Part shown: positions 1 to 64,000 of the stretch, piece after piece
Numbering within the stretch: the stretch's first letter is position 1
Layout of the letters: each line of letters opens with the position of its first letter
From: a virus
Strand: one strand, 5' to 3'
DNA: 64,000 bases
IMG/VR virus record: IMGVR_UViG_3300045988_148900
Location: 70,552-134,551 of that record
Notes under the pieces: generated by a model
What the model was told of the DNA's origin: nothing
The model's input: the letters and a program-made list of their open reading frames with translations, nothing else
Databases searched by the model: none
Translations under genes and position numbers: made by a program

Positions 1-50
1 CTGACCATATTATAAAAAGATATATCCGGTAAACCCACATTGAATTTACT

Positions 51-63
51 GGATATATAATTG
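51..63 (-). promoter_or_regulatory. phage-specific promoter word CAATTATATATCC
   Basis: Exact copy; 42 nt above an ATG at 8 (gene runs off the window); forms one arm of a 13-bp inverted repeat with 16-28. Confidence 0.5.
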
Positions 64-78
64 ATTGTCCCATGCAAG

Positions 79-879
79 CTACAGGTCGGCAAACTCGTCG
101 AAATCCGACACACCACTCGACGCAGGAGTAGAACTAACAGACTCCGCAACACCCGGAATCGACGAATCGAAGCCATCAATAACAGGAGGTTCCGGTAGAG
201 TAATACCAGCCGGAGCAGGCTCCAAATAATCAGCAGGCTCATCAGTAGCCTTAGGCTCAATAGCATCCTGACGAGGAGCAACCGTCTTGCCTTTAGGCTT
301 ACGAACCTTCTCATCCGGAACCGCAGTAGTCGACGTGCCTACAACATCGGCAGGCTGCACAGCCGAGAATTCATCATAAGAAACATGATCCTCCGAATCA
401 GCGGAACCAGCAGGAGCGTCGAAGCCATTCTCCGAACCAAACTCACGCTCAATAATAGCTACGAAACGATCCTTCTCCTCACGAGTCTTGAGACTCGAGA
501 AAAGAGCAAGCAACCGACGATCCTCAGGAGAGAACGTGTCCTCAGGGAACAACGACTTGCCCTGAGCAATCTTAGCCTCCAACTTCACAACCTCAAGAAC
601 GCGCTTCATGAGAATGTCGTACTCAACAGAACACTCCACACGAGTAAGCGTAGGCAACTCCTCAACAAGAAGAGTGTTGTAACGCTCATCCAAAGCACGC
701 ATCAAAGACATGCTCTCCTCAGCCATACTATGCATCTTCTGCAACGCAGAACAAGCCATAGTAGAGACCCCAAGCTGAACCGCCCGAAGCGCAACTCCCT
801 GAGCCTGCTCGGACTCCATACCAAGACGTACCAACTGCTCCAAGTTCATAACAGGAGCCAAAGACTTATTATCCTCCAT
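79..879 (-). CDS. hypothetical protein
   Basis: 266-codon ATG-initiated ORF on the strand used by all phage genes; no recognisable motif. Confidence 0.55.
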   Translation of the reverse strand: MEDNKSLAPVMNLEQLVRLGMESEQAQGVALRAVQLGVSTMACSALQKMHSMAEESMSLMRALDERYNTLLVEELPTLTRVECSVEYDILMKRVLEVVKLEAKIAQGKSLFPEDTFSPEDRRLLALFSSLKTREEKDRFVAIIEREFGSENGFDAPAGSADSEDHVSYDEFSAVQPADVVGTSTTAVPDEKVRKPKGKTVAPRQDAIEPKATDEPADYLEPAPAGITLPEPPVIDGFDSSIPGVAESVSSTPASSGVSDFDEFADL

Positions 880-888
880 GAAAAAAAA

Positions 889-1449
889 CTAAATATTATT
901 GCAAAAATCTACCATCATATCCAAAACAGCCTCCGTAGCCTCCAACTCCGACTGTCGCTTATGAAGACCACGCTGGCAAAACACAAGCAACGACGGCACT
1001 AAACGCCGCGGAACATCAATACGTGAGAAACCAGCATCGCCAGAAAGATAAGGAAGCAAATCGGAAAGCTCCGACGGTACAATCTCCGGAACCTTACCCT
1101 TCGACGGCGAAACAGACTCAAGCCTATCTTCACGGTTCAATCTACGTAACAAATTGCCAGCCTCATTGCGAATCATCGTATAAAGATAATTATACGGTGA
1201 CATCGACTTATCGAAACGATCGTGACGCTCCATAATAGTCATCAAAGCCTGACTACGCAAATCGTCAAAGTCCTGATAATACTTGCCAAAGTGAGTATTC
1301 AAAACAATACTGATAACCTTGTGAATCTCGTCAAGCTCCCGAGACGTAACCTCAGAAACAGGATGAAGATAAAACTGAAGAAGTATCTTCTTATCTATCG
1401 CAACACGAGCGGTAGAAGAACTGACAAGTATCTCTGACGAATCACACAT
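889..1449 (-). CDS. putative phage sigma-70-family factor (region 2-like)
   Basis: Segment DLRSQALMTIMERHDRFDKSMSPYNYLYTMIRNEAGNLLRRLNRE resembles sigma-70/ECF region 2 (DL.Q..l.l......fd.....YL..I.rN...d..R). Confidence 0.4.
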   Translation of the reverse strand: MCDSSEILVSSSTARVAIDKKILLQFYLHPVSEVTSRELDEIHKVISIVLNTHFGKYYQDFDDLRSQALMTIMERHDRFDKSMSPYNYLYTMIRNEAGNLLRRLNREDRLESVSPSKGKVPEIVPSELSDLLPYLSGDAGFSRIDVPRRLVPSLLVFCQRGLHKRQSELEATEAVLDMMVDFCNNI

Positions 1450-1694
1450 GGCTGTAGTAACTTTTTAAGTAATCCAAAACTCGAAAACGTGTGGTCCTAT
1501 CAGCTAAAGGCCACCAATAAACACACTTCAACTCCTCTTTATGAACATGAGGCTTACATCGGTAATCTACAGTAGTCCACGTGCGGGGCTTGAATGAACT
1601 CGTAAGATGCGGACGTGTAAACTCCTCTATGACATCGGACGTCTTTAACAACGACGGCAACCAAAAAGGCCGTGTATCATCAAAAGATAAACAC
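1442..1694 (-). pseudogene. C-terminal fragment of a phage ORF split by the tnpB element
   Basis: Frame continues exactly from 2958..3124 if the element and one AAACAC copy are removed; the track ORF 1442..1768 is a chimera that starts inside the element. Confidence 0.7.
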
Positions 1695-2957
1695 AGGTGA
1701 TTATATACAATTCTACACTGCACATATTGGCGTTTCATCGACTTCGTAACCTCCGTCTCCACGCCCATCGAACCGTCCCACCGACGGCAAAAACATCGCT
1801 AAACCCTCTCTCAAAATGTTGCTGGCGGCATTTAAGTCTCGGTCGTGGACCGTACCACATTGTGGACACGCCCAAGTCCTATTGCCTAACGTAAGACCGT
1901 CGTTCTTGTAGCCGCAACACCCACAGGTCTTGCTACTCGGGAAGAAACGGTCGATCTTTAAAACCGTCTTACCCAACCAACGCGCCTTATATTCCAAGAC
2001 ACGAACGAACTCAAACCAACATACACTCTGGATGGATTTAGCTAATCTATGGTTACCCATCATGCCCTTAACATTCAAGTCCTCGATAAAAATGGCTTGG
2101 TTCTCACCTAAAATACCGTTGACTGCATGATGGATAAAGTTATGAATTAAATTACGTTTCTTAGCATATAGTTTATTGATTTTTAATCTTATCTCCGCAC
2201 GGCGACGACTGCCTTTCTGTCGTCTTGCTTCTATTTTCTGCAAGCGGGATATCCGACGATCGATGACGTCCGCGAAACGCGGATTAGGTATCTTGCGACC
2301 GTCGGAGGTAACCACAAAGTCCTTCAAACCCAAGTCCAGCCCGACACACTTGGACTGGCTTGTGATAGGCGTGGGTTTAAGCTCAGGAACACCCGTCTCG
2401 ACAAGGCAACTCACCCAAAAGAGTCCGCAGCCGTCGCAACTTACCGTGACGTTACGTAACTGACCCGCAAACCGACGATCCTGCTTATAGCGTACTAAAC
2501 CAATCTTCGATAGTTTGATGTGACTACTTTCCTGATCGACACCACAATGGGTGGACGGAAAACGACATGATAGCTTGCTCCGATGCTTCGACTTAAACCT
2601 TGGAAAACCCTGATGCGTCCGGAAAAACATCCGGTAAGCACTATACATATCTCGAACCGACTGAACCAAACAAACCGCAGGAACGTCATACAACCATGCG
2701 TACTCGGACTTCAGGCCCGTCATCAAGTTAATACATTCGAACTCCGACAAGGACGTCTTATCTGTCTTGTAAGCCTTAATCTTAATATCAAGCGTAGCAT
2801 TATAAACAAACCGACAACAACCGAACGTCTGACGCAACATTGCCTGCTGCGTCTTGTTCGGATAAAGCCGATATTTATAAGCACGCTTCATATCACAAAG
2901 ATAGTTATTTATTTACATCTATGCAAGACGGTAGTGTAAAATTGTATGTAATCACCT
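1695..2957 (-). mobile_element. 1263-bp tnpB-only insertion element, copy A, with TIRs and 6-bp TSD
   Basis: 27-nt imperfect TIRs at 1695-1721 and 2931-2957 (24/27); direct repeats AAACAC at 1689-1694 and 2958-2963; homology to copy B stops exactly at these ends. Confidence 0.85.
1713..2891 (-). CDS. tnpB: TnpB (IS605 OrfB-family RNA-guided nuclease)
   Basis: YRLYPNKTQ start, RuvC motifs GLDLGLKD / IEDLNVKGM / HDRDLNAASNI, zinc ribbon CGCCG..CPQCG. Confidence 0.93.
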   Translation of the reverse strand: MKRAYKYRLYPNKTQQAMLRQTFGCCRFVYNATLDIKIKAYKTDKTSLSEFECINLMTGLKSEYAWLYDVPAVCLVQSVRDMYSAYRMFFRTHQGFPRFKSKHRSKLSCRFPSTHCGVDQESSHIKLSKIGLVRYKQDRRFAGQLRNVTVSCDGCGLFWVSCLVETGVPELKPTPITSQSKCVGLDLGLKDFVVTSDGRKIPNPRFADVIDRRISRLQKIEARRQKGSRRRAEIRLKINKLYAKKRNLIHNFIHHAVNGILGENQAIFIEDLNVKGMMGNHRLAKSIQSVCWFEFVRVLEYKARWLGKTVLKIDRFFPSSKTCGCCGYKNDGLTLGNRTWACPQCGTVHDRDLNAASNILREGLAMFLPSVGRFDGRGDGGYEVDETPICAV

Positions 2958-3124
2958 AAACACAAACCAATACGCTGATGCGTAGTGTAATAATGCTCCG
3001 CGCGACATATCCAACGACATATAATCCTCCGCCGCCAACTACCAACACCACTCAGAATACTCCAAACTATCCTCTTCATCTCACCTATGACAACCTTAAC
3101 TTTTGACTGTATAAATCCCTCCAA
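2958..3124 (-). pseudogene. N-terminal fragment of the phage ORF split by the tnpB element
   Basis: Reads ..HQRIGLCL up to the element boundary, then runs into the TIR; start is TTG at 3124 or ATG at 3079. Confidence 0.6.
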
Positions 3125-3150
3125 AAACCAGTTTCCGAAGCACGACTCCT

Positions 3151-4173
3151 CTACCTATTTCCAGACCGCGTGCTCACAGTACGCTCTATTAACGACCTAA
3201 GCAAAACTTCAACACCTACCTCCGACCCCAAAGCCTGCTGAGCCAAAGGAGAAAAGAAGAACCCAAACAGAGTCTTACCCAAACCTGCCTTCTGAAGCCG
3301 AAACTCAACAGAACCCTCATCAGTAGTAGCGTAAATATTACGCAACAACAAACCAACGGACATCCGAACATCTATAGTCGGATACAACAGCAACTCCGAA
3401 AGAAGAGACGACGGATCTGTACCCCCAGACTTCGAAAAGCAAGCAACAATGAAATCACGGAACTTGAAGTAAGAACTATCCAAAGCACGCGGACCCGCAA
3501 GCTCATAGAACTGAAGAAGCTGAAGAGCATTACGCATATGACCCTCCGACTTCATAGCCAAAATGTGAAGCTCGTCCGCAGACAACCGAGTACCACGACT
3601 CGCAGCGATCTTAGCAACATGAGCCTCAACCAACGGAAGAGGAATAGTACTAATGTCGATATTCACACACCGAGACTTCAAAGTAGGCGAAATATCCTCC
3701 GTACCACAAAACATGAAAATAGTATTAGGAACACCCTCCTCAACCGTCTTCAAAAGAGCATCACTACTACTACGAGAAATGGCCTGAACCTCGTCCAAGA
3801 CCACAACACGACGCCCTTCCGGCACTACCATAAGCTGCTCCTTAAGACGTCTAATCCCCTCAATATTGCCCACAACCGTACCATCAAGCTCCCAGTAAAG
3901 ACTCGAGTTGGACGCAGAAGCCTCCTGACACCCAGCACACGCATTACAAACGTCGTCCTTGTGCTTAAACTCCGTACAATTCATAGCTCTGCCAAAAATA
4001 CGAGCTATGCTTGACTTCCCTGAACCGAAGCTTCCCTTCAAAAACAAGGCCCGGGCTGCAATCCCGTCAGCATGGGCTATACGCTTCAGAGTCGTAACAG
4101 CCAAATCCTGACCAACCATCTCGCCAAAGGTCTTCGGCCTATACAAATTAGCTAAATTCTGATCCTGCGCCAT
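3151..4173 (-). CDS. clamp-loader AAA+ ATPase (DNA polymerase III gamma/tau, DnaX-like)
   Basis: LYRPKTFGEMVGQD, Walker A GSFGSGKSS, Cys cluster CNACAGC, Walker B VVVLDEV, sensor TLKSRC. Confidence 0.75.
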   Translation of the reverse strand: MAQDQNLANLYRPKTFGEMVGQDLAVTTLKRIAHADGIAARALFLKGSFGSGKSSIARIFGRAMNCTEFKHKDDVCNACAGCQEASASNSSLYWELDGTVVGNIEGIRRLKEQLMVVPEGRRVVVLDEVQAISRSSSDALLKTVEEGVPNTIFMFCGTEDISPTLKSRCVNIDISTIPLPLVEAHVAKIAASRGTRLSADELHILAMKSEGHMRNALQLLQFYELAGPRALDSSYFKFRDFIVACFSKSGGTDPSSLLSELLLYPTIDVRMSVGLLLRNIYATTDEGSVEFRLQKAGLGKTLFGFFFSPLAQQALGSEVGVEVLLRSLIERTVSTRSGNR

Positions 4174-4176
4174 AAA

Positions 4177-4509
4177 CTACTCCTCCGGCTTGAACAAAGA
4201 ATAAAGAAGATCTGCGTCCAAGGAAACCCAGAAATCTATATCAGCATCATGAAAAACCTCCGAGTGCGATATCCACTCGTCCGTGTCATGGTAAACAACT
4301 TCAACGATAAAACCACTCGTGAGAAAAGCTAAAACCGAAGACCCAACACGAGGATGTTGATCAGAAGGCTTATAAGAACGCACATCCGGACCGAAAAGAT
4401 TCTCAAGGACCGCTATAACGCCTCGCCGACACGAACCATAACTCAGAAGCCGATCCAACTCCGAAAGCCTCCGGGCTATCCCATCAACAAATGAATCAAG
4501 CTGCTTCAT
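4177..4509 (-). CDS. hypothetical protein
   Basis: 110-codon ATG ORF; weak promoter-word variant 21 nt upstream. Confidence 0.5.
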   Translation of the reverse strand: MKQLDSFVDGIARRLSELDRLLSYGSCRRGVIAVLENLFGPDVRSYKPSDQHPRVGSSVLAFLTSGFIVEVVYHDTDEWISHSEVFHDADIDFWVSLDADLLYSLFKPEE

Positions 4510-4530
4510 TGCCTTAACCCAAAAAATATA

Positions 4531-4543
4531 GGAGTTATAATTG
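4531..4543 (-). promoter_or_regulatory. degenerate promoter word (CAATTATAACTCC)
   Basis: 21 nt above ATG 4509; 3 changes from consensus. Confidence 0.25.
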
Positions 4544-5320
4544 CTACTCCCTACCTAAACACTTGAATAACTTCTCAATATGAGATACAGCTGCACCCTC
4601 CTTAGAGTACATAAGATTACGCTTCTCGTTGGACCAAATAAGCTCCCAACGCCCCCAATCCGGCTCCGTATACTCTGAAAGATAAACATCACAATGATTA
4701 TCGTCTACCTGGGAACAGGCCCAACGGTAAAAAGCAGCATGATCAAAAGCATTAGACTTCCCATCGCCTGTCTTGTATCCTGAAACGCTGCGGTAAGGAA
4801 TATCATTGTAAACCATTGATTCTGAGGGTATTACGAGATCTCTGTAGTCTCCGCTGAACAACTTGACGTCACGCATGCCGCTATGATACTTCATGGTGAA
4901 CTGACGATAGATAGATGCACGGTTCCGGTCCTGATACATCTTCCCTGCGTAGCCCTGAAAGTAAGTGGCCTTAAAGGAGCAGCAGAAGCCAACATAAGCT
5001 ATAAACCAAGACTGATACTCGTCCTTATGAGCCCGGATGTAAAGGTAATCCTCCTTAGAAACCTCCTCCGGAAAGGTGTCTGCAGGAAAGCACCACTCAC
5101 AGGTGCGCTCATCGAAGTAAACCTTCTCCTGAAGGTATTTGAACATGTCAACAATGACATGATTATACTCATTGCCCCAACGAGGACCACTCATGGCGGT
5201 AACAACATTGAAACCACCACCAAAGGCATCCACAAATAACTGATCCGGCGAACGCCTACGAGACTCCAAGATTGGAATTATCTGCTCAAGGATGCCTCCC
5301 TTGCTACCCATGTAAACCAC
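4544..5320 (-). CDS. dam: DNA N6-adenine methyltransferase (D12/Dam-like)
   Basis: N-terminal Y.GSKGG, SAM motif FVDAFGGGFNV, catalytic-like NDIPY; GTG start at 5320 or ATG at 5311; composition lacks the phage skew. Confidence 0.6.
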   Translation of the reverse strand: MVYMGSKGGILEQIIPILESRRRSPDQLFVDAFGGGFNVVTAMSGPRWGNEYNHVIVDMFKYLQEKVYFDERTCEWCFPADTFPEEVSKEDYLYIRAHKDEYQSWFIAYVGFCCSFKATYFQGYAGKMYQDRNRASIYRQFTMKYHSGMRDVKLFSGDYRDLVIPSESMVYNDIPYRSVSGYKTGDGKSNAFDHAAFYRWACSQVDDNHCDVYLSEYTEPDWGRWELIWSNEKRNLMYSKEGAAVSHIEKLFKCLGRE

Positions 5321-5343
5321 TGTAAATCTGTGTTTTATAAAGT

Positions 5344-5943
5344 TTAACTGAACCTGAACTTCAAATTAGACAAAAACTGCTCCGTAAGATCATTAAAAGG
5401 CATGTCTGGAAACATTAACGTAACACGCTTCCCATAACTGCTGTAAAACGACTGAACCTTAGAACCAGCACGAAGACCCGTGTTCGTCTCCTTGCCAAAG
5501 TCATTATCACAACAATAAGAAATATCATCAAACAAAGACAATACAATATGAGTAGCTTTTCGATTGCCTGCCAAGGACGTAAAACCTAAGACATTACGAT
5601 CCGGAAAACACAGCTTAGCAGACAGGTAATCAGAAACACCCTCAGTGATAATAACAGAGCGATCCTGTAGATTTAATAACGAAAGACCTACAAGACCAAA
5701 ATGATCTATAACCGTATCCTTAACCTTTGAACCAACGGAGCGCGTATACCAAAAAGATACCCGCGCTCCAGATGGATTAGGAAGCCGCTCGATCACATCT
5801 ACAGAAACACTCTCCGTAATAAGATTATTACGAACCTCAACACCTCCGCGAACCCCGCCCCACAACTCCAGCAACTGAAGCCACTGGTAGTTCTTAAGAC
5901 GAAAGCCATCCGGAAGACGAATGTGATCAAGCGGCAAAAGCAT
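5344..5943 (-). CDS. Toprim-domain protein (primase-like)
   Basis: VIITEGVSDYLS ... CCDNDFGKETNTG resembles Toprim E...DxD motifs. Confidence 0.5.
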   Translation of the reverse strand: MLLPLDHIRLPDGFRLKNYQWLQLLELWGGVRGGVEVRNNLITESVSVDVIERLPNPSGARVSFWYTRSVGSKVKDTVIDHFGLVGLSLLNLQDRSVIITEGVSDYLSAKLCFPDRNVLGFTSLAGNRKATHIVLSLFDDISYCCDNDFGKETNTGLRAGSKVQSFYSSYGKRVTLMFPDMPFNDLTEQFLSNLKFRFS

Positions 5944-5948
5944 GACAA

Positions 5949-6257
5949 CTACTCTGACGCCTCGCCCGAAACCCCAGCAGCCTCAGCAGACGGCGAAACA
6001 ATAGGCTCCAAATAATAGAACCCGCCCCAACGACTCCGAATCTTGAATACGTCGCCGACGAGATGCTGAACCTTATTCTTGATGACACGCAAATTGCGAA
6101 TCTCGACCTCTAACTTCGTGCACAAGTCCGTAACACTCACACGATCCCCAACAGGAACCTCCGTCAAAAGACGCCAGAAAGAAGCCTGCATGTGAGTAAG
6201 ATCAACACTTACACCATCCTTCAAAACTACACTCTCACGATCTACACTTCTTGCCAT
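5949..6257 (-). CDS. hypothetical protein
   Basis: 102-codon ATG ORF, tightly packed. Confidence 0.5.
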   Translation of the reverse strand: MARSVDRESVVLKDGVSVDLTHMQASFWRLLTEVPVGDRVSVTDLCTKLEVEIRNLRVIKNKVQHLVGDVFKIRSRWGGFYYLEPIVSPSAEAAGVSGEASE

Positions 6258-6582
6258 AATTTAAAACTTTTGTTAAAATAAAATCTATAAAGACATCTAA
6301 AATGGACTCCAAGCCTGCATAAGGACAGTACGGAAACCTAAGCTCACCATACTGTGCGTCGCAAGACCCGCTAAGTAAGCCCTCAATCTGTAAAAACGAA
6401 TCGTCTGAAACGCGTACAAGCCTAATGAAGCCAAAGACACCTAAATCGTCCCAGCCAAAACTTACACAACCACGAGTTGGGATGACAGGAGACAACAACG
6501 GCGACTGAGGCTGAACTATAAGGACATTCATCAGCTCCCACCGCAAACGACGACGCAACTCGAACTCTAAATCAAAATCCAT
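6235..6582 (-). CDS. hypothetical protein
   Basis: 115-codon ATG ORF overlapping the downstream gene by 23 nt. Confidence 0.5.
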   Translation of the reverse strand: MDFDLEFELRRRLRWELMNVLIVQPQSPLLSPVIPTRGCVSFGWDDLGVFGFIRLVRVSDDSFLQIEGLLSGSCDAQYGELRFPYCPYAGLESILDVFIDFILTKVLNYGKKCRS

Positions 6583-6624
6583 AACGCAAAAGTAAGTAGA
6601 ATAAAATTGATAAACAAATTGTAT

Positions 6625-9477
6625 CTACCGCATTGACGCTAAAAAAGACTTGCTAAGACACTCCTCGCACAACGTGAACCCTTTGCCGGAACCCACATCA
6701 AGCACTGCAGGACGGCCACAGCACTTACAAGAATGAAACTCACGAGAACGCAAGGTAGTAACGCAATCAACTGCAGTACCCCTAAAAAGCTTGTTCGGGT
6801 GAACACGCTTCGGACGTAAAACCGCCTGAATGTAATACCACGGATTACAACGCACCGGAATGACTAAGACACCCTTAGATCCTCCGCGACCGTCTGAGAC
6901 GACCAATGGGGCGGAAAGCGGCCCAGACCTCAACATATATGGCTTATACTTGTCTCCCTCCAAATGTAAGGTAGAACCGTCATACTTAGGAAGCACAAAA
7001 GACCAAACGTCCATAGGCAAATCCGACCGGAAAGAAAACAGATTCAAATCATCCAACGAAATTGGAATATCAGAAACATCATCTGAAACCCCAAGAACCT
7101 CAAAGGACACACTACGGGAATTTAACCCCTGAAAGAACTGACTAACAGCCGAAACATCATTATAAGACCGAAACTCCAAGTCCACAAGCTGGCTCCCGCC
7201 AACATCCCAATGACTATCCGGATAACTCTGACCATAAAGAGAATTAACCTGCGACACCCGAATAAAAGAATCACAAAGACCCTGATTACACCTTAAAAGA
7301 CTTGACGCAAAAAGATGCGACGTGGCGCGCGGATTTAGAATTCTGCCATAGGACGTCCTCTTTAATCTGAAACGCAGAATATGGGCCGCCTCTGGCTTCT
7401 TGTGGGCCTTTATATCGTCGGCGGAGATGGTCGAAGGCAAAGAACGACGAGACGCAAGACCCGAACGCCCGCAGGCATGGCAATCTGAAACACGAACACC
7501 CGGAGAACCTGAAAGAAAACCATCAGATCCTAACGAGACATCCGCAAACTGAAAGACCGGATTATTCGAAACCAAAAAAGACGAACAAACACCCCTACAC
7601 GAATCGGTGCGCAAACACCGAGGCATGCTGAAATCCGGAAAACCTGACGACGAAAGACCCTTACGCTCCTGATACCGACGAACGCCATCCAAGCTCGTAT
7701 GAACCCAATGCAACAACGATATGTAACCATTAAATGAACGCTTATCGAAGAAGCCTGACTCATCACTACCAATCATAGTACGAAGAGACTTAAAGAAAGG
7801 CAAGTCGCGTAAAGACCGCAGCTTATACAAGTTCGAACCCGACGCAACCTCCCGATGAAGCAACGGAGTCAGACGACGACCAAAGGACACCAAAGCCTGC
7901 TCAAGCAGCGTGCTATAACGATAACCATTAACCTCAAAGCGAACACCAAGCTCGTCCGTGAACCGAGAATACCACTCAGTCGAAATCCACTGACCGTCGT
8001 CAAAACTAAGACGAGCAGCGCGCTTCTCAATACACTCCAAAGGCGTCAACGGATACTGAACCAAAGGCGTAGCCTTAAACCGTATAGGTAACTTGCCCCC
8101 ACGACTTGCAGCATACGTAAGCCAACGCTTCGTGAAGCCATAAAGCCACTGCCAGTCCGACTCCTCCTCGTAACCCGAAAGAACAAGACCAATCTTAATA
8201 TCCAAGCAACCCCTATGAATCATGAAGCGCATATAAGACTCCAAAGCCTCCTCCGAAAGACCCTTATTATAAAGACTGTTCCATATCCGAGGACTAACAC
8301 CCTCAATAGGAGCCGTGCCGCGACGAAAACCTAAGGCGAAAAGAAGCTCCATAGCATCTTCATCCTTCCCAAGCTCCTCCATGCGCATATTGCTGAACGT
8401 AACCGTAGGAAACACATCCTGAACCTTAGCTACCGTGCCCTTCCAATCCGTCAAATAGTTGAGATTATAGGCGGCGAGCTTAACCGTATCCGACGCACTC
8501 CGAAGCTTAGCAACACGCGCCATAGAAACAATGGTATCCTGAGACTCCTCCTGTAAGCCACCCGCAAGATGACCCTCAGCACAGAAAGAACAGTTGCCCG
8601 CAAAACCACAACCCTCGGCGGCCGAAACCATAGCCAAATTGGTATTACCACCATTGCCGCGAATATAACCCGCAGCAGCCCCAAGCAAACCCTCAGGCTT
8701 GGACGAACCCAGACAGAAAGTAGCATGATCTGGAGCATCTGCACGAACACGACATGTAGACACAATCCTATTACCGCACCACTCAAAAGAATAAGACTGC
8801 GGCTGGTAAAAACAAAAAGAACCTTGACTATACCATAAGTAATTCAAATATTGATCCACCGTAGTAGTAGACCGTGGAAAAGAACCCATAGCGTCAAAAA
8901 GAAGCTTCTCGTCCCACGTCTGACCCAAATACATGAAGTCTAAGTAACTATAACGACCGTCACCAAGAGACCCAAACAAAACATCAGCATAAACAACAGA
9001 CGCACCTCCCGCATAAATAAGAGGAACATCGGTACGACCATTCCGCTCCGTGTACGACAACGGAATAGGCTTATCGCACCTGCTGAACGTAGCAAGCATC
9101 CACGGAACAACCGGAATCTCATAAAGACACGAAATACTAAAACCAACAATGTCAAAATGAGACGGATCGAGATGAGACGAAATACCAATAGCATAAGGAA
9201 CCTGCTCCTTATCATACCAGCGTATATCATCCCTATGCGGTAGAAACGCAAAGTCTATAAATACGCCCGGACAGCAAGTCTTAACCCAGTCGAGCAAGAC
9301 CGTAGGAGTCATCGAATGAGTCTTATCAAAAGACGACGACGGAAAGACTATAAGCAACTTCAGATTAGAAGCAGCATAAGCGTCCATAGACATCAGACCT
9401 GCATCCGGGTTGTAAAACTCACACCCGTCATGCAAGACTGACTTGTAACTCTCTATAAACCGCTCGCTACGTGTCAC
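6625..9477 (-). CDS. large B12-binding-domain/radical-SAM-like protein with C-terminal zinc ribbon
   Basis: N-terminal layout LLIVFPSS..DIVGFSISCLYE..PLIYAGGASV typical of B12-binding radical SAM enzymes; Cys cluster AEGCGFAGNCSFCAEG (8581-8610); C-terminal CKCCG..CEEC; GTG start overlaps upstream TGA. Confidence 0.45.
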   Translation of the reverse strand: MTRSERFIESYKSVLHDGCEFYNPDAGLMSMDAYAASNLKLLIVFPSSSFDKTHSMTPTVLLDWVKTCCPGVFIDFAFLPHRDDIRWYDKEQVPYAIGISSHLDPSHFDIVGFSISCLYEIPVVPWMLATFSRCDKPIPLSYTERNGRTDVPLIYAGGASVVYADVLFGSLGDGRYSYLDFMYLGQTWDEKLLFDAMGSFPRSTTTVDQYLNYLWYSQGSFCFYQPQSYSFEWCGNRIVSTCRVRADAPDHATFCLGSSKPEGLLGAAAGYIRGNGGNTNLAMVSAAEGCGFAGNCSFCAEGHLAGGLQEESQDTIVSMARVAKLRSASDTVKLAAYNLNYLTDWKGTVAKVQDVFPTVTFSNMRMEELGKDEDAMELLFALGFRRGTAPIEGVSPRIWNSLYNKGLSEEALESYMRFMIHRGCLDIKIGLVLSGYEEESDWQWLYGFTKRWLTYAASRGGKLPIRFKATPLVQYPLTPLECIEKRAARLSFDDGQWISTEWYSRFTDELGVRFEVNGYRYSTLLEQALVSFGRRLTPLLHREVASGSNLYKLRSLRDLPFFKSLRTMIGSDESGFFDKRSFNGYISLLHWVHTSLDGVRRYQERKGLSSSGFPDFSMPRCLRTDSCRGVCSSFLVSNNPVFQFADVSLGSDGFLSGSPGVRVSDCHACGRSGLASRRSLPSTISADDIKAHKKPEAAHILRFRLKRTSYGRILNPRATSHLFASSLLRCNQGLCDSFIRVSQVNSLYGQSYPDSHWDVGGSQLVDLEFRSYNDVSAVSQFFQGLNSRSVSFEVLGVSDDVSDIPISLDDLNLFSFRSDLPMDVWSFVLPKYDGSTLHLEGDKYKPYMLRSGPLSAPLVVSDGRGGSKGVLVIPVRCNPWYYIQAVLRPKRVHPNKLFRGTAVDCVTTLRSREFHSCKCCGRPAVLDVGSGKGFTLCEECLSKSFLASMR

Positions 9478-9851
9478 CGCTTATTGAAGTGATAAGATAA
9501 ACCATAGAGCCCATTACATGGACTATCATCCAAAGTGTAGCCATAATCCCACATGGTGTTAATCTGAGCCTGCGTAGGATAACCAACACACATAGGATGA
9601 CGATAAGAGGCATCAACCTGAACAGAAATATAACCTCGCTGAGTCATGTAATCATCCGGATGAGGAACAAAGGGAAAACGCTGCTGAGCAATGCATCTAT
9701 GAAGAGACATTATGCTAACCGCTATGAGCTCCGAGGTATCACCATCCTCCGGCCTGTAGTACAGCACATTGCCATCCGGAGCAACCCAAAACTCGTTACG
9801 AATCCGACGCTCCGCCTCTAATAACCACTCGTCCTCAACACCCGTACCCAT
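9474..9851 (-). CDS. hypothetical protein
   Basis: 125-codon ATG ORF. Confidence 0.5.
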   Translation of the reverse strand: MGTGVEDEWLLEAERRIRNEFWVAPDGNVLYYRPEDGDTSELIAVSIMSLHRCIAQQRFPFVPHPDDYMTQRGYISVQVDASYRHPMCVGYPTQAQINTMWDYGYTLDDSPCNGLYGLSYHFNKR

Positions 9852-9869
9852 CTCCTAAGCTTAAAAAAA

Positions 9870-10382
9870 CTACATATCCGACAAGTCGTAATCGCACGGC
9901 ACGTAACCCCGAGACTCCAAAGCTGCGGCCATACGCGCCGCGCGCTCCATAGGCCAGTCATAACCCACAGTCTTCGGCAGAAGAAGCCACGCGGAAGACA
10001 ACAACGTGTAAACCTCAGACTCGAAATCCACAGAACCGTCCGTCGGCCGAGAAAGCATGTACATGTAATGACCATCGGCGGACTTCCCAACCGACCGTCC
10101 GTAAGCATAAACGTTAACTACAAGACAATTTACATCGCCGAGACCATGCAACGTAGCATCTGAACTCTGAGGACTCCGACGAACCAAAACCCTGAGCTCG
10201 CAACCATCCTGATATTCATCGTACTGACGCTCATCAAGATATCGATAAGCGTCTCTACGAATGCAATAAGGGTCATCGAAGGCAAGAACGCCGCAGATGC
10301 TACTGTCATCATCCGCACGGCTAATAGTCATGTTAGGACATACAGAAAGCCGCGCCAAACACATTCCAAAATCGTTTTTCAT
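9870..10382 (-). CDS. hypothetical protein
   Basis: 170-codon ATG ORF. Confidence 0.5.
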   Translation of the reverse strand: MKNDFGMCLARLSVCPNMTISRADDDSSICGVLAFDDPYCIRRDAYRYLDERQYDEYQDGCELRVLVRRSPQSSDATLHGLGDVNCLVVNVYAYGRSVGKSADGHYMYMLSRPTDGSVDFESEVYTLLSSAWLLLPKTVGYDWPMERAARMAAALESRGYVPCDYDLSDM

Positions 10383-10395
10383 AGCACATTAAAAT

Positions 10396-10408
10396 GGTAT
10401 ATAATCTC
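10396..10408 (-). promoter_or_regulatory. degenerate promoter word (AGATTATATACC)
   Basis: 13 nt above ATG 10382; partial match only. Confidence 0.2.
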
Positions 10409-10431
10409 CAAAACTAAAATAGCTTCAACAA

Positions 10432-10821
10432 TCAACAACACATGGCTCGACGTAAGCTCGAACGTAAGATATCGCAGCGAAGATCGTAATTCGGACACCA
10501 GCGATCACTGACTGCATCGAGTGTCATCAAGCGGTTACGCGGAACCCCCTTAGGACTACGTGACAAGTAACGTACTGAGCAATAAACATAGCACACAGAG
10601 TAACCAAAGCGTACACGATAGATGCTACCACGAAGGCAATCCCTATCGGGCTGCTTATCATAACCATGCAAACCGCAAACGCACTTCACGGTAGCAGCAA
10701 CCCCATGACCCGGAAAGCCTGCGGATATACATGTGGAGATAACAGAGCGGAGGATAGACTTCTCACTCTTAAACTCACTCCCTAACAAAGCAGGCGATAA
10801 AACTCTCGACAAAGATTCCAT
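10432..10821 (-). CDS. hypothetical Cys-rich protein
   Basis: 129-codon ATG ORF preceded by a host-type promoter. Confidence 0.5.
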   Translation of the reverse strand: MESLSRVLSPALLGSEFKSEKSILRSVISTCISAGFPGHGVAATVKCVCGLHGYDKQPDRDCLRGSIYRVRFGYSVCYVYCSVRYLSRSPKGVPRNRLMTLDAVSDRWCPNYDLRCDILRSSLRRAMCC

Positions 10822-10840
10822 CTCGTAGCTAATTATACCA

Positions 10841-10872
10841 CAAAGATAAAAACGTTAAATTAATAAAACAAA
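10841..10872 (-). promoter_or_regulatory. Bacteroidota-type promoter TTTG-N20-TATCTTTG
   Basis: -33 TTTG (10869-10872) and -7 TAnnTTTG (10841-10848), 19 nt above ATG 10821, just after a terminator. Confidence 0.45.
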
Positions 10873-10901
10873 TAAAAACCATGGAAAATTGCTTCTATCG
10901 C

Positions 10902-10935
10902 AAAAAAAGATGGATGGAGACATACGACTCCATCC
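10902..10935 (-). terminator. rho-independent terminator
   Basis: GGATGGAG-N8-CTCCATCC followed by ATCTTTTTTTG on the minus strand, after gene 10991..13312. Confidence 0.7.
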
Positions 10936-10990
10936 ACCATCGACTACATTTGCAAAGCTCCTAAAAGGAAGCTACTACCATAAACGTAAA

Positions 10991-13312
10991 CTAATCCTTC
11001 TTAGGCTCGTAAGACTCCGGAGAAACATCAATACTCGGATAAGCTGCCTTAGCGGCATTAACGATCTTCTTAACAAGACCCGCAACATCAAGGTCGCCGG
11101 AATACCAAGTAGGTTTCTCCGTCATCTTATTCGCGTAAGCAATAGCCGCACGGGCGCGGGCAAGACTGTTCAGAGGATAGTGACACTTGCCGTCATTCAC
11201 ATCCGGAGAATCCTTCGGGAAAACACAATCCGTCCGAGGAGCATCGGCAGAATCATTAACTGCAACCACATTAAACCCGTCGAAGTAAGAATTCAGAATG
11301 CGAACTGCGGCAGCAATAGTATCTGAAGCGTCGCCTCCAAAAGCCTCAAAATCGCCAAGCAAGTCCTTAAGTTCCGAAAGACCCGGCGTGGGAACTTTCC
11401 ACGAAGCTACAGTAGCATCACCATCAAAAACCGAGATATGAGCCACATTAAGTTTACCATTCAAGGCAGACCGCAAACCCAAATTGGTGCTCTCAAAGTC
11501 AAATTTGACACCGCCAGACTCTACGGGAATAAACACCTCGATAGAACCATCCCCAGCCTGATCGAAGGTATAACCTTCTCCGTGGAGAAGCAAAAGCAAA
11601 TCTGTCATATCAATACCCGGATCATCTGACGAGTCTACAACCCACTTCATCGAAGAAGCATAGTAAGGATCATCTTTATGCTCCTCGACAAAAGACTTAG
11701 CCTGTGCCAGATTGTGGTCGTAATCCTCCTTGATCAACTCGGAAATTGAATGATTCTTACCATTGGGCGAAAAATACTCAATCCCATACAGATCACGACC
11801 CTTCTCATCCTGCTTGCCAAGACTACCCAAATAACCAATGGTCTGACCAAGAGACATCAAATCCACACCATCCCAGTTAATCGTATCGGATGTCTTCGCC
11901 CAATCGGCATCCTGATAAGGATTCACAACACCCGGACGAACAAACTCCGGTGTAAGACCCGACTCCGAAACATAAACACTATCCGAAACCTTCGCCGAAT
12001 CCGACACGCCAATATTAGCCTTCTTTACACTCTGAACAACATCGATAAAGTCATAGGCATCATCTGCTGCCTGCACAAACCAAAGAAGTGCCAAAAGAGA
12101 CTCAACCTTCTTGTAAAAGTCAAAAGGTACGACAGTTTCATAAGGATCAGAATCTGCATCTGACGGATTCTCGTAAGAGTAGAATACAATCTTATCCGGA
12201 TACAACGAAATATGACCCTCATTGCCGTCGCCAAGCTTGTAGTAACCGGAAACAAGGTCCTTGGTATCATCCTCGACTGTAAAAGCACTATCCTCATGAA
12301 GACGCTTAGAAACTGTATCGAACCACAACGAACGATCGATATCTCCTGATACTGAAATCTTAGTATCTCCGTCGGAAACAGCAGAGACACCAACCCGTTG
12401 GCCCTGATACCACCGAGTAGGGGTCGAGTCTTCAACCTTCCCAAGCGACGCCAAATCACCATACACATGTGACGCCTTAGCGTCAATGCCGTAATCGAAA
12501 CCACGACGCTTGCCATCCGACGTCCGAGCCTCAACCGTAATCTTAGGCTCCTTGTCCTTACTGTAAGCCTTAACACTCACAATAGCACCTCCGAGGTCCT
12601 TCAAATCCAAAGTAATACCCTTAATCTCTGCGGGCTTACCGGAAACCTTGAAGTTCTCCTTCACAAGCTTCAAAGCACCCGAAATCTTAGAAAGATCAGA
12701 AGCCTTCGAATCCGAAACCTTAGCGCGCTGAACAGGCTTGCCTACACGCTGACCTCCGTCCACCTTCGAAATATAATCCCGACCCCGAGTGACTCCAGAA
12801 CCCGAAGGACGAGCATGATTGACAGGACGACCCAAACGCTCTCCAGACATATAACGAACAGGAGAACCACCATTCCGATTCTTGGCGTCCACATACACCG
12901 CATCAGACACCTTCAAGTCCTCCAGCTTATCTACATCCTCCCCGGCATGCTTCTGTAAGACGTCAATAAACCGACGGAACTTATTGAGCTTCTCGCCAGC
13001 CTCCTTGCCAGAAATACCCAAGAAACGAGCCAAGTCTCCCATCTCTGACTCTGACAAATTACGCTTACTCGAACCCTCAACTACCACGGACTCCCCGTCC
13101 AAGTACACATCCACATAGACAAAAGGAGCATCCGGCTTCTCGCCCGTGTAAATACGATACCCATCACGACGAGGCATAACCGTAACAAAAGACTCAAGAC
13201 CCGCCTTACGCAAAGCACCCTCAAGGTACTCCTTAAGACGCTCGTTGGAGTCACAAACACGAGAATAGCTGTCACATACAACCTCCTCGAAAAAACCACC
13301 CTGTTTACCCAT
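10991..13312 (-). CDS. hypothetical large protein
   Basis: Long ORF; ATG at 13312 preferred over the TTG at 13339, which lies in AT-rich intergenic sequence; terminator follows. Confidence 0.6.
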   Translation of the reverse strand: MGKQGGFFEEVVCDSYSRVCDSNERLKEYLEGALRKAGLESFVTVMPRRDGYRIYTGEKPDAPFVYVDVYLDGESVVVEGSSKRNLSESEMGDLARFLGISGKEAGEKLNKFRRFIDVLQKHAGEDVDKLEDLKVSDAVYVDAKNRNGGSPVRYMSGERLGRPVNHARPSGSGVTRGRDYISKVDGGQRVGKPVQRAKVSDSKASDLSKISGALKLVKENFKVSGKPAEIKGITLDLKDLGGAIVSVKAYSKDKEPKITVEARTSDGKRRGFDYGIDAKASHVYGDLASLGKVEDSTPTRWYQGQRVGVSAVSDGDTKISVSGDIDRSLWFDTVSKRLHEDSAFTVEDDTKDLVSGYYKLGDGNEGHISLYPDKIVFYSYENPSDADSDPYETVVPFDFYKKVESLLALLWFVQAADDAYDFIDVVQSVKKANIGVSDSAKVSDSVYVSESGLTPEFVRPGVVNPYQDADWAKTSDTINWDGVDLMSLGQTIGYLGSLGKQDEKGRDLYGIEYFSPNGKNHSISELIKEDYDHNLAQAKSFVEEHKDDPYYASSMKWVVDSSDDPGIDMTDLLLLLHGEGYTFDQAGDGSIEVFIPVESGGVKFDFESTNLGLRSALNGKLNVAHISVFDGDATVASWKVPTPGLSELKDLLGDFEAFGGDASDTIAAAVRILNSYFDGFNVVAVNDSADAPRTDCVFPKDSPDVNDGKCHYPLNSLARARAAIAYANKMTEKPTWYSGDLDVAGLVKKIVNAAKAAYPSIDVSPESYEPKKD

Positions 13313-13342
13313 AACAGCTGAAATATAGAAATAAAACAATAA

Positions 13343-13504
13343 CTACTTCTGACGACCGGAACTACGACGATTCGCAGGGTAACGACCCGGAACACTCGAA
13401 CCAATATCCGACATCCGAGTAACACCGTCGGAACAATCCTGCGCCTTCATAGGATAATCCCCATACTGATCGATGTAGATAGCCTCGTAACGGGAATTGT
13501 CATC
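13343..13504 (-). other. 53-codon open extension in frame after the TAG of 13505..14368 (possible readthrough tail or decayed module)
   Basis: Translates DDNSRYEAIYIDQYGDYPMKAQD.., matching the internal linker EYYEDAYMEKYGDYPDSD of the upstream protein. Confidence 0.35.
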
Positions 13505-14368
13505 CTAGAGAAAACCCTCCTGAAACAAAGACAAGGCGACATCATCATAGTTTATTTTTTGATCTGCAGACTCTACGGCCGAAAATAACAACGTAGGCTT
13601 GCCGGACGCTGCATCTACTGCTACTACATGAACAAAACCTGCGTCTGCGTAAATGTCGCCCGAACGAGGTGTATCTCCCGTCACAAACTTAGGAACCCCG
13701 GCATTATCTACACGAATAAGTCCATTCGTATACCCATCGCCAAGAGGAGCTACAACAAAATAAGCCTTATCGCCATAAACACCATCAAGCATAGGATCGC
13801 CGAACTCCTTACGAAGATCGCGCGCAGCACCCTCCAAGAAGTCATTGGCAAAATCCTGACCAACGCTATCTGAAACACCATACTTGCGCGACGCGTCCCC
13901 CTCAAACTCAGCGTAACTATAGGCTACATCGGAATCCGGATAATCCCCATACTTCTCCATGTAAGCATCCTCGTAGTACTCCGAGTCCTCCGGAAGAGCA
14001 TCCTCGTCCAAAAGAATCTCCGCAACACTGGCATTATCCTCATGGCTGAAGTAAACCTCGTCAAGAACTTCGACGGCACCCGACTTACCGTAAACCTTCA
14101 CCAAATAAACACTCCCCGGAATAACCGTAACATCTGCATCCGTAGACGCAGGACAAAAAGTACTATACGGCTTACCATTACCGTCCACACGAACCACAGC
14201 CTCAGAGACCCCAGAAGTGTGAGGAACACCCAAAAAGTAAAAGGTATCACCGTACTTGTTTTTATACGGGAACCCAAACTCCTGCATGAGGCGATCGGCC
14301 TCCGACAAGACATCAGCCTCCGACAGCTGAATATCGCTCAACGACATATCCTCTACAAACGAACTCAT
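13505..14368 (-). CDS. hypothetical protein with two tandem homologous domains
   Basis: Two similar halves (FGFPYKNKYGDTFYF..VRVDGNGKP / FGDPMLDGVYGDKAYF..IRVDNAGVP); host-type promoter upstream. Confidence 0.6.
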   Translation of the reverse strand: MSSFVEDMSLSDIQLSEADVLSEADRLMQEFGFPYKNKYGDTFYFLGVPHTSGVSEAVVRVDGNGKPYSTFCPASTDADVTVIPGSVYLVKVYGKSGAVEVLDEVYFSHEDNASVAEILLDEDALPEDSEYYEDAYMEKYGDYPDSDVAYSYAEFEGDASRKYGVSDSVGQDFANDFLEGAARDLRKEFGDPMLDGVYGDKAYFVVAPLGDGYTNGLIRVDNAGVPKFVTGDTPRSGDIYADAGFVHVVAVDAASGKPTLLFSAVESADQKINYDDVALSLFQEGFL

Positions 14369-14396
14369 AACTATACAAATTTTTGTTTTGACAAAG

Positions 14397-14428
14397 CAAA
14401 GTTAATTAAAATAGTGCAAACGTCCAAA
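14397..14428 (-). promoter_or_regulatory. Bacteroidota-type promoter TTTG-N20-TAACTTTG
   Basis: Consensus spacing; -7 box 28 nt above ATG 14368. Confidence 0.4.
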
Positions 14429-15241
14429 TCATCGCTGCTCCTTAGGCATCCGGGCCAGCTTAACATCATTCTTAAAAGGATTCAAGACGGACAACGTGAA
14501 CTTGGAGCCACTCTTACCTGCAGACCCGGAAACATTCAAAAGAAAACCATGATCCATATCATGCGACGGAACATAGGTCATCTGAAGCTCATAATCACCC
14601 GACACCGGATTGGCCGAAACATACTTGAGAAAATCCTTGCCCTTAAAGCTGTCCGTAAGAGGCTTGTTGACAACCCGAGACTGAAGATCCTCCAAGGCCG
14701 CCTTATCCTCCGCGGAAAGACGCCCATCCTCCTGACGCGACGAAGCCTTACCCAACGCCTCTATGAATGACTTGTAAGCCGACCAATCCAAAGCAAGAAT
14801 AATAGGCATCGAAAAAGTCATAGACGACAAAGACGCATCGGTGACTCCTGACGCACCCAAAAGATAAAAACCCTCCGGAAGCTTACAAGACCCATAACCA
14901 ATCATGGTCGTCTTCGTAGCATCTAAAGCACTCTTAGCGTCCGCCTCCTTAAGCAAAGAATCGATAGCCTTCTTCTGCTTCTCGTCCCAATCCCTGTCAG
15001 CCTCAAGCTCCTTACGGATGGACTCCCAGATGCCCCAAATACCTAAACCCCCAAGAAGACTCTTGCCAACAGCTCGACGAAAATCCTTAAACTCACTCTT
15101 CAAGGCCCGACCAATAGCACTACCCTTTGGCTTATCACCCGACGCATCTACAACAGAAAGGCTGTCCAAAATGCGAACCGCATCCTCGACAGACAAATCC
15201 GAGTCAAAACCCGAAACACACTCATAGAAATTATCTCCCAT
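14429..15241 (-). CDS. hypothetical protein
   Basis: 270-codon ATG ORF. Confidence 0.55.
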   Translation of the reverse strand: MGDNFYECVSGFDSDLSVEDAVRILDSLSVVDASGDKPKGSAIGRALKSEFKDFRRAVGKSLLGGLGIWGIWESIRKELEADRDWDEKQKKAIDSLLKEADAKSALDATKTTMIGYGSCKLPEGFYLLGASGVTDASLSSMTFSMPIILALDWSAYKSFIEALGKASSRQEDGRLSAEDKAALEDLQSRVVNKPLTDSFKGKDFLKYVSANPVSGDYELQMTYVPSHDMDHGFLLNVSGSAGKSGSKFTLSVLNPFKNDVKLARMPKEQR

Positions 15242-15246
15242 ACAAA

Positions 15247-15864
15247 CTACCTCCTACGAGACTGACGCAACTTTCTATAAAACGGCATGACATCATAGTA
15301 ACGAAGACGATCAGACCCTAACTTATCAAAAGCAAGATCCAAAGCAGAAGACCATAAAGACTGAGACATCTCCGGATAGGGAATCTTGCTAAGCTCCGAA
15401 CGAGTCTGATAAACCATCCAACGCCTCTTCGCATCCGGAGAAACGCCCGACGAAACACTACGAGAAGGTGACGACGGACGAGAAGACGACAAGGACTCAG
15501 CAAAACTGCCAAAGTCGCCAACACGCGGCGAAACAACAGGATCAAAATCTATATCCGTGCCATCCTTCGGGAAAGAATGATAACCATCACTCCCATCCTC
15601 CGGAAACAAATCCTCAACAAGCCAAGCGGTATCCGTCTCTCCGCGAAAACGGTAAGTGACACCATCAATCTCAACCAAAGAACCTACAGAACCACTCGAC
15701 GCATCCAAAACCTCATCCGACGTCAAAAGTGCAAAAGCCGACGAGTCCGAAACACGGCAGAGACTATAAACAACGCCACCACGAACACCATCCGAACGCA
15801 ACGACGAAAGACCCCGACGACGACACTCCGACGCACTCAATCCCGAAAGAAGCTCTATGACCAT
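15247..15864 (-). CDS. hypothetical protein
   Basis: 205-codon ATG ORF exactly 20 nt downstream of the conserved promoter word. Confidence 0.55.
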   Translation of the reverse strand: MVIELLSGLSASECRRRGLSSLRSDGVRGGVVYSLCRVSDSSAFALLTSDEVLDASSGSVGSLVEIDGVTYRFRGETDTAWLVEDLFPEDGSDGYHSFPKDGTDIDFDPVVSPRVGDFGSFAESLSSSRPSSPSRSVSSGVSPDAKRRWMVYQTRSELSKIPYPEMSQSLWSSALDLAFDKLGSDRLRYYDVMPFYRKLRQSRRR

Positions 15865-15884
15865 GAAGCTACGTTAAATTTAAC

Positions 15885-15897
15885 GGATATATAATTG
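15885..15897 (-). promoter_or_regulatory. phage-specific promoter word, extended CAATTATATATCCGTTAAAT
   Basis: Exact; 20 nt above ATG 15864; terminator-like hairpin immediately upstream. Confidence 0.55.
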
Positions 15898-15911
15898 CTT
15901 ATGCCGCAGAC

Positions 15912-15943
15912 GAAAAAACTGCCGAAATGGAGAAGATCTCGGC
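15912..15943 (-). terminator. rho-independent terminator
   Basis: GCCGAGA..TTTCGGC stem then AGTTTTTT. Confidence 0.45.
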
Positions 15944-15991
15944 GGAAACAAAAACATAAAAACAAAAAAAAGAAGCCTAAAGGCGCATAAC

Positions 15992-17206
15992 CTACTGCTG
16001 CATGAGAACCGACCGAACGCAGTAAACAGCGTCGCCCAAATCTACAACAAGACTACTCGACGAACAGCTGTACTTCGTGTCTGCAGTGCTCTTCGACAGA
16101 ACACCCAACAGAACCGGAATGGAGACAACAATAGCTCCGCCCGAACTCTGACCCAACTTGTATGCAAACGTATACTTCGCGTCCTCGCCATCCTTACGAT
16201 GGGCCGTGACAACAAAGTCATTTGGATTGAAATCTACACGAACCGTGTCCGTAAAGTAATCCAAAGAACCGATAACCGTAAGAAGCTGACGGAAGGCACC
16301 ATCCTCAACAAGAACAGACTGGTCATACAAAAAAGCACTCTTAAAAAGAGGACTCATGAAACGACCAACAGCCTCACCCGACGTGTAAGCAAAACGAAGA
16401 TAATGAGAACCACCGAAATTCATCGACATGTGATCATCCGAAAAACAAGCCGAAGTGTCGCCGTCATTCGTCGCCGCAAGGGTGGACACCACGTCTACTA
16501 AAATGCGTGACAAAATACAGTCGTGGGACCCAAAGAAAGACTTCATGCGACCCAAGATGGACCCGATGTTGATATATGAGTACCCATCACGCGTAATCAG
16601 CTGACGCTCCGACGTACGCTCCGAGTAGGCAAGCAACGACGAAAACGTCAGGAGATTCCGACGAATATGATCCCCGTCCAGCTTATCGGTCATCTGCTCG
16701 TACTGAAAATCATAAACAGACGCGTCGAAAGGCTGAGTCTCAACATAAACCAAGTTGCCCGAAAAATAAGCATACAACCCCGGCTGACCAGAACCAGACG
16801 ACGCATCCTGAGACACCAAGACAAGATGAGCCACAACGTTCCCGAAAAGCTTCTTCAGGTGAACAATAGGAATGGAAAAACCACGAAGAGTCTTGCCAGA
16901 CGAATTCACAAAACGATACACAAGCTGATAAGCCGAATTGTCGTACTTGACATAAACCCAATCCGCCGTAGCGTAAAGGTAAACATTCTTCCCAGACAAC
17001 GACGCAGCGAGCTTCGACAGACAATCCAAAACATGAAGCATCGGCGTAGCCTCAAGCTTCGGAAGCGAAACATAACTCTCGTAAGGAAGACCTGACGTAA
17101 CCTCCGAAATGCCGGAAATCACCTGATCAACACCATCGCCATCCAAACCATCCAAAGGTGACATAGGATCGAAACCCGACGAACTCAAATCCTCAACATT
17201 GCTCAT
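15992..17206 (-). CDS. hypothetical protein, possibly a beta-type sliding clamp
   Basis: About 400 aa; C-terminus (..LLGVLSK....YCVRSVLM) loosely resembles DnaN ends; clamp-loader genes are in the window. Weak. Confidence 0.3.
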   Translation of the reverse strand: MSNVEDLSSSGFDPMSPLDGLDGDGVDQVISGISEVTSGLPYESYVSLPKLEATPMLHVLDCLSKLAASLSGKNVYLYATADWVYVKYDNSAYQLVYRFVNSSGKTLRGFSIPIVHLKKLFGNVVAHLVLVSQDASSGSGQPGLYAYFSGNLVYVETQPFDASVYDFQYEQMTDKLDGDHIRRNLLTFSSLLAYSERTSERQLITRDGYSYINIGSILGRMKSFFGSHDCILSRILVDVVSTLAATNDGDTSACFSDDHMSMNFGGSHYLRFAYTSGEAVGRFMSPLFKSAFLYDQSVLVEDGAFRQLLTVIGSLDYFTDTVRVDFNPNDFVVTAHRKDGEDAKYTFAYKLGQSSGGAIVVSIPVLLGVLSKSTADTKYSCSSSSLVVDLGDAVYCVRSVLMQQ

Positions 17207-17228
17207 ATAAAATAAAAGTTAAAATTAA

Positions 17229-18137
17229 CTACTTGCCCTTCTTCTGAACGGACGCAGCACCAAGAATACCATCACAGTAACTAACAACATCGTCTGGAGC
17301 AACCATACGCAAAGCGTCCATAAAACTCAAGTCCTCACCTCCGCTGCTATTACGAAGCAACTCCAAAAGAGTATCGTAACTCATAATAGACGGATCGGAA
17401 GAGGTAACCGACTCCGTCTTAAAACCCGAAACCGAAAAAATATCCGACGCGGAACGTGCCACAGAGACCTCCAAAAGACTATGCCGTATCGAGTCGTTCT
17501 CTACTTCAACGTAAACAGCCTTCGGAACCCTATCCGACGTGGAAACACGACGGTTCCGAAACAAACTACCCGGACGAACAACAGTGATACGATCATTAAC
17601 AACATAGTCGGCATACTCGACATGATCATGACCAAGTAAGACCAAAGCAGGAGACGAACAACCAACAAGGTCGGAAACCGAAACCGTAAAACGACCATCC
17701 TTCTGCTCCAAGAAACCGTGATAAACCAAAAGCTGAGGCTTATCTCGTGTCTCCAAAGGAAGCTGGCCGCCAACATAGCAGTCCGGATAAGACACAACCG
17801 TGTTATCCATAAAGCCTACAACCCCCGACGCGCCCAGCGTGTACAAGGCACAACGCTTAGCGTTCTCGTCCGCCCTATATAACATATCATGATTACCCCA
17901 CACACATAGGGCGGTATAACGGCACCCGGACAGAACATCCATAACACCATTCACCGCCTCATAAGGAACCGTAGCCTTATCGAATATATCACCACCAAGA
18001 AGAAGTGTAGCATCTAACTCGTTGGCCTTAGCAACACACCACCGAAGCTTCTGCAACACGTCATCCAAAGGATTGCCCGTCCGAACAGCACAAACCGTGT
18101 TAATATGTAAATCCGTGACAAAAAGAAACCTGCTCAT
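17229..18137 (-). CDS. Mre11/SbcD-like metallophosphoesterase nuclease
   Basis: Calcineurin-like motifs VTDLH, GGDIFD, WGNHD, LLGHDH. Confidence 0.7.
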   Translation of the reverse strand: MSRFLFVTDLHINTVCAVRTGNPLDDVLQKLRWCVAKANELDATLLLGGDIFDKATVPYEAVNGVMDVLSGCRYTALCVWGNHDMLYRADENAKRCALYTLGASGVVGFMDNTVVSYPDCYVGGQLPLETRDKPQLLVYHGFLEQKDGRFTVSVSDLVGCSSPALVLLGHDHVEYADYVVNDRITVVRPGSLFRNRRVSTSDRVPKAVYVEVENDSIRHSLLEVSVARSASDIFSVSGFKTESVTSSDPSIMSYDTLLELLRNSSGGEDLSFMDALRMVAPDDVVSYCDGILGAASVQKKGK

Positions 18138-18140
18138 AGG

Positions 18141-18464
18141 CTAAACAAGCGTATCTGCATCAACCCCAAAAATACCAAAAAGGTCTGAAATCTCCCTATA
18201 GGTAATACAAGGACCACTAAAATCCATAGTAGTACTTTCGTCCCGGAAAACACGAACAAAGTTCTCGCCACCCGGAAAGGTGACGACAAACTCAACGCGA
18301 ACCGTCGTAAAGTCAGGAAGACAGTACTCTAAAATGAAGTCCCGACCATCTCTAATCAACTTGAAGTCACACCCATACTCCTCAGACAGAAGACGAACCA
18401 ACAAAAGAGCCCGATCAAAATTAGACCCGCCAATGAAAGAACTCGAAAAACTACCAAAAGTCAT
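18141..18464 (-). CDS. hypothetical protein
   Basis: 107-codon ATG ORF. Confidence 0.5.
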   Translation of the reverse strand: MTFGSFSSSFIGGSNFDRALLLVRLLSEEYGCDFKLIRDGRDFILEYCLPDFTTVRVEFVVTFPGGENFVRVFRDESTTMDFSGPCITYREISDLFGIFGVDADTLV

Positions 18465-18466
18465 AA

Positions 18467-18670
18467 CTAACCCTCCAACTTTGACTCCAACTCAAAATAA
18501 TAACCAAAAGTATGCTCTTCCGGGACCCCAACGGCGGTAGCTAACTCGCATAAGCACCCGTCTAAAGGATCACACACGTCATATAGAGAACAAGACTGAC
18601 CACAAACGAAATCAGGACTATTACGAAGAACATGACGGACGCCGTCAATCTCTACAACTACACGATCCAT
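18467..18670 (-). CDS. hypothetical small protein
   Basis: ATG at 18670 (track uses TTG at 18676). Confidence 0.4.
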   Translation of the reverse strand: MDRVVVEIDGVRHVLRNSPDFVCGQSCSLYDVCDPLDGCLCELATAVGVPEEHTFGYYFELESKLEG

Positions 18671-18730
18671 AAGCAAATACCAATATCTACAACCACGAAC
18701 CTTGTGAACATAAAGAACAAGACCGTAACA

Positions 18731-19453
18731 TCACAACTTAACTACACTACGAACTACACGTATCTCAACATGACACGCGCCGCGCAAGTCAAAACCACGA
18801 GCCTGAAGCTCCTCCAAAAGCTCTCGAGAACTAATCCCAGAAAAAAGAGGATTGACAGCCTCCTTGGACTCCAAAGGAGCCGTACCGTCAACTGAAAGCT
18901 CCGTGGTGACACGCGGGGCCGAAACTGGAGGCAAAGACGAAGAATCAGCCGCAGTCGCCGACAAAGGCTTCAAGTTCTTCGGAATAGACACACCTGAAAC
19001 AGGAACGCCATTCCGGGCAACAACGCGACGAGACGGAACATGTAAAGAAAGACCATCCCGAACTGCCTTATTCCGCAACGCCGCAGCGCGGGACTTATTA
19101 CGAGCCTGCGCGTAAGAAGTACAACACGACTTGCACCAACCCTTATGACCATCCCTATTACGAGGATCTGGCGAAAACTCCGACAGTGGCTTCACTGTCT
19201 GACAACGAGCACAAAGCTTGATATTCTGGGCACGCATATCTGCCCTCGACAACAAACCTAAAGCATCCCCACTCAACGACGAAACCGACGGCGTAGAACG
19301 AGAACCGCACGCCCGACGAGACGACGAACGATTGCAAGCACGCTGGCAATCCTTACACCAGCACTGAAGACCATCCTTATTCTTGCTCGACCGCGAAAAG
19401 CTACTAACAGGCAGAACTCGACCACAATGAGAACACCGCATTACATCACTCAT
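18731..19453 (-). CDS. hypothetical zinc-ribbon repeat protein
   Basis: Two copies of C..C(x13-16)DG...WCK.C pattern; host-type promoter upstream. Confidence 0.5.
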   Translation of the reverse strand: MSDVMRCSHCGRVLPVSSFSRSSKNKDGLQCWCKDCQRACNRSSSRRACGSRSTPSVSSLSGDALGLLSRADMRAQNIKLCARCQTVKPLSEFSPDPRNRDGHKGWCKSCCTSYAQARNKSRAAALRNKAVRDGLSLHVPSRRVVARNGVPVSGVSIPKNLKPLSATAADSSSLPPVSAPRVTTELSVDGTAPLESKEAVNPLFSGISSRELLEELQARGFDLRGACHVEIRVVRSVVKL

Positions 19454-19494
19454 GACAACACTATATTAAAATCATGGAAACAGCTCCACAACGA

Positions 19495-19525
19495 CAAAGA
19501 TAATTAATGTTATTTAATTGTCAAA
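19495..19525 (-). promoter_or_regulatory. Bacteroidota-type promoter TTTG-N19-TATCTTTG
   Basis: Consensus spacing; -7 box 41 nt above ATG 19453. Confidence 0.45.
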
Positions 19526-19542
19526 ATGTAGAGGCCATAAAA

Positions 19543-19767
19543 CTACACAACTTGATCACCCCAGTACCTACTGACGCGACTCAACTTCTTACCGCACCGA
19601 CTACAACACTTGTAGAAAACAGGTACAACACGCTTCTTACAAGGAGAACCACCAAAGGTAGTACTCGTAGACCAATGCGAAGCCCGACAACCACTCGAAC
19701 GACGACGGGTAGTAAACACGTAAGCCACCTTATGACCAAAAAGACAACACCACAACCTTCTAAACAT
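19543..19767 (-). CDS. hypothetical small Cys-rich protein
   Basis: ATG ORF with LFGHK...CSRCG pattern; preferred over the overlapping 19581..19835 frame. Confidence 0.35.
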   Translation of the reverse strand: MFRRLWCCLFGHKVAYVFTTRRRSSGCRASHWSTSTTFGGSPCKKRVVPVFYKCCSRCGKKLSRVSRYWGDQVV

Positions 19768-19779
19768 AACCCATGAAAA

Positions 19780-20169
19780 TCACTCACCCAAAATAGCGTC
19801 CTCAAGAGCTCGAGAAACAACGGGATGAAGAGCAATAGTATCCGAGGACAAATCGCAAACGTAATCCAACAAAGTCTCTGAACTCAAAACAACACGCTCC
19901 CAAGCACCACACATGCGGGAAATCCGTGAACGAACAAAAGCCTCGAAAACAAGACGATTGTCAACATCAGCCTCATCGCAACACTCCTCAGCAGCAAGCA
20001 TGCGCCGAAGACGAAGCAACTCCTGCTTGGCTGGATCGTTGGCATCCCAAGAAACCCACTCATCCGAAAAATCCCAACGAGACGCGTAAAGGGCATCCAG
20101 AACACTAAAGAAACTATAAATACAATCAAAGTCGTCCTTAGACGGACGAGCCAAACTTACTCCTTTCAT
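19780..20169 (-). CDS. hypothetical protein
   Basis: 129-codon ATG ORF. Confidence 0.5.
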   Translation of the reverse strand: MKGVSLARPSKDDFDCIYSFFSVLDALYASRWDFSDEWVSWDANDPAKQELLRLRRMLAAEECCDEADVDNRLVFEAFVRSRISRMCGAWERVVLSSETLLDYVCDLSSDTIALHPVVSRALEDAILGE

Positions 20170-20252
20170 AAAAAAAGATTAAACGTTGGAACATTAACGC
20201 ATAAACATAAAAAAACGACGCCCGAAAAAGACGTCTTGACATACTCCCACGG

Positions 20253-21383
20253 CTAAAGCCGCGGGATTCTTGACTCAGACATGGCCGCCACCGAGGTGGG
20301 CTTACTACCACTAATCAACGCGTCCATGCCCGAACGCCGAATGTTTAACGCTGCGTTGAGATCACGATCATGATGCGTTCCGCACTGCGGACAAAGCCAT
20401 GAACGGTCAACCAACCGAAGCTCTTTATTAACGTACCCGCATCCACTGCACAGCTTGCTACTCGCAAACCACTTATCGACATGCACAACGTTCGTGTTGT
20501 ACTTAGTAGCTACGAACTCCAAGCGCGACACGAATGATGCGTGGCTGAGATCCGAAACCTTACGGCCCCATAAGCGACGCATACCATCAAGGATCAACGT
20601 CTCCAAGCAGATCGTAGAATAACACTGACAAAGATCATGCGCTAAGCGCCACTGATAATCGTCACGATGGTTGCTGATCCCACGATAGAGCCTGCTGAGT
20701 TCAAGACGCCGACGGCGGTGGTTATTTGAGCCTTTGACGGATTGGCTCAACCGCCGATGCGCCTTACGGATATCACGAAGCGTCTGCTTAAAGAATTGAG
20801 GGTTCTCGTAACTGCGCCCGTCGGATAACGTCAAATACGTCTTCAAGCCAAAGTCAATGCCTACAACCGCACCATCATGTGTCGTGTTGCTGGATTCTAC
20901 CTTAGCGTCGGTTACGACGTACAACCAAAAGTCGCCGCACGGAGCACGCTTAACGCGAACCGTCTTTATCGCACCATCAAAATTACGGGATTTATGAAAT
21001 TTATAAGTCTTCTTAAGTCTGTTGATTGTGAAGCAATTGCCGTCTATCTTATACCCATAATGCAGCTTATAGGCAAAGGATTGAAAATCCGCGGCACATC
21101 GGAACTTAGGCGGCCGCTTGGCAAGCTTCTTGAAGAAACGTTGGTACGCAGCAGCAAGTCGCTGCAACACCTCAATGCTATTGTGTGAGTACAATAGATG
21201 CCGCTTGATGCGCTTTGTAAAATGCTTCTGCATGTCAACCGTTGAAACGTACTTGCCATACATACGGTAGTATCTACGTTGAAGCGCAAGTGCGTGGTTC
21301 CATACAAACGCACACTCCCGAAGCATCCGGTCCAACCATACGGTCCGATGTGTCTTGTAGAGTTTGTATTTGTATGTCAACAT
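20253..21383 (-). CDS. tnpB: TnpB (IS605 OrfB-family RNA-guided nuclease)
   Basis: YKYKLY start, GIDFGLK, zinc ribbon CSGCG..CPQCG, HDRDLNAALNI; distinct lineage from the 392-aa copies. Confidence 0.9.
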   Translation of the reverse strand: MLTYKYKLYKTHRTVWLDRMLRECAFVWNHALALQRRYYRMYGKYVSTVDMQKHFTKRIKRHLLYSHNSIEVLQRLAAAYQRFFKKLAKRPPKFRCAADFQSFAYKLHYGYKIDGNCFTINRLKKTYKFHKSRNFDGAIKTVRVKRAPCGDFWLYVVTDAKVESSNTTHDGAVVGIDFGLKTYLTLSDGRSYENPQFFKQTLRDIRKAHRRLSQSVKGSNNHRRRRLELSRLYRGISNHRDDYQWRLAHDLCQCYSTICLETLILDGMRRLWGRKVSDLSHASFVSRLEFVATKYNTNVVHVDKWFASSKLCSGCGYVNKELRLVDRSWLCPQCGTHHDRDLNAALNIRRSGMDALISGSKPTSVAAMSESRIPRL

Positions 21384-21442
21384 TACTGTACTCTTTATGC
21401 CACAAATATAAGAATAAAATACTATCTTTGCAAATAAAAACT

Positions 21443-21841
21443 ATGCGTACACGTTGGCAGACGAATAAAGGCTCCGTCTATAATGTAGCCTATCATATCA
21501 TCTGGTGCCCCAAGTACCGGAGGAAAGTTCTTACAGGAGATATTGCCGAGCGCTTCAAGGCTTTGCTCTATGAACAAGCCGCCAAGTTCGGATGGGTTAT
21601 CGAGTCGCTGGAGGTCATGCCTGATCATGTACATCTATCCATTAAGGCTAATCCTATTGATCCGGTTGCGCGGATTGTGGCACAGCTTAAGGGCTACACG
21701 TCACACATGCTGCGGCTTGAATTTCCGTCGCTTCAGACGCGCATGCCGACCCTCTGGACGCGATCCTATTACGTCGAGACGATAGGACACATTTCAGAGG
21801 ATACGATACGTCGATATATTGAGGATCAGAAGAAAAAGTAG
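21443..21841 (+). CDS. tnpA: IS200-type Y1 (HUH) transposase TnpA
   Basis: 132 aa from ATG 21443: YHIIWCPKYRR, HUH motif DHVHLSI, catalytic Tyr region TRSYYVETIG; only credible plus-strand gene. Confidence 0.9.
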   Translation: MRTRWQTNKGSVYNVAYHIIWCPKYRRKVLTGDIAERFKALLYEQAAKFGWVIESLEVMPDHVHLSIKANPIDPVARIVAQLKGYTSHMLRLEFPSLQTRMPTLWTRSYYVETIGHISEDTIRRYIEDQKKK

Positions 21842-21914
21842 GCTGCATTCATCCCATGCCTAAAGGCATGGGCTTTCTGCAGCTTTAATTCGTAAACTAT
21901 ACAAAACAAAGACG

Positions 21915-22232
21915 CTAACGCTCCGGCGCCCCAAGCTCGCTGAAGCCCCCGAAAGGAATCGAGAAACCACGCTCCAAAGGACCTACAAGAGTGACAACAA
22001 CATCTGTGCCGTCGGGCCGACACTTGCCGTAACAACCACCGAAGATAGGAACGGCACGCTGGCATAAACAAGGAGAATCCCGAAAGACACAAACACTGCA
22101 CCAGCAGTAAGGCAACGCCGTAACCTCCGACGAATCCGTAGGACGCAACAAATATAAATCCGACGCGCGCGTAACCGCATAAATGTTACCGCACAACGCA
22201 AAACGACCTCCGGCTGGAACGAAACCTCTCAT
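21915..22232 (-). CDS. hypothetical small Cys-rich protein
   Basis: ATG at 22232, 7 nt below the promoter word; the track N-terminal extension (PSIIYP) is the word translated. Confidence 0.45.
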   Translation of the reverse strand: MRGFVPAGGRFALCGNIYAVTRASDLYLLRPTDSSEVTALPYCWCSVCVFRDSPCLCQRAVPIFGGCYGKCRPDGTDVVVTLVGPLERGFSIPFGGFSELGAPER

Positions 22233-22239
22233 GGTATCC

Positions 22240-22252
22240 GGATATATAATTG
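22240..22252 (-). promoter_or_regulatory. phage-specific promoter word
   Basis: Exact; 7 nt above ATG 22232. Confidence 0.5.
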
Positions 22253-22271
22253 ACGGCAACTGAAACAGACT

Positions 22272-23003
22272 CTACTCGTCTAAGGGCAAGCAAGACGGCT
22301 CTACTGACAGGGAGGCAACAGGAATACCCGTCAAACGAGCATCGTGGTACCAGCATAAGTCGTAAGACGACGATAAGGACAAAAAGCCCGGCGACGCGGC
22401 ATCTACCACTAACACGGAGGAGTCAAGAGTAATGCAAACCTCCGTAACATCCAAAGAGAGAGCACACGAGGGAACAGCCCAACCATACAACACACTAAAC
22501 TCCTTAAGCAGACACCTGCGGCCCGAAAAAACACGACCCGTAAGAACTCCATTCTCCGAAATCCAAACACTACCTACAGACCACCCAGAACTCTTAACAG
22601 GATGAAGCTCTAAAGACAAGTTACCCAGACGACGAATAAGAGTAAAACGACAAGTAAAAGCGTCAGTAACGTAAGGACGAAAAGAGTAAAAGGACCGATC
22701 CCGGAAACAACTGCTATAGCGTATGTGCTGAAAAACACCCGAGCCGCATTCATTCCACATGGAGTCCTCGAACGTCAAAGGACTAAACGGACAATAAGAA
22801 CGCGCCCGAGACACATAGTCAAGCAAAATACCAACATCGCTATAACTCTCACTAAAGCTATCTACCAAAGACAAAATAGCCAAAGCAGAACTACGCAAAG
22901 CCGCATTAAACGAATCGTTGAAAGCAAGACCGCTAAGGTCGAACTCCTGACGCGCGTAAGACGTAAAACCGCCCGACGAACGTACTACAACATCAGTATC
23001 CAT
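22272..23003 (-). CDS. hypothetical protein
   Basis: 243-codon ATG ORF. Confidence 0.55.
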   Translation of the reverse strand: MDTDVVVRSSGGFTSYARQEFDLSGLAFNDSFNAALRSSALAILSLVDSFSESYSDVGILLDYVSRARSYCPFSPLTFEDSMWNECGSGVFQHIRYSSCFRDRSFYSFRPYVTDAFTCRFTLIRRLGNLSLELHPVKSSGWSVGSVWISENGVLTGRVFSGRRCLLKEFSVLYGWAVPSCALSLDVTEVCITLDSSVLVVDAASPGFLSLSSSYDLCWYHDARLTGIPVASLSVEPSCLPLDE

Positions 23004-23011
23004 ACCAACAA

Positions 23012-23602
23012 CTATTTAACACGATGGGCAACACCGTCACTTATCTCGTAACAACGATCACACATGTCATCCGTCAAACGAGCGTCATGCGAAATCAACA
23101 AAATATCAAAATCAAAATCAGAGCATACCTTACGAACAAAAGACAAAAAACGACCATAATGAGACGCACTGACCTGAGTCCACTGCTCGTCCAAAAACAT
23201 AACACGACGGCTACCAAGCTTCAAGATCAAGTACAACGTGAAAACGAAGCTCACAACCGTAATAACACCACCACTCTGAGCAGTCGTCAAATCGCTAACG
23301 CAACCGTTACCGTAGTCCAGAACGAAGCAACCTCCGTCACTATCATAAACAACCTTAGCATCCAAACCAAAGATGCTCTGAACTCCTACAGTAGCCAAGT
23401 CCTCGCACTGACGCAAACTCGAACACGTAAGCAACTCCTTAGCCTGACGTAAGTAATCCTTGCAACTCTGACATAACGTAAGCTCCGACGATAAAGAAGC
23501 ACGCTGACGCTGGTAGCTATCAAGACGACTCGAACTCGACGACGCTAACTCCCTGCAACGCCGATAAGACGAAAGAAAGGAACTATAACGGGACAAATCC
23601 AT
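23012..23602 (-). CDS. Rad50/SbcC-like ATPase, C-terminal head piece
   Basis: ABC signature-like TTAQSGGV, Walker B RRVMFLDEQW, H-loop LLISHD. Confidence 0.6.
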   Translation of the reverse strand: MDLSRYSSFLSSYRRCRELASSSSSRLDSYQRQRASLSSELTLCQSCKDYLRQAKELLTCSSLRQCEDLATVGVQSIFGLDAKVVYDSDGGCFVLDYGNGCVSDLTTAQSGGVITVVSFVFTLYLILKLGSRRVMFLDEQWTQVSASHYGRFLSFVRKVCSDFDFDILLISHDARLTDDMCDRCYEISDGVAHRVK

Positions 23603-23611
23603 AACCTAACC

Positions 23612-23992
23612 CTAAAAGTCGTCAGAACCAGCAGACGCAAAAGACCCGGAAGCACCCCCAACCCCGCCTGACGGAACGGACGGAGAACCAACCGACGGAA
23701 CACCCACAACAACTGTCTCCGACGCATCTGACGACGACAAAGACGCAAACTCACGCTCCCAAGACTCTATCTCCGATAAACGACTCGACAACTCACCCTC
23801 CAAACGAACACGATCCGAATCCAAACGCGACAACTCACTCTCCAAAGACTCAACACTCGGACAAGAATCAAAACCAAGACTTATACACAACTCCGAAATC
23901 CGACCGTCAAGCTGACTCAAACGACCCTCAGCATCCCGAAGCTTCTGCTCAACAACTGACCGACGACGAGCTATCTCCACTAAATCAACCAT
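23612..23992 (-). CDS. coiled-coil protein (middle piece of split Rad50/SbcC-like system)
   Basis: Heptad-like LRDAEGRLSQLDGRISEL..LSRLDSDRVRLEGELSSRLSEIE; ATG at 23992 (track extension is AT-rich intergenic). Confidence 0.45.
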   Translation of the reverse strand: MVDLVEIARRRSVVEQKLRDAEGRLSQLDGRISELCISLGFDSCPSVESLESELSRLDSDRVRLEGELSSRLSEIESWEREFASLSSSDASETVVVGVPSVGSPSVPSGGVGGASGSFASAGSDDF

Positions 23993-24027
23993 AAAAAAAG
24001 ATATATTAAAAATTAAAAACCAAAACA

Positions 24028-25227
24028 CTATACGTCCGACGAACTGCAACCCAAAGAACCGCCACACAACGGACAAACAGCCGACGACGTCAAGACACGA
24101 AGACCTTCTATATGAGACGAAACGTCACCCCGGGAACGAAGCAAACCAAGAAGATCGGACAAAACACCACGACGTGACGAAATACTAACCATAGAACGAC
24201 AGACAGACGAACAAACACCGTAAGACGAAACACCAACCCCAAGACTCGAAACAACTCCCGACAACGACGAACGACAAGAAACACTGCTCCGCAAAGACAA
24301 CAAAAGGGAAATACGAGCAAGAAGAAGGCCGTAAGAACCGTCAGAACCTAAGTCAAAATAATAGCTCGTATAAGCTGATAAAACACGACGACCGCAAGAA
24401 AGGTAAGACAATAAAAAAACGCGACTCGAAGCAATACCTCGAAAATAAGAAACCCCTACAACGCGACGACAAACGGACGAAAGACTATCAAAACAAGACA
24501 AGCAAGACCTATAACCACAGACAACCCGAAACAACGACGAACGACGACCCAAAAGCAACAACAGCTGATAAACACAAGACCGACGTGACGAAACCGTGCC
24601 CAAAGACGATAACATATCCGATACAACCGAAAACAACGACGACCCAGACGATAAGCAACCACGAAAACCCTCCAAAACAGCACGCTCCGTGTCAACCAAA
24701 CTAGCCAACATACTCAAACCTCCCCGAAGCTCCGACGAACGACGACGAAGACCGTCTACGCACAAACCTAAGTCGTCCAAACCACGACCACTACCCAAGA
24801 ACTCGCGAACCCTACTCTGACTATAACTCAATAACAACGGACTACGAAACTGAGGCCAGAAACTCAACGAAACGATATCGCTACCGCTGCCCAAACTCCC
24901 GAAGCCAAGAAACGACGAAACACAACCCGGAACGTCGCGGCCAGGCTTATCGTAAACAACACCGTCCAACTCGTAACGAGCACCAACCTTATTCCCCTTG
25001 ACAACCCGAAGAACAGGACCAGCAACGCTGAAACGAACGCTAACGATACTACAAGAACAACCCCACCGAACGCAACGACTACTCCACCGATTAGTAAAAG
25101 CACTAACCAAACCCCGGAACATACTACTCTTACCGCTGTAACTCTCACCTCGAACAACCGTAAGACCCCGAACGCCTATACGAACATCGCGGCAAGCCAA
25201 GTAATCCTTAACTATCAGATCAACCAT
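24028..25227 (-). CDS. Rad50/SbcC-like ATPase, N-terminal head, coiled coil and CxxC hook
   Basis: Walker A GESYSGKSS near the N-terminus; long S/R/L/V-rich helical region; CPLCGG (24064-24075) 12 codons before the stop. Confidence 0.55.
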   Translation of the reverse strand: MVDLIVKDYLACRDVRIGVRGLTVVRGESYSGKSSMFRGLVSAFTNRWSSRCVRWGCSCSIVSVRFSVAGPVLRVVKGNKVGARYELDGVVYDKPGRDVPGCVSSFLGFGSLGSGSDIVSLSFWPQFRSPLLLSYSQSRVREFLGSGRGLDDLGLCVDGLRRRSSELRGGLSMLASLVDTERAVLEGFRGCLSSGSSLFSVVSDMLSSLGTVSSRRSCVYQLLLLLGRRSSLFRVVCGYRSCLSCFDSLSSVCRRVVGVSYFRGIASSRVFLLSYLSCGRRVLSAYTSYYFDLGSDGSYGLLLARISLLLSLRSSVSCRSSLSGVVSSLGVGVSSYGVCSSVCRSMVSISSRRGVLSDLLGLLRSRGDVSSHIEGLRVLTSSAVCPLCGGSLGCSSSDV

Positions 25228-25233
25228 AAAACT

Positions 25234-25500
25234 CTACAAATAGAGATACAACCAGGAGAAACGACGACGAAGCCGTAAACTAACACGACGATTAAAAAGC
25301 TCCTCGTGAACTACAAACGACGCGTAATCAGACGAAGCGACATACACGAAGTCAACGGCGCCAACAAGGCGACGATAAACACGCAGGCCAAACAAACGCC
25401 AGTAAACATAATACTTAATATGACCCCTATAAGGAGAAACCGAAGAACCATCGGGCGGACGACAAACAACACTCGCAAAAACAAGATCACTTATTACCAT
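25234..25500 (-). CDS. hypothetical small protein
   Basis: 88 codons from ATG 25500; the upstream part of track ORF 25234..25683 merely translates the 21-bp repeats. Confidence 0.35.
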   Translation of the reverse strand: MVISDLVFASVVCRPPDGSSVSPYRGHIKYYVYWRLFGLRVYRRLVGAVDFVYVASSDYASFVVHEELFNRRVSLRLRRRFSWLYLYL

Positions 25501-25581
25501 AGACGAAAAATTTGTAAACAAATCAACGTAAAACAAAAAATACACCGCAAAGCACGAAGCATGCCTCCTACAAAAAAAAAC

Positions 25582-25764
25582 GGATATAGAATTGCTCCAA
25601 GCGGAAAAACTAAACTCTAAAATTCTGGATATAGAATTGCTCCAAGCATGCATAAACACCCTAAAACAAGAAGCTATACACAAAATTCAGGATATAGAAT
25701 TGCTGAAAGCAGAAACTAAAACAACACACAACAGATAAATCTCGGATATAGAATTGCTGAAAGC
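25582..25764 (-). repeat. four direct copies of a 21-bp unit GCTT(G/T)(G/C)AGCAATTCTATATCC
   Basis: Copies at 25582-25602, 25627-25647, 25690-25710 and 25744-25764 (spacing 45, 63, 54 bp); the core differs from the promoter word by one base. Confidence 0.85.
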
Positions 25765-25867
25765 AGGCACTAAACAACACATAAATACCTGAAGCTGCAC
25801 TTCATATAAACGCCGAAAGGCGCAGAAAACCAAAAGAATAGCTTGTTGATGGTGCCCAAAGGCTACG

Positions 25868-25909
25868 CCAGAAGCACTCAAAAACCAGAAGCACTCAAAA
25901 ACCAGAAGC
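25868..25909. repeat. 17-bp tandem repeat ccagaagcactcaaaaa, 2.5 units
   Basis: Two perfect units (25868-25884, 25885-25901) plus an 8-nt partial third. Confidence 0.85.
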
Positions 25910-25919
25910 GAGGAAACAG

Positions 25920-25960
25920 CCCCAGACACCCGGACCCACACCCCCGGGCCCACCGCCCCC
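25920..25960 (-). other. G-quadruplex-type run on the minus strand
   Basis: Six C-runs of 3-5 nt on the plus strand separated by 3-5 nt loops within 41 nt; contains CCCGGG. Confidence 0.5.
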
Positions 25961-25968
25961 TAAAATCC

Positions 25969-26005
25969 CTAAAAGAAAAGAGCTCATCTAATAATAGATA
26001 AGCTC
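25969..26005 (-). terminator. rho-independent terminator
   Basis: 11-bp stem GAGCTTATCTA/TAGATGAGCTC (one G-U), loop TTAT, then TTTTCTTTT; follows the RecA-like gene. Confidence 0.75.
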
Positions 26006-26044
26006 CTAAAATCTACATTTACGTATCTTTTGGCATATGCGTGA

Positions 26045-27121
26045 TCATAGCTCCTGAATCACCCCGTCAGAATCTACCGGAATCTCTGGAGAGGAGACAA
26101 CTGACGTCATAGGGGAATATCCCGCAACGGACTCAGACGTGCCTCCCGTACGCATAAACTCATACAACCGAGAGACAGACTCCTTCGGCATGCCATAGAG
26201 CTTCTTCTGACCAACGTACTTCTCGTCCGCCCACGGCATAAAGTAAGAAACACCTGACTTCCGAATAACGCCTGACTCCAAGGCCATATCAATAACCGCG
26301 TAACGCTTGTCAACACCACGACCAAAAACCAGCTTCACCTTCTTCCGTACAAACGGCTTGCAAAACTTATTCTTCGTAGTCTCCATGTAAAGCTCAACAC
26401 CGAAAATCTCGTCAGGATTAGACGTCTCCGAACTCGGATCATCCTTCAACTTCGTACCAACGGAAAGCTTCGTAATAATGTCAGGGACGTGCTGAGCCGC
26501 AAATCCGCCCGCCTGACGCTCTTTCGGAGCGTAAGGGTTAGACATACCCATCTGAAGATTCGCACGCGCGTGAAACAGCCACAAAGACGAAATATTGGCA
26601 TCCGCAAACCAGTTCTTAATAGCAGGCAGCAAATTCGCCTCCTGAAGAGCCTTGACACCCGGACGGCAGTCCCGAACAGACAGATTCTTGTCCGAATAAG
26701 CGGCAACCTCCGACATACTATCAATAATAACCAAACGGAAACCCCCATCATCACTGAGAACCTTGCAAACGTCCTCAAGCTGACCATAATCACGAACCGT
26801 AAGATGGACCAATAAACCATCCATCTTAAACTTAGCCAAACCGAAAGCGGTAATCTGAGAGTCATTCCAAGCACGCTCCGTATCAATAATAGCAACCTTA
26901 TAACCCTGACGACAGAAGCTACGAGCGATCTGGGCCGATATGGAAGACTTGCCACAGCCCGCGACCCCCCATAAGCCCAGAGAATAACCTACTGGTACTC
27001 CACCACCCCAAATCTCATTCAAGGCATCAATCCCTGAATCAATAAAGGTATCAGGATTATCAACCCCATACTTCGCCAAAACATCCGACAAGGACAAACC
27101 TTCCTTCTCCTTTTTTGCCAT
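26045..27121 (-). CDS. RecA-superfamily ATPase (RecA/UvsX/RadA-like recombinase or DnaB/KaiC-like)
   Basis: ALNEIWGGGVPVGYSLGLWGVAGCGKSS Walker A context, Walker B LVIIDSMSE; strong terminator downstream. Confidence 0.6.
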   Translation of the reverse strand: MAKKEKEGLSLSDVLAKYGVDNPDTFIDSGIDALNEIWGGGVPVGYSLGLWGVAGCGKSSISAQIARSFCRQGYKVAIIDTERAWNDSQITAFGLAKFKMDGLLVHLTVRDYGQLEDVCKVLSDDGGFRLVIIDSMSEVAAYSDKNLSVRDCRPGVKALQEANLLPAIKNWFADANISSLWLFHARANLQMGMSNPYAPKERQAGGFAAQHVPDIITKLSVGTKLKDDPSSETSNPDEIFGVELYMETTKNKFCKPFVRKKVKLVFGRGVDKRYAVIDMALESGVIRKSGVSYFMPWADEKYVGQKKLYGMPKESVSRLYEFMRTGGTSESVAGYSPMTSVVSSPEIPVDSDGVIQEL

Positions 27122-27285
27122 AAACTTAAGTTGTTAAATAATTATTGAAATGAACCCCGAAACGAGGAGCGTGCAGTCTACACGCTTTTAATTTAGAATC
27201 TTCAAACCTTTTGACCAAAATTAGCCCCTAAATTTAAGCTCCACCCATTGGGAAAAAGTGGAAATTTAGGATAATCTGATTGCTT

Positions 27286-27426
27286 TTATAAATCTGAGAA
27301 GAACAACCAATCGTCATCCTCGATACATACCGACGGAGTAACAACACCTTCTTCTGAAGGTGAGGAAAGCACACTATCTGTATCTACAGGAGCTCCTGTA
27401 GCCTCGCTATTCACTTCCTTGACCAT
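27286..27426 (-). CDS. possible 46-aa acidic protein
   Basis: ATG ORF below the track length cutoff, 44 nt downstream of a degenerate promoter word. Confidence 0.25.
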   Translation of the reverse strand: MVKEVNSEATGAPVDTDSVLSSPSEEGVVTPSVCIEDDDWLFFSDL

Positions 27427-27470
27427 AACATACATGATGATAAAAAGTTAGACGCTCGTTGTAAGCACTC

Positions 27471-27483
27471 GGATATATAACCA
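27471..27483 (-). promoter_or_regulatory. degenerate promoter word (TGGTTATATATCC)
   Basis: Shares TTATATATCC; 44 nt above a 46-codon ORF. Confidence 0.25.
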
Positions 27484-27556
27484 ACCCGCTCCAGAAGCCT
27501 GCCTACAAACACATAAAACCACCATCCTAAACCACGAGGAACAAACCCACGCATCA

Positions 27557-28183
27557 CTACTCCATGTACCAGCGATTACACAACTGGTAAGTATTCTTAT
27601 ACTCACCACGAAGAATCATATAACCTATATAAGCCAAGATGACCGCAGACGCCTCGTCATGATTCAAGCGCAATCCATACTGAGCATCCACCCAGTCCAC
27701 AATCATCCGCTTACCCTCCTCCTTAGAAATCTTATGAGGAGGCTCCTCTGGTATCTCGCCTTTCTTGGGCCTTTTCTTGGCTTTCTTTGGCCTTACAATT
27801 GAATTGATAGCTGTGGGCGGGATAAGATAAAATGGAACGCTGTGGGCATCTTCCGGTGCGTCGTAGGACGAAGCTGACAATACCGACTCAAACTCCGTGT
27901 ACATCATGCACTGCAAAGGAAGAAGATACGGACCCGATTGGGAACTAAGTGCACTATATTCCATGAACACAGCATCAAGCCTCACAGCATACTCATCAAC
28001 CCACTCCTTAATAGCTCGTGCATGCCACACAGCAGCCGGAAAAGAATTGGAAAACTGAAAAATTGTACCCTCCTTATGAACCTTAGGAACGGAAATAGAC
28101 GTAGTCGCTATTACTCCATCCTCGGAATCCAATAGACACACCCCCGTCCGACTAAAAGAACCATCGATACTCATCACTATCAT
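27557..28183 (-). CDS. RuvC-like Holliday junction resolvase
   Basis: N-terminal SIDGSFSRTGVCLL, VFMEY, C-terminal HDEASAVILAYIG match the RuvC-fold D..E..(H)D pattern. Confidence 0.55.
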   Translation of the reverse strand: MIVMSIDGSFSRTGVCLLDSEDGVIATTSISVPKVHKEGTIFQFSNSFPAAVWHARAIKEWVDEYAVRLDAVFMEYSALSSQSGPYLLPLQCMMYTEFESVLSASSYDAPEDAHSVPFYLIPPTAINSIVRPKKAKKRPKKGEIPEEPPHKISKEEGKRMIVDWVDAQYGLRLNHDEASAVILAYIGYMILRGEYKNTYQLCNRWYME

Positions 28184-28255
28184 AGCTCATCAAATTAAAA
28201 ACCGGAGCACCATCGCTGGCACTCCGGCACTACACAACAAATATGCTAACTCAAA

Positions 28256-29200
28256 TCAGAAGCCACCGTCAATAGGCATGTCACCAAAGGAGTCGTCAAT
28301 AGGAGTAGCCTCCTCGAAGCCTATAGGACCCGGCATCTGACCAAAAGGCTGCGACCCTCCCATAGGTGCTCCAGCAGGTGCAGGACCTCCGTAAGATGGT
28401 GTCGGAGCACCTCCAACCGGAGGAATAGGCTGACCAGTATAAATCGGCTGACCCGACTGAGACGGAACACCCGCAGCCTGACCGTAACCTGACGACGGAT
28501 AAGGCTGAACAGGAGTACCCTGAGGAAGCGAACCCCCATGATAGGGCATCGCCGTCGGTGCCTGAGACGGCATCGGAGGAAGCTGCTGAGCAGGAGCCGA
28601 CGCAGGAACACCCTGCGGACCAACACCACCCGCCTGAGACGACAACCATTTACGATAGTTCTCTACCGACTGACTCGTAGTGGCGTCAACCTCCTGAAAC
28701 AGACGGTCGATAACCTCCGGCTGTGCGCGAAGCTGCTCAAGACGCTGAGCAATACCCGGAGTAATGTTGAAACCAGCGAGCGTGTACTTCAAGGACGAGA
28801 CATCCTTCCCGTCCTTATTCTTCCGAGTCTCCTTCGTGAAAGAAACCGCCTGTGCCTGCGGATTGACCTCCCAAGCACGCAGGTAATCCTGATACTGACT
28901 CTGAGTCAGACGAATGTACTCAACCGTGATAGACTCCGAACGAAGCGTAGCCTGAACAGACTGAATATCCGTATCCAAACGAGCTACCAAAAGAAAGTAG
29001 TAATTCGTCGGATTGAGCTTAAACTCAATCATCGACTCCTGATCGACCTCTACAGACCCGAAACCTGAAACATAAGCAATCTGCTTAGCCAGAACGTCCC
29101 GAACAAGAGGAATGAAATAGCCCGTATAACCCGGACCAATGTCGCATCGCTTGATGCCAAGAGTCGGAATACTCTCACCGAACCCTAATCTCTGTGCCAT
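28256..29200 (-). CDS. putative single-stranded DNA-binding protein
   Basis: P/G/Q-rich linker followed by an acidic tail ending ..DDSFGDMPIDGGF, the architecture of SSB C-termini. Confidence 0.4.
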   Translation of the reverse strand: MAQRLGFGESIPTLGIKRCDIGPGYTGYFIPLVRDVLAKQIAYVSGFGSVEVDQESMIEFKLNPTNYYFLLVARLDTDIQSVQATLRSESITVEYIRLTQSQYQDYLRAWEVNPQAQAVSFTKETRKNKDGKDVSSLKYTLAGFNITPGIAQRLEQLRAQPEVIDRLFQEVDATTSQSVENYRKWLSSQAGGVGPQGVPASAPAQQLPPMPSQAPTAMPYHGGSLPQGTPVQPYPSSGYGQAAGVPSQSGQPIYTGQPIPPVGGAPTPSYGGPAPAGAPMGGSQPFGQMPGPIGFEEATPIDDSFGDMPIDGGF

Positions 29201-29243
29201 GTAATAATGAAAAATTAAAAGTTAACTACCCAAATCTACGTAC

Positions 29244-29633
29244 CTACTGCCGCCAATTGTTAGTATATCTCGTCCGCTGAATCAACTCGAAATCTGCCCG
29301 CAACTCATTCAAACGTGCTAAGTAAACAAGAACTGCGTTGAGCCGCTCCTTAAAAGCCTTCTGAATGGCTACGACAGGACCACCTGATAAAACCATCTGA
29401 ATAGACGAAAGCTCTGAAATGAGCTTGCTGCGCAACCTAACAAGCAAGTACTCTGTACTCATGACTATATCATTCTTAGCCGACAAGGATAAGCCCATAT
29501 TGCCTAACTTATCCAACTCACTGTCAAGCTGAGAAAAAAGCCCACTCAACATACGCTCCTGAGCCTCGAACTTCTGCTGACAACTCCTAAGAGCATCAAC
29601 AACTGAAATCTTAGCTGACCCACTACTCTCCAT
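29244..29633 (-). CDS. hypothetical coiled-coil protein
   Basis: 129-codon ATG ORF. Confidence 0.5.
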   Translation of the reverse strand: MESSGSAKISVVDALRSCQQKFEAQERMLSGLFSQLDSELDKLGNMGLSLSAKNDIVMSTEYLLVRLRSKLISELSSIQMVLSGGPVVAIQKAFKERLNAVLVYLARLNELRADFELIQRTRYTNNWRQ

Positions 29634-29913
29634 CGGAACCCGTCAACTCTACGACCACAACACCTCGACCATCCGACCGCCGAGTAGGCAGACACGGAAA
29701 CATTGCACAAGCAAACTTATCATAAGCAAAAGCGCATGGACATGTTCCATCCGAACGCACTTCACAAGCCTCATCCAAATGAAGTGTAAAAGTCTTGCCA
29801 AGTACACTCAAGCAATCATAATGAGCCAACAACTCGTAGTCCAACTTAAAGGGCTCCTCTATAGAAATAGAGGCACACGCTTCTACAGACTTCAATACCT
29901 TAACCTCTGACAT
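29623..29913 (-). CDS. hypothetical protein
   Basis: ATG at 29913 (track TTG at 29919). Confidence 0.45.
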   Translation of the reverse strand: MSEVKVLKSVEACASISIEEPFKLDYELLAHYDCLSVLGKTFTLHLDEACEVRSDGTCPCAFAYDKFACAMFPCLPTRRSDGRGVVVVELTGSDGE

Positions 29914-30595
29914 CTCCAAAATAGTTTCGTTTCAACAAATGCATATAAAACCATAACTGACTCAAGTCCCTAAAATGCTTCCGGAAAAAAGGAGAAACAG
30001 AACGCGACGCCTCAACCGCACCTACAATACTCGGACGCAAACTGCTCTCCAATCTAACCTTAGCACGACGATAGTAAACCGAGTCGACGGCACTCAATAC
30101 ACGTATAATAAAAGTGTCCATACTCGCACTAACATGGCCTACGGACGTAACCCAACACTCCTGAATAAAACGAGGCAAGAACCTAACACTCCCATACAGG
30201 TCGAATAACTCCGTAAAACGAGACGCCTCATCCTCGTAACAACGACCCGTGAACATGAAGTCCAAACACTCATCTATAAAAGAAGATCCATCAGAAGCCA
30301 GCGTCTTTAACGAACGCTTACGGGAACCAAAGACGCGCTGTGCGAAACCCAAAACCTCACGTCGAATAACATCTTCTGACCATACCTCGTCGAAAATCTG
30401 ACGCGAAATGAAAATACAATCAGAATAATCAAAATCTAAAGACTCCCGCTCCGAACGTGACTTGATGTCACGATACTGAATGAAAGACGACGAAATAACA
30501 GCATTAGGACCTACAACACTGTAACCCGGAAATAAAAAAGGCAGAATACGAAAGTAATCCGACTGCCCTAAAGAGATAACCCTTACGTTGCCCAT
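29900..30595 (-). CDS. hypothetical protein
   Basis: 231-codon ATG ORF. Confidence 0.55.
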   Translation of the reverse strand: MGNVRVISLGQSDYFRILPFLFPGYSVVGPNAVISSSFIQYRDIKSRSERESLDFDYSDCIFISRQIFDEVWSEDVIRREVLGFAQRVFGSRKRSLKTLASDGSSFIDECLDFMFTGRCYEDEASRFTELFDLYGSVRFLPRFIQECWVTSVGHVSASMDTFIIRVLSAVDSVYYRRAKVRLESSLRPSIVGAVEASRSVSPFFRKHFRDLSQLWFYMHLLKRNYFGDVRG

Positions 30596-30598
30596 GAT

Positions 30599-30781
30599 TT
30601 AGAACGACACGTAGACCACCCATAGCAAAAATGCCAGAAACCCAAGAGCTATGATAAAAGCAGCGACGCTCAACCAACCGCTCTCGACCTCAGCGTCGTC
30701 GCGCCGACGAACATACGGTGAATAGTACTCATCCCTATAGGGATCATCATTCCGCCTGAAAAAATCACGCCAGTTACCCAT
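30599..30781 (-). CDS. small membrane protein
   Basis: C-terminal hydrophobic helix WLSVAAFIIALGFLAFLLWVVYV. Confidence 0.45.
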   Translation of the reverse strand: MGNWRDFFRRNDDPYRDEYYSPYVRRRDDAEVESGWLSVAAFIIALGFLAFLLWVVYVSF

Positions 30782-30783
30782 AT

Positions 30784-31200
30784 CTACTCTATTTTAGATG
30801 CCAATGACAACAACGAAATCTCCGTCTTGGACCCACCAACGGCCAACAAACGAAGCGTATCGGAAAACTCTAAATGTTGAACAGCACTCGAAAAAGACCT
30901 GTCACTACCCATGAAGTCCTTCTCGGAATGAACGGACGTCAAAGATAGCGGTGTCTTAACAACCTCCGTAAAACGGCTTAACAGCACAGGGTCTACAATA
31001 TCCAAAGACGAATAACAATCCACCATAGGATTCTCCTCTATGAACTTAAGCAACATGGAAAGCATCTGACCCGAAAAAGTGCTAATGTCACCCAAGACAA
31101 TAGACGAACCCGGAACGTAAGCATCCACAAAATCCCGCAAGCCCTGAACATTACTCACGAAATTAATAAACCTACTTCTATCGCGAACAAGCAGCTTCAT
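30784..31200 (-). CDS. clamp-loader delta-prime-like accessory protein
   Basis: MLLKFIEENPMVDCYSS..DPVLLSRFTEVVK resembles the LLK.LEEPP....T..LL.TI.SR signature of HolB/DnaX lid regions. Confidence 0.35.
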   Translation of the reverse strand: MKLLVRDRSRFINFVSNVQGLRDFVDAYVPGSSIVLGDISTFSGQMLSMLLKFIEENPMVDCYSSLDIVDPVLLSRFTEVVKTPLSLTSVHSEKDFMGSDRSFSSAVQHLEFSDTLRLLAVGGSKTEISLLSLASKIE

Positions 31201-31382
31201 GACTGAGCACTATCGGAAGCATCGAAATCTAAAAAGTGAAGTAAGGCTTCCTTACAGGAATACCAAATCATACAGCCTACGACCAGCAAGGAGAACACAC
31301 CTATACACCCCACCAAGCACAAGGATAAAACCGTGAGAAGCAACTCCCACCACGACAACCCATCCGGCAAAAACTCTACCAT
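31197..31382 (-). CDS. small membrane protein
   Basis: Two hydrophobic segments; ATGA overlap with the downstream gene. Confidence 0.45.
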   Translation of the reverse strand: MVEFLPDGLSWWELLLTVLSLCLVGCIGVFSLLVVGCMIWYSCKEALLHFLDFDASDSAQS

Positions 31383-31385
31383 GCA

Positions 31386-31982
31386 CTAATCAACAATAGA
31401 CAACACCAAACGAACTGCAACATCGGCAAGACCATCTAAGTTGGAAACAAGCAAGCTCTTCTGCTGAAAGCTCGTCAAGTCAAACTCCTGACGAAGAGGA
31501 TCAACAACACCCATGTATACTGCCGAAATAAACGTACCTTCAGACAGACAGCGAGTAGCTCCATAAATGCCCTGTAAGACACTATCATAAACAACCGCCG
31601 ACGTTCGAGGCCACAACTTAACAGCCTCAGAAACATCCTTAGTCAAACCGAGACCACCCACAACAGGAACGTAATCTACTCTAAAATCCGCAGGCGTCGA
31701 AAGAGAATAAGAGCAAGCGTCAATAGAATGAAGAACAGACCCCACAACAATCTTGCCCAAAACGCTATCATCAGGCAACGTCATTGGAGCATAACCGACG
31801 CGAATAACAATATCGTAGCATCTGGCAAGCTCGGACGACGTGTAAGCACAAGCATCAAGAGCTAACCACCCAACAGACTCTACGCGCCAGTAAATGCCCG
31901 AAAGACGAGAATCCGCCAAGAACAAATCCCGAAGCAAAACACGCTCGTACTCAGACGAGACTACAAATAAAACTCTAAACAT
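31386..31982 (-). CDS. hypothetical protein
   Basis: ATG at 31982 (track GTG at 31988). Confidence 0.5.
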   Translation of the reverse strand: MFRVLFVVSSEYERVLLRDLFLADSRLSGIYWRVESVGWLALDACAYTSSELARCYDIVIRVGYAPMTLPDDSVLGKIVVGSVLHSIDACSYSLSTPADFRVDYVPVVGGLGLTKDVSEAVKLWPRTSAVVYDSVLQGIYGATRCLSEGTFISAVYMGVVDPLRQEFDLTSFQQKSLLVSNLDGLADVAVRLVLSIVD

Positions 31983-31991
31983 AGCCACACA

Positions 31992-32219
31992 TTATCTATC
32001 CATTATCTTTTTTCGTATCTCCTCGCAACGCTCGTAAAAAACGACGGATGCTCCATCTGAACTGAGAATCTTCTTAGCAACAGAACCATCTATACTGCCG
32101 GGACCATACAAGTCCGAGTCCTTCAAAATAATAGGATTATCATCAGCATCGAAAACTCTACTCAATGCCTCCCGCGTATGATCAGAATCCACGACCTCCT
32201 TATAAAAATCTTTGGCCAT
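31992..32219 (-). CDS. hypothetical protein
   Basis: 75-codon ATG ORF. Confidence 0.45.
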   Translation of the reverse strand: MAKDFYKEVVDSDHTREALSRVFDADDNPIILKDSDLYGPGSIDGSVAKKILSSDGASVVFYERCEEIRKKIMDR

Positions 32220-32245
32220 AACTATCGAATATTAAAATAACTCCA

Positions 32246-32404
32246 CTAATCAAGCAACTCATCTGCCTGCCACTTCTTGAAAAACCTACGACGCGACCGA
32301 CTCAAAAAACGCTTCAAACCATTCCCCTTCTTCTTTCGAACATGTTTCACCCACTCCCGAAGAAGCTTCTGATGATTTAATCTTAATGATGTCCTACGTT
32401 CCAT
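32246..32404 (-). CDS. small highly basic protein
   Basis: 52 codons from ATG 32404, R/K-rich (RKKKGNGLKRFLSRSRRRFFKK). Confidence 0.35.
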   Translation of the reverse strand: MERRTSLRLNHQKLLREWVKHVRKKKGNGLKRFLSRSRRRFFKKWQADELLD

Positions 32405-32458
32405 AAGAACAAAAATAACAAAAAAACTCTGAAAACCCAAGAAGAATGACCAACAAGG

Positions 32459-33418
32459 TCATTCTTCCGGACAAGGCGTATTAACAACACGCCGACTCAA
32501 CGCCTGACAGAACTCCAAGTTAGGAACAGAGAAAACACTCTGACCCCACGCGGCAAGCTGATCAAGCTGCGACAAAATGAGAGCCTCAATCGTAGCCGGA
32601 TCACACGGAGCACCCCACTCCTTCCGACCATGATGACTGTAGATACAATGCACAATTCGATCCAAAAGACCCTTCGAAAGCATAGAACCGTATTCCTGTA
32701 CAAACACCTCCGCACTCTGAACCGAATGAGGACGCAACATCAAATCCTCCTCGTACTCGAAAGTATCCGAGTTGTACTCAAACAGTTTGCCATAGTCATG
32801 ATACAAAGCCGCAAACGTCAGAACGAACAGATCCACATTCCACGGAAACCACTTCCGAAGCCCATGAATAAATGTCAGAATCTGATAGGTGTGGTTAGCT
32901 AACCCGCCTGCCCAATTGTCATGAAAACGCTTAGCAGCAGGCATCGTAGAATAGGACTCATATAAAGCCGGAAGCTTCTCGAACAACACAGCAACCATCT
33001 TCTCGCGGACGGTCTCCGGAGCACGGACAGCCCCAGACTCGTCGGCCTGCGGAAGCCACGCCGAAAGCAACGCACGCAGAACCCCCGAGAACTTCTCGTA
33101 AGACGGAATTGGATTCACAAAGCAAGCCCACGCAGGATACTGCGACTGAAGCTTCGCGTCCTTCTGAAAACAACCCAAGTCACCAGCAATACGTGACTCG
33201 TCAAACCCTATGAAGCCCTTCGCGTTAGGCTCCGGAATACCATCGAAAAGAATGAGAACATGATCAGACAGCCGATCGGTACATTCCCACAAGTAACACT
33301 GCTTCTGAACCAACTCCGAGTCCACAAGCTGAAGAATGTTATAAGGCTTGCCATTAGACGACATGGCCGACGTACACTCCCGAACGTAATAAGCTACATA
33401 AGCTCCCGAATCTGACAT
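32459..33418 (-). CDS. HD-domain phosphohydrolase (YhaM-like OB + HD architecture)
   Basis: H...ALYHDYGK...YSHHG metal-binding pattern; the N-terminal region could be an OB fold. Confidence 0.55.
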   Translation of the reverse strand: MSDSGAYVAYYVRECTSAMSSNGKPYNILQLVDSELVQKQCYLWECTDRLSDHVLILFDGIPEPNAKGFIGFDESRIAGDLGCFQKDAKLQSQYPAWACFVNPIPSYEKFSGVLRALLSAWLPQADESGAVRAPETVREKMVAVLFEKLPALYESYSTMPAAKRFHDNWAGGLANHTYQILTFIHGLRKWFPWNVDLFVLTFAALYHDYGKLFEYNSDTFEYEEDLMLRPHSVQSAEVFVQEYGSMLSKGLLDRIVHCIYSHHGRKEWGAPCDPATIEALILSQLDQLAAWGQSVFSVPNLEFCQALSRRVVNTPCPEE

Positions 33419-33470
33419 GATAAAATGAAAATTAAATTCAACAATATACCGTAGCCAGCCGACTACGGTA

Positions 33471-33502
33471 CAAAGATAGTAAAATTAAATTAAAAGCGCA
33501 AG
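33471..33502 (-). promoter_or_regulatory. near-consensus Bacteroidota-type promoter CTTG-N20-TATCTTTG
   Basis: Perfect -7 box; imperfect -33; an 8-bp hairpin (33447-33470) abuts it. Confidence 0.3.
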
Positions 33503-33513
33503 AAAAAGTTGTA

Positions 33514-33816
33514 TTAAATGTTCGCATGGTAGACCGGAGTGGAACCGTCGAAAGCCGAAACAATAGATAACTGCTCCTCGATAGAGAGGTCATCGAAAGA
33601 CCTAACAATACTACAGTGACCACCAACAACGGAACTACAGTCCTCTACGAAGATGTCCGGACACCCATTAAGACCCTCATCACGGACCCCGACGACAAGT
33701 GTGCTCGAAACCAGAAAACTCGTGCCTACCGGAAAGCTCAGAAGCAACCTGCGCCAGTCAGACACATAATCGACATAGACCTTCTGGAAAACACCTAAAA
33801 GAGACTCCTTTTTCAT
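33514..33816 (-). CDS. hypothetical protein
   Basis: 100 codons from ATG 33816; the longer track ORF overlaps the HAD gene. Confidence 0.45.
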   Translation of the reverse strand: MKKESLLGVFQKVYVDYVSDWRRLLLSFPVGTSFLVSSTLVVGVRDEGLNGCPDIFVEDCSSVVGGHCSIVRSFDDLSIEEQLSIVSAFDGSTPVYHANI

Positions 33817-33839
33817 TGTAACAGATATTTGACATCGAA

Positions 33840-34310
33840 TTAGTAGTTGCCATCCGCAGGCTGGAACACTGTACATCCGTACTCCCGCCACATGGCGACG
33901 CAAGCCTTCCTATCCTCGAAGACTATAGTATGTGCAAGAGGTACTCCTCGACGAAGAAGCTCCTCGGCAAACTCACGCTTCAAAACATGATCAGGACGAA
34001 AGTCGTTATTCCCACGACAGAAAATGTCGCACTCACAAGGAAGACCCTGCTTCCGAAGCCACTCCCGAGTGGCAGGAATAAACCGCTGAGGACGACCTGT
34101 ACAAACAATGCAATGATAACCCCCAAGAGGCGTGTCGCGTCCTAAATCTACAAGAGAACGCACAACATGAATCACAGATTCGATAGGTGCGTCATCACCC
34201 ACAGCAGCATAGAAAGAATCGTAATCCTTCTTATTGCCCTGAATAAAGTGAAGCCTATGACTCAAATCTGCAACCGTGCCGTCTAAGTCTAAAATTAAGT
34301 AACGAACCAT
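33840..34310 (-). CDS. HAD-superfamily phosphatase
   Basis: Motif I LILDLDGTV, motif II VCTGR, small size as in phage polynucleotide 3'-phosphatase-like HADs. Confidence 0.55.
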   Translation of the reverse strand: MVRYLILDLDGTVADLSHRLHFIQGNKKDYDSFYAAVGDDAPIESVIHVVRSLVDLGRDTPLGGYHCIVCTGRPQRFIPATREWLRKQGLPCECDIFCRGNNDFRPDHVLKREFAEELLRRGVPLAHTIVFEDRKACVAMWREYGCTVFQPADGNY

Positions 34311-34372
34311 AGTTGTAGTAATTAATGTATCACAATGATAGTAAAATTAATCTAAACCGCAAAATGAAACAC

Positions 34373-34397
34373 AAAAAAAGTGCCTCACAAGAGGTAC
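34373..34397 (-). terminator. probable terminator
   Basis: 7-bp stem with one mismatch then T7, after 34422..35741. Confidence 0.4.
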
Positions 34398-34421
34398 TTA
34401 AACAGACAAACACAAAGGGCA

Positions 34422-35741
34422 TCAAAAAGTATAAGTACAACTACTGTCCTCCGTAGGAGACACACCAACTATCGACGATCGGGTATCCCCATCAGTCAAT
34501 GGATATAACTCTACTCTTGAACCAGCAGGCATAGAATAGGTCTCAGAGCGACTGCCTGAAATATTATTGATAATGGACACAGACACCGCAAGAGTAGAAG
34601 CTGGAGCCTGTGGTAATGCCGACAACCGTAACGTAGGAAGAACTCCTGTAGAAGAACTCTGCAAAAGTCCCCTAATAGTCACAGTGGTTTTAACTGCCTC
34701 CCCTGCCTGAACCACATTAACTCTGCCTAACAGACCAAAATCAGGTAAATTATATGAATACACATCCAAATAGCCTGTCCGATCTTGCCCAGTAGTATTA
34801 GCAGACCCAGACCTTACAAGAACCTGACTCTGAGTTGCACTATAAAATGGATTCTGGCTATCAACAACGAGCCAAGAAGTAGCAGACGTAAAGGTAACAG
34901 GAATAAACCTACTTGAAGTATCTAAACTCCCGGACGTAAAAGTGCAGATACCCGTATAATGAGCATACCCATACTGAGAAGACGCGGCCGCAGACGTTAA
35001 CCGTGGACCATTCCAAGAAACGCGACTTATATCAGAGATGCCTACAACCGAATTAGCCTCCTGTTGCAACCCTGTTATAATATCACTGCCGGACCCAGAA
35101 ATGGCATTCTCGGTAGCAGCATCTAAAGAAGTGGTGGAAATGCCAATAGTAAAAGTCAAGTTGGAATAAGACGGAGTAATAGTAGTGCCTAAGGAACTAA
35201 ATAAACAAGACTTCGTAGTATTATTACCATTTGCCGTCCATGCTGCATCTGACGCAGAACCAGAATAAGATATCATCCGATAATACTCACTCGGATCATT
35301 CTCCCATAAGACACCTCCAACATAAAATGTGTCACCGATAGCCTCAACCTCCGTAGTAACCACAGCTCCAGAGGCATAAGTATCAGTTCTATCCTTGAAA
35401 ACATCAAGAGTCAACGCAAGATTACATACACCAGCAGGAAATGTGAAAGAAGATGCAGAATCCACAATATTACCGTTGCAAACTAAAAAAGCACCCTTAA
35501 TCTTAAGAGGACCATAGGTGGTGCTAACAATAGGATCAATGCCCGACTGAGCAATCTCTATCACAGCATTACCTCCCGGATGATTCGGAGTGACAACAAT
35601 ATTCATAACACGAGACGATCCCGTGTTATTAGCAGTAGTATAAACCTTAATCGGCTGACTCTTAACAACAGGGTCCCACTCTATAGTAACCTTATCGGAG
35701 GCATCTGAACCCCACGGAAAGGAAGACGACGTAATAGCCAT
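34422..35741 (-). CDS. structural protein with BACON/Ig-like N-terminal domain
   Basis: ..ANNTGSSRVMNIVVTPN..AVIEIAQSG resembles the BACON N..R..i.v....i.i.Q pattern; S/T-rich. Confidence 0.45.
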   Translation of the reverse strand: MAITSSSFPWGSDASDKVTIEWDPVVKSQPIKVYTTANNTGSSRVMNIVVTPNHPGGNAVIEIAQSGIDPIVSTTYGPLKIKGAFLVCNGNIVDSASSFTFPAGVCNLALTLDVFKDRTDTYASGAVVTTEVEAIGDTFYVGGVLWENDPSEYYRMISYSGSASDAAWTANGNNTTKSCLFSSLGTTITPSYSNLTFTIGISTTSLDAATENAISGSGSDIITGLQQEANSVVGISDISRVSWNGPRLTSAAASSQYGYAHYTGICTFTSGSLDTSSRFIPVTFTSATSWLVVDSQNPFYSATQSQVLVRSGSANTTGQDRTGYLDVYSYNLPDFGLLGRVNVVQAGEAVKTTVTIRGLLQSSSTGVLPTLRLSALPQAPASTLAVSVSIINNISGSRSETYSMPAGSRVELYPLTDGDTRSSIVGVSPTEDSSCTYTF

Positions 35742-35745
35742 AATA

Positions 35746-38049
35746 CTAACTCTGTTTTTCTAATGTGAACAAGTCGTTCGAAGCAATATAAGCATCCTCT
35801 ATACCCTCAGCTGCGCCTACAAGAAAATCATTAGAGTCGGACGTTACCAACTGAGACCCATCAGAAACCTTAAAGTAAATAGCCTCCTTAGACCCTCCAA
35901 TAGGCATATCGATGGTGTATTTTTTTGATACAGCAGACGCCTGATCTGCTCCGACATATACATATACAGGAATACCATCCTGTGTAATAACAACACTCTG
36001 AGACACGGCTCCACTATAAGACGCCGTGACAGTTATACTCCGCTTATCCATAGACTGATTCTCCGCAGCAGTAACTGTAGTGCCCGACAAAGCGAAACCT
36101 GACGCAGAACCAGACAAAGTAGGAGTAACAGACTCCGTCTCTACAATACCTGACGAACCGGACGAATATACTGAGGTCTTACTCCTACTACACGAAGCTG
36201 AAATCGTAGAAGACCCACCCCCGTAACCAATAGTTGTAGGATCAGCCGAAATAGATATACCCCAAGCACCATAAGTATAACTCTCAATCTTGTTCTCAGC
36301 CTGAGTTAAATCAGCAGAATCTGTAAGAGCACCTACCGTCACAGTCAAAACTCCGGACAAAGCTGAACCTACAACAATGCCACGGTCGGACGCGACCACA
36401 ACACCCGCCCACAAATAAGAGGCTGACGGCTCCCAAGAAAAACCTGTGCCAGAAATAGACCAAGCTACTCGGGACGCATCTTGCAACTCTCCTACATAAG
36501 CTGAAGAATAGGTGGCCCGGCAAGTTGCGAAATGACGCCCTCCAGACGCCGGAAAACTACCATCAAAGGCAGCACCTCCTGCACTTGAGTATATCTTAAC
36601 TGACTCTATCTCATTCGCTGCCTGATAAACATCTACAGTATCTGTAGCAGTGCGACCGCTGTAGGTGGCCGTAACAGTAAGCTCCCCAACCTTCGTTCGA
36701 ACCTTTTCTGTAAACCCAAGAGTCGAAGCTGTGACTGGATCGGAGTAAGCATAAGTGACGTCGGCATACTGTGGAACCGTCTCTGAAGTGTAATCACCCG
36801 ATGTATAATAAGTACGCTTCTTCTGAGTACAAGACGGATTACCCGAAGATACAGTACCACCAGAAGCAGGAATATCTGCAACCGTAAGACTTACAGCCAA
36901 ATTGGTGTAAGAATAATGAGTTATCGAGTTAGACGCCTGATAAACCGTAGCTGTGGCAGCACCACTCTGACCATTCATCGTAACGGTGGCCGTCAAGGCA
37001 CCAATCTCTGTCTTGGCCTTCGCTGTAGTGCCTAAAGAAGGGGCTGATACTGGATCAGAATAAGTAACCGTACCACCTGAAGTCAAAGGCGAAAGTTCCT
37101 GAGTAGCTCCAGAAGAATAACTCTGAACTCGAGACTGAGAATAAGTTACAATACCTGAAGATACGGTTCCTCCCGAAGCCGGAATGTCCGAAACCGACAA
37201 AGAAACAACAGGCACGCCATAAGTAATCGTCGTAGCTTCATTCTTCGCCTGCGTAAACGTCACAGAAGTCTCTAAGCCTGAATACTTAGCTATCAAATCT
37301 GCCGTTCTAACCGAACCTACCTCTGTGCCTCGAGTGAATACATCTATCACTACATAAGTAGACTCTAATTTCCTTGCAGACATCATGTCTAAATCAGTCG
37401 AAACCCACTGGGTATCCAGCATTGGAGCCAAAGAACGAGTGCCGCTGGTATAAGTCGCATACAACTGACACCAGTAATTGTACATTCCTGCTGCGGAAAT
37501 ATTGAGCTTTAAGTCTTTGTCTCCAATCTCTCTAATCGCTAAAGAAGTGACACCATTGGCAGCCTGAGAAATAACAACAGTCGATGACACAACCTGACCA
37601 TCAAACGTATTAGAGTAGACCCCCGTGACCGTAATCTGACGAACTGTACCAGAAACTGCGCCTCTATTCTCGGCCGTTACCACATCTCCTGAAATAGAAA
37701 AACCATCGGCAGAACCAGACAAAGTGGGAACTACCGTCTCGCTACTGACCTGAACACCATTCCTGTAGGTTGCAAGGACTCCGCTGACCCTCGACGTGCC
37801 TCCTCCGACTCCAAGCATAGACGCAGAAGCGTTTAAAGTAAAAGCATAAGTATAAACCGCCTTCTCCTGAGTCACGCTAACAGTACAAACACCACCAAAA
37901 GCATTCTTAACCAATAAAGATGCAGTCCTATCTGACGTGGAAATATTCTCATCCGCAACAACCGTAACTAACTGACTGCCCGAATTGGACGGAGCAGACG
38001 CCGTCCAAGAACCCCCATCTGAAAACTCGCCTGAAACCAAATATGCCAT
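35746..38049 (-). CDS. structural protein with multiple BACON/Ig-like repeats
   Basis: Repeats ending TVSVTQEKA, VVISQAAN, TATVYQASN, TVDVYQAANE, VVITQDG; duplicated DIPASGGTVSSG segments. Confidence 0.5.
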   Translation of the reverse strand: MAYLVSGEFSDGGSWTASAPSNSGSQLVTVVADENISTSDRTASLLVKNAFGGVCTVSVTQEKAVYTYAFTLNASASMLGVGGGTSRVSGVLATYRNGVQVSSETVVPTLSGSADGFSISGDVVTAENRGAVSGTVRQITVTGVYSNTFDGQVVSSTVVISQAANGVTSLAIREIGDKDLKLNISAAGMYNYWCQLYATYTSGTRSLAPMLDTQWVSTDLDMMSARKLESTYVVIDVFTRGTEVGSVRTADLIAKYSGLETSVTFTQAKNEATTITYGVPVVSLSVSDIPASGGTVSSGIVTYSQSRVQSYSSGATQELSPLTSGGTVTYSDPVSAPSLGTTAKAKTEIGALTATVTMNGQSGAATATVYQASNSITHYSYTNLAVSLTVADIPASGGTVSSGNPSCTQKKRTYYTSGDYTSETVPQYADVTYAYSDPVTASTLGFTEKVRTKVGELTVTATYSGRTATDTVDVYQAANEIESVKIYSSAGGAAFDGSFPASGGRHFATCRATYSSAYVGELQDASRVAWSISGTGFSWEPSASYLWAGVVVASDRGIVVGSALSGVLTVTVGALTDSADLTQAENKIESYTYGAWGISISADPTTIGYGGGSSTISASCSRSKTSVYSSGSSGIVETESVTPTLSGSASGFALSGTTVTAAENQSMDKRSITVTASYSGAVSQSVVITQDGIPVYVYVGADQASAVSKKYTIDMPIGGSKEAIYFKVSDGSQLVTSDSNDFLVGAAEGIEDAYIASNDLFTLEKQS

Positions 38050-38055
38050 AGCAAA

Positions 38056-38565
38056 CTAAGCCCATGTGGCATCTACCGTTACATCCAAAACTGATGATGT
38101 AATCCCTGTGTCAAAAGTACAAGTCACAGAACCTCCCGGAATATAAGTACTCGCAGGACATACATCAACAACAAAGCAATAATGACTCAAAACATCCGTA
38201 CTTGATTCAGCATTCTTCTTCAACTGAAAACAAATAAAAGAATCCGGATGAGAAGAGTCAAAATACCAACGCCACTCATGAGCATCATAACTATTAATGC
38301 CCTCATCCGTCACTGACTGGCTAAAAGAAACATCGACTGACGGATAACACTCTATCTCAACACAAGCCCGACGATCCATAACATCCACCGAAACAGAAGA
38401 GCTGCTCAAAGAAACAGAATCATCCGGAACAGGAACATCAGATGGCTTGTTAAGCAATACACTACAAGTGATATAATAATCACACGTAGGAATGGAAATG
38501 CACGACGCGTAAGGATTCACAAGCCCCGACGCATACTGAAACTTATTTACAACAACATCTGCCAT
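38056..38565 (-). CDS. hypothetical structural-module protein
   Basis: 169-codon ATG ORF, 3 nt from its neighbours. Confidence 0.5.
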   Translation of the reverse strand: MADVVVNKFQYASGLVNPYASCISIPTCDYYITCSVLLNKPSDVPVPDDSVSLSSSSVSVDVMDRRACVEIECYPSVDVSFSQSVTDEGINSYDAHEWRWYFDSSHPDSFICFQLKKNAESSTDVLSHYCFVVDVCPASTYIPGGSVTCTFDTGITSSVLDVTVDATWA

Positions 38566-38568
38566 AAC

Positions 38569-38952
38569 CTACACCCTAATATCTAACAACTCATCCGTAT
38601 GAACAACAGACGCAGTATCGAAAGACGACCCAACATAATGAATGCCGCATGTTAAAACACCCGGAGCCAGATAACGCAAAAAATCAGGAGTCATAATCAA
38701 ACTCCAAGACTCGCGACCCCGAACAATATAAGCACCCGAATCACCCTTCTTGCGATCCGACTCCGGAACAAAACCGCGACTATAATCCACAACCCATAAG
38801 CGAGTACTCAACTGCGACGTGTAAACACAAACCTCAATATCGTAATCCCGAACGTAAACAACATCAGAGCACTTATGAAGCGTGAAAGATAAATAAATAT
38901 CCTCCTGACGATAAAAACGCCCTAAAGAACTATGGAACACATCACAACCCAT
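38569..38952 (-). CDS. hypothetical protein
   Basis: ATG at 38952, 25 nt below the promoter word; the track N-terminal 29 codons read through the word (YAIIYP) and a terminator. Confidence 0.5.
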   Translation of the reverse strand: MGCDVFHSSLGRFYRQEDIYLSFTLHKCSDVVYVRDYDIEVCVYTSQLSTRLWVVDYSRGFVPESDRKKGDSGAYIVRGRESWSLIMTPDFLRYLAPGVLTCGIHYVGSSFDTASVVHTDELLDIRV

Positions 38953-38977
38953 GAATAGACCTCCGGAATGATTTGTG

Positions 38978-38990
38978 GGATATATAATTG
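38978..38990 (-). promoter_or_regulatory. phage-specific promoter word
   Basis: Exact; 25 nt above ATG 38952; terminator 39011-39046 just upstream. Confidence 0.55.
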
Positions 38991-39010
38991 CATAACCCAA
39001 AAGACACCCT

Positions 39011-39046
39011 AAAAGAAAAGACCCCAGAGTGAAAACCACTCCAGAG
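39011..39046 (-). terminator. rho-independent terminator
   Basis: 10-bp stem including G-U pairs that form only in the minus-strand RNA, then TCTTTTCTTTT. Confidence 0.55.
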
Positions 39047-39070
39047 CCTCATGACTAAAGAACGCACAAA

Positions 39071-39886
39071 TTAAAACTGCTTGCCGCCATTACGGAAACT
39101 GCGACACTCATTGTAAAGCATCTTAGCCTTCACGTGCCACAAGAAATCCCACGAATTGGCCGCCATCCAACGATCCAAAAAGCGCAACGCCAAGCCTAAA
39201 CGATTCGACGCCGGAATACCCATCCCAAACAAGATGCGATAAAACTCACAAGCACAATCCGTAGGATGAGACGAAGCAAAAGCTGCCTTATAAGTGGCGT
39301 CGCACAAATAAGGCGAAACTCGAGCGACCTCCAAGGATCCCGTATTTGCCAGTAAAACATCGCCCCCCGAAAGCTCCCGAAGATAACCCGTACTGCTATT
39401 GACACACAAATACTTACTGCCAATCAAATCCAACGTGTAAATAGCTACATCCGCAAGCTCCTCCTGAGGAGTGCCCTTCAAAAACTCCTCGTAAGCCGAC
39501 TTATACACAGGAACAATAGAGTCAGTAAATGAAATAATTCTGTCCGGATCAACAGTCGAACCAGAAGACACTCCATCTGCAAGCTCCTCGGACGACACGA
39601 GACGACGCATAAACAGATCCTCGAAAGACGTACTACCCGACGAAACCTTCTCCGGATGACGACGATAGACCTCAACGACCTCCGACATCTCACAAACAAT
39701 CATAGCCATATTACGAGACGTCGGCCAGTCCTGCTCCCAGAAGCCATGTGAAGAGCTAATGCTATAGCACCAATCTGCAAGACGCAGAAACTCGACATCT
39801 GTAACAGAATAAGGTGCAGGCGAAGCATCCTCATACGAACGACTCTCGAAATCCGTAAGAACAGACGTAAATAATTTATTTTTCAT
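39071..39886 (-). CDS. MazG-like nucleoside triphosphate pyrophosphohydrolase
   Basis: HGFWEQ...MIVCEMSEVVEVYRR...EELADVAIYTLDL matches the MazG/all-alpha NTP-PPase E..E / E..D helices. Confidence 0.45.
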   Translation of the reverse strand: MKNKLFTSVLTDFESRSYEDASPAPYSVTDVEFLRLADWCYSISSSHGFWEQDWPTSRNMAMIVCEMSEVVEVYRRHPEKVSSGSTSFEDLFMRRLVSSEELADGVSSGSTVDPDRIISFTDSIVPVYKSAYEEFLKGTPQEELADVAIYTLDLIGSKYLCVNSSTGYLRELSGGDVLLANTGSLEVARVSPYLCDATYKAAFASSHPTDCACEFYRILFGMGIPASNRLGLALRFLDRWMAANSWDFLWHVKAKMLYNECRSFRNGGKQF

Positions 39887-39898
39887 GAACACTTGTTG

Positions 39899-40207
39899 TT
39901 AAAAAGCCGAACAACTCGAACCCGAACTTACCCACCCATTAGGCGTAAACCGAACCCAAAAAACAAAAGGTAAATCCGGAATGGTAAAGCAGACAACCGT
40001 AGCAACAAGACGACCATCTGGTGCATAATCGCGCTCCGTCTTAGCATGCTCTAAACGACGCCCCAAATAAAAACCAGAGCAAACATGCTGTATGATAGAC
40101 GCCTCGCTAATACCGCGCATACGCTTATGAGGAAAGCCCTGCTTAACCATGCAACAATAAACGTAAAAAGCCGAGACACAATATCCCGGCTCTCTGGAAA
40201 CAAACAA
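39899..40207 (-). CDS. hypothetical protein
   Basis: TTG start at 40207 or ATG at 40150. Confidence 0.35.
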   Translation of the reverse strand: MFVSREPGYCVSAFYVYCCMVKQGFPHKRMRGISEASIIQHVCSGFYLGRRLEHAKTERDYAPDGRLVATVVCFTIPDLPFVFWVRFTPNGWVSSGSSCSAF

Positions 40208-40214
40208 AAAACGC

Positions 40215-40415
40215 CTACTGTGATAACAGCTCCTTCAGCTGAGCAAGACTCATGCGAAAAGCATAAGGACCCTCGGAATCATCTGCATAGCCTACAAACC
40301 ATACCTTATCCGCAGCAAGCCCCTGACTATTAAAAACCGATAGCATATTAATAGGAGAAACCTGAGACTCTGAAACCTCACTACCAGACGACGCGCGTGA
40401 AACAGTATCTGCCAT
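40215..40415 (-). CDS. hypothetical small protein
   Basis: ATG at 40415, 16 nt below a one-mismatch promoter word. Confidence 0.4.
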   Translation of the reverse strand: MADTVSRASSGSEVSESQVSPINMLSVFNSQGLAADKVWFVGYADDSEGPYAFRMSLAQLKELLSQ

Positions 40416-40431
40416 AACCAATCAATTTAAC

Positions 40432-40444
40432 GGATATATAATTA
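40432..40444 (-). promoter_or_regulatory. phage-specific promoter word (TAATTATATATCCGTTAAAT)
   Basis: One change; 16 nt above ATG 40415; terminator 40445-40485 abuts it. Confidence 0.5.
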
Positions 40445-40485
40445 CAAAAATGGTGCCGGAGAAACCTCGTAAGAAACCCGGCACC
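40445..40485 (-). terminator. rho-independent terminator
   Basis: GGTGCCGG-N18-CCGGCACC then ATTTTTG, abutting the promoter word. Confidence 0.55.
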
Positions 40486-40625
40486 TCAAATGCTAAAATA
40501 CTGCGTCTGGGAAAGAATCAACTACAAGAAATCCAACGCAGCTGCTGAAATCGTATCTCACGACAAAAACCCAGCTTAAAATATCATCACTAACATTTCA
40601 ACATGAGTGATGTCTCGTATACGTA

Positions 40626-40654
40626 AGAAAAAGCTCCTGATATGAATCAGGAGC
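40626..40654 (-). terminator. rho-independent terminator
   Basis: GCTCCTGA-TTCATA-TCAGGAGC then TTTTTCTT. Confidence 0.7.
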
Positions 40655-40696
40655 CCACACTACAACAATATGGATCGAACTCGCCTAAGTCCATCC

Positions 40697-40709
40697 GGAT
40701 ATATAATTG
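40697..40709 (-). promoter_or_regulatory. phage-specific promoter word
   Basis: Exact; followed only by a 15-codon ORF and a terminator about 40 nt downstream. Confidence 0.45.
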
Positions 40710-40725
40710 CTACATTGAGCCAAAC

Positions 40726-42066
40726 CTACTCCCGAGGCAGACTCCGAAGATAGGTGGCATCATAAATGCACTCCGACGCCGCCTTATCATTGCGGAAACG
40801 AATTAACTGTGGATTACGCAAGTGATAATACTTATCTAACCCGCACCCCTGAAGCTCTGCCACCATACCCATAAACTCTGGATTAAGCCGAGCAACACCC
40901 GCGTCCAAAACAGTAGCACGCTGCGACAAATGACCACTCAAAGGCAGAACTGCAAACAGCTGAGAATGCTCTCTACCATCCTCGTCGCGGCAAACAATAC
41001 TAAGATCCAACTGTGTAATACAAGACGCAGGACCGGAGCCTCCAGAAACAAAGACATCAAAAGTATCATCAAGAACCTGTGGCGAGATGTCAGTACCAAT
41101 GCGATGCTTCAACTTAACCCACACATCCTTAGAACGAGAACCCTTAGAGTTATAAAAAGCATCCCCATTATGAAACACAACACCCTCACCACCCCGGTTG
41201 AGAATAGAATCCAAAAAGGAAATCTTCTCGAATCGAGACCCAAGCACGCGAGGAATAGCACGCGCATTGACACCCGCGCGACGCAACATGTCTACACAAG
41301 ACGAATAAGCATCCCAACCCTCATGAATAGGACGGTTGAGGTAATTACGACGCCCAAAATACAAAGGACAGATAACGTTGAAAGTCAACATGTCGCGCCC
41401 CAAATGCTCCCGAAACCAAACCTGACAACGACGCGCGTCATCAGGAGACATAGAAAGCAACTCGTCAATAACCCCATCCTCAGTGCCGCAATCAATACCA
41501 GCCGACTTTGCATCCTGTAAAGTGCCATTCAAGGTCAACTCAACGTCAACTGCAATGATAGTATCAGACGGAAAATTGTGATTGCTCCAAATCATAGGAG
41601 TGTAATCGATAATAGAACAGTCATCATTGATCCCACGACCAAAGATAAACCAATCCAACGAACCCCCCATCGTATAAGACATCAATAACGCCCGAACGCC
41701 CTTAATCTTCTCCGTAGCCAACCACGCGGTAGAATCAAGGACAACATTTCTATCCTCCTCCGAAAGATCACTAAACCGAGAACATAGACAGAAGCTATCA
41801 ATGCGCAAAGCATACCACACACACGGATGGACTATCTCCTTAATAGCTGACAAATCCAAGACCTGTAGGCAAACAGGCTTTGATACAGAGTAACCCTTCT
41901 GAATCAAAGCCTTCTCGAACTCCGCAAGATAACGCAAGGCGCGCTGATAATCCGCTATGACAACCTTCCCCCCACGACCCGACGGCTGAAGCAACGACGA
42001 CAAAAATGACGGCTGATATAAAGCCTGCTTAGACGCCCATAAACGCTCGTAATCTGCCTTGACCAT
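40726..42066 (-). CDS. ATP-dependent DNA/RNA ligase-like nucleotidyltransferase
   Basis: Motif I-like EKIKGVR, motif IV GGEGVVFH, motif V VWVKLKH. Confidence 0.5.
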   Translation of the reverse strand: MVKADYERLWASKQALYQPSFLSSLLQPSGRGGKVVIADYQRALRYLAEFEKALIQKGYSVSKPVCLQVLDLSAIKEIVHPCVWYALRIDSFCLCSRFSDLSEEDRNVVLDSTAWLATEKIKGVRALLMSYTMGGSLDWFIFGRGINDDCSIIDYTPMIWSNHNFPSDTIIAVDVELTLNGTLQDAKSAGIDCGTEDGVIDELLSMSPDDARRCQVWFREHLGRDMLTFNVICPLYFGRRNYLNRPIHEGWDAYSSCVDMLRRAGVNARAIPRVLGSRFEKISFLDSILNRGGEGVVFHNGDAFYNSKGSRSKDVWVKLKHRIGTDISPQVLDDTFDVFVSGGSGPASCITQLDLSIVCRDEDGREHSQLFAVLPLSGHLSQRATVLDAGVARLNPEFMGMVAELQGCGLDKYYHLRNPQLIRFRNDKAASECIYDATYLRSLPRE

Positions 42067-42069
42067 ATA

Positions 42070-42279
42070 TTAAAAGTTTTTCCAAATAAGCAAAATACCA
42101 TTATAAGTGCTACAGAACGCTACGGCGACTAAAATTACAGAAGCCATGAAATCAACGGAGTTGAAGTAGCTCTGACGGAACAACCCAAAGAATAAAACCC
42201 CAGCAGCCCCAAACAATAAAAGACCACAGACGAATAGCAAGAAGCCAAGAAAAAGCTCTGAGACAAATCGAATAACCAT
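42070..42279 (-). CDS. small membrane protein
   Basis: Two hydrophobic helices. Confidence 0.45.
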   Translation of the reverse strand: MVIRFVSELFLGFLLFVCGLLLFGAAGVLFFGLFRQSYFNSVDFMASVILVAVAFCSTYNGILLIWKNF

Positions 42280-42284
42280 AGCTG

Positions 42285-42647
42285 TTACCTCCTAAGACAC
42301 CCAACACACTTCAAAACCGTTCGTAGCTCGTCTGCAGAAGTCACCGTACCTTCAAATACGGTAGCTAACCCACCAAAATCCGCCGCATCATAATAGTCAC
42401 TTGCCAAAATCAGACAATAATGACCCCACGGACTACCCCCTGTATTCCCATCCTCGATGAGAACAAAAAAGCCTCCGCTGTAGTCAAAAGCAGAACAGTG
42501 CGCCACTATATCAGCATAGCCACAATTCAAACCATCAGTAGCCACTAACAGCTCATCCACATCCCGAAGATCCTTCGGAACCGGAACAATACCTGTCTCA
42601 TCGTAAAACTGCCTCTCATTAGAGGTAGCTACATCCAACCAATCCAT
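42285..42647 (-). CDS. hypothetical protein
   Basis: 120-codon ATG ORF. Confidence 0.5.
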   Translation of the reverse strand: MDWLDVATSNERQFYDETGIVPVPKDLRDVDELLVATDGLNCGYADIVAHCSAFDYSGGFFVLIEDGNTGGSPWGHYCLILASDYYDAADFGGLATVFEGTVTSADELRTVLKCVGCLRR

Positions 42648-42653
42648 GAAAAA

Positions 42654-43577
42654 TTACTTCTTTAGAGTCTTCTTCTGCTTAACAGCCTCCTTACGGACCG
42701 TATCCATAGCATCCTGAACAACACCCTGAATATCACCACCCGTTACAGAAACCATCTGATCCTTATCGAACGCCGGACGCATCCAATCATCAAACAAACG
42801 ATAACGTCTATGCCATTCCGGATTATAATAAAACCCACCTAAAGAGGTGTTAGAAATAACATGAACATCATGCTCCTCTGCAATAACCATCAAGGACTGC
42901 ACAAAGGAACCAACATCAAGTAAAGACATGCTCTTAGCCAGACTCGACGAAAGACCTACATGAATATAAGTGAGATGTGGAGCTAACTCCGTAAAGACAT
43001 CTAACGCGGCCCCAATGTCTGAAATCGGGTTGAGGTCCAACCACGTTAAGAAACGAGCCGTATGGAGAGATTTGAGACCATCAACGAGGACCGAACGAGG
43101 CGACGCTCCTACGCGCTGACCAAGCATGGCAGGAAGAGTCGTGCCGAAAGAAACAATGCCGCGACGAATACCAAGCATCGCAGCATAACCCGGATACTCC
43201 TTAGCCCAATCAAGATGATCCGTAACAAAAGTCGCCGGAACACCCATAGCATTACACAACGAGAAAGAACGACCTGTAAGCTCCAGAAGCTCTTCTCGCA
43301 TAGGGTCCGCAACCATAGAGAAGAAGACACCACCATTAGCCCGAAGATCATCAAGATTCTCCACAAGCTCCTTCTCAAAAACATGATAAGCATCCTCCGT
43401 GTTCTTAAAGCACCGCTTCAAAACAGGAGACAACACAGGAGTGTCTAACCCAATGTTAGACTCGCTGTTAAACCAGCAAGCAGACGTCCGCTTCCCAAAA
43501 GAGTAAAAGTCACACGCCCAAGAAGTGTAATCGCAACCGACACCAACCGTCTTATGTAAAGCCTTATTGGAACCCAT
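42654..43577 (-). CDS. hypothetical protein
   Basis: 307-codon ATG ORF with ordinary (non-skewed) residue composition, enzyme-like but unrecognised. Confidence 0.55.
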   Translation of the reverse strand: MGSNKALHKTVGVGCDYTSWACDFYSFGKRTSACWFNSESNIGLDTPVLSPVLKRCFKNTEDAYHVFEKELVENLDDLRANGGVFFSMVADPMREELLELTGRSFSLCNAMGVPATFVTDHLDWAKEYPGYAAMLGIRRGIVSFGTTLPAMLGQRVGASPRSVLVDGLKSLHTARFLTWLDLNPISDIGAALDVFTELAPHLTYIHVGLSSSLAKSMSLLDVGSFVQSLMVIAEEHDVHVISNTSLGGFYYNPEWHRRYRLFDDWMRPAFDKDQMVSVTGGDIQGVVQDAMDTVRKEAVKQKKTLKK

Positions 43578-43639
43578 AATATTAAACCAAACAAATGAAA
43601 AACATTACCAACTTCAACGTACGACAGCACATAAAATCG

Positions 43640-44167
43640 TCAATGAGTTGCAAACCAGTCGCGAATGAAGTCAAACACCTCGCCAAAGAAGGGAAGAACA
43701 GACGAAACAGCCTCCTTTTTGTCGGGAGTAGCAAGGTTCCATATAAACATAACCGTTATATAGACAAACCAAAAGCCAAAGCAATAAAGCAACCGAGCCT
43801 TCAAGACCTCCCACCGAAGACCTAAATAACTAACCGAAAAATAGTACTTAATAGGAATAGCCATCGGCACAGCAAAGGTGAAAAGAGCATAAAGAATAAC
43901 CGACAGGATAACTCCAACCGTACACTGATCTGCCGTAAGGCACGTATCTGCGTCAAGAATAGGATAACACGAAATACCCCAAAGCAAGAACGACAACAAG
44001 GCAAAAATAACCAGCGAACCAGACTCTACAACAATATTGAAAAGAATCTTGAAAAGAGAAGAAAGAACCCCACCAATACCAGACGACTGCTTCTTTGAGG
44101 ACTCCTCATGCAAGAGAGCTAACACTGCATCATCAAAACCACTCTTGGCCTTAGCTTTAGCAAACAT
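43640..44167 (-). CDS. multi-pass membrane protein
   Basis: Four or more hydrophobic segments. Confidence 0.5.
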   Translation of the reverse strand: MFAKAKAKSGFDDAVLALLHEESSKKQSSGIGGVLSSLFKILFNIVVESGSLVIFALLSFLLWGISCYPILDADTCLTADQCTVGVILSVILYALFTFAVPMAIPIKYYFSVSYLGLRWEVLKARLLYCFGFWFVYITVMFIWNLATPDKKEAVSSVLPFFGEVFDFIRDWFATH

Positions 44168-44242
44168 AGAATTGAAAATTAAAAGTTAAACACCTACTTA
44201 AGTCACTGCAAATGTATGTTAATTAATTTAATCTATCAAATA

Positions 44243-44275
44243 AAATTAAAAAAAAGTGACCCGAATGTCACTTTT
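44243..44275 (-). terminator. rho-independent terminator (separated from its gene by tnpB element B)
   Basis: AAAAGTGAC-ATTCGG-GTCACTTTT then TTTTAATTTT. Confidence 0.65.
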
Positions 44276-44285
44276 AATTACATGT

Positions 44286-45548
44286 AGGTGATTATATACA
44301 ATTCTACACTGCATATATTGGCGTTTCACCGACTTCGTAACCTCCGTCTCCACGCCCCTCAAACCGCCCCACCGACGGCAGTATCTCCACTAAACCCGCA
44401 CGCAAAATGTTGATGGCGGCATTTAAGTCACGGTCGTGGACCGTACCACATTGTGGACACGTCCAAGATCGGTCCTTAAGTGTAAGACCATCGTTCTTAT
44501 AACCGCAACAACCACAAGTCTTGCTGCTCGGGAAGAAACGGTCGATCTTTAAAACCGTCTTACCAAGCCACCGCGCCTTGTAATCCAAGACACGAACAAA
44601 CTCGGACCAACAAATGTTTTGAATGGATTTAGCCAAACTGTGATTACCCATCATACCCTTAACATTCAAGTCCTCGATAAACACGGCTTGGTTCTCACCC
44701 AGTATCGAGTTGACTGTATGATGGATAAAGTTATTAATCAAATTACGTTTCTTAGCATATAACTTATTGATTTTAAGTCTTATCTCCGCACGGCGTCTAC
44801 TGCCTTTCTGGCGGCGGGACTCGATCTTCTGCAGACGCGATATGCGGCGATCTATAACATCCGCGAAACGCGGATTAGGTATCTTACGTCCATCGGATGT
44901 AACTATGAAGTCCTTCAACCCCAAGTCAAGACCAACGCACTTAGACTGGCTTGTGATAGGCGCGGGTTTAAGCTCAAGAACACCCGTCTCCACAAGACAA
45001 CTAACCCAATAACGTCCGCAACCATCGCAGCTCACCGTGATGTTACGTAACTGCCCTTTGAACCGACGATCTTGCTTATATTTAATCAAACCGATTTTCG
45101 GCAATTTAATGTGACGCGTTTCTTGGTCTACAGAGCAGAAGGGAACCGAAAATCTACACGATAATTTACTACGATGTTTGGACTTAAACTTTGGGTAACC
45201 CTGCTTGATCTTAAAGAATTGCTGATAAGCACTATCCATGTCATAGACTGCCTGCGGCAGACATACATGCGGAACAACACGCAACCACTCATGCTCTTCC
45301 TTAAGACCTGTAATTAACTTGATGCAGTCGAACTTAGACAACGTCGTCTTATCCGCCTCATATGCCTTTATCTTAGCAGCAAGTGTGGCGTTATAAATGA
45401 ACCGACAACAATCGAACGACTGACGCAACATCGCCTCCTGCGTCTTGTTCGGATAAAGTCGGTATTTATAGGCACGCTTCATGATGCTAATATAGTTGTT
45501 TATTTACGTCTATGCAAGCTGTTAGTGCAAAATTGTATGTAATCACCT
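44286..45548 (-). mobile_element. 1263-bp tnpB-only insertion element, copy B, with TIRs and 6-bp TSD
   Basis: Left end identical to copy A; TIRs 44286-44312 and 45522-45548 (22/27); direct repeats ACATGT at 44280-44285 and 45549-45554. Confidence 0.85.
44304..45482 (-). CDS. tnpB: TnpB (IS605 OrfB-family RNA-guided nuclease)
   Basis: 392 aa, collinear with copy A with many substitutions; all RuvC and zinc-ribbon motifs intact. Confidence 0.93.
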   Translation of the reverse strand: MKRAYKYRLYPNKTQEAMLRQSFDCCRFIYNATLAAKIKAYEADKTTLSKFDCIKLITGLKEEHEWLRVVPHVCLPQAVYDMDSAYQQFFKIKQGYPKFKSKHRSKLSCRFSVPFCSVDQETRHIKLPKIGLIKYKQDRRFKGQLRNITVSCDGCGRYWVSCLVETGVLELKPAPITSQSKCVGLDLGLKDFIVTSDGRKIPNPRFADVIDRRISRLQKIESRRQKGSRRRAEIRLKINKLYAKKRNLINNFIHHTVNSILGENQAVFIEDLNVKGMMGNHSLAKSIQNICWSEFVRVLDYKARWLGKTVLKIDRFFPSSKTCGCCGYKNDGLTLKDRSWTCPQCGTVHDRDLNAAINILRAGLVEILPSVGRFEGRGDGGYEVGETPIYAV

Positions 45549-45792
45549 ACATGTATTTCTGCTCCCAAGCTTCAAGAGCTGATTCTAACTCAGGAGGAAT
45601 TAATTCTGAACGATCGATATCCCTAATCGTAGTCAGAAAAGACTCAATGCTACTAACCAAAGGACGAGTATCTGTCAACAACTGAGCCTCAGCAAGATCA
45701 ACAGCCTTCAAGCAATCGAATCTGTCAAACTTGCCAGAAGTATGCAGAAGAATAAACTCCTCAGCATCTGAACTATAAGGACGACGTTTCAT
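45547..45792 (-). CDS. hypothetical protein (stop codon rebuilt by the element end)
   Basis: Ends ..EQKYM then TAG, made of T from the target duplication plus AG from the TIR. Confidence 0.5.
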   Translation of the reverse strand: MKRRPYSSDAEEFILLHTSGKFDRFDCLKAVDLAEAQLLTDTRPLVSSIESFLTTIRDIDRSELIPPELESALEAWEQKYM

Positions 45793-46606
45793 CGGAGACT
45801 ACCATGAAGTATTTACCCAACTTGTTCTTGGAGATGAAAGCCTGAAAGGCCGGATCATCATCCTCTACATCCGGAACCTCAAAAACATAATCAAAGAAGG
45901 TCTTCACCTCCGGCTCCAAGCCTGAACGCATTTTTATATAGGCTCGTAAACTCTTCCGAAACTCAGCAGGCTCCGTGTTCCGTAACTGAGAAACAACCTC
46001 AAAGCACTTCTTAGCTACTCGAGCATCCGACCATACGGTAAGGTCGGAATCCAAGGAAGCATCCTGAACAGAATACAAAGCCATCCGAAGAAGAGTGGAA
46101 TCCCCATGAGCCTCTTCCATAGCATCAATAGACAACTTACGACCATCGGCACTATAACCCTTAACACCACCACGAATACCATCAAGAAGCCGATTCTTAA
46201 CGCACCCACGGACATAAGTCTCAAAAGATACATGTGTCGAATTGGCATACCGATCGATCAATGTCATATACGGAATGCCGTCGGCTGCTGCTTTGGCATA
46301 GTCACCATCAAAATAGTACTTCTTGCCGTTATAACGACACTTAGGCTGTAAGTACTGCTGGTAGAAGATGTAGACCAAATCGGACCAGTCTCCACCAAAG
46401 GTAGGCCAGAAACGATGGATGTCCATCTCGATAGCATCCTGAATGAGCTTAAACATGTAGGCCCGAAGGTCCTCTAAAGACATGTCGTAGCTGCCAATGC
46501 CACGACGACCTAAGCAATGAACCCAGATATTCTTCTCGGTATACCCTAAGCCCATCAACTCAACCTCCGTATGACCACGGAGAAACTGATACGATTCCTG
46601 ATTCAT
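45773..46606 (-). CDS. hypothetical protein, possibly a second sigma-70-like factor
   Basis: SFETYVRGCVKNRLLDGIRG resembles sigma region 2.3-2.4 (F.TY....I.N...D..R). Weak. Confidence 0.3.
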   Translation of the reverse strand: MNQESYQFLRGHTEVELMGLGYTEKNIWVHCLGRRGIGSYDMSLEDLRAYMFKLIQDAIEMDIHRFWPTFGGDWSDLVYIFYQQYLQPKCRYNGKKYYFDGDYAKAAADGIPYMTLIDRYANSTHVSFETYVRGCVKNRLLDGIRGGVKGYSADGRKLSIDAMEEAHGDSTLLRMALYSVQDASLDSDLTVWSDARVAKKCFEVVSQLRNTEPAEFRKSLRAYIKMRSGLEPEVKTFFDYVFEVPDVEDDDPAFQAFISKNKLGKYFMVVSDETSSL

Positions 46607-46696
46607 GTTGTGTAGTATAGAGCTGCCAGCAACATCGCCGACAGCACCACAAAACTACAAAATAGAATTCAAAAAAACAAAGAAAAGTTGCTAAAA

Positions 46697-47863
46697 CTAT
46701 GACACTTTCTTCTTAGAACCGCCGAGAGGCAAGCTAAACACCTTCGATAAGTCTCCCGTAACTGACAACTCGTCAAGAACATTCATGACATCAGCAGGAA
46801 TGCCAAAAAAGTCGCAAACATCTAAAGAGCCAAAGAAATCGCCCGAAACATCCTCCTCGACAAACTCGACGGACGAAAAAACCGACGACGGCCAATCGTC
46901 AAAGATCAAATCAAACCTATCGCTCTCTACGGACTCCCGAATAAAAGCATCTGGAGAAACACGACAGGTGCGTAAGGAGCACACAGGAACACCCTCCATA
47001 AGACCTACAATAAGACCATCTAAAATGTAAGCCAACGTGTCCTTAAAGAACATCTTAAAGGCATCCGGGAAAACCAAACGACGAACATTAGCAGGCAAAC
47101 CACAACGCAAGGCATTCACGAACTTCATAGTATACTCCCGGATGAGATCCACAACACCTATGAAAAGCGTAGAACATGGCCACTCGGACTGGATAGTATA
47201 CGCCAAAGGAGAACCCGGAGTCTGAGTTAAAGAAACACCATCCAAAGCACGACAAAGAGTCTTCATGACCCACACCTCCCACTCAGACGACACTACACCA
47301 ACATGGGAATGTGTGCCCCTATCAAAAATACCTCGAAGCAAATCATTCGAAACGTCAATGCCAAGCTGGAATCCAAAGTCATACGGATGAACGACACTTA
47401 AATTAAGGCTCCCTAACAGGCAATCAATAATATCACTGGCATGTACCCCATAAAGAAACGACGTCTGCAACTTAGCATGCTTAGTAGTGTCACCATACAA
47501 AACTAAGTTCTCAAGAAGAGCCTTGAAGCCCTCAACTGAATCAATACGACCATCACCAAAAAGAACCGAAAAGATGACATTATGAGTAGCCGTAAACATT
47601 ACCACCCAAGTACCACGATCCGGATAATCATCAGACGGATCAGGAGTGAAAAAGCCTATACTCCCAGCAGATAAGTACCGAAACGCCCGAACCCCATCGA
47701 CATCTGCCTCGAAATAATCCATAACAGAACTGTTCAACCCATCAGAATGAGCGATAAACCAGTCGGAAACCTTCTTCATCTGAGCCTGAACAGAATCTAA
47801 GGTGAAGTCCTCCTTAAACAGAAAGCAACACCCGTCCACCGGACGACTTGCAAGATCACTCAT
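46697..47863 (-). CDS. hypothetical protein
   Basis: ATG at 47863 gives the usual ATGAGTGA-type overlap with the upstream stop; the longer track start is unlikely. Confidence 0.55.
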   Translation of the reverse strand: MSDLASRPVDGCCFLFKEDFTLDSVQAQMKKVSDWFIAHSDGLNSSVMDYFEADVDGVRAFRYLSAGSIGFFTPDPSDDYPDRGTWVVMFTATHNVIFSVLFGDGRIDSVEGFKALLENLVLYGDTTKHAKLQTSFLYGVHASDIIDCLLGSLNLSVVHPYDFGFQLGIDVSNDLLRGIFDRGTHSHVGVVSSEWEVWVMKTLCRALDGVSLTQTPGSPLAYTIQSEWPCSTLFIGVVDLIREYTMKFVNALRCGLPANVRRLVFPDAFKMFFKDTLAYILDGLIVGLMEGVPVCSLRTCRVSPDAFIRESVESDRFDLIFDDWPSSVFSSVEFVEEDVSGDFFGSLDVCDFFGIPADVMNVLDELSVTGDLSKVFSLPLGGSKKKVS

Positions 47864-48785
47864 TAGACGGCAAGAAATTAAGAACAACAGGCGACAACGA
47901 GTTACCCCACTCCACGGACGTAGACCGAAGATGAACCAATAATGACTCCACAAAAGCATCCGTGAACTTCGACATAGTACTTTCGAGAGTATAAAGAGTA
48001 TGTGCCTCAAAAGCCTTATCGAAACGACGATAAACAGACTCGTACATCAAACGCAAAAAACGAAGCATCATCATAACCTCCTCCGGATGAGTGTCAAGCC
48101 GCAACTCAGAGTAAGTGCTATAAAACAAAGGACAAACCTTCTCCATGAAAAAGTCTAACCCCTCCAAAGACGACGAACCAGCATCCATAGGAACTCTAAA
48201 GGTAGACATCAGACCAAAGAAATTAACCATCGAGAGCACACTGAAATACTCAGCGCATACCTCTGCGCATACCACAGCATTGGCATTGGCCAATGCAGGA
48301 ATACACACATCCGGAGCAGCAGTAGCCTCAAGATTTATATTCCTGAAAACCCTACTCGTCCTGCCTCGCAAACGAGAACGGTAAACATCCTCCTGATGGC
48401 CCATGATATCACGATAAGAACCCCCGGAAACCCACCGCCGAAGCGTATGAAGATATTTCAAAGGCTCAGAACCCGAATGATGGAACTCAAAAATAAAGTA
48501 ACCCCTATTGCACTTCAGTAAAACACGCCAAAAAACAAACTCAGACGATTCCGGCGAGCTAAGCGTATACTTCCGAGCCCAGATGCCCTCTTGAGGTAAA
48601 CAGACAAAATTACCCACATGTAAGCCCGCAATGGGCATGGAATCCTCACTGCAATTAGCCGCCTCCCACCGAAGAACATCGAGCATCTCTGCAATAATAA
48701 CATCCCGAGAAGTCGATAAGTCCCAACGACGATAAATATCACACCTAAAAGGATATGATCCTAAAACCTCTTCGCACATGACCAT
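47856..48785 (-). CDS. hypothetical protein
   Basis: 309-codon ATG ORF. Confidence 0.55.
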   Translation of the reverse strand: MVMCEEVLGSYPFRCDIYRRWDLSTSRDVIIAEMLDVLRWEAANCSEDSMPIAGLHVGNFVCLPQEGIWARKYTLSSPESSEFVFWRVLLKCNRGYFIFEFHHSGSEPLKYLHTLRRWVSGGSYRDIMGHQEDVYRSRLRGRTSRVFRNINLEATAAPDVCIPALANANAVVCAEVCAEYFSVLSMVNFFGLMSTFRVPMDAGSSSLEGLDFFMEKVCPLFYSTYSELRLDTHPEEVMMMLRFLRLMYESVYRRFDKAFEAHTLYTLESTMSKFTDAFVESLLVHLRSTSVEWGNSLSPVVLNFLPSNE

Positions 48786-48802
48786 TAAAAATGATTGTTA
48801 AA

Positions 48803-49021
48803 TTAATCGTCGGCGCATAAAGCCTTGCCGCGACGACCTCGGTGGTATCCACGTAAAGAAGCAAGCTCCTCAAGACGAGAACAACGCTCGCGAACAGAGG
48901 CAAGATACAAACCCAACTCCTCAGCAGTCATGAAAAAAGTGTAATTATCGCTCTTAGTCCAAATACTCTGCGCCATAGACTCTGCAATACCCGGAGCCTC
49001 CCTCTCTGCACCAAAACTCAT
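48803..49021 (-). CDS. hypothetical small protein
   Basis: ATG at 49021 (track TTG at 49027). Confidence 0.4.
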   Translation of the reverse strand: MSFGAEREAPGIAESMAQSIWTKSDNYTFFMTAEELGLYLASVRERCSRLEELASLRGYHRGRRGKALCADD

Positions 49022-49030
49022 AAACAACTC

Positions 49031-49612
49031 CTAAAAGTTAACACCCACATTAAGAGTCCAAGCATACTTATCATCGAACCGAATGCCTCCCAGACCCACC
49101 TTATACTTCTGCCGGAAATCCAAGCCCACAAAGCCTGTCTGTGTCCGGAAATCCAAACTCGTGCCCACCATAACCCACGGCGTAAGCAACCGAGGCTTGG
49201 AAACAACCTCACGGACAGTCATAACCTCCTTAAATAAAGGAACAATGTCTGCCGACGCTGCCTGAATCTCATTCTCGGAAACAACACACCGAACCTTAAA
49301 AGTCCCCGTCGTATCTGTACTGAAGTCCAACTCATAATGATATCGAGCAAAGTACTTCGACAAGACGGCAACGGTGTCAACCGGAACATAGACGGGAACA
49401 CCAACCGTATCAACCCGCAAAGGACTGCCCTTATCAATGAAAACCGGAGTCGGCTTGTCGAAAGTAATCTTCACAGGAACACCCGGAAGATACTTCACGA
49501 CCGTAGACTCCGTAACACTTACTGAACGAACCCCAAGATAGTAACCACTACCAAAAAGTAGGGCTAAACCCAGAAGCACGCAGACAAACTCCCATATATT
49601 ACTACGTTTCAT
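49031..49612 (-). CDS. secreted/outer-membrane beta-barrel-like protein
   Basis: N-terminal signal/anchor WEFVCVLLGLALLFG; alternating beta pattern and C-terminal ..WTLNVGVNF with terminal Phe, as in OMPs. Confidence 0.3.
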   Translation of the reverse strand: MKRSNIWEFVCVLLGLALLFGSGYYLGVRSVSVTESTVVKYLPGVPVKITFDKPTPVFIDKGSPLRVDTVGVPVYVPVDTVAVLSKYFARYHYELDFSTDTTGTFKVRCVVSENEIQAASADIVPLFKEVMTVREVVSKPRLLTPWVMVGTSLDFRTQTGFVGLDFRQKYKVGLGGIRFDDKYAWTLNVGVNF

Positions 49613-49643
49613 GTAGTAAGTAAACGTAAACTACAACACTAAA

Positions 49644-49886
49644 TTACACCATCAACCTCAAACCACCCTCTGTCATACCTAAAGCGTACTCTCTGGCTTC
49701 GATATCAGATAACCCAGAAGCAATAGCAGAATCAAACCACCCCCAGAAATACTCCTGAATTTCAGGACTCCAAGACATAATACACTTATCAATACAATCC
49801 ATATACATGAGATTAAAAACAAGACCCGAAACTCCCAAGACAGAAGAATCAGGTCCTGAATAATATGACAATAAAAGGCTACTCAA
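49644..49886 (-). CDS. hypothetical small protein
   Basis: TTG start overlapping the upstream stop; no nearby ATG. Confidence 0.3.
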   Translation of the reverse strand: MSSLLLSYYSGPDSSVLGVSGLVFNLMYMDCIDKCIMSWSPEIQEYFWGWFDSAIASGLSDIEAREYALGMTEGGLRLMV

Positions 49887-50418
49887 AAGTCATAACCAAA
49901 GGCTCCGGATACCCAACAGTAAAATTATAAGATTGAACCGCCGTGACATCCTTCAAAGCCTTGATGGTTATCTCATGCTTACGAGTAACACCGTAAGTGG
50001 CCATAGCATACGCCTCCAGCTTAGACAGGAAGTCTTTAAGCTGAACACACGTAAGTATGACTTGAGAACCATCGAAGCCATAGAGTGTAAACTCAACATC
50101 ATCAGCTGAGTCCTGAGCCTGCAGCCGGAACAAAGACCGAGACGACTTACCAAGCCAAAGATTAACCCCATTAACACTACAAGTGTTTACCTCCTCGCTA
50201 CTATCATAAGCATAGAGACCCGCAAGGGCTACCGCCTTTGCATCCTCTAAGATAATTACCGGATCACGAAGAACAGGACGACCATCCTCATCCTCTACAA
50301 TCTCCTTACCTTTAGACTGACCATCCAACAGCGACTGCCACTCCTCATCCGTAAGCTCTATGCCATTTTTAATCTTGACGTCGTAAAAACCACCGTCGCC
50401 TTTCTTCCACCACATCAT
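49879..50418 (-). CDS. DUF4376-like protein (tail-fibre-associated)
   Basis: ..VNGVNLWLGKSSRSLF....LEAYAMATYGVTRKHE..L..V..YNFTVGYPE matches my recollection of the DUF4376 pattern next to fibre genes. Confidence 0.35.
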   Translation of the reverse strand: MMWWKKGDGGFYDVKIKNGIELTDEEWQSLLDGQSKGKEIVEDEDGRPVLRDPVIILEDAKAVALAGLYAYDSSEEVNTCSVNGVNLWLGKSSRSLFRLQAQDSADDVEFTLYGFDGSQVILTCVQLKDFLSKLEAYAMATYGVTRKHEITIKALKDVTAVQSYNFTVGYPEPLVMTFE

Positions 50419-50457
50419 AACTATGTAAATTTTTTAACAATCACCCTGTATTAACGT

Positions 50458-50676
50458 CTATGCTATTCCTAACTTCGTCTTCAGCTGAGCAATAAAGTCT
50501 ACATCCTCAAGCAACTCGTCAGCCGACTTTACCCCGATATTTGTACGAGCCTGTTGCTTTTGAACATCTGTTAGATCTTGACTTACATTATATCTTACAG
50601 AATCAAAATGCAAGTCTGTGGCACTAACAGCTGTGAACTGTTTAGTACTTATATTATAGGAAAATTGACTAACCAA
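50458..50676 (-). CDS. orphan tail-fibre module without ATG, out of frame with the fibre gene
   Basis: Contains the fibre module signature VRYNVSQDLTDVQKQQARTNIGV; only a TTG start; becomes in frame if one ATAAT unit at 50702-50719 is lost. Confidence 0.4.
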   Translation of the reverse strand: MVSQFSYNISTKQFTAVSATDLHFDSVRYNVSQDLTDVQKQQARTNIGVKSADELLEDVDFIAQLKTKLGIA

Positions 50677-50701
50677 ACTAACACCACTCCAAGCATTAAA
50701 G

Positions 50702-50719
50702 TATATTATATTATATTAT
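50702..50719. repeat. pentanucleotide microsatellite (ATAAT)x3.6 spanning the tail-fibre stop codon
   Basis: Minus strand reads TCTAAT-AATAT-AATAT-AATAT-ACTTT; the TAA stop lies inside it. Confidence 0.8.
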
Positions 50720-53700
50720 TAGAATAGACTGATTTAAGAAATACAGAAGCTTTTGAATAACTCTCAGGAGTATTGGTTAAAACTATACCATTGGCATTCT
50801 CAACAACGGCAGCCGTAGAATCATCCAAAATCGTACCCAGTAAAGAATAATCTACCTGTACGAAGTCTAAACCTATATTAGATAAGACCGTATTTTTTTG
50901 AGTATCAGTAAGATTCTGACCTTCACTATACCTTACAACATCAGTAGCATAACCAGCCGAAATCAAAGAAAGTTTTTTGCTGGTATGAGATAAAGTCAGA
51001 ACAAACCAAACTCTTGCGTTAAACTCGCTGACAAAAGTAGTAGTAACAGTATTAGAACTACCCACAAAATACAAAGATGGCGCATTATTTCCATCCGGGA
51101 CGTTCTCTAAAAACACACCTTTAGCGGTCAGTAACTTATTATAAGTACTATCATCCAACGTAGAGCCAATCAGTGAATAGTCTACGTGCACCAAAGGAAG
51201 CCCGATATTAGACAGGGCCATGTCTTTTTGAGTATTGGTTAGATTCTGATTCAAATTACTTACTACTAACTTTGATGTCTGAACTAAGCTAAGTGTCTTA
51301 TTCGGAATGTTCAAAACAAAATAATTTATATCCTGAAAATTCTCGATAGAAGAAAAAGTAATAGTACTGACTAATTTTGACCCAACAGTAAATACTACTG
51401 AGCGTATGTAATCATCAGGAGTATTAGTCAAGATAATCCCTTTGGCATTTACAAGCTGAGACAGTCTATCGTCGGATAAAGTAGTCGCTAATTCAGAGTA
51501 ATCTACAATGACAAAATCAAGACCTATATTAGACAAAGCCGTATCCTGCTGCGATGTGGTTAAATTCTGAACCTCGGCGTATCTTACCGAACCTCCATAA
51601 GTTAAACCGGAACTTAGACCTGACAATAATTTTGTAGACTTGTTAAGTGCGAATATAGAATACGTATTTCCCGTAACAAAGCTTACGAAGATACAAGACC
51701 CAGATGTATTATTGCCTTTAATGAAAACCGTCGGATTCCTGTAATCGGATGGTGTATCAACTAAAACAATACCTCGGGCATTATCAACAACTGCAAGCAT
51801 CTCGTCCGACAGTGTAGTACCCAAAAGAGAGTACGGAATTCTAACAAGATCAATACCTATGTTGCCCAAGGCTTTATTCTTATTATCATCAGAAACACTA
51901 CTCTGATCACGATCAAAAGAAACCGCACTCGGATCGTATAAGTATGCGAAACTCGAAGTAATAACCCCGGTCGCCTCATTGACATTCAAAGCCGTACAGA
52001 AACTGTTGCTGAACTGTCCGTAAAAACGACGGCTACCACCTGACGTGATAGAAAAATTATAGAGTAAGCCTGTCTCCTGCACCAATAAGGCGGTGGCCGA
52101 AAGACGTGCGGCTTTCTCATCGTCCGAAACAGCATCCGAGGAACCAATAGCAGACTCCGAGATCACATGAACCTTCCAACCTAAATTCTCGAACGCCTGT
52201 GATTGTTGTGCACCCGACAAAGAAGTAAGACGATCAAACCTGAGGGCTCCTGGATCATTTAAAAACAAATTACCATTAAAAACAAATGTTTTCGACGCCT
52301 TCTTATAGGAACAATATAAAGCCAAAGTATTAGACCACAGGCTATAAAAAATAGGCTCGGGTACACTCGCAAAATTGGAAGATGTGAAAATATGATTATC
52401 TGCATTATATATACCCACGCCAGTATTAGTACCATCAACAGTCAGTAAAACAGCAGCTCCTGCCAGTAACTTAGCATCCTCCTCATCCGTGAGAACGACA
52501 GACGTTGCACCCTCCGGGAATTTTAATACAACCAAGTCTAAACCTAAGTTTGACCAAGCCTGCTCCTGCTGCGCACTCGTCAAAGCTGGATTTTGGACGG
52601 TAAAATGCAAGCTCAAAGCATCTTGAAAATTGTAGCTATTAAGAGCAGACACCACGCCCGTAGATCGTGTAATAGATAGTATCGCAATAATAGAATTAGA
52701 CACAGAACGAGTGAAAGTAATCCTATTCGAATCTAAAGTCCCCAATAAAAACAAATCCCCCGTATCAGTAAACAGAAGAACCTTAGAAGCAGCTACCTGT
52801 TCTATTTCCTCCGCCGATAAAGTAGACCCTAAAAAGCTACTATCCGTAACATAGACCTTCATGCCTAAGTTGGCAAACGCCTGTGCCTGTTCAGTAGCAG
52901 ACAGAGTCTGCATTTTTATAGATACCGCATTAGGATCTATGAAACTTGCCGAAGTAAGAAAACGAAATAGTTTAGTGGACTTAGTGTAAATACACTGTAA
53001 AATATATCTGTTGTTTCTTACTGCCCAAAAACTTACTTGATCCCCTCCTTGATAGTCACTAAAATATATTTTAGTAAGTACCTCTTTGCCCGCAGCTACC
53101 GTGCCACGCAAGATAACTCCTTTACACGACAACAATCTATCCTCCTGATCATCGGTAAGTGTCGCCTGACCATTGACAAGATCGATAATCATCAGGTCAG
53201 CACCTATATTTTCCAATGCTTGATTCTGAGCCGAAAGACTCAAAGACTGGGCAATATCCGTCCTAACCACCTTCGAGGCAAAATCAGCAGACGTGACATG
53301 ATCATTGATGCGCGCCTGAAGATCAACAGAAAGACAATCCCAGTCAATGGAATTCTTAAGAACCGTGGCATGGATGACATTATTCTCGTCTATAGAAATC
53401 TGAATCCGATCGCCAATAGAACCAACATATTCCTTGACAAAGGCACTAACCGGAATACTCGTGGTAGTACCATCAGCATTATCAAACTCAATGCTCTCGG
53501 TCTCTGCGTTATAACGTAAGGCCAGCTGCTCGATAGGCAAGTCAATCTCTACAGACGCACCAGCAAGAGTCGTGAACGTAATCTTATAAGACGACGAATC
53601 GTAAGCCGGAAGACCTACACAAGTATTAAGCAACTCGCGAATGTCAGCATGAGAAGTAGACGACGTATTATGAATAGATATGCTCTCCGTAACAGACTCC

Positions 53701-54428
53701 AAAGACGCCTTCTTACTCAACTCCTCCGTAACAGACGCCTGTGACATGATAAGATTAGAACTATTACCAGTCGTATCTACAACAGCATCAACACCAACCT
53801 TCTGGAGAAGCTCCTCAGTAACGGCATTCTGAGACAGGACAGCAGTAGTACTGTTACCCGGACCCTGAACAATCTCAAAAATATCAACCTGATCTGCAAT
53901 ATACTGCTTGAGGTTATCCGTAGTGACAAAACCACTCAGAAAATCTATAACCTCAGGAAGCGTGTCGATGCTCAAATCAGGAACTGCCGTAAACGAGTCA
54001 ATAGTATAATCAAGATTCTGTGACAGCTCCGTGGAATTGAACGTCTTATACTTCATCTCCCCAATAGCCCCAACCTGAGAAATAAAGAGTAAGTCCTTCT
54101 CGTAAAGATAAGACACCGTAAGCAAGATAGGATAATATCCGGCAGCCCGCAAGGACAAAACCAAAATGCTATTCTCCTGCCCAAGAACGACTGACAAATA
54201 AAAAGCATCTGAAACCCCCGAAGCCATAGGCTCCGAGTCTACAACACCATCTACGCTCCGATAAACATCATACATGACAGAACTGCCAAACGACTGACAT
54301 ATACGAAGTAATACCGACTTCTCCTGAAAGGACAATGAAAGTGATTGGGCTGTAGAAGCAACTAAACCCGCAACGGCACTCATCTGAGCAACAGGACTCT
54401 CCAAGGGACGATAAGTTACAAGAGACAT
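50706..54428 (-). CDS. modular tail fibre protein
   Basis: Eight modules of about 100 aa, each with Q.L(T/S)..Q...A..N(I/L)G motif; ATG at 54428, 20 nt below the promoter word. Confidence 0.7.
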   Translation of the reverse strand: MSLVTYRPLESPVAQMSAVAGLVASTAQSLSLSFQEKSVLLRICQSFGSSVMYDVYRSVDGVVDSEPMASGVSDAFYLSVVLGQENSILVLSLRAAGYYPILLTVSYLYEKDLLFISQVGAIGEMKYKTFNSTELSQNLDYTIDSFTAVPDLSIDTLPEVIDFLSGFVTTDNLKQYIADQVDIFEIVQGPGNSTTAVLSQNAVTEELLQKVGVDAVVDTTGNSSNLIMSQASVTEELSKKASLESVTESISIHNTSSTSHADIRELLNTCVGLPAYDSSSYKITFTTLAGASVEIDLPIEQLALRYNAETESIEFDNADGTTTSIPVSAFVKEYVGSIGDRIQISIDENNVIHATVLKNSIDWDCLSVDLQARINDHVTSADFASKVVRTDIAQSLSLSAQNQALENIGADLMIIDLVNGQATLTDDQEDRLLSCKGVILRGTVAAGKEVLTKIYFSDYQGGDQVSFWAVRNNRYILQCIYTKSTKLFRFLTSASFIDPNAVSIKMQTLSATEQAQAFANLGMKVYVTDSSFLGSTLSAEEIEQVAASKVLLFTDTGDLFLLGTLDSNRITFTRSVSNSIIAILSITRSTGVVSALNSYNFQDALSLHFTVQNPALTSAQQEQAWSNLGLDLVVLKFPEGATSVVLTDEEDAKLLAGAAVLLTVDGTNTGVGIYNADNHIFTSSNFASVPEPIFYSLWSNTLALYCSYKKASKTFVFNGNLFLNDPGALRFDRLTSLSGAQQSQAFENLGWKVHVISESAIGSSDAVSDDEKAARLSATALLVQETGLLYNFSITSGGSRRFYGQFSNSFCTALNVNEATGVITSSFAYLYDPSAVSFDRDQSSVSDDNKNKALGNIGIDLVRIPYSLLGTTLSDEMLAVVDNARGIVLVDTPSDYRNPTVFIKGNNTSGSCIFVSFVTGNTYSIFALNKSTKLLSGLSSGLTYGGSVRYAEVQNLTTSQQDTALSNIGLDFVIVDYSELATTLSDDRLSQLVNAKGIILTNTPDDYIRSVVFTVGSKLVSTITFSSIENFQDINYFVLNIPNKTLSLVQTSKLVVSNLNQNLTNTQKDMALSNIGLPLVHVDYSLIGSTLDDSTYNKLLTAKGVFLENVPDGNNAPSLYFVGSSNTVTTTFVSEFNARVWFVLTLSHTSKKLSLISAGYATDVVRYSEGQNLTDTQKNTVLSNIGLDFVQVDYSLLGTILDDSTAAVVENANGIVLTNTPESYSKASVFLKSVYSNNII

Positions 54429-54448
54429 GCGCAACACAATTATTTAAC

Positions 54449-54461
54449 GGATATATAATTG
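54449..54461 (-). promoter_or_regulatory. phage-specific promoter word, extended CAATTATATATCCGTTAAAT
   Basis: Exact; 20 nt above the tail-fibre ATG 54428; terminator 54495-54523 upstream. Confidence 0.6.
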
Positions 54462-54494
54462 CTACCCCACCCTACAGACATTAAAACATAACTA

Positions 54495-54523
54495 ACAAAA
54501 GCAGACCACATTAAAGTGATCTG
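54495..54523 (-). terminator. rho-independent terminator
   Basis: CAGATCAC-TTTAAT-GTGGTCTG (one G-U) then CTTTTGTT. Confidence 0.55.
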
Positions 54524-54537
54524 TAACTCCTACGTAA

Positions 54538-54792
54538 CTAACTCTCCTGTCGCATCCGTCGAAGAACTTCCTGCCACTCGCAATCCATGTCGCGCCAATA
54601 GGTATAACCCTCCGGAGTCATACAAAACTGAAAGGCCTCGAGAATGTAAAAAGGAGGCCGACTGACCGGATCACAAACATAGGAATGAAAAGACTGACGA
54701 CCCAAATTAAACGTGAACTTCTCGAAAGCTCCTCGATCCTTCAGAAAGGACTCAAATGCAATAACAAATCTGTTGTTAACAAGCATGACCAT
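54538..54792 (-). CDS. hypothetical small protein (paralog of 63219..63482)
   Basis: Shares F.F..TPEG..(Y/F)W....CEW(Q/E)(E/D).LR with the other copy. Confidence 0.5.
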   Translation of the reverse strand: MVMLVNNRFVIAFESFLKDRGAFEKFTFNLGRQSFHSYVCDPVSRPPFYILEAFQFCMTPEGYTYWRDMDCEWQEVLRRMRQES

Positions 54793-54916
54793 TAATAGCT
54801 AACCCAAGTGAATGTCAACAAAAAGCATCGGCGTGAAGACAGTATTAAACAAATAAGCAATATCCTAACAGTGAGCCGACTCGACAACTCGGATGATACG
54901 TAAAACTCTAAAATGC

Positions 54917-55387
54917 CTACTCAACGTGAATTTGAATCCCACGACCAGAATCCCACGTAGACTTCAAAAGAGAGTACAACTTCTTAAACGTCTCACTGCT
55001 CTGCATGACTGCACCTACAACCGTATTGCGACCCACAAGAATACAACCATCCGTATCCTCCGGATAATTGCCGATATGAATGAGAATGCCCTCAAAGCCC
55101 GGAACCCCTACCAAACGTGGCAAGTAACCATCACAGAACGAATACTGAGCACGCTGAGAATACTTAGGTGACTTAACGTTCAATGTGACAGAATAAGTAC
55201 CACGAGGAATAGCTGTCTTACCATAAACCTTCTTCGAAGCAATCTCCGACTCTGACATGTCAGCGGTAAGACCCCTATCCACATCCTCCATCGTGTCGCA
55301 GAAAAACTCACCATCGACATACAATTTCCCGATGGTATACTTCGGTCCCTTAAAATGCCGATCCAAAAACAAATGCAAGTCTTCCAT
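54917..55387 (-). CDS. DUF5675-like protein (possible cell-wall-active enzyme)
   Basis: ..IPRGTYSV......LPRLVGVPGFEGILIHIGNYPEDTDGCILVG resembles the DUF5675 / YkuD-like H.G....GC signature. Confidence 0.4.
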   Translation of the reverse strand: MEDLHLFLDRHFKGPKYTIGKLYVDGEFFCDTMEDVDRGLTADMSESEIASKKVYGKTAIPRGTYSVTLNVKSPKYSQRAQYSFCDGYLPRLVGVPGFEGILIHIGNYPEDTDGCILVGRNTVVGAVMQSSETFKKLYSLLKSTWDSGRGIQIHVE

Positions 55388-55392
55388 ATCCT

Positions 55393-56010
55393 CTATTCAC
55401 TAAATGTTGCTGATATGCCATAGAAACCAACCGCCTTGCCATAACACAAGGCCACACGTGCAAGATGATCTACACCCGGAGGAGTCGTAGGCTTATTAAG
55501 TGTTAAAGCCACAGATACATCCCACACTCCAGCAGTAGAAGACTCAGCATAAGTAATAGCTCCTACTGAAACCCAGTAATCAGAAGCCACAAGCGCAGGT
55601 GCATGGCGCACAAAAGTAGTGCCGAGATCGTAGATAGAAGCTGACAACGTATCAACATGAGCTAAAAAATTGGGATATGATACTGTGAACTTAGCAACCT
55701 GCGTGGATGGATTATCACTATAAACATGCACATACTTATTCGACGCCGTACCTGTAATAACAACACCACCCTGTGTGAAGGTTAAAACCGACGGTGTAAA
55801 ACCAGACGGAGGACTCGTCAAGTCAAAAGTGAGACGCATCGTGCGGGTATAAGACGTCAGATTATCTGTATACGACAAGGAAACAGACTTATTAAGAACA
55901 TCCTGTGACGGGACGACCGTCACAACATCATCCGTACCATCATTCCATGGAATAGATAATGGCCCAGTGACCGATAAAACCTTAGCTTGTTTAACTATTC
56001 TTTGTGACAT
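55393..56010 (-). CDS. BACON/Ig-like structural protein
   Basis: ATG at 56010 chosen (alternatives 56034, 56070); overlaps the upstream stop. Confidence 0.45.
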   Translation of the reverse strand: MSQRIVKQAKVLSVTGPLSIPWNDGTDDVVTVVPSQDVLNKSVSLSYTDNLTSYTRTMRLTFDLTSPPSGFTPSVLTFTQGGVVITGTASNKYVHVYSDNPSTQVAKFTVSYPNFLAHVDTLSASIYDLGTTFVRHAPALVASDYWVSVGAITYAESSTAGVWDVSVALTLNKPTTPPGVDHLARVALCYGKAVGFYGISATFSE

Positions 56011-57982
56011 ACAAATAATCCGTTGAAGATCCATACCTACCGTATACCAAGTTCGTCGGGTAATAACCATCTGACGGACGGAAATAAGTCCCAGTACCTA
56101 CTGCCGTAAGACGATAGTACACCTGTACCGCAACAGTCGACTCCCAGAACTGCGGAACCCACCTATCCGACGACGCTACCCAAGAGTTAAAACCACTCTC
56201 AATAGTCATAGTATAATCCCCGGAAACCGCCTCCAAAAGACTGGAAATAGGAATTGCAATAGCAACCTGAGCCCCACCACTACTCAAAACAAGAATAGAG
56301 TTTGACTCAATAGTCCGAGTATGACCATCGTAGGACAATACCAATGTCGCCTTCGCGTAACTTGCATAAATAGACTCCCACTCACTCGTGGGAACTACAA
56401 AGTATAAACTACCAAACTCTGTAAAACCGCGACCAGTGCGATAAACACTAAAATGGTAAATTTTATTTGATAAATTAACATTGTTGCTGAAGGTGACCGT
56501 AATGGCGTTGTCGTACTCCACATATGAAGAGCCCCCACTTGAAATCACACGCCGCGTATAACTAAGTGTTCCCGGATAAAGACACGTCGAACCACCTGTA
56601 ACAACCATACCATTAACAGCGGTATCCTTTACCGCCTTATAATGATTCGACGCAGAAAGAGAGCTTCCCACAGAAACATCGAAATCATCTACAGAAATAG
56701 TAGTATCTACTGTCTTAGTATAACCAGAAACGTATGTCAAAACTCCATGAAGAATGAACTGATAGCGCACAACGGCATCATAAGGCTCAAGCAAAATAGA
56801 AGTCTGGACAGGACGCGAACTACCACCTGCATCCAGATCCAAATAATACAAGGATGACTGCTCATCGTAAGTATTAGCATCCCGGGTGATATGACCCGCA
56901 TCTAAGGCATAATATGACATAGCAGCCGTATAGGTAGCATGAAGACTAAAGTAAGCACCGAAGGATGCCTCAGGGACTGCTGGAACATTCTCGTCCGCAA
57001 TAATAGGGCTGGCGCAAGTCAAAACATAATCTACACCGCCAACATCATTAGCCTCCGTAGTTAACCCAAGACCACTCCCATCAAAGACCATGGGATAATC
57101 CGAAAATGGATGAGAAGCCGATACTGACACTGCGAAGCCTTCCGGAAGCGTGACATCTGAACCTATATAAGCCTTCTCGATACTCCCATCTGTGTAAACC
57201 TTCTCCACATAGGGCCTATGAAACCGACAAGTGTAATTATACTGCCTATTGTAGGCATAACGCAACTTCCGAGAAGCATGGGACGGGGACGCCATAGGCT
57301 CCTGATTCAGCAAAGGCGCAAACTGATCATCATTGCTACTCGTAAGCGAATAAGCCTCGTAACGTATCCAACCCCAATTGCTGAAAGTAACAGCACCCTG
57401 TGAAACCGTAGTCGACGCCCGAAGCTGACCCTGCTGAACCCAAATCTCCGCAAAGTTGCCCGCAACACTCGTATTATCCCACGACGACAACGTCGTAACC
57501 GTAATCGAAATAGTCATCCCAGAAACAACAGGCTCCGAAACAGAATACAAACTATCATTAGACGTCCCATACTGAAGCCAGTTAACCGGGTCCTGATCCT
57601 CAGTGTAAATAGACGCGGTAGTAGTGAAAGTCAAAGTCGTACTAACACCCTTCTTTGCACTAAACACATAAGACGCAGCAGACGCAGACAGACTATTAGC
57701 ACGCTGGCGAATGCGAATACGAGACCGAACCAGACTATCAACACCATCGGTGGTGTCGTAAATATCAACAGACCGCTCTCGAACTAAAGCAGAAAAGTTC
57801 TCAGGAGAATAAACCTTAACTGTATCCAAAGGACCAGTCGTGCCTGACGAATCCAAATAAAAAGAATCTGAACTCCCATCCCCCCAAGCATAACCTGACG
57901 CAGAAACCAAAGATCGCGGAACAGCTGCACCAGAACCAGAAGAAGGAATGTTTATTGTCTTAACAGAACGCCTGCGAGCCAT
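55991..57982 (-). CDS. large structural protein
   Basis: ATG at 57982, 18 nt below the promoter word; the track N-terminal 44 codons translate a hairpin, a G10 run and the word (NYIS). Confidence 0.6.
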   Translation of the reverse strand: MARRRSVKTINIPSSGSGAAVPRSLVSASGYAWGDGSSDSFYLDSSGTTGPLDTVKVYSPENFSALVRERSVDIYDTTDGVDSLVRSRIRIRQRANSLSASAASYVFSAKKGVSTTLTFTTTASIYTEDQDPVNWLQYGTSNDSLYSVSEPVVSGMTISITVTTLSSWDNTSVAGNFAEIWVQQGQLRASTTVSQGAVTFSNWGWIRYEAYSLTSSNDDQFAPLLNQEPMASPSHASRKLRYAYNRQYNYTCRFHRPYVEKVYTDGSIEKAYIGSDVTLPEGFAVSVSASHPFSDYPMVFDGSGLGLTTEANDVGGVDYVLTCASPIIADENVPAVPEASFGAYFSLHATYTAAMSYYALDAGHITRDANTYDEQSSLYYLDLDAGGSSRPVQTSILLEPYDAVVRYQFILHGVLTYVSGYTKTVDTTISVDDFDVSVGSSLSASNHYKAVKDTAVNGMVVTGGSTCLYPGTLSYTRRVISSGGSSYVEYDNAITVTFSNNVNLSNKIYHFSVYRTGRGFTEFGSLYFVVPTSEWESIYASYAKATLVLSYDGHTRTIESNSILVLSSGGAQVAIAIPISSLLEAVSGDYTMTIESGFNSWVASSDRWVPQFWESTVAVQVYYRLTAVGTGTYFRPSDGYYPTNLVYGRYGSSTDYLYVTKNS

Positions 57983-58000
57983 GAATAAAAGGAATTTAAC

Positions 58001-58013
58001 GGATATATAATTG
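58001..58013 (-). promoter_or_regulatory. phage-specific promoter word, extended CAATTATATATCCGTTAAAT
   Basis: Exact; 18 nt above ATG 57982. Confidence 0.55.
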
Positions 58014-58059
58014 CAGAATAGCCCCACTCTATAAATAAGCAAAGGAGAGTACCTAAGTA

Positions 58060-58069
58060 CCCCCCCCCC
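58060..58069. repeat. C10 (G10 on the coding strand) homopolymer in a hairpin loop
   Basis: Arms cctaagta / tacttgg flank the run; intergenic between 58099 and the promoter word at 58001. Confidence 0.7.
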
Positions 58070-58098
58070 TACTTGGTATACAAAAACGACCACTCTGT

Positions 58099-58746
58099 TT
58101 ACGCAATCGACCAATCGCTATTAGAAATCACCTGAAATGAAGCCCCATTGTCGGAACCACCTTTCTGACCAAGAGTAATCGATGCCGTCGTGGTACCCTC
58201 CTCGTTGATGTACAGATAAGCGTCACCAGCATTCTGAGTAATAACCGTCGAGTGATACTGGCCTGCACCAGCAGACGTGCCGCCATTGTCGGCCACATTT
58301 AAAGTGGCAGTACGATTACTGATCGTGGTATTCTCCGGAACGGAGAAAACAATACTAAAGTCGTAAGCTGCTACAGCACCCGGGTCTCCCGTAATCGCTG
58401 CACCGTTAGTCACAGAAACCCCACCGGCAGTGTAATTCTCCGGAAGCGTAATAGGAAGCGACGGAGAAGCACCAAGAGAGAACGTGAGCTTGGTGGAATT
58501 CGATCTACCCGTAATAGTGAGATTACCTCCCCCTTTGCCGATAGACGACGTGTTAGAAGTAAAGGTCACAAACTCTGCCAACGGAGTCTGAGCAGCCGTT
58601 ACAGTACACGGGGCAGGACCCGTAGCGGAAATCGTCATCGCATACGACCGCGCAACACGACCAGTATGCTCCGTACCAGTACAATTTACAGTTTCATTAC
58701 TATTTCCCGACATCGGGACAATAGTCAACCAAGCAGGCTTTGCCAT
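58099..58746 (-). CDS. BACON-like domain protein
   Basis: PAWLTIVPMSGNSNETV....GRVARSYAMTISA....CTVTAAQT and a second unit ending TVITQNAG. Confidence 0.45.
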   Translation of the reverse strand: MAKPAWLTIVPMSGNSNETVNCTGTEHTGRVARSYAMTISATGPAPCTVTAAQTPLAEFVTFTSNTSSIGKGGGNLTITGRSNSTKLTFSLGASPSLPITLPENYTAGGVSVTNGAAITGDPGAVAAYDFSIVFSVPENTTISNRTATLNVADNGGTSAGAGQYHSTVITQNAGDAYLYINEEGTTTASITLGQKGGSDNGASFQVISNSDWSIA

Positions 58747-58771
58747 AACAAAAAGAGTTTAAACTAAAAAA

Positions 58772-59650
58772 CTATTCTATATTCCAAGATCGATTGCTAA
58801 AAACATCAAAACTACCGCTCGACCCATTCGGGCTCGCAAGCCAAACAACGCTCGGATCAACATGCAAGTAACCATCCTTGTCGAAAATGAAGGCAGCATG
58901 CGGATTCCCCCTAACCGCCAAATCAAAACCTCCCGCACTACTCAAAAGAGGGGCATCATAAGCATCCTGAAAGCCTAACCACAACGAACTATCATACCAC
59001 TTCGAAACAACAGACGACGCAGGAGGCGTAGTAGACCAAACATCACTTACAAGGTTGCAAGGAAGATACTCCCTAATACAGCGCAACGACGAACCCGAAA
59101 CCTTAAACTCCGACGGCAGCACATACGACACAGGATCTCCCTGATTCCACATGCGCTTAAATAAAGATTCGTCAACAACAGAATTAAACAAACTGAAACG
59201 CTGAACAACACCACTAAATAAATCCGAACCTCCTAACCCCGAACCAATATTCAACTCCGACGAAATGAAAGACTCGGACAAAGTCGGAGAGTAAGCATAA
59301 GATACCCCATTTATGTTCAACGACACCGCGCCAAACTCTGAAATGGAAACCCCTACCACATACTGCTGATGAGGACGCACTACGAAGCTATACTCATCGT
59401 CTACAGGAAAAAGAGAAGAATCCTTAATGTAAATGCCAAAAGGACGACCCGCATAGCTTCCAAAACACTCAACATACTGAAGCGTGGCGACATCAGACCC
59501 CGTCGCAAAAACAACCCACTTGGTGAACGGAAACACAAAAGAACTACCTCCATCCGCCGAATAGAAAGACCCGGACGATGTATCAGCACCCTTGTGATGA
59601 GACCTAACCTGACAGGCTGCAACAGGTAACGACAAACTATGCGACAACAC
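58772..59650 (-). CDS. LamG/concanavalin-like domain protein
   Basis: FSGVVQRFSLFNSVVDESLFKRMWN resembles the LamG f.G.i...r.yn..ls..e motif; GTG start. Confidence 0.35.
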   Translation of the reverse strand: MLSHSLSLPVAACQVRSHHKGADTSSGSFYSADGGSSFVFPFTKWVVFATGSDVATLQYVECFGSYAGRPFGIYIKDSSLFPVDDEYSFVVRPHQQYVVGVSISEFGAVSLNINGVSYAYSPTLSESFISSELNIGSGLGGSDLFSGVVQRFSLFNSVVDESLFKRMWNQGDPVSYVLPSEFKVSGSSLRCIREYLPCNLVSDVWSTTPPASSVVSKWYDSSLWLGFQDAYDAPLLSSAGGFDLAVRGNPHAAFIFDKDGYLHVDPSVVWLASPNGSSGSFDVFSNRSWNIE

Positions 59651-59658
59651 GATAACCC

Positions 59659-60597
59659 CTAATTAAAATAGTAAATGACAGCACGACCATTCAAAAACTC
59701 TATAGCATACTGTCTATTCGCTGAAAGATCCTGCCACCCCGCAACCGGAATCAAGGAACCCCAATCTATAGTGGTGCCATTAGACGACGTGGTGAAATAA
59801 ACAACAGACAGCTTAGGAGAACTCTCTATAGACGAAAAAGTCAAAGAACTTAAAACACCGCAATTGTAAATACGATACCCCTCTACTGCAATAGTCGGAG
59901 TAGGACCATCGACCGTTACAATTGTAGGAGACGACAAAGTCGCAAGCTCCCGCGTGACTGCAGCCTGAGACATCACGGCAGTCGTACTGCTACCCGGAAC
60001 CTGAACAACCTCAATGGACGAACCACCGCCACCCAAACCCGTTAAAAGCAACCACGAATCCGTAGAAACAACACTCTGCTGCTCGCGATTATAAACAAGA
60101 CGAAGAACCCGAACACACTTAGCAGACGAGATAGTCTCTGTATCAAACCCCGGATTGCCAAACTGAACCGACAGAATATCAAAAACCCCAGACGCCGAAT
60201 CGGACGAAACAACCCAGTAATAAGCCTTGGCGGACGACGTAACCGTACTCACACCAACACAGTCCAAAAGCCAACCCTCCCGGAACCAGTCACACAGAAT
60301 ATTAATGACCTTCTCCATACGAGTGTCCGGAACAGGAGGAGCCGGAGGTGTGGGAGCCGGAGGACAACAACATGACGAACAAGACCCAGAACCTGTCGCA
60401 GGACGCACAACAGGCATCTCATACTCCGACGTCAAAAGAAGATCATCCGGGATGTTATTCGTGGACGACGAACACACAATATGAGGTCGGTCAGACTCAC
60501 TCCCTAACCCGGAGATCAACTTCTGGTAATCTGCACTCGTCAAGTTCCCAGACGAGAACATGGCGGTCAAATACGGTATTAACTGAGAACGAAACAT
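59659..60597 (-). CDS. hypothetical structural protein
   Basis: ATG exactly 20 nt below the promoter word; strong terminator just upstream of the word. Confidence 0.55.
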   Translation of the reverse strand: MFRSQLIPYLTAMFSSGNLTSADYQKLISGLGSESDRPHIVCSSSTNNIPDDLLLTSEYEMPVVRPATGSGSCSSCCCPPAPTPPAPPVPDTRMEKVINILCDWFREGWLLDCVGVSTVTSSAKAYYWVVSSDSASGVFDILSVQFGNPGFDTETISSAKCVRVLRLVYNREQQSVVSTDSWLLLTGLGGGGSSIEVVQVPGSSTTAVMSQAAVTRELATLSSPTIVTVDGPTPTIAVEGYRIYNCGVLSSLTFSSIESSPKLSVVYFTTSSNGTTIDWGSLIPVAGWQDLSANRQYAIEFLNGRAVIYYFN

Positions 60598-60617
60598 GCC
60601 AACACTTTGAATTTATG

Positions 60618-60630
60618 GGATATATAATTG
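60618..60630 (-). promoter_or_regulatory. phage-specific promoter word
   Basis: Exact; 20 nt above ATG 60597; strong terminator 60645-60680 upstream. Confidence 0.6.
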
Positions 60631-60644
60631 CTTAACCCCAGCAA

Positions 60645-60680
60645 CAAAAAAAAGTGAGCCCAGTATAAACTGGACTCACT
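60645..60680 (-). terminator. rho-independent terminator
   Basis: 11-bp stem AGTGAGTCCAG/CTGGGCTCACT (one G-U) then T8; a weaker hairpin plus T7 lies just upstream at 60686-60717. Confidence 0.75.
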
Positions 60681-60702
60681 TACGATAAAAAAAGAAACGC
60701 CC

Positions 60703-61017
60703 CTAAAAAGCCGTCTCTACAAAATGGACATCCGCAAGCAACGCCGAAGACCGAAAAGGATAAAGACCATCCTCACGTGGCTGAAGAAGCAAAATACTAT
60801 CAGGATACCCTAAAAGATCCCGAAAACAAGCCATTTCACCATCCTCGCACACAAAAGTCCCCGTAACCCACCGACGCGGATTGAATGACAGAGGAGCCTG
60901 AAGTAAATAACGACGACCCGGAATAAAAGACTTCACGCGCGTGTCATGCCTAACTGAATGCATAACTCCCCGAAGATCTGGTAAGACCTCAAATCTGAAA
61001 CCACGAACACTACTCAT
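60703..61017 (-). CDS. hypothetical protein
   Basis: 104-codon ATG ORF followed by tandem terminators. Confidence 0.5.
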   Translation of the reverse strand: MSSVRGFRFEVLPDLRGVMHSVRHDTRVKSFIPGRRYLLQAPLSFNPRRWVTGTFVCEDGEMACFRDLLGYPDSILLLQPREDGLYPFRSSALLADVHFVETAF

Positions 61018-61026
61018 AGCTACACT

Positions 61027-61266
61027 CTAAAACCTAATATTAAGATTTGATAACTCCTTAGAACTCAATAGCTTAGCTCGATCTGAGGAAATATAACGAA
61101 AATGTATATCTCCACAGATGACCCACAAAACAGGAGGCTGCTCCTCATGTGTCTCCACCAAAACAATTCTGCCTACATCGCCATCCTTCTAAGAAGAATA
61201 ATTAGAATACGCAGAAATAGCATCCGGCTCAACAGTCACATAGGAACCAATTAACCCATCACGCAT
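61027..61266 (-). pseudogene. 79-codon ORF interrupted by an in-frame TAG at 61189-61191
   Basis: MRDGLIGSYVTVEPDAISAYSNYSS-TAG-KDGDVGRIVLVETHEEQPPVLWVICGDIHFRYISSDRAKLLSSKELSNLNIRF; no ATG after the TAG. Confidence 0.4.
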
Positions 61267-61270
61267 AGAT

Positions 61271-61750
61271 CTACTTCATTGCATCGTGATACACCTCCTT
61301 ATATGAGGACTCAGGAACTCTCACCATATCACGATGGATAGTCCGAAGCCACTCATCTTCTACGTTAACATACAAGCTATCTTGTGTCTCAATAATCCCC
61401 GGAATCTGACACTTAGGATCACGCAAACCTAAGAGCAACCCTACATAAGACATAGAAACCGTAGGTAGGGATTCTAACTCCACCCAAATAGTCCTACCAA
61501 GCTCCGACGACGAAGGAATAAAGTGATTAAAATTAGAACACTTAACCCAACCCGACATATCAGCGTCACTCCAAAACTCCGTAGGCAAAACCGGACCAAC
61601 AACATGAGTGGATTTATGCTTATAGGACTTAATTGAGTACTTCCGCACAAAGCAATCCTCTAAAACTTTAGCTGCATCTCGACACTGAGCCCACATGAGA
61701 AGCTGACAACCAAGCTCAGACGCACAAGGTATTCGATAATAAACATTCAT
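61271..61750 (-). CDS. hypothetical protein
   Basis: 159-codon ATG ORF. Confidence 0.55.
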   Translation of the reverse strand: MNVYYRIPCASELGCQLLMWAQCRDAAKVLEDCFVRKYSIKSYKHKSTHVVGPVLPTEFWSDADMSGWVKCSNFNHFIPSSSELGRTIWVELESLPTVSMSYVGLLLGLRDPKCQIPGIIETQDSLYVNVEDEWLRTIHRDMVRVPESSYKEVYHDAMK

Positions 61751-61754
61751 GGAA

Positions 61755-62651
61755 CTAACTCCTTCCTAAATTAAACATATGAGGCAACAAACTAATCCAC
61801 GTAAACCAAAAAGACAAGTCCATAACAGTTAGCAATTCAACCGAATCATCAGCATCCATACGAAATAAGGATATGTCAGTACCAGACAAAAACAGCAAAT
61901 TATTCCTATGAAGAATACTCCATCTCCCATCAGGCTGCCGCTTAATCGTACAAGAAACACTCAGGTCGTAAGACTGGATAAAATCACAGATCATACGACA
62001 CAAAGTATACAAGTCTGCCTCGCACAAAGAACGAGACTTAATATCACAGTAGTAAGCGTACTCCCGCAACTCCCTAAGTGAATGGTTGAATTTCCACATA
62101 TAGAAATCAACCCGTGAATAAGTTAACTCGAAGTCTGCAAACCTCCCGAAGCTCCCACCAACATAGAGCAAGCTACAAGCACATAAAACCATCCGACGAG
62201 ACGTCACTGAATCATACATCTCAGACCCATCGCATAACTCTGTGATAACAGTATCGTCGTACCAACTCGACGACAAAATGTCCGGAAGCATGTAAATCCA
62301 CTTAAAGTCCATAGTAGCTGCACTATACCATAAACAACCACGGCGCAACACAATGAAACTATAACGAGTCAAGTAAACCTCAAAGACACCCGATGTATCC
62401 AACAAACGGTACTGGCGGAGACCAAACCGACGCAACATGCCACCATCTAAGAACTTGCTAATATAACGCAAAACTTTAGCTCCTCCAGCAATATCCCGAA
62501 AACCAGACAACGCCCAAGACTCTAAAGACGCCTGAACATGAGATAATAAATTACCATACTTTGAGTAATTATAAAACCCACGCTGAGTAGATTTAGCACA
62601 CACAGACTCCAAAGGAGGAGACACATACTTCTTAATCTTCAACACACTCAT
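61755..62651 (-). CDS. hypothetical protein
   Basis: ATG at 62651, 4 nt below the upstream stop; the longer track start overlaps by 98 nt. Confidence 0.55.
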   Translation of the reverse strand: MSVLKIKKYVSPPLESVCAKSTQRGFYNYSKYGNLLSHVQASLESWALSGFRDIAGGAKVLRYISKFLDGGMLRRFGLRQYRLLDTSGVFEVYLTRYSFIVLRRGCLWYSAATMDFKWIYMLPDILSSSWYDDTVITELCDGSEMYDSVTSRRMVLCACSLLYVGGSFGRFADFELTYSRVDFYMWKFNHSLRELREYAYYCDIKSRSLCEADLYTLCRMICDFIQSYDLSVSCTIKRQPDGRWSILHRNNLLFLSGTDISLFRMDADDSVELLTVMDLSFWFTWISLLPHMFNLGRS

Positions 62652-62655
62652 GGCA

Positions 62656-63201
62656 CTAACACCCCAAAATATTAAACCCAAGCTCCTGAAGCCTACGAAT
62701 AAACTCCGAAGTAAAAGTCGCACGCCATGCAAACTTGTCAAACCTACTACCACCCATGTTCTTAATATGACGCCGAGTTAAAATATCATATACCTGAACC
62801 AAGTAAGAATAGACCGGGAGAAAGGCTAAAATCGACGCCTCCGGGCCCCGTAAATCAAATAAACGAGCATTACGAGACATGGACCCACGACACTCTACAA
62901 ACTCGAGAGAAAACCACGAAGAACAAACACGCATGAGCTCCCGATGATTTACCGAAATAGCTAACGTAGGAAGAGAAACAGCACAACAAACAATACCCGA
63001 CTCACTAAAAGACGACGACAAACGCAGAGACAAATAAGACTGAAGCTGACTTGAGACTATGCGATAAACATCCTCTACTCCCTTACTCCTAACTAAAGCA
63101 TCGCCTACAAAGACAGACCCTAACCCAGACATATAAAAGTCTGGACTAATCCGTCTAACATCACTGTAAGGCTTCGATAAGGAAATACGACGATAACCCA
63201 T
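62656..63201 (-). CDS. hypothetical protein
   Basis: ATG at 63201 (track TTG at 63213). Confidence 0.5.
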   Translation of the reverse strand: MGYRRISLSKPYSDVRRISPDFYMSGLGSVFVGDALVRSKGVEDVYRIVSSQLQSYLSLRLSSSFSESGIVCCAVSLPTLAISVNHRELMRVCSSWFSLEFVECRGSMSRNARLFDLRGPEASILAFLPVYSYLVQVYDILTRRHIKNMGGSRFDKFAWRATFTSEFIRRLQELGFNILGC

Positions 63202-63218
63202 TCTATCAAACAACTACT

Positions 63219-63482
63219 CTAATCCAACCCACGAAGAATATCTTCCCAAGCACACTCAAGCTCTACCCAAAAAGAACCACCCTCAGGCGTGGTGCTAAAT
63301 ACAAAGGCATGATAAAGAAGATCAGCAGCCGACGTGCGGTAACAGTAATCATTAAAATTCCTGCTACCCCAAATACCACCATTACGACGATCATAAGCCG
63401 CAAAGTTTTCTAAAAACTGATCATAGACACCGTGGATCTCCAGAAAGCCTATAAAAAGCTGGCACATATCAACTGACGCCAT
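63219..63482 (-). CDS. hypothetical small protein (paralog of 54538..54792)
   Basis: Shared TPEG..FW...ECAWEDILR motif. Confidence 0.5.
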   Translation of the reverse strand: MASVDMCQLFIGFLEIHGVYDQFLENFAAYDRRNGGIWGSRNFNDYCYRTSAADLLYHAFVFSTTPEGGSFWVELECAWEDILRGLD

Positions 63483-63492
63483 AACTACTAAC

Positions 63493-63933
63493 TTAAATTA
63501 AATGTGTAACCTCAACTGCTGTCGGATCAGTAACCCCATCATTCGCATAGGTGACGTCCCAGACACCCTCGTGCAACAAAGAAGCATCAAATGACTTCGA
63601 AAGCCCCATTATAGCACGAACACACATATTACTACCGTAATATTCCCGTGCCTTAGCAATGGCAGACGATACACTCGGAAAACGATCCCAATTAGTCGGA
63701 TAAGGAACAGATCCCTCATGTAAAAGCCTAAAGCTCCCGTCAGCATAACCCGAAAGAACTACAAAAGCCGTATTAACTACTTGGAGATGACAACGAATGA
63801 ACTCACCCTCACCATTAGAATCCAATGAGAGAACATCATGAGAAACTACAGACAAAACAGGAAGCTCCAGATACTCCGCAACGCTCAGACCCTTCTGAAC
63901 ATTATAGAATTTATGACCGTTAATCTTAAGCAT
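63493..63933 (-). CDS. hypothetical protein
   Basis: 146-codon ATG ORF. Confidence 0.55.
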   Translation of the reverse strand: MLKINGHKFYNVQKGLSVAEYLELPVLSVVSHDVLSLDSNGEGEFIRCHLQVVNTAFVVLSGYADGSFRLLHEGSVPYPTNWDRFPSVSSAIAKAREYYGSNMCVRAIMGLSKSFDASLLHEGVWDVTYANDGVTDPTAVEVTHLI

Positions 63934-64000
63934 AACGCAAACACCATATTAAATTCAACAATCAATCGTAATCCCTATCGATCACAACACAAAGGTAGGA

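Follow-up and report, generated by a model that had tools for sequence, protein, structure and literature searches.

The window analyzed here, a stretch of 64,000 nucleotides (positions 70,552 to 134,551 of IMG/VR record IMGVR_UViG_3300045988_148900), contains two elements in which tnpB is the only gene. The host of both is a crAss-like gut phage. Copy A lies at 1696 to 2956 and copy B at 44287 to 45547, each on the minus strand and 1,261 bp long, with the termini GGTGATTA…TAATCACC. Homology of copy A to copy B and to eight copies in related phages (L001 to L008) stops at these bounds. Each copy encodes one intact TnpB of 392 amino acids on the minus strand (1713 to 2891 in copy A and 44304 to 45482 in copy B), and no second open reading frame with a family match was found inside either element. 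The two proteins are 82% identical, and the elements as first bounded (1695 to 2957 and 44286 to 45548) form a gap-free alignment in which 80.5% of the nucleotides (1,017 of 1,263) are identical, with similarity ending at those bounds. Since the copies are 20% diverged, neither can be a recent duplicate of the other.

The termini are imperfect inverted repeats, with 24 of 27 positions matching in copy A and 22 of 27 in copy B. In copy A, the right-end repeat lies at 1696 to 1721 (minus strand; GGTGATTATATACAATTCTACACTGC, read inward) and the left-end repeat at 2931 to 2956 (minus strand; GGTGATTACATACAATTTTACACTAC). The tnpB stop codon of the two copies is 17 to 18 nucleotides from the element end. 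An 18-mer motif from the ends has exactly four matches without mismatch in the window, for a shuffle expectation of 0.12, and a fifth match with three mismatches at 10393 to 10410; a chance origin of the ends and repeats is excluded. The first-pass annotation, made from the window alone, had described two collinear and intact tnpB-only copies with inverted ends, a stop codon close to the element end, and flanking direct repeats, all of which our analysis confirmed.

The same annotation had proposed a 6-bp target duplication and an element of 1,263 bp. The flanking 6-mers, AAACAC in copy A and ACATGT in copy B, are perfect repeats that lie within longer 8-bp duplications. For copy A, TAAACACA (plus strand) is found at 1688 to 1695 on the right-end side and, identically, at 2957 to 2964 on the left-end side; for copy B, TACATGTA is found at 44279 to 44286 and 45548 to 45555, respectively. 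Three related phage contigs per copy have an empty site with a single repeat (L018 to L020 for copy A and L021 to L023 for copy B), showing that these are true duplications. The 8-mers of sister elements (GACACAAT, ATTAAAAT, CTTGTATA, and TGCATGAG) are all perfect (8/8), including those with T…G or C…A ends. Because 8-mers that lack an initial T and a final A stay perfect, the 6-bp model was rejected in favor of 8 bp; the outer A/T, which the first-pass annotation had counted as part of the element, thus belongs to the target, and the element is 1,261 bp long. About 10 independent short elements with these ends, the window copies aside, have perfect 8/8 duplications; many older copies have no matching duplications. 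Targets are AT rich and often of the form T-N6-A, and the sequences that precede the left ends at the insertion sites share no convincing TAM-like motif. At copy B, the left-end-side duplication and the element's first G jointly restore a TAG stop codon for an upstream 81-amino-acid open reading frame. Both window copies are absent from phages with 90 to 97% identical flanks, so the insertions are not much older than the divergence of those phages.

The ends are not restricted to the TnpB found in the window. The same 17- to 23-nucleotide end bounds TnpBs of 392, 371, 407, and 415 amino acids, all matching Pfam OrfB_IS605, with mutual identities of just 21 to 45%. The same end and 8-bp duplications were also found on elements of 183, 227, and 327 to 333 bp without an open reading frame, one of which has 88 nucleotides in common with a TnpB element at its right end. 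Ends and cargo thus vary independently. Since no fewer than four unrelated TnpB lineages lie between the same ends, TnpB must have been captured more than once, and it is always the sole product of the short protein-coding elements that have them.

Elements with similar ends that do encode a transposase belong to the IS1595 family. At least 20 elements in viral contigs, in addition to L312, encode a protein with the Pfam domains DDE_Tnp_IS1595 and Zn_ribbon_IS1595 (NCBIfam IS1595 transposase, 207 bits against a cutoff of 75), and these elements have the ends GGTAAYTATATAC…TTTACAC and perfect 8-bp duplications. One of them is present at four different sites (L382, L391, L392, and L394), and its right end matches 20 of 26 positions of the window right end and 22 of 24 of a miniature element (L096). 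In a transposase group at 71% identity (L432, L434, and L435), the right end is GGTGATTATATACAACTTTACACCAT, of which the first 15 nucleotides are those of the window right end (20 to 22 of 26 overall), and the L434-group right end is identical to the window left end at 22 of 26 positions. In at least three phage contigs (3300045988_086157, 3300014572_000003, and 3300045988_087310), an IS1595 transposase occurs alongside a TnpB element or the end of one. The autonomous elements have epsilon crAss-like flanks. They reside in a crAss-like lineage that differs from that of the window and shares no nucleotide similarity with it. An IS1595 form with cargo, a Dam methylase and a PD-(D/E)XK nuclease, was also found (L318). 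Beyond phages, an IS1595-family insertion sequence on a Sinorhizobium plasmid shows GGCCTTTATC… at its end and is flanked by a perfect 8-bp duplication. In ISfinder, the ISNwi1 subgroup is characterized by ends of the form ggnnatTAT and an 8-bp repeat. ISApl4 has AT-rich 8-bp repeats (PMC12561309), and ISBun1 of Bacteroides uniformis has been classed as IS1595/ISNwi1 (PMC12382657). The window elements have the AT-rich 8-bp duplication of the family (TAAACACA, TACATGTA, and the approximately 10 sister 8-mers) and inverted ends like those of its transposase-encoding members. They contain no DDE_Tnp_IS1595 gene and are therefore non-autonomous derivatives rather than insertion sequences proper.

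We searched for the transposase and for a reservoir of the elements. None of the 49 open reading frames of the window belongs to a DDE family, and tblastn with IS1595 transposases gave no match in the window, in L001 to L141, or in the genome of phage csAssE-Sib. In the window's own phage lineage, as represented by 64 kb of a genome of approximately 135 to 142 kb and the best 80 relatives, no IS1595 transposase was found, and tblastn of IS1595 transposases against the annotated phage collection gave no crAss-like match. A 36-nucleotide end searched against annotated phages and plasmids had a single useful match, csAssE-Sib, the complete genome annotation of which contains no transposase besides TnpB. 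Host genomes were rejected as a reservoir, as a 23-mer of the end had just six matches among 185,579 species (one genome each): a miniature element of 227 bp from the chromosome of a Chryseobacterium, a TnpB copy in a Muribaculaceae MAG contig, and others that were ambiguous. An Alistipes MAG contig breaks off at an element end, and a metagenome scan found no sequence to extend it. Two further candidate partners were discarded. The IS1595-like genes of gut Bacteroides (P0132, P0220, P0223, and the L149 family, L162 to L241) are at fixed sites and lack these ends, and ISBbi1 from a Myroides plasmid, which has CTGATT ends, falls into a different IS1595 subgroup.

Both TnpBs match Pfam HTH_OrfB_IS605, OrfB_IS605, and Cas12f1-like_TNB (E value of the last, 4.5e-24). 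The NCBIfam guided_TnpB score of 325 bits exceeds the 100-bit cutoff, and the IS200_TnpB score of 388 bits is under its cutoff of 425. Among PDB structures, the top match was the designed RNA-guided nuclease 9yyg, with which the D-E-D motifs GLDLG, IEDLN, and HDRD align; the comparison with ISDra2 TnpB (8BF8/8EXA; E value, 1e-67) is by E value alone. By these motifs, the RuvC D-E-D triad is intact. Together with the zinc-finger/TNB domain and a conserved structured RNA that overlaps the tnpB 3' end and stops where the transposon does, these are features of OMEGA systems and speak for a functional cargo. The putative omega-RNA scaffold, three stem-loops in the 3' region of the tnpB transcript, was predicted at 1702 to 1788 (minus strand; 5' limit undefined) from 18 relatives with RNAalifold, with 99.8% of cells paired compared to 92.4% in shuffles and 24 to 52% in slid controls, and with compensatory changes at four pairs. 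In this model, TTGTATATA in the right inverted repeat is the 3' arm of the terminal hairpin, and the covariation-supported structure ends inside that repeat. This fits the proposal of the first-pass annotation that a scaffold would lie within the open reading frame and finish in the inverted repeat. The region has no match in Rfam. Pairing of the left with the right inverted repeat as an RNA stem was rejected, as the left end decays with no compensating change in the right end. Given an 8-bp duplication, the putative guides would start TGTGTTTA… in copy A and TACATGTA… in copy B. The copy A guide would be TGTGTTTATCTTTTGATGAT (1676 to 1695, minus strand), directly 3' of the scaffold and made up of the duplication and adjoining phage DNA. 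The copy B guide would be completed by TACATGTAATTAAAAGTGAC… (44259 to 44278, minus strand), which is unchanged in two of the empty sites (L022 and L023).

From these comparisons, both elements are very probably non-autonomous IS1595-family transposons that carry TnpB and its guide RNA as cargo and are mobilized in trans. Trans mobilization of a TnpB cargo element was one of two readings offered by the first-pass annotation, and the IS1595 elements, which share near-identical ends and the same 8-bp duplication, are the likely partner. The element would retain only the approximately 23- to 26-bp inverted repeats recognized by an IS1595-type DDE transposase. A transposase supplied from elsewhere would cut the target with an 8-bp stagger and join the element to it, and repair of the stagger would produce the duplication. 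The acting transposase could come from an autonomous IS1595 element located beyond the window in the phage's own genome, from a co-infecting crAss-like phage, or from the host. Roughly the last 90 or more nucleotides of tnpB would form the conserved stem-loops. As this RNA is predicted to end in the right repeat, read-out of the flank would give a guide consisting of the duplication and neighboring phage DNA.

Several other explanations were considered. TnpB, with a RuvC fold related to that of DDE enzymes, might itself be the transposase of an autonomous, new self-mobilizing insertion sequence. TnpB is, after all, the sole product of every short protein-coding element with these ends, and neither the window nor the complete csAssE-Sib genome holds another candidate transposase for them. 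Against this, TnpBs only 21% identical have near-identical ends, which therefore do not covary with the protein, miniature elements without an open reading frame have the same ends and duplications, and canonical IS1595 DDE transposase elements are bounded by the same ends and 8-bp duplication. In IS608 and ISDra2, moreover, TnpB is dispensable for transposition, and to our knowledge strand transfer by TnpB has never been demonstrated. We consider this explanation very improbable. Even less credible is a derivation from IS200/IS605 elements (IS1341 group) whose single-stranded form is mobilized by a Y1 TnpA such as that of the canonical IS605 copy resident at 20253 to 21841. The TnpB is typical of that type (IS200_TnpB and ISDra2 scores above), and the Y1 TnpA is encoded in the same window. 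However, the resident copy lacks the ends of the tnpB-only elements, which are inverted repeats and not asymmetric hairpin ends, and the variable 8-bp duplications, confirmed by the empty sites, are at odds with Y1 transposition, which gives no duplication and requires a fixed 4- to 5-nucleotide target 5' of the left end. The empty-site comparison thus refutes an IS200/IS605 origin for the two insertions. Nor do they resemble IS607 elements, as there is no open reading frame for a serine recombinase TnpA and inverted ends and a duplication are present. The annotation had read this architecture as foreign to IS200/IS605 and as the signature of DDE-type staggered cutting, and that reading stands.

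It is also conceivable, though unlikely, that the copies are immobile relics retained because TnpB is useful, for example, against competing phages, with the duplications recording old insertions. Consistent with this, copies A and B differ by 20%, several copies (e.g., L001 and L008) occupy orthologous sites in diverged phages, and all 10 copies of the window lineage (A, B, and L001 to L008) are co-oriented with phage genes. In four of them (L003, L004, L005, and L008), the left end is decayed or replaced while tnpB and the right end are intact. This decay, seen in old copies, also speaks for the preferred explanation, as it fits a left end used for transposition only and a right end with a second role in the RNA. 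In contrast, the ends of both window copies are intact and their duplications perfect, and the copies are missing where phage flanks are 90 to 97% identical. Retention of this kind is compatible with the preferred explanation of trans-mobilized IS1595-type transposons.

If such a transposon makes a guide from its own flank, it is possible, if somewhat doubtful, that it homes: TnpB-RNA would cut insertion-free phage genomes during co-infection, and recombinational repair would copy the element in. Homing of this kind would keep the element in phage populations. The absence of a common TAM-capable motif upstream of the sites speaks against this step. A more elaborate version is a phage gene drive with two engines, in which the IS1595 transposase would seed new sites and TnpB, guided by the duplication and flank, would cut the empty allele of a co-infecting phage so that recombination copies the element in. 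We regard this as rather unlikely; for want of a common upstream motif, it would require a TnpB that works without a transposase-defined TAM. The miniature elements without open reading frames might then carry guide RNAs on their own and direct TnpB to other targets in trans.

A partnership of TnpB with DDE transposons is rare and has already been reported. Altae-Tran et al. (2023, PNAS; PMC10691335) described, in the main text, six TnpB branches linked to DDE transposases, every one of which has inverted terminal repeats, as well as solo TnpBs whose ends are nearly identical to those of transposase-bearing relatives. The alternative raised by the first-pass annotation, a mobility mode not yet described for tnpB, does not hold in view of that report. 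Three points appear to be new: IS1595 as the partner, crAss-like phages as the niche, and the capture of different TnpBs on several occasions. This would add IS1595 to the short list of prokaryotic DDE transposons with TnpB, in phages that are among the most abundant human gut viruses, and would give the Fanzor elements of eukaryotic viruses a counterpart among prokaryotes. An RNA-guided nuclease usually depends on a target motif set by the transposase, but the carrier here is a transposon with variable insertion sites and 8-bp duplications, a test case for how TnpB benefits a transposon. The practical yield is a set of compact TnpB/RNA pairs with defined transposon ends and a candidate transposase.

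The window elements resemble the DDE-associated and solo TnpBs of PMC10691335, as far as its main text describes them, in having TnpB inside an inverted-repeat transposon with the tnpB 3' end near the transposon end; as in the solo TnpBs, ends that match those of transposase-bearing relatives imply trans mobilization. Unlike the DDE-associated TnpBs, the partner here is IS1595, which is not mentioned in the main text of that paper (supplement aside) and is absent from the list of TnpB partners in a review that summarizes them as ISL2, IS630, and IS1031 (PMC13565253). In comparison with the DDE-associated branches of that main text, an ordinary ISDra2-like TnpB is involved, at least four lineages share one set of ends, and the carriers are crAss-like phages; identity with one of the six branches may nevertheless apply. 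The elements share with IS1595 insertion sequences the AT-rich 8-bp duplication and the 23- to 26-bp inverted ends starting GGnnnTTAT/GGTAAYTATATAC, and cargo-carrying forms (L318) and miniature forms exist in that family as well. They differ from them in lacking a transposase gene and in having as sole cargo an RNA-guided nuclease, the putative RNA of which overlaps the right end. With the IS1341 group, they share the tnpB-only content, the length of approximately 1.3 kb, the ISDra2-like TnpB, and a predicted RNA scaffold that overlaps the tnpB 3' end. Unlike IS200/IS605 elements, which have no inverted ends, no duplication, subterminal hairpins, and a fixed 4- to 5-nucleotide target (PMC13565253, PMC4810608), they have inverted ends conserved across four TnpB lineages and 8-bp duplications of variable sequence. 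The Fanzor1 element of Spodoptera frugiperda ascovirus 1a, with inverted ends and short duplications, is likewise virus borne, present in two copies, and non-autonomous, and encodes only a TnpB-family nuclease (PMC10711439). Its guide RNA spans both inverted repeat and duplication (PMC10711439), as the putative RNA of the window elements would. That element combines a eukaryotic virus with Fanzor (PMC10711439), whereas here a bacteriophage carries a prokaryotic TnpB and the partner transposon family is identified.

Two elements that carry only tnpB lie in the window at positions 1696 to 2956 (copy A) and 44287 to 45547 (copy B), each running GGTGATTA…TAATCACC over 1,261 bp with tnpB on the minus strand. 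A gapless alignment of the two gives 80.5% identity, with similarity ending at the boundaries given in the first-pass annotation, whose placement of the copies is confirmed. As had been reported, each contains one intact 392-aa open reading frame (ORF). The three Pfam domains of TnpB are found in both, and the two proteins, judged by eye to be 80 to 90% identical, are 82% identical. The ends form the imperfect inverted repeats described earlier, matching at 24/27 positions in copy A and 22/27 in copy B; four mismatch-free occurrences of the end motif were counted in the window, against 0.12 expected from shuffles.

The 6-mers flanking both copies are perfect, and comparison with homologous sites, fetched from related IMG/VR contigs by means of neighboring phage genes, shows that they are part of genuine target duplications of 8 bp, not the 6 bp first proposed. 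An empty site was found in three phages for copy A (in tnpB orientation, …TATTGGTT TGTGTTTA TCTTTTGAGG…) and in three for copy B (…GAGA TACATGTA ATTAAAAG…), with the duplicated sequence present once in each. On the plus strand the duplications read TAAACACA (copy A) and TACATGTA (copy B). The perfect 8-mers flanking some sister elements lack the combination of an initial T and a final A (GACACAAT, ATTAAAAT, CTTGTATA, and TGCATGAG), so that the outer T and A belong to the target rather than the element, hence the 1,261-bp limits used here. Perfect 8/8 duplications were seen in approximately 10 independent insertions beyond the two window copies. Insertion of copy A has interrupted a 137-aa phage ORF, which the related phage contig L019 retains intact. 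Copy B is inserted exactly where an 81-aa ORF has its stop codon, recreating a TAG stop, upstream of the terminator hairpin of that gene.

Scanning viral contigs for the 17-mer end sequence turned up no fewer than five kinds of element bounded by it: those of 1,258 to 1,263 bp with the 392-aa TnpB, those of ~1,325 bp with a 371-aa TnpB (45% identical), those of 1,347 to 1,349 bp with a 407-aa protein, those of ~1,326 bp with a 415-aa protein, and ORF-less elements of 183 and 327 to 333 bp. The 407-aa and 415-aa proteins belong to the TnpB family by Pfam, the former being only ~21% identical to the window TnpB. A genome scan added a 227-bp ORF-less element in a Chryseobacterium chromosome. Such miniature elements, 183 to 333 bp long with perfect 8-bp duplications (contig loci L067, 3043 to 3372; L096, 13995 to 14327; L111, 28 to 210 and 2908 to 3236; L138, 4031 to 4257), have no similarity to the tested TnpB classes outside the ~23- to 26-nt ends, except for an 88-nt stretch of the 330-bp element that recurs at the right end of the 407-aa class. 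The 330-bp element folds strongly (z = −4.0, a value partly due to pairing between its inverted ends) and may carry a stand-alone guide-RNA scaffold. Constancy of the ends while the proteins diverge to 21% identity, together with the existence of protein-less copies, argues that the ends are recognized by a third party and not by the TnpB cargo.

No DDE family was detected among 49 window ORFs, nor does the annotation of csAssE-Sib, a complete epsilon crAss-like phage with one of the 407-aa elements, list any (PMC11054128). The 8-bp duplication and the GGnnnTTAT start of the ends pointed to the IS1595 family, for which an AT-rich 8-bp repeat is documented in ISApl4 (PMC12561309); in an IS1595-family element on a Sinorhizobium plasmid, a perfect 8-bp duplication accompanies the end GGCCTTTATC…. 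Searches of viral contigs with an IS1595 transposase alignment and with the transposases of two phage-contig elements (L318 and L392) matched hundreds of phage-contig copies. Twenty transposase elements and a further one in L312 have GGTAAYTATATAC…TTTACAC ends and perfect 8-bp duplications, and the proteins match Pfam DDE_Tnp_IS1595 and Zn_ribbon_IS1595 and the NCBIfam IS1595 model (207 bits). One element of 3.7 to 5.5 kb, containing the transposase and lipoprotein-like cargo, occupies four different sites in L382, L391, L392, and L394 (duplications TAAGGTTA, TTATGTTA, TTTAATAG, and TAATGGAA, respectively); counted by hand, its right end is identical to the window right end at 20/26 positions and to a miniature element at 22/24. 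A transposase group 71% identical to the L392 type has the right end GGTGATTATATACAACTTTACACCAT, which is identical to the window right end over 15 nt and matches the left ends of the window elements at 22/26 positions and of the csAssE-Sib element at 25/26. The flanks of these autonomous elements are epsilon crAss-like by tblastx, and in at least three contigs the transposase co-occurs with a TnpB element or with the end of one. Since the transposase was not found in the window or in loci L001 to L141, mobilization would occur in trans. From these shared ends and duplication lengths, copies A and B are most likely cargo elements mobilized by an IS1595-family transposase, which bears out one of the two readings that the first-pass annotation had offered.

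The cargo of a 2,432-bp IS1595-family element on a 75.9-kb viral contig (L318, 1402 to 3833; the same element in L322, 3935 to 6366) consists of genes for a D12-class adenine methyltransferase and a PD-(D/E)XK nuclease, which look like a mobile restriction-modification pair; the duplication of this element is ATTGTTTA. One autonomous IS1595 element in L372 has TATGATTA on both sides (positions 880 and 5168), inverted instead of directly repeated, suggesting inversion between two copies. In L423 and L425 (2747 to 2797), a 51-bp unit of two facing ends (GGTGATTATATACCATTTTAC…) lies ~45 nt past an autonomous IS1595 right end. IS1595-like genes of gut Bacteroides (L150 to L158 and L162 to L241) were rejected as candidates, as they occupy fixed chromosomal sites and neither group has recognizable inverted ends; they may have been domesticated or belong to a larger unit, and one protein group (P0132/P0220/P0223) adjoins a small ORF and a SocA_Panacea toxin-antitoxin gene.

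Among the matches listed, the TnpB family comprises ~20 clusters at 80 to 92% identity and ~80 at 56 to 64%, many on gut metagenome contigs of up to 145 kb and often in several copies per contig. The window itself is the empty site, by comparison of homologous sites, for four insertions of related phages, those of L007 (~32420/32421), L008/L001 (61760 to 61762), L003 (6607 to 6616), and L002 (54724 to 54815); the lineage is therefore polymorphic at at least six insertion sites. In the closest relatives among the matches listed (L001 to L008), the right end, on the side of the tnpB stop codon, is conserved throughout, while the left end is decayed in L006 and L008 and replaced in L003 to L005, and the flanking 8-mers mostly no longer match. 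Some right flanks of old copies have lost phage DNA starting precisely from the element end (107 bp in L001/L061; 7 bp in L029 versus L028). In 15 of 16 right flanks, T comes next after …CACC, including in copies whose duplication has disappeared. Adjacent deletion caused by intramolecular transposition and scarring from TnpB cleavage are possible causes. Beyond the right end in L006 (4201 to 4221), the final 10 nt of the element, ATAATCACCT, are repeated three times in tandem. A DDE transposon is expected to insert in either orientation, yet all 10 TnpB elements of the window lineage (A, B, and L001 to L008) are co-oriented with the surrounding phage genes, so selection is likely, through read-through expression or avoidance of antisense transcription. 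Upstream in phages with a 60%-identity TnpB group (L024 to L029, 1 to 1672), the family A DNA polymerase gene is broken by intein/LAGLIDADG-type insertions.

The window TnpB aligns over its full length to ISDra2 TnpB structures (E value, 1e-67), and its three RuvC motifs line up with those of the designed nuclease 9yyg. From the last 171 nt of 18 relatives, RNA structure alignment predicted three stem-loops, with 99.8% of cells paired, compared with 92.4% in shuffles and 24 to 52% with partners slid, and compensatory changes at four pairs. The terminal hairpin takes in bases of the right inverted repeat, in keeping with the earlier proposal of a scaffold inside the ORF that ends in the repeat. 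The right end would thus serve both as DNA site for the transposase and as RNA scaffold, a double role that would account for its being the conserved end. The guide would then consist of the duplication and adjoining phage DNA. A homing role for TnpB is possible, though no TAM-like motif is shared upstream of the insertion sites compared.

The window is phage DNA, with long ORFs all on one strand and neither tRNA genes nor Rfam matches. The sole match of a 1,243-aa window protein in the annotated phage collection is the crAss-like "uncultured phage cr108_1." One of 49 scanned ORFs matches Pfam Tad3, a Thoeris anti-defense protein (E value, 8e-13), and others match BACON, RecA, sigma-70 region 2, and a clamp-loader subunit, matches that fit a Bacteroidota-infecting crAss-like phage. 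Separate from copies A and B, a canonical IS200/IS605 copy at 20253 to 21841 comprises a 376-aa tnpB on the minus strand (20253 to 21383), ~30% identical to both, and a divergent Y1 tnpA on the plus strand (21443 to 21841; NCBIfam IS200/IS605 transposase, 140 bits); it lacks the inverted ends that bound A and B.

IS200/IS605 and IS607 elements have neither inverted ends nor duplications (PMC13565253, PMC4810608, and PMC6188088), whereas copies A and B have both, which rules out membership in either. The partnership of TnpB with DDE transposases is itself already known. Altae-Tran et al. 2023 described six TnpB branches associated with DDE transposases, every one having inverted terminal repeats, and mobilization in trans was concluded for solo TnpBs from ends nearly matching those of transposase-bearing relatives (PMC10691335). 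Given these reports, the other first-pass reading, an undescribed mobility mode for tnpB, is not supported, and mobilization in trans is the reading retained. A 2026 review gives the TnpB partners as ISL2, IS630, and IS1031 (PMC13565253); IS1595 is not named in the main text of either paper, and our literature search found no paper linking TnpB to IS1595 ends. Among viruses, the nearest counterpart is Fanzor1 in an ascovirus, an element present in two copies and whose transposase family was not identified there (PMC10711439). Against this background, what looks new here is the IS1595 partner, the crAss-like phage niche, the repeated capture of different TnpBs, and the protein-less derivatives.

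Follow-up and report, generated by a model that had tools for sequence, protein, structure and literature searches.

A one-unit ATAAT gain, probably by slipped-strand duplication, truncates a modular tail-fibre gene in one gut-phage strain

The tail-fibre gene of one clonal phage strain is interrupted by the gain of a single ATAAT unit. The mutation is real and amounts to a single-unit change, the intact state is ancestral, and the split state is confined to that one strain. The likely explanation is a recent slipped-strand duplication of one unit that left a truncated, probably impaired allele; nothing indicates that the site evolved as a switch. The window, meaning the whole 64,000-nt stretch of DNA analysed, carries the gene on its minus strand with the following features.

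50706 to 54428, minus: truncated tail-fibre coding sequence of this strain, 1240 aa plus a premature TAA (ORF and translation)
53211 to 54428, minus: N-terminal region of the fibre, ~400 aa, the first ~185 aa being specific to this phage group
50880 to 53210, minus: fibre modules 1 to 7, each about 107-121 aa and bounded by Q-x-L-T-x-x-Q-x-x-A-x-x-N-[IL]-G motifs
50542 to 50879, minus: module 8, the final ~110-aa module, lying between the eighth and ninth N[IL]G motifs and broken by the frameshift 57 residues in
50702 to 50719, minus: perfect pentanucleotide tract (ATAAT)x3.6 (Tandem Repeats Finder: period 5, 3.6 copies, 100% match)
50706 to 50708, minus: premature TAA produced by the frame shift, where in-frame alleles read ATA TAC (I-Y)
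50458 to 50715, minus: remnant in the -1 frame, 85 codons plus TAG (50460-50458), holding the rest of module 8 and the C-terminal tail
50674 to 50676, minus: TTG, the first start-like codon of the remnant frame, at which gene callers begin a 72-aa ORF (P0121, P0124)
50461 to 50541, minus: conserved C-terminal tail NIGVKSADELLEDVDFIAQLKTKLGIA, 27 aa, two predicted helices, missing from the truncated product
49879 to 50418, minus: tail-fibre-assembly (chaperone)-like gene, 179 aa (phrog_188 'tail fiber assembly protein', E 2.3e-10)

On the minus strand the fibre ORF ends ..TCT AAT AAT ATA ATA TAA, with the stop at 50708-50706. A first-pass annotation of this DNA had placed that stop inside the ATAAT tract, and both direct reading and Tandem Repeats Finder agree; the tract lies within the fibre coding sequence and its unit length is not a multiple of 3. 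The downstream ORF is, as was also noted then, in the -1 frame and without an in-frame ATG, and its TTG at 50676 is an internal Leu codon in intact alleles. The downstream peptide had been likened to the start of a fibre module. It does resemble the fibre (BLASTP E 2e-6 at residues 924-970 and E 1e-5 at residues 1149-1187, the latter being the segment quoted in the annotation), but what it resembles is the end of a module together with the inter-module motif. Nor is it an extra module that would provide a second fibre tip, as first proposed: it comprises the remaining 54 residues of the last module and the tail carried by almost all homologues.

When one 5-nt unit is deleted in silico, the two ORFs become one of 1321 aa, and this predicted fusion is found in nature. 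The protein P0126 (1321 aa) matches the two pieces of the window joined over at least its ~270 C-terminal residues, its DNA reads TCTAATAATATAATATACTTT, and the protein sequence of the remnant is identical to its end. Since a single 5-nt unit is all that divides one gene into the two ORFs, and natural alleles with one unit fewer encode an uninterrupted fibre, the slipped-strand origin suggested earlier is upheld. The ancestral fibre stop is TAG, as in 29 of the 42 long ORFs of the window, and the premature stop is TAA. Stop-codon reassignment was considered and rejected, given that six other long ORFs end in TAA and that the 29 ending in TAG are normally spaced. As 16-27% of Ile codons are ATA, two of them in a row are unremarkable.

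The most likely start codon of the fibre is the ATG at 54428 (MSLV.., 1240 aa), which is the one called in public assemblies and is favoured over the GTG at 54437; the exact 1240-aa product is called on two public contigs. The first ~185 aa presumably anchor the fibre to the virion. Residues 185-400 share 88.9% identity with the crAss-like phage cr108_1 (tblastn), and two related proteins (P0129, P0132) carry differing N-termini on the same central segment; the N-terminal region varies between phages and the central and distal parts are common to them. Module-bounding motifs occur at aa 407, 520, 627, 748, 856, 967, 1074 and 1184. In the fused reading module 8 runs from the motif at aa 1184 to that at aa 1295, which puts the ninth N[IL]G 111 aa past the eighth, a distance inside the 107-121 aa range of the other modules. 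The source is an uncultured human-gut phage of ~134 kb. Searches of the fibre sequence against Pfam, PHROGs and PDB gave no match, and a Foldseek search of the AF2 model against PDB returned receptor-binding proteins of phages 80alpha and phi11 as top matches, none significant (best E 3.7e-3, TM 0.15). Fibre length ranges from 170 to 1321 aa among relatives, and the fibre appears to be accessory and very plastic.

Comparison with relatives establishes the direction and the extent of the change. The window and three public contigs (L012, L020 and L021) all read TCTAATAATATAATATAATATACTTT, that is, the 18-nt tract and a split gene. The three contigs come from three ENA assemblies, two with k119_ contig names and one with a scaffold_ name, and the 18-nt tract also occurs in JGI/IMG records, P0124 being the JGI spelling of the 72-aa ORF. 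Together with the window these contigs are 100% identical over 5.8-10 kb, with 0 SNPs, except for an N gap in L020. The split state is thus seen in a single clonal strain only, with the same tract in four of four assemblies (consensus contigs). An apparent second fibre break in L020 (1045 + 182 + 72 aa) was traced to a scaffolding run of N and is no mutation.

Five contigs, representing four sequence backgrounds, lack exactly 5 nt of the split-strain sequence and have an unbroken fibre gene, which answers the suggestion that fused and split versions be sought in related phages. These in-frame contigs, each with a 13-nt tract, are L022 and L023 (P0126, 1321 aa), L018 (P0001), L019 (P0003) and L026 (P0128, 1184 aa). 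Alignments of L002, L018 and L019 to the window show a clean 5-nt gap. The in-frame state is ancestral, because the more diverged L002 and L024 are also in frame, with equal length across the junction; in both, the tract is replaced by the non-repeat codons GCT GAT ATA ATA, and P0132 and P0133 likewise have 'SNDLIY' from non-repeat codons at the tract position. The 13-nt tract is unchanged in lineages whose flanks lie 0, 3.3, 5.1 and 7.3% from the window. Tract strings were compared at 11 loci, among which no 1.6- or 4.6-unit allele was seen, and the two repeat states were never found together within one strain (five 13-nt contigs; four 18-nt contigs including the window). No relative has a separate conserved gene at the place of the remnant.

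The closest intact allele indicates how recent the event is. From ~48500 to 51319, the 5-nt unit and a single SNP are all that separates the window from L022, and elsewhere the two are about 3% apart. The remnant frame has no substitutions relative to L022; the event is too recent for decay, so an intact remnant frame carries no weight either way. All 12 of the neighbouring genes listed for L012 and L020 have the same product lengths in L022, and the fibre alone is broken. The 90% protein cluster has seven members, none of them an in-frame version from the window's own strain. Searches with exact flanks and a variable gap retrieved the L002 contig only from the viral contig collection and no match from the genome contig collection, and a protein-based scan of metagenome contigs found diverged relatives only.

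These observations fit a simple sequence of events. Slipped-strand mispairing during replication of one phage lineage would have duplicated one ATAAT unit, the substrate being a 13-nt AT-only tract, AAT AAT ATA ATA TAC, of chance length and located inside the last fibre module. Tracts of this length are as frequent as chance predicts (2 observed against an expected 1.5 per 64 kb); a perfect period-5 tract of 18 nt, observed once, arose in 0 of 200 second-order Markov simulations of the window. The extra unit shifts the frame by +5 and produces the TAA, with the loss of 81 residues, namely half of the eighth ~110-aa module (54 residues) and the conserved helical tail (27 aa). The phage seems to tolerate this truncation, which is not lethal, since no fewer than three or four assemblies have recovered the split strain as a ~134.5-kb genome. 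Since close relatives carry the intact gene, the break is best read as an ordinary replication-slippage frameshift. The 18-nt tract could slip back and the change would be reversible in principle, so that revertants must be expected to arise in large populations.

The lost segment is likely to matter for the distal end of the fibre. Among 56 homologues its tail is about 90% conserved, fifteen positions between Val291 and Leu311 of P0001 reaching 90% or more, and the A-R-x-N-I-G motif next to the tail has several invariant positions. An AF2 model of P0001 places helices at 294-299 and 301-311 and puts the premature stop inside beta-strand 232-239 (module pLDDT about 90). Because the stop falls within a strand and the rest of the module is lost with the tail, the short product would end in a broken domain, predicted to be an unfoldable half-domain, rather than in an alternative tip. 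The probable loss of function is deduced from a monomer AF2 model and conservation. A half-domain end combined with the loss of the tail suggests that the fibre's distal end is probably impaired or altered in the split strain. The truncation may be selectively neutral, may be adaptive, or may be made good by reversion, recoding or reinitiation.

A possible role for the tail is hinted at by the neighbouring gene. The assembly-like gene begins 39 nt past the ancestral fibre stop and adjoins the fibre gene in L002, L015, L022 and L026. Tail-fibre-assembly chaperones work on the distal, C-terminal part of fibres (PMC9608196), and the lost tail may be needed for chaperone-assisted assembly. The P0002 and P0030 fibres have an alternative tail and no assembly-protein gene. 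An association of the conserved tail with the assembly-protein gene is suggestive only, because L003 has the same tail yet lacks that gene beside its fibre gene.

Several other readings of the split gene have to be weighed against a recent duplication. The tract could be a contingency locus, a hypermutable ATAAT repeat that reversibly switches the fibre between ON (1321 aa) and OFF (1240 aa) and yields mixed distal-end phenotypes in a population. The repeat lies in the reading frame with a unit length not divisible by 3, repeat numbers of both kinds, in-frame and out-of-frame, occur naturally, one pair differs almost by the indel alone over 2.8 kb, and the 18-nt tract exceeds any chance tract. 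Moreover, repeat-driven reversible frameshifts are documented in phages T2 and T4 (10.1101/2025.10.21.683753), with similar reports for Campylobacter phage receptor-binding genes (Sorensen 2021, as cited in PMC10877375). We nevertheless consider this reading unlikely. The ON tract has just 2.6 units (13 nt), a length expected by chance; it is identical in four backgrounds despite flank divergence of up to 7.3%, and non-repeat codons take its place in L002, L024, P0132 and P0133. OFF is known from a single clone, identical in four of four assemblies, and neither 1.6- nor 4.6-unit alleles were found. Known phase-variable pentanucleotide loci such as Neisseria opa (CTCTT) carry many more units. 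Phase variation at the fibre tract is therefore unproven. That the tract is a working reversible switch of the distal module and assembly tail, operating by DNA slippage, possibly plus low-level +5/+2 hopping at AUA-UAA, and giving two adsorption phenotypes in one strain, is a still less probable proposition.

Readings at the level of translation or of data quality fare worse than the duplication that we favour. At a shifty stop, where UAA enters the A site while AUA occupies the P site, tRNA-Ile could re-pair on an AUA 2 or 5 nt on, so that a fraction of ribosomes makes full-length fibre; a +5 hop would give the exact P0126 sequence and a +2 shift one extra Ile. Direct reading does find a take-off ATA (50711-50709) followed by the TAA (50708-50706), and landing ATA codons at 50709-50707 (+2) and 50706-50704 (+5), both in the remnant frame. 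Low-level +2, +5 and +6 shifts at stops were reportedly described by Weiss and colleagues in 1987, and the bypass in T4 gene 60 takes off from a codon beside a stop. The matched-codon arrangement is, however, a by-product of the duplication and cannot be an evolved site because it is absent from all relatives. Efficiency without stimulators would be expected at about 1% or less, and none came to light: a 141-nt fold at 50730-50590 (the stop and ~115 nt downstream) has z = +0.31, with 118 of 200 shuffles folding at least as well, and Rfam gave no match on 49500-55000. Such recoding is very unlikely. The programmed -1 frameshift floated in the first-pass annotation finds no support in the same fold; ..TCT AAT AAT ATA ATA TAA contains no X XXY YYZ slippery heptamer, and the two-frame layout is not conserved, all relatives outside the clone being single-frame. 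A functional split gene, in which reinitiation at TTG 50676, 30 nt past the TAA, yields a 72-aa fragment that complements the truncated fibre in trans with ~9 residues missing, strikes us as highly improbable. The start-like TTG is close to the stop, gene callers report the 72-aa ORF, and the fragment holds whole predicted secondary-structure elements and the tail; but the TTG is an ordinary internal Leu codon of intact alleles, the break lies inside a beta-strand, and no relative has a separate conserved gene there. Nor is there a promoter-like site on the coding strand: scanning 50200-51000 for promoters and terminators gave a single promoter-like match, which is on the (+) strand, and a terminator-like hairpin that falls within the following gene, with promoter-like sites in this interval no commoner than in shuffles. 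A sequencing or assembly artefact, the extra 5 nt being absent from the phage DNA, would be compatible with a low-complexity AT tract and with split contigs that all belong to one strain and come from possibly related samples. It is hardly credible, because the same sequence occurs in the window and three ENA assemblies, whose contig names point to different assembly pipelines, as well as in JGI/IMG records. The neighbouring genes are intact, and tandem insertions of 5 nt are not known as a typical consensus error of short reads.

The recent one-unit duplication thus offers a clean natural slippage frameshift that seems to have been caught soon after the event, with an intact allele that differs by one SNP and the unit over 2.8 kb. 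Annotations should record the 1240-aa and 72-aa ORFs as a single disrupted gene. The natural truncation could reveal the role of the conserved tail in a widespread, uncharacterised family of modular gut-phage fibres, and the tract is a concrete site for asking whether non-homopolymer repeats act as phage contingency loci. High-rate switching, if true, would bring pentanucleotides, beside homopolymers, and the gut virome within the range of phage contingency loci, and a reversible switch would make this the first gut phage whose receptor-binding fibre phase-varies through a pentanucleotide repeat.

Phage contingency loci are known from homopolymer repeats in T2 agt and T4 rIIA (Gomez, Barrick and Waters 2025, bioRxiv 10.1101/2025.10.21.683753) and from polyG tracts in receptor-binding genes of Campylobacter Fletchervirus (Sorensen et al. 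2021, Cell Rep 35:109214, as cited in PMC10877375). The known homopolymers span at least 6-9 nt, revert at 1,000-10,000 times the rate of SNP mutants and show read-level heterogeneity (10.1101/2025.10.21.683753). The fibre tract resembles them as a simple repeat in a phage gene whose length toggles the frame, with both states occurring naturally. It differs in that its in-frame form has 2.6 pentanucleotide units, is invariant across lineages and is known only from consensus sequences.

Mosaic fibres with a cognate chaperone include the Mu and P2 Tfa type and cyanophage Pam3 gp24-gp25 (PMC9608196), and host-recognition modules are shared among phages (PMC10579305). The present fibre is similar in its phage-specific N-terminus, its exchangeable shared distal modules, the assembly-like gene (phrog_188) immediately downstream and the segments common to an unrelated crAss-like phage. 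Its shaft sets it apart, being built of up to eight ~110-aa alpha/beta modules with the Q-x-L-T-x-x-Q..N-I-G motif and having no Pfam, PHROG or PDB match.

In Neisseria opa, CTCTT repeats number many units and vary between sibling cells. Both loci have a pentanucleotide in coding sequence whose unit number sets the frame, whereas the fibre tract, of 2.6 or 3.6 units, keeps a constant length in each lineage sampled. In the T4 gene 60 bypass a take-off codon adjoins a stop. The fibre gene resembles gene 60 and shifty stops in having a stop directly after the take-off codon and, further on in the productive frame, landing codons identical to it; unlike them, the arrangement here has no conserved stimulatory element, is not kept in relatives and would be an accident of the duplication. 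There is also a likeness to the Streisinger-type slipped-strand frameshifts at short repeats, classically the T4 rII and lysozyme hotspots. There, as here, a whole unit is gained in a short tandem repeat, leading to a frameshift and a nearby stop that can be reverted by loss of the unit. The fibre mutation differs from those cases in that the unit is a pentanucleotide and the setting a natural gut-phage population, with both alleles recovered from metagenomes rather than from laboratory crosses.

The fibre gene ends inside a short tandem repeat, and the frame beyond its stop codon is open. The features concerned, all on the minus strand, are these:

50706-54428, minus strand: fibre ORF, 1240 aa from the ATG at 54428 according to public gene calls
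50708-50706, minus strand: its TAA stop, reading ..TCT AAT AAT ATA ATA TAA
50702-50719, minus strand: perfect period-5 tract of 3.6 copies (Tandem Repeats Finder)
50715 to the TAG at 50460-50458, minus strand: open -1 frame of 85 codons
50676, minus strand: TTG, first start-like codon of that frame, opening a 72-aa ORF
49879-50418, minus strand: downstream gene, PHROG 188 'tail fiber assembly protein' (E = 2.3e-10)
44304-45482 and 20253-21383, minus strand: TnpB-like genes, IS200/IS605-type (phrog_506, E = 3e-124 and 1e-87)

ORF calls and Tandem Repeats Finder bear out the first-pass annotation on the stop within the tract and the open frame downstream, which has no in-frame ATG in any of its 85 codons (50715-50458). 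Its peptide does match the repeat modules of the fibre itself: BLASTP against the fibre gives two hits (E = 2e-6 and 1e-5), the weaker of them being the segment quoted in that annotation. Removing one 5-nt unit in silico yields a single 1321-aa ORF.

The fusion predicted on such a loss exists in nature as P0126, a 1321-aa protein encoded on two Logan contigs from public assemblies (L022 and L023); at least ~270 aa at its C-terminus are the same as the window's two pieces joined. At the junction the window reads TCTAATAATATAATATAATATACTTT, a clean 5-nt difference from the TCTAATAATATAATATACTTT of five in-frame contigs (L022, L023, L018, L019 and L026). The more diverged L002 and L024 are fused as well, in frame and at equal length (GCT GAT ATA ATA TAC). 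Because near and diverged relatives are all in frame, the uninterrupted gene is ancestral and the window bears a one-unit tandem duplication of slipped-strand origin.

The fused reading contains nine N-[IL]-G motifs (residues 407, 520, 627, 748, 856, 967, 1074, 1184 and 1295), each preceded by Q-x-L-T-x-x-Q-x-x-A and spaced by 107-121 aa; the last spacing, 111 aa, is obtained solely with this reading. The protein therefore comprises an N-terminal region of ~400 aa, eight modules of ~110 aa and a 27-aa tail (NIGVKSADELLEDVDFIAQLKTKLGIA). An AlphaFold2 model was built for P0001, a homologue with a near-identical last module, using 56 aligned homologues; its mean pLDDT is 74, and about 90 in the last module. 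Each module is modelled as helix, strand, helix, strand and then four strands, and the tail as two helices. Conservation across the 56 homologues is at least 90% at the tail residues V.SA.ELL.D.DFIA.LKTKL, which places the tail among the best-conserved parts of the family. The fibre has no sequence match in Pfam, PHROG or PDB, and Foldseek with the model gave no significant match; the PHROG 188 match of the adjoining gene supports its identity as a fibre. Some fibres (P0002, P0030 and P0129; L024 134-1323; L025 768-1585) end in ..NIDAVGSSGIKGVEIVYSTAPMQQDNILYIELEETT in place of the SADELL..KTKLGIA tail, and their next gene encodes 93 aa, not the 179-aa assembly-like protein. The crAss-like phage cr108_1 (L001, MT774385) likewise has a fibre-like gene followed by a 93-aa gene.

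The premature stop maps within strand 232-239 of the model, so the short product would lack three strands of the last module, the linker helix and the conserved helical tail. The idea of an extra module and two fibre tips is wrong, as the stop falls mid-strand and the downstream piece is the rest of module 8 plus the tail. The remaining half-module is predicted to be unable to fold. Since assembly chaperones work at the distal, C-terminal part of a fibre (PMC9608196), the broken half-module and the lost tail probably leave the distal end impaired or altered. The phage evidently copes with the truncation.

Among close relatives the fibre gene is highly plastic, with products of 170 to 1321 aa: 170 in L015 (3635-4147), 878 in L002 (4144-6780), and 992, 1184 and 1321 elsewhere (also P0004, P0123 and P0128). 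Entire modules of ~110 aa have come and gone at a conserved Q-x-L-T-x-x-Q..N-I-G motif; P0004 is the window's fibre minus module 8. In the 170-aa form the N-terminal 78 aa run on, in frame, into the end of the last module and the tail, and retention of the tail even here suggests that it matters. Segments are shared with cr108_1 (6663-8780; window ~51559-52199 and 53229-53876) at 89.5% nucleotide identity over 640 nt and 88.9% amino acid identity over residues 185-400. For a 446-aa ORF of the window (40729-42066), tblastn found nothing in the phage collection. The pattern indicates that unrelated gut phages exchange fibre segments horizontally. TnpB-like genes directly adjoin fibre and assembly genes in relatives (L002 2659-3849; L015 4864-6441), and P0032 fuses a TnpB N-terminus in frame to the last fibre module, either by insertion or by chimeric assembly.

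Every long ORF lies on the minus strand, the GC skew stays negative over the whole 64 kb, and the stops of 42 long minus-strand ORFs are unusual in usage (TAG 29, TGA 7, TAA 6). Genes for replication and other functions in this unclassified phage of ~134.5 kb (6625-9477, 26045-27121 and 3151-4173) include those for a RecA-like ATPase (PF00154, E = 3e-12), for a clamp-loader-like protein (PF13177, E = 2e-19) and for a 950-aa protein whose N-terminus has a weak radical-SAM match below the Pfam cutoff.

The 18-nt state occurs in the window, in contigs of three ENA analyses (k119_214615, k119_100736 and scaffold_155 of SAMEA3182062) and in JGI/IMG records, all from genomes of about 134.5 kb; the contigs are named in different styles, which speaks against an artefact. 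Since the split contigs are mutually 100% identical over 5.8-10 kb, apart from a run of N in L020 that explains an apparent second fibre break there, they represent one strain, possibly from one host. Overall, the in-frame strain L022 shares ~97% identity with the window, but at ~48500-51319 the two differ by nothing more than the 5-nt unit and a single SNP; L022 also matches the split contigs in product length for 12 of the 12 neighbouring genes listed. By these comparisons the frameshift is very recent, and the intactness of the remnant frame is accordingly uninformative on selection.

Could both products be made from one locus? A programmed -1 frameshift site finds no backing: an X XXY YYZ heptamer is lacking at the stop, the RNA fold of the stop region and the stretch beyond it is no more stable than those of shuffled sequences (z = +0.31), and Rfam gives no match. 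Low-level ribosome hopping was reportedly described by Weiss and colleagues in 1987, and T4 gene 60 is said to be a precedent. Here the take-off ATA (50711-50709) precedes TAA, and the remnant frame offers two further ATA codons, 2 and 5 nt downstream; low-level hopping is conceivable by analogy. This 'shifty stop' is an accident of the duplication, and any hopping would be incidental, as the site is absent from all relatives.

Phase variation through the ATAAT tract draws on the tract itself, as none of 200 simulations of the window produced a perfect tract of period 5 that was 18 nt or longer. The 13-nt in-frame tract is at chance length (1.5 expected per 64 kb, 2 observed) and constant across four backgrounds with flank divergence from the window of 0, 3.3, 5.1 and 7.3%; non-repeat codons take its place in other relatives. 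Alleles of 1.6 or 4.6 units were absent from the contigs compared, and the protein cluster has no in-frame member from the strain of the window itself. These observations argue against an evolved hypermutable tract, as judged from assembled sequences, which are blind to low-level heterogeneity; phase variation of the fibre is unproven and, on present evidence, quite unlikely. The top-scoring repeat in the window (Tandem Repeats Finder score 84) is a perfect 17-nt tandem repeat at 25868-25909 (CCAGAAGCACTCAAAAA x2.5).

What the window carries is a slipped-strand frameshift allele, ordinary but well documented, in a modular gut-phage fibre about which little is known. Its mechanism class is already known from documented phage frameshifts. 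Homopolymers in T2 agt and T4 rIIA drive reversible frameshifts whose reversion is 1,000-10,000 times as frequent as for SNP mutants (10.1101/2025.10.21.683753), and homopolymers are reported to frameshift receptor-binding genes of Campylobacter phages reversibly (Sorensen 2021, cited in PMC10877375). These precedents are all homopolymers, whereas the tract in the window is a pentanucleotide.
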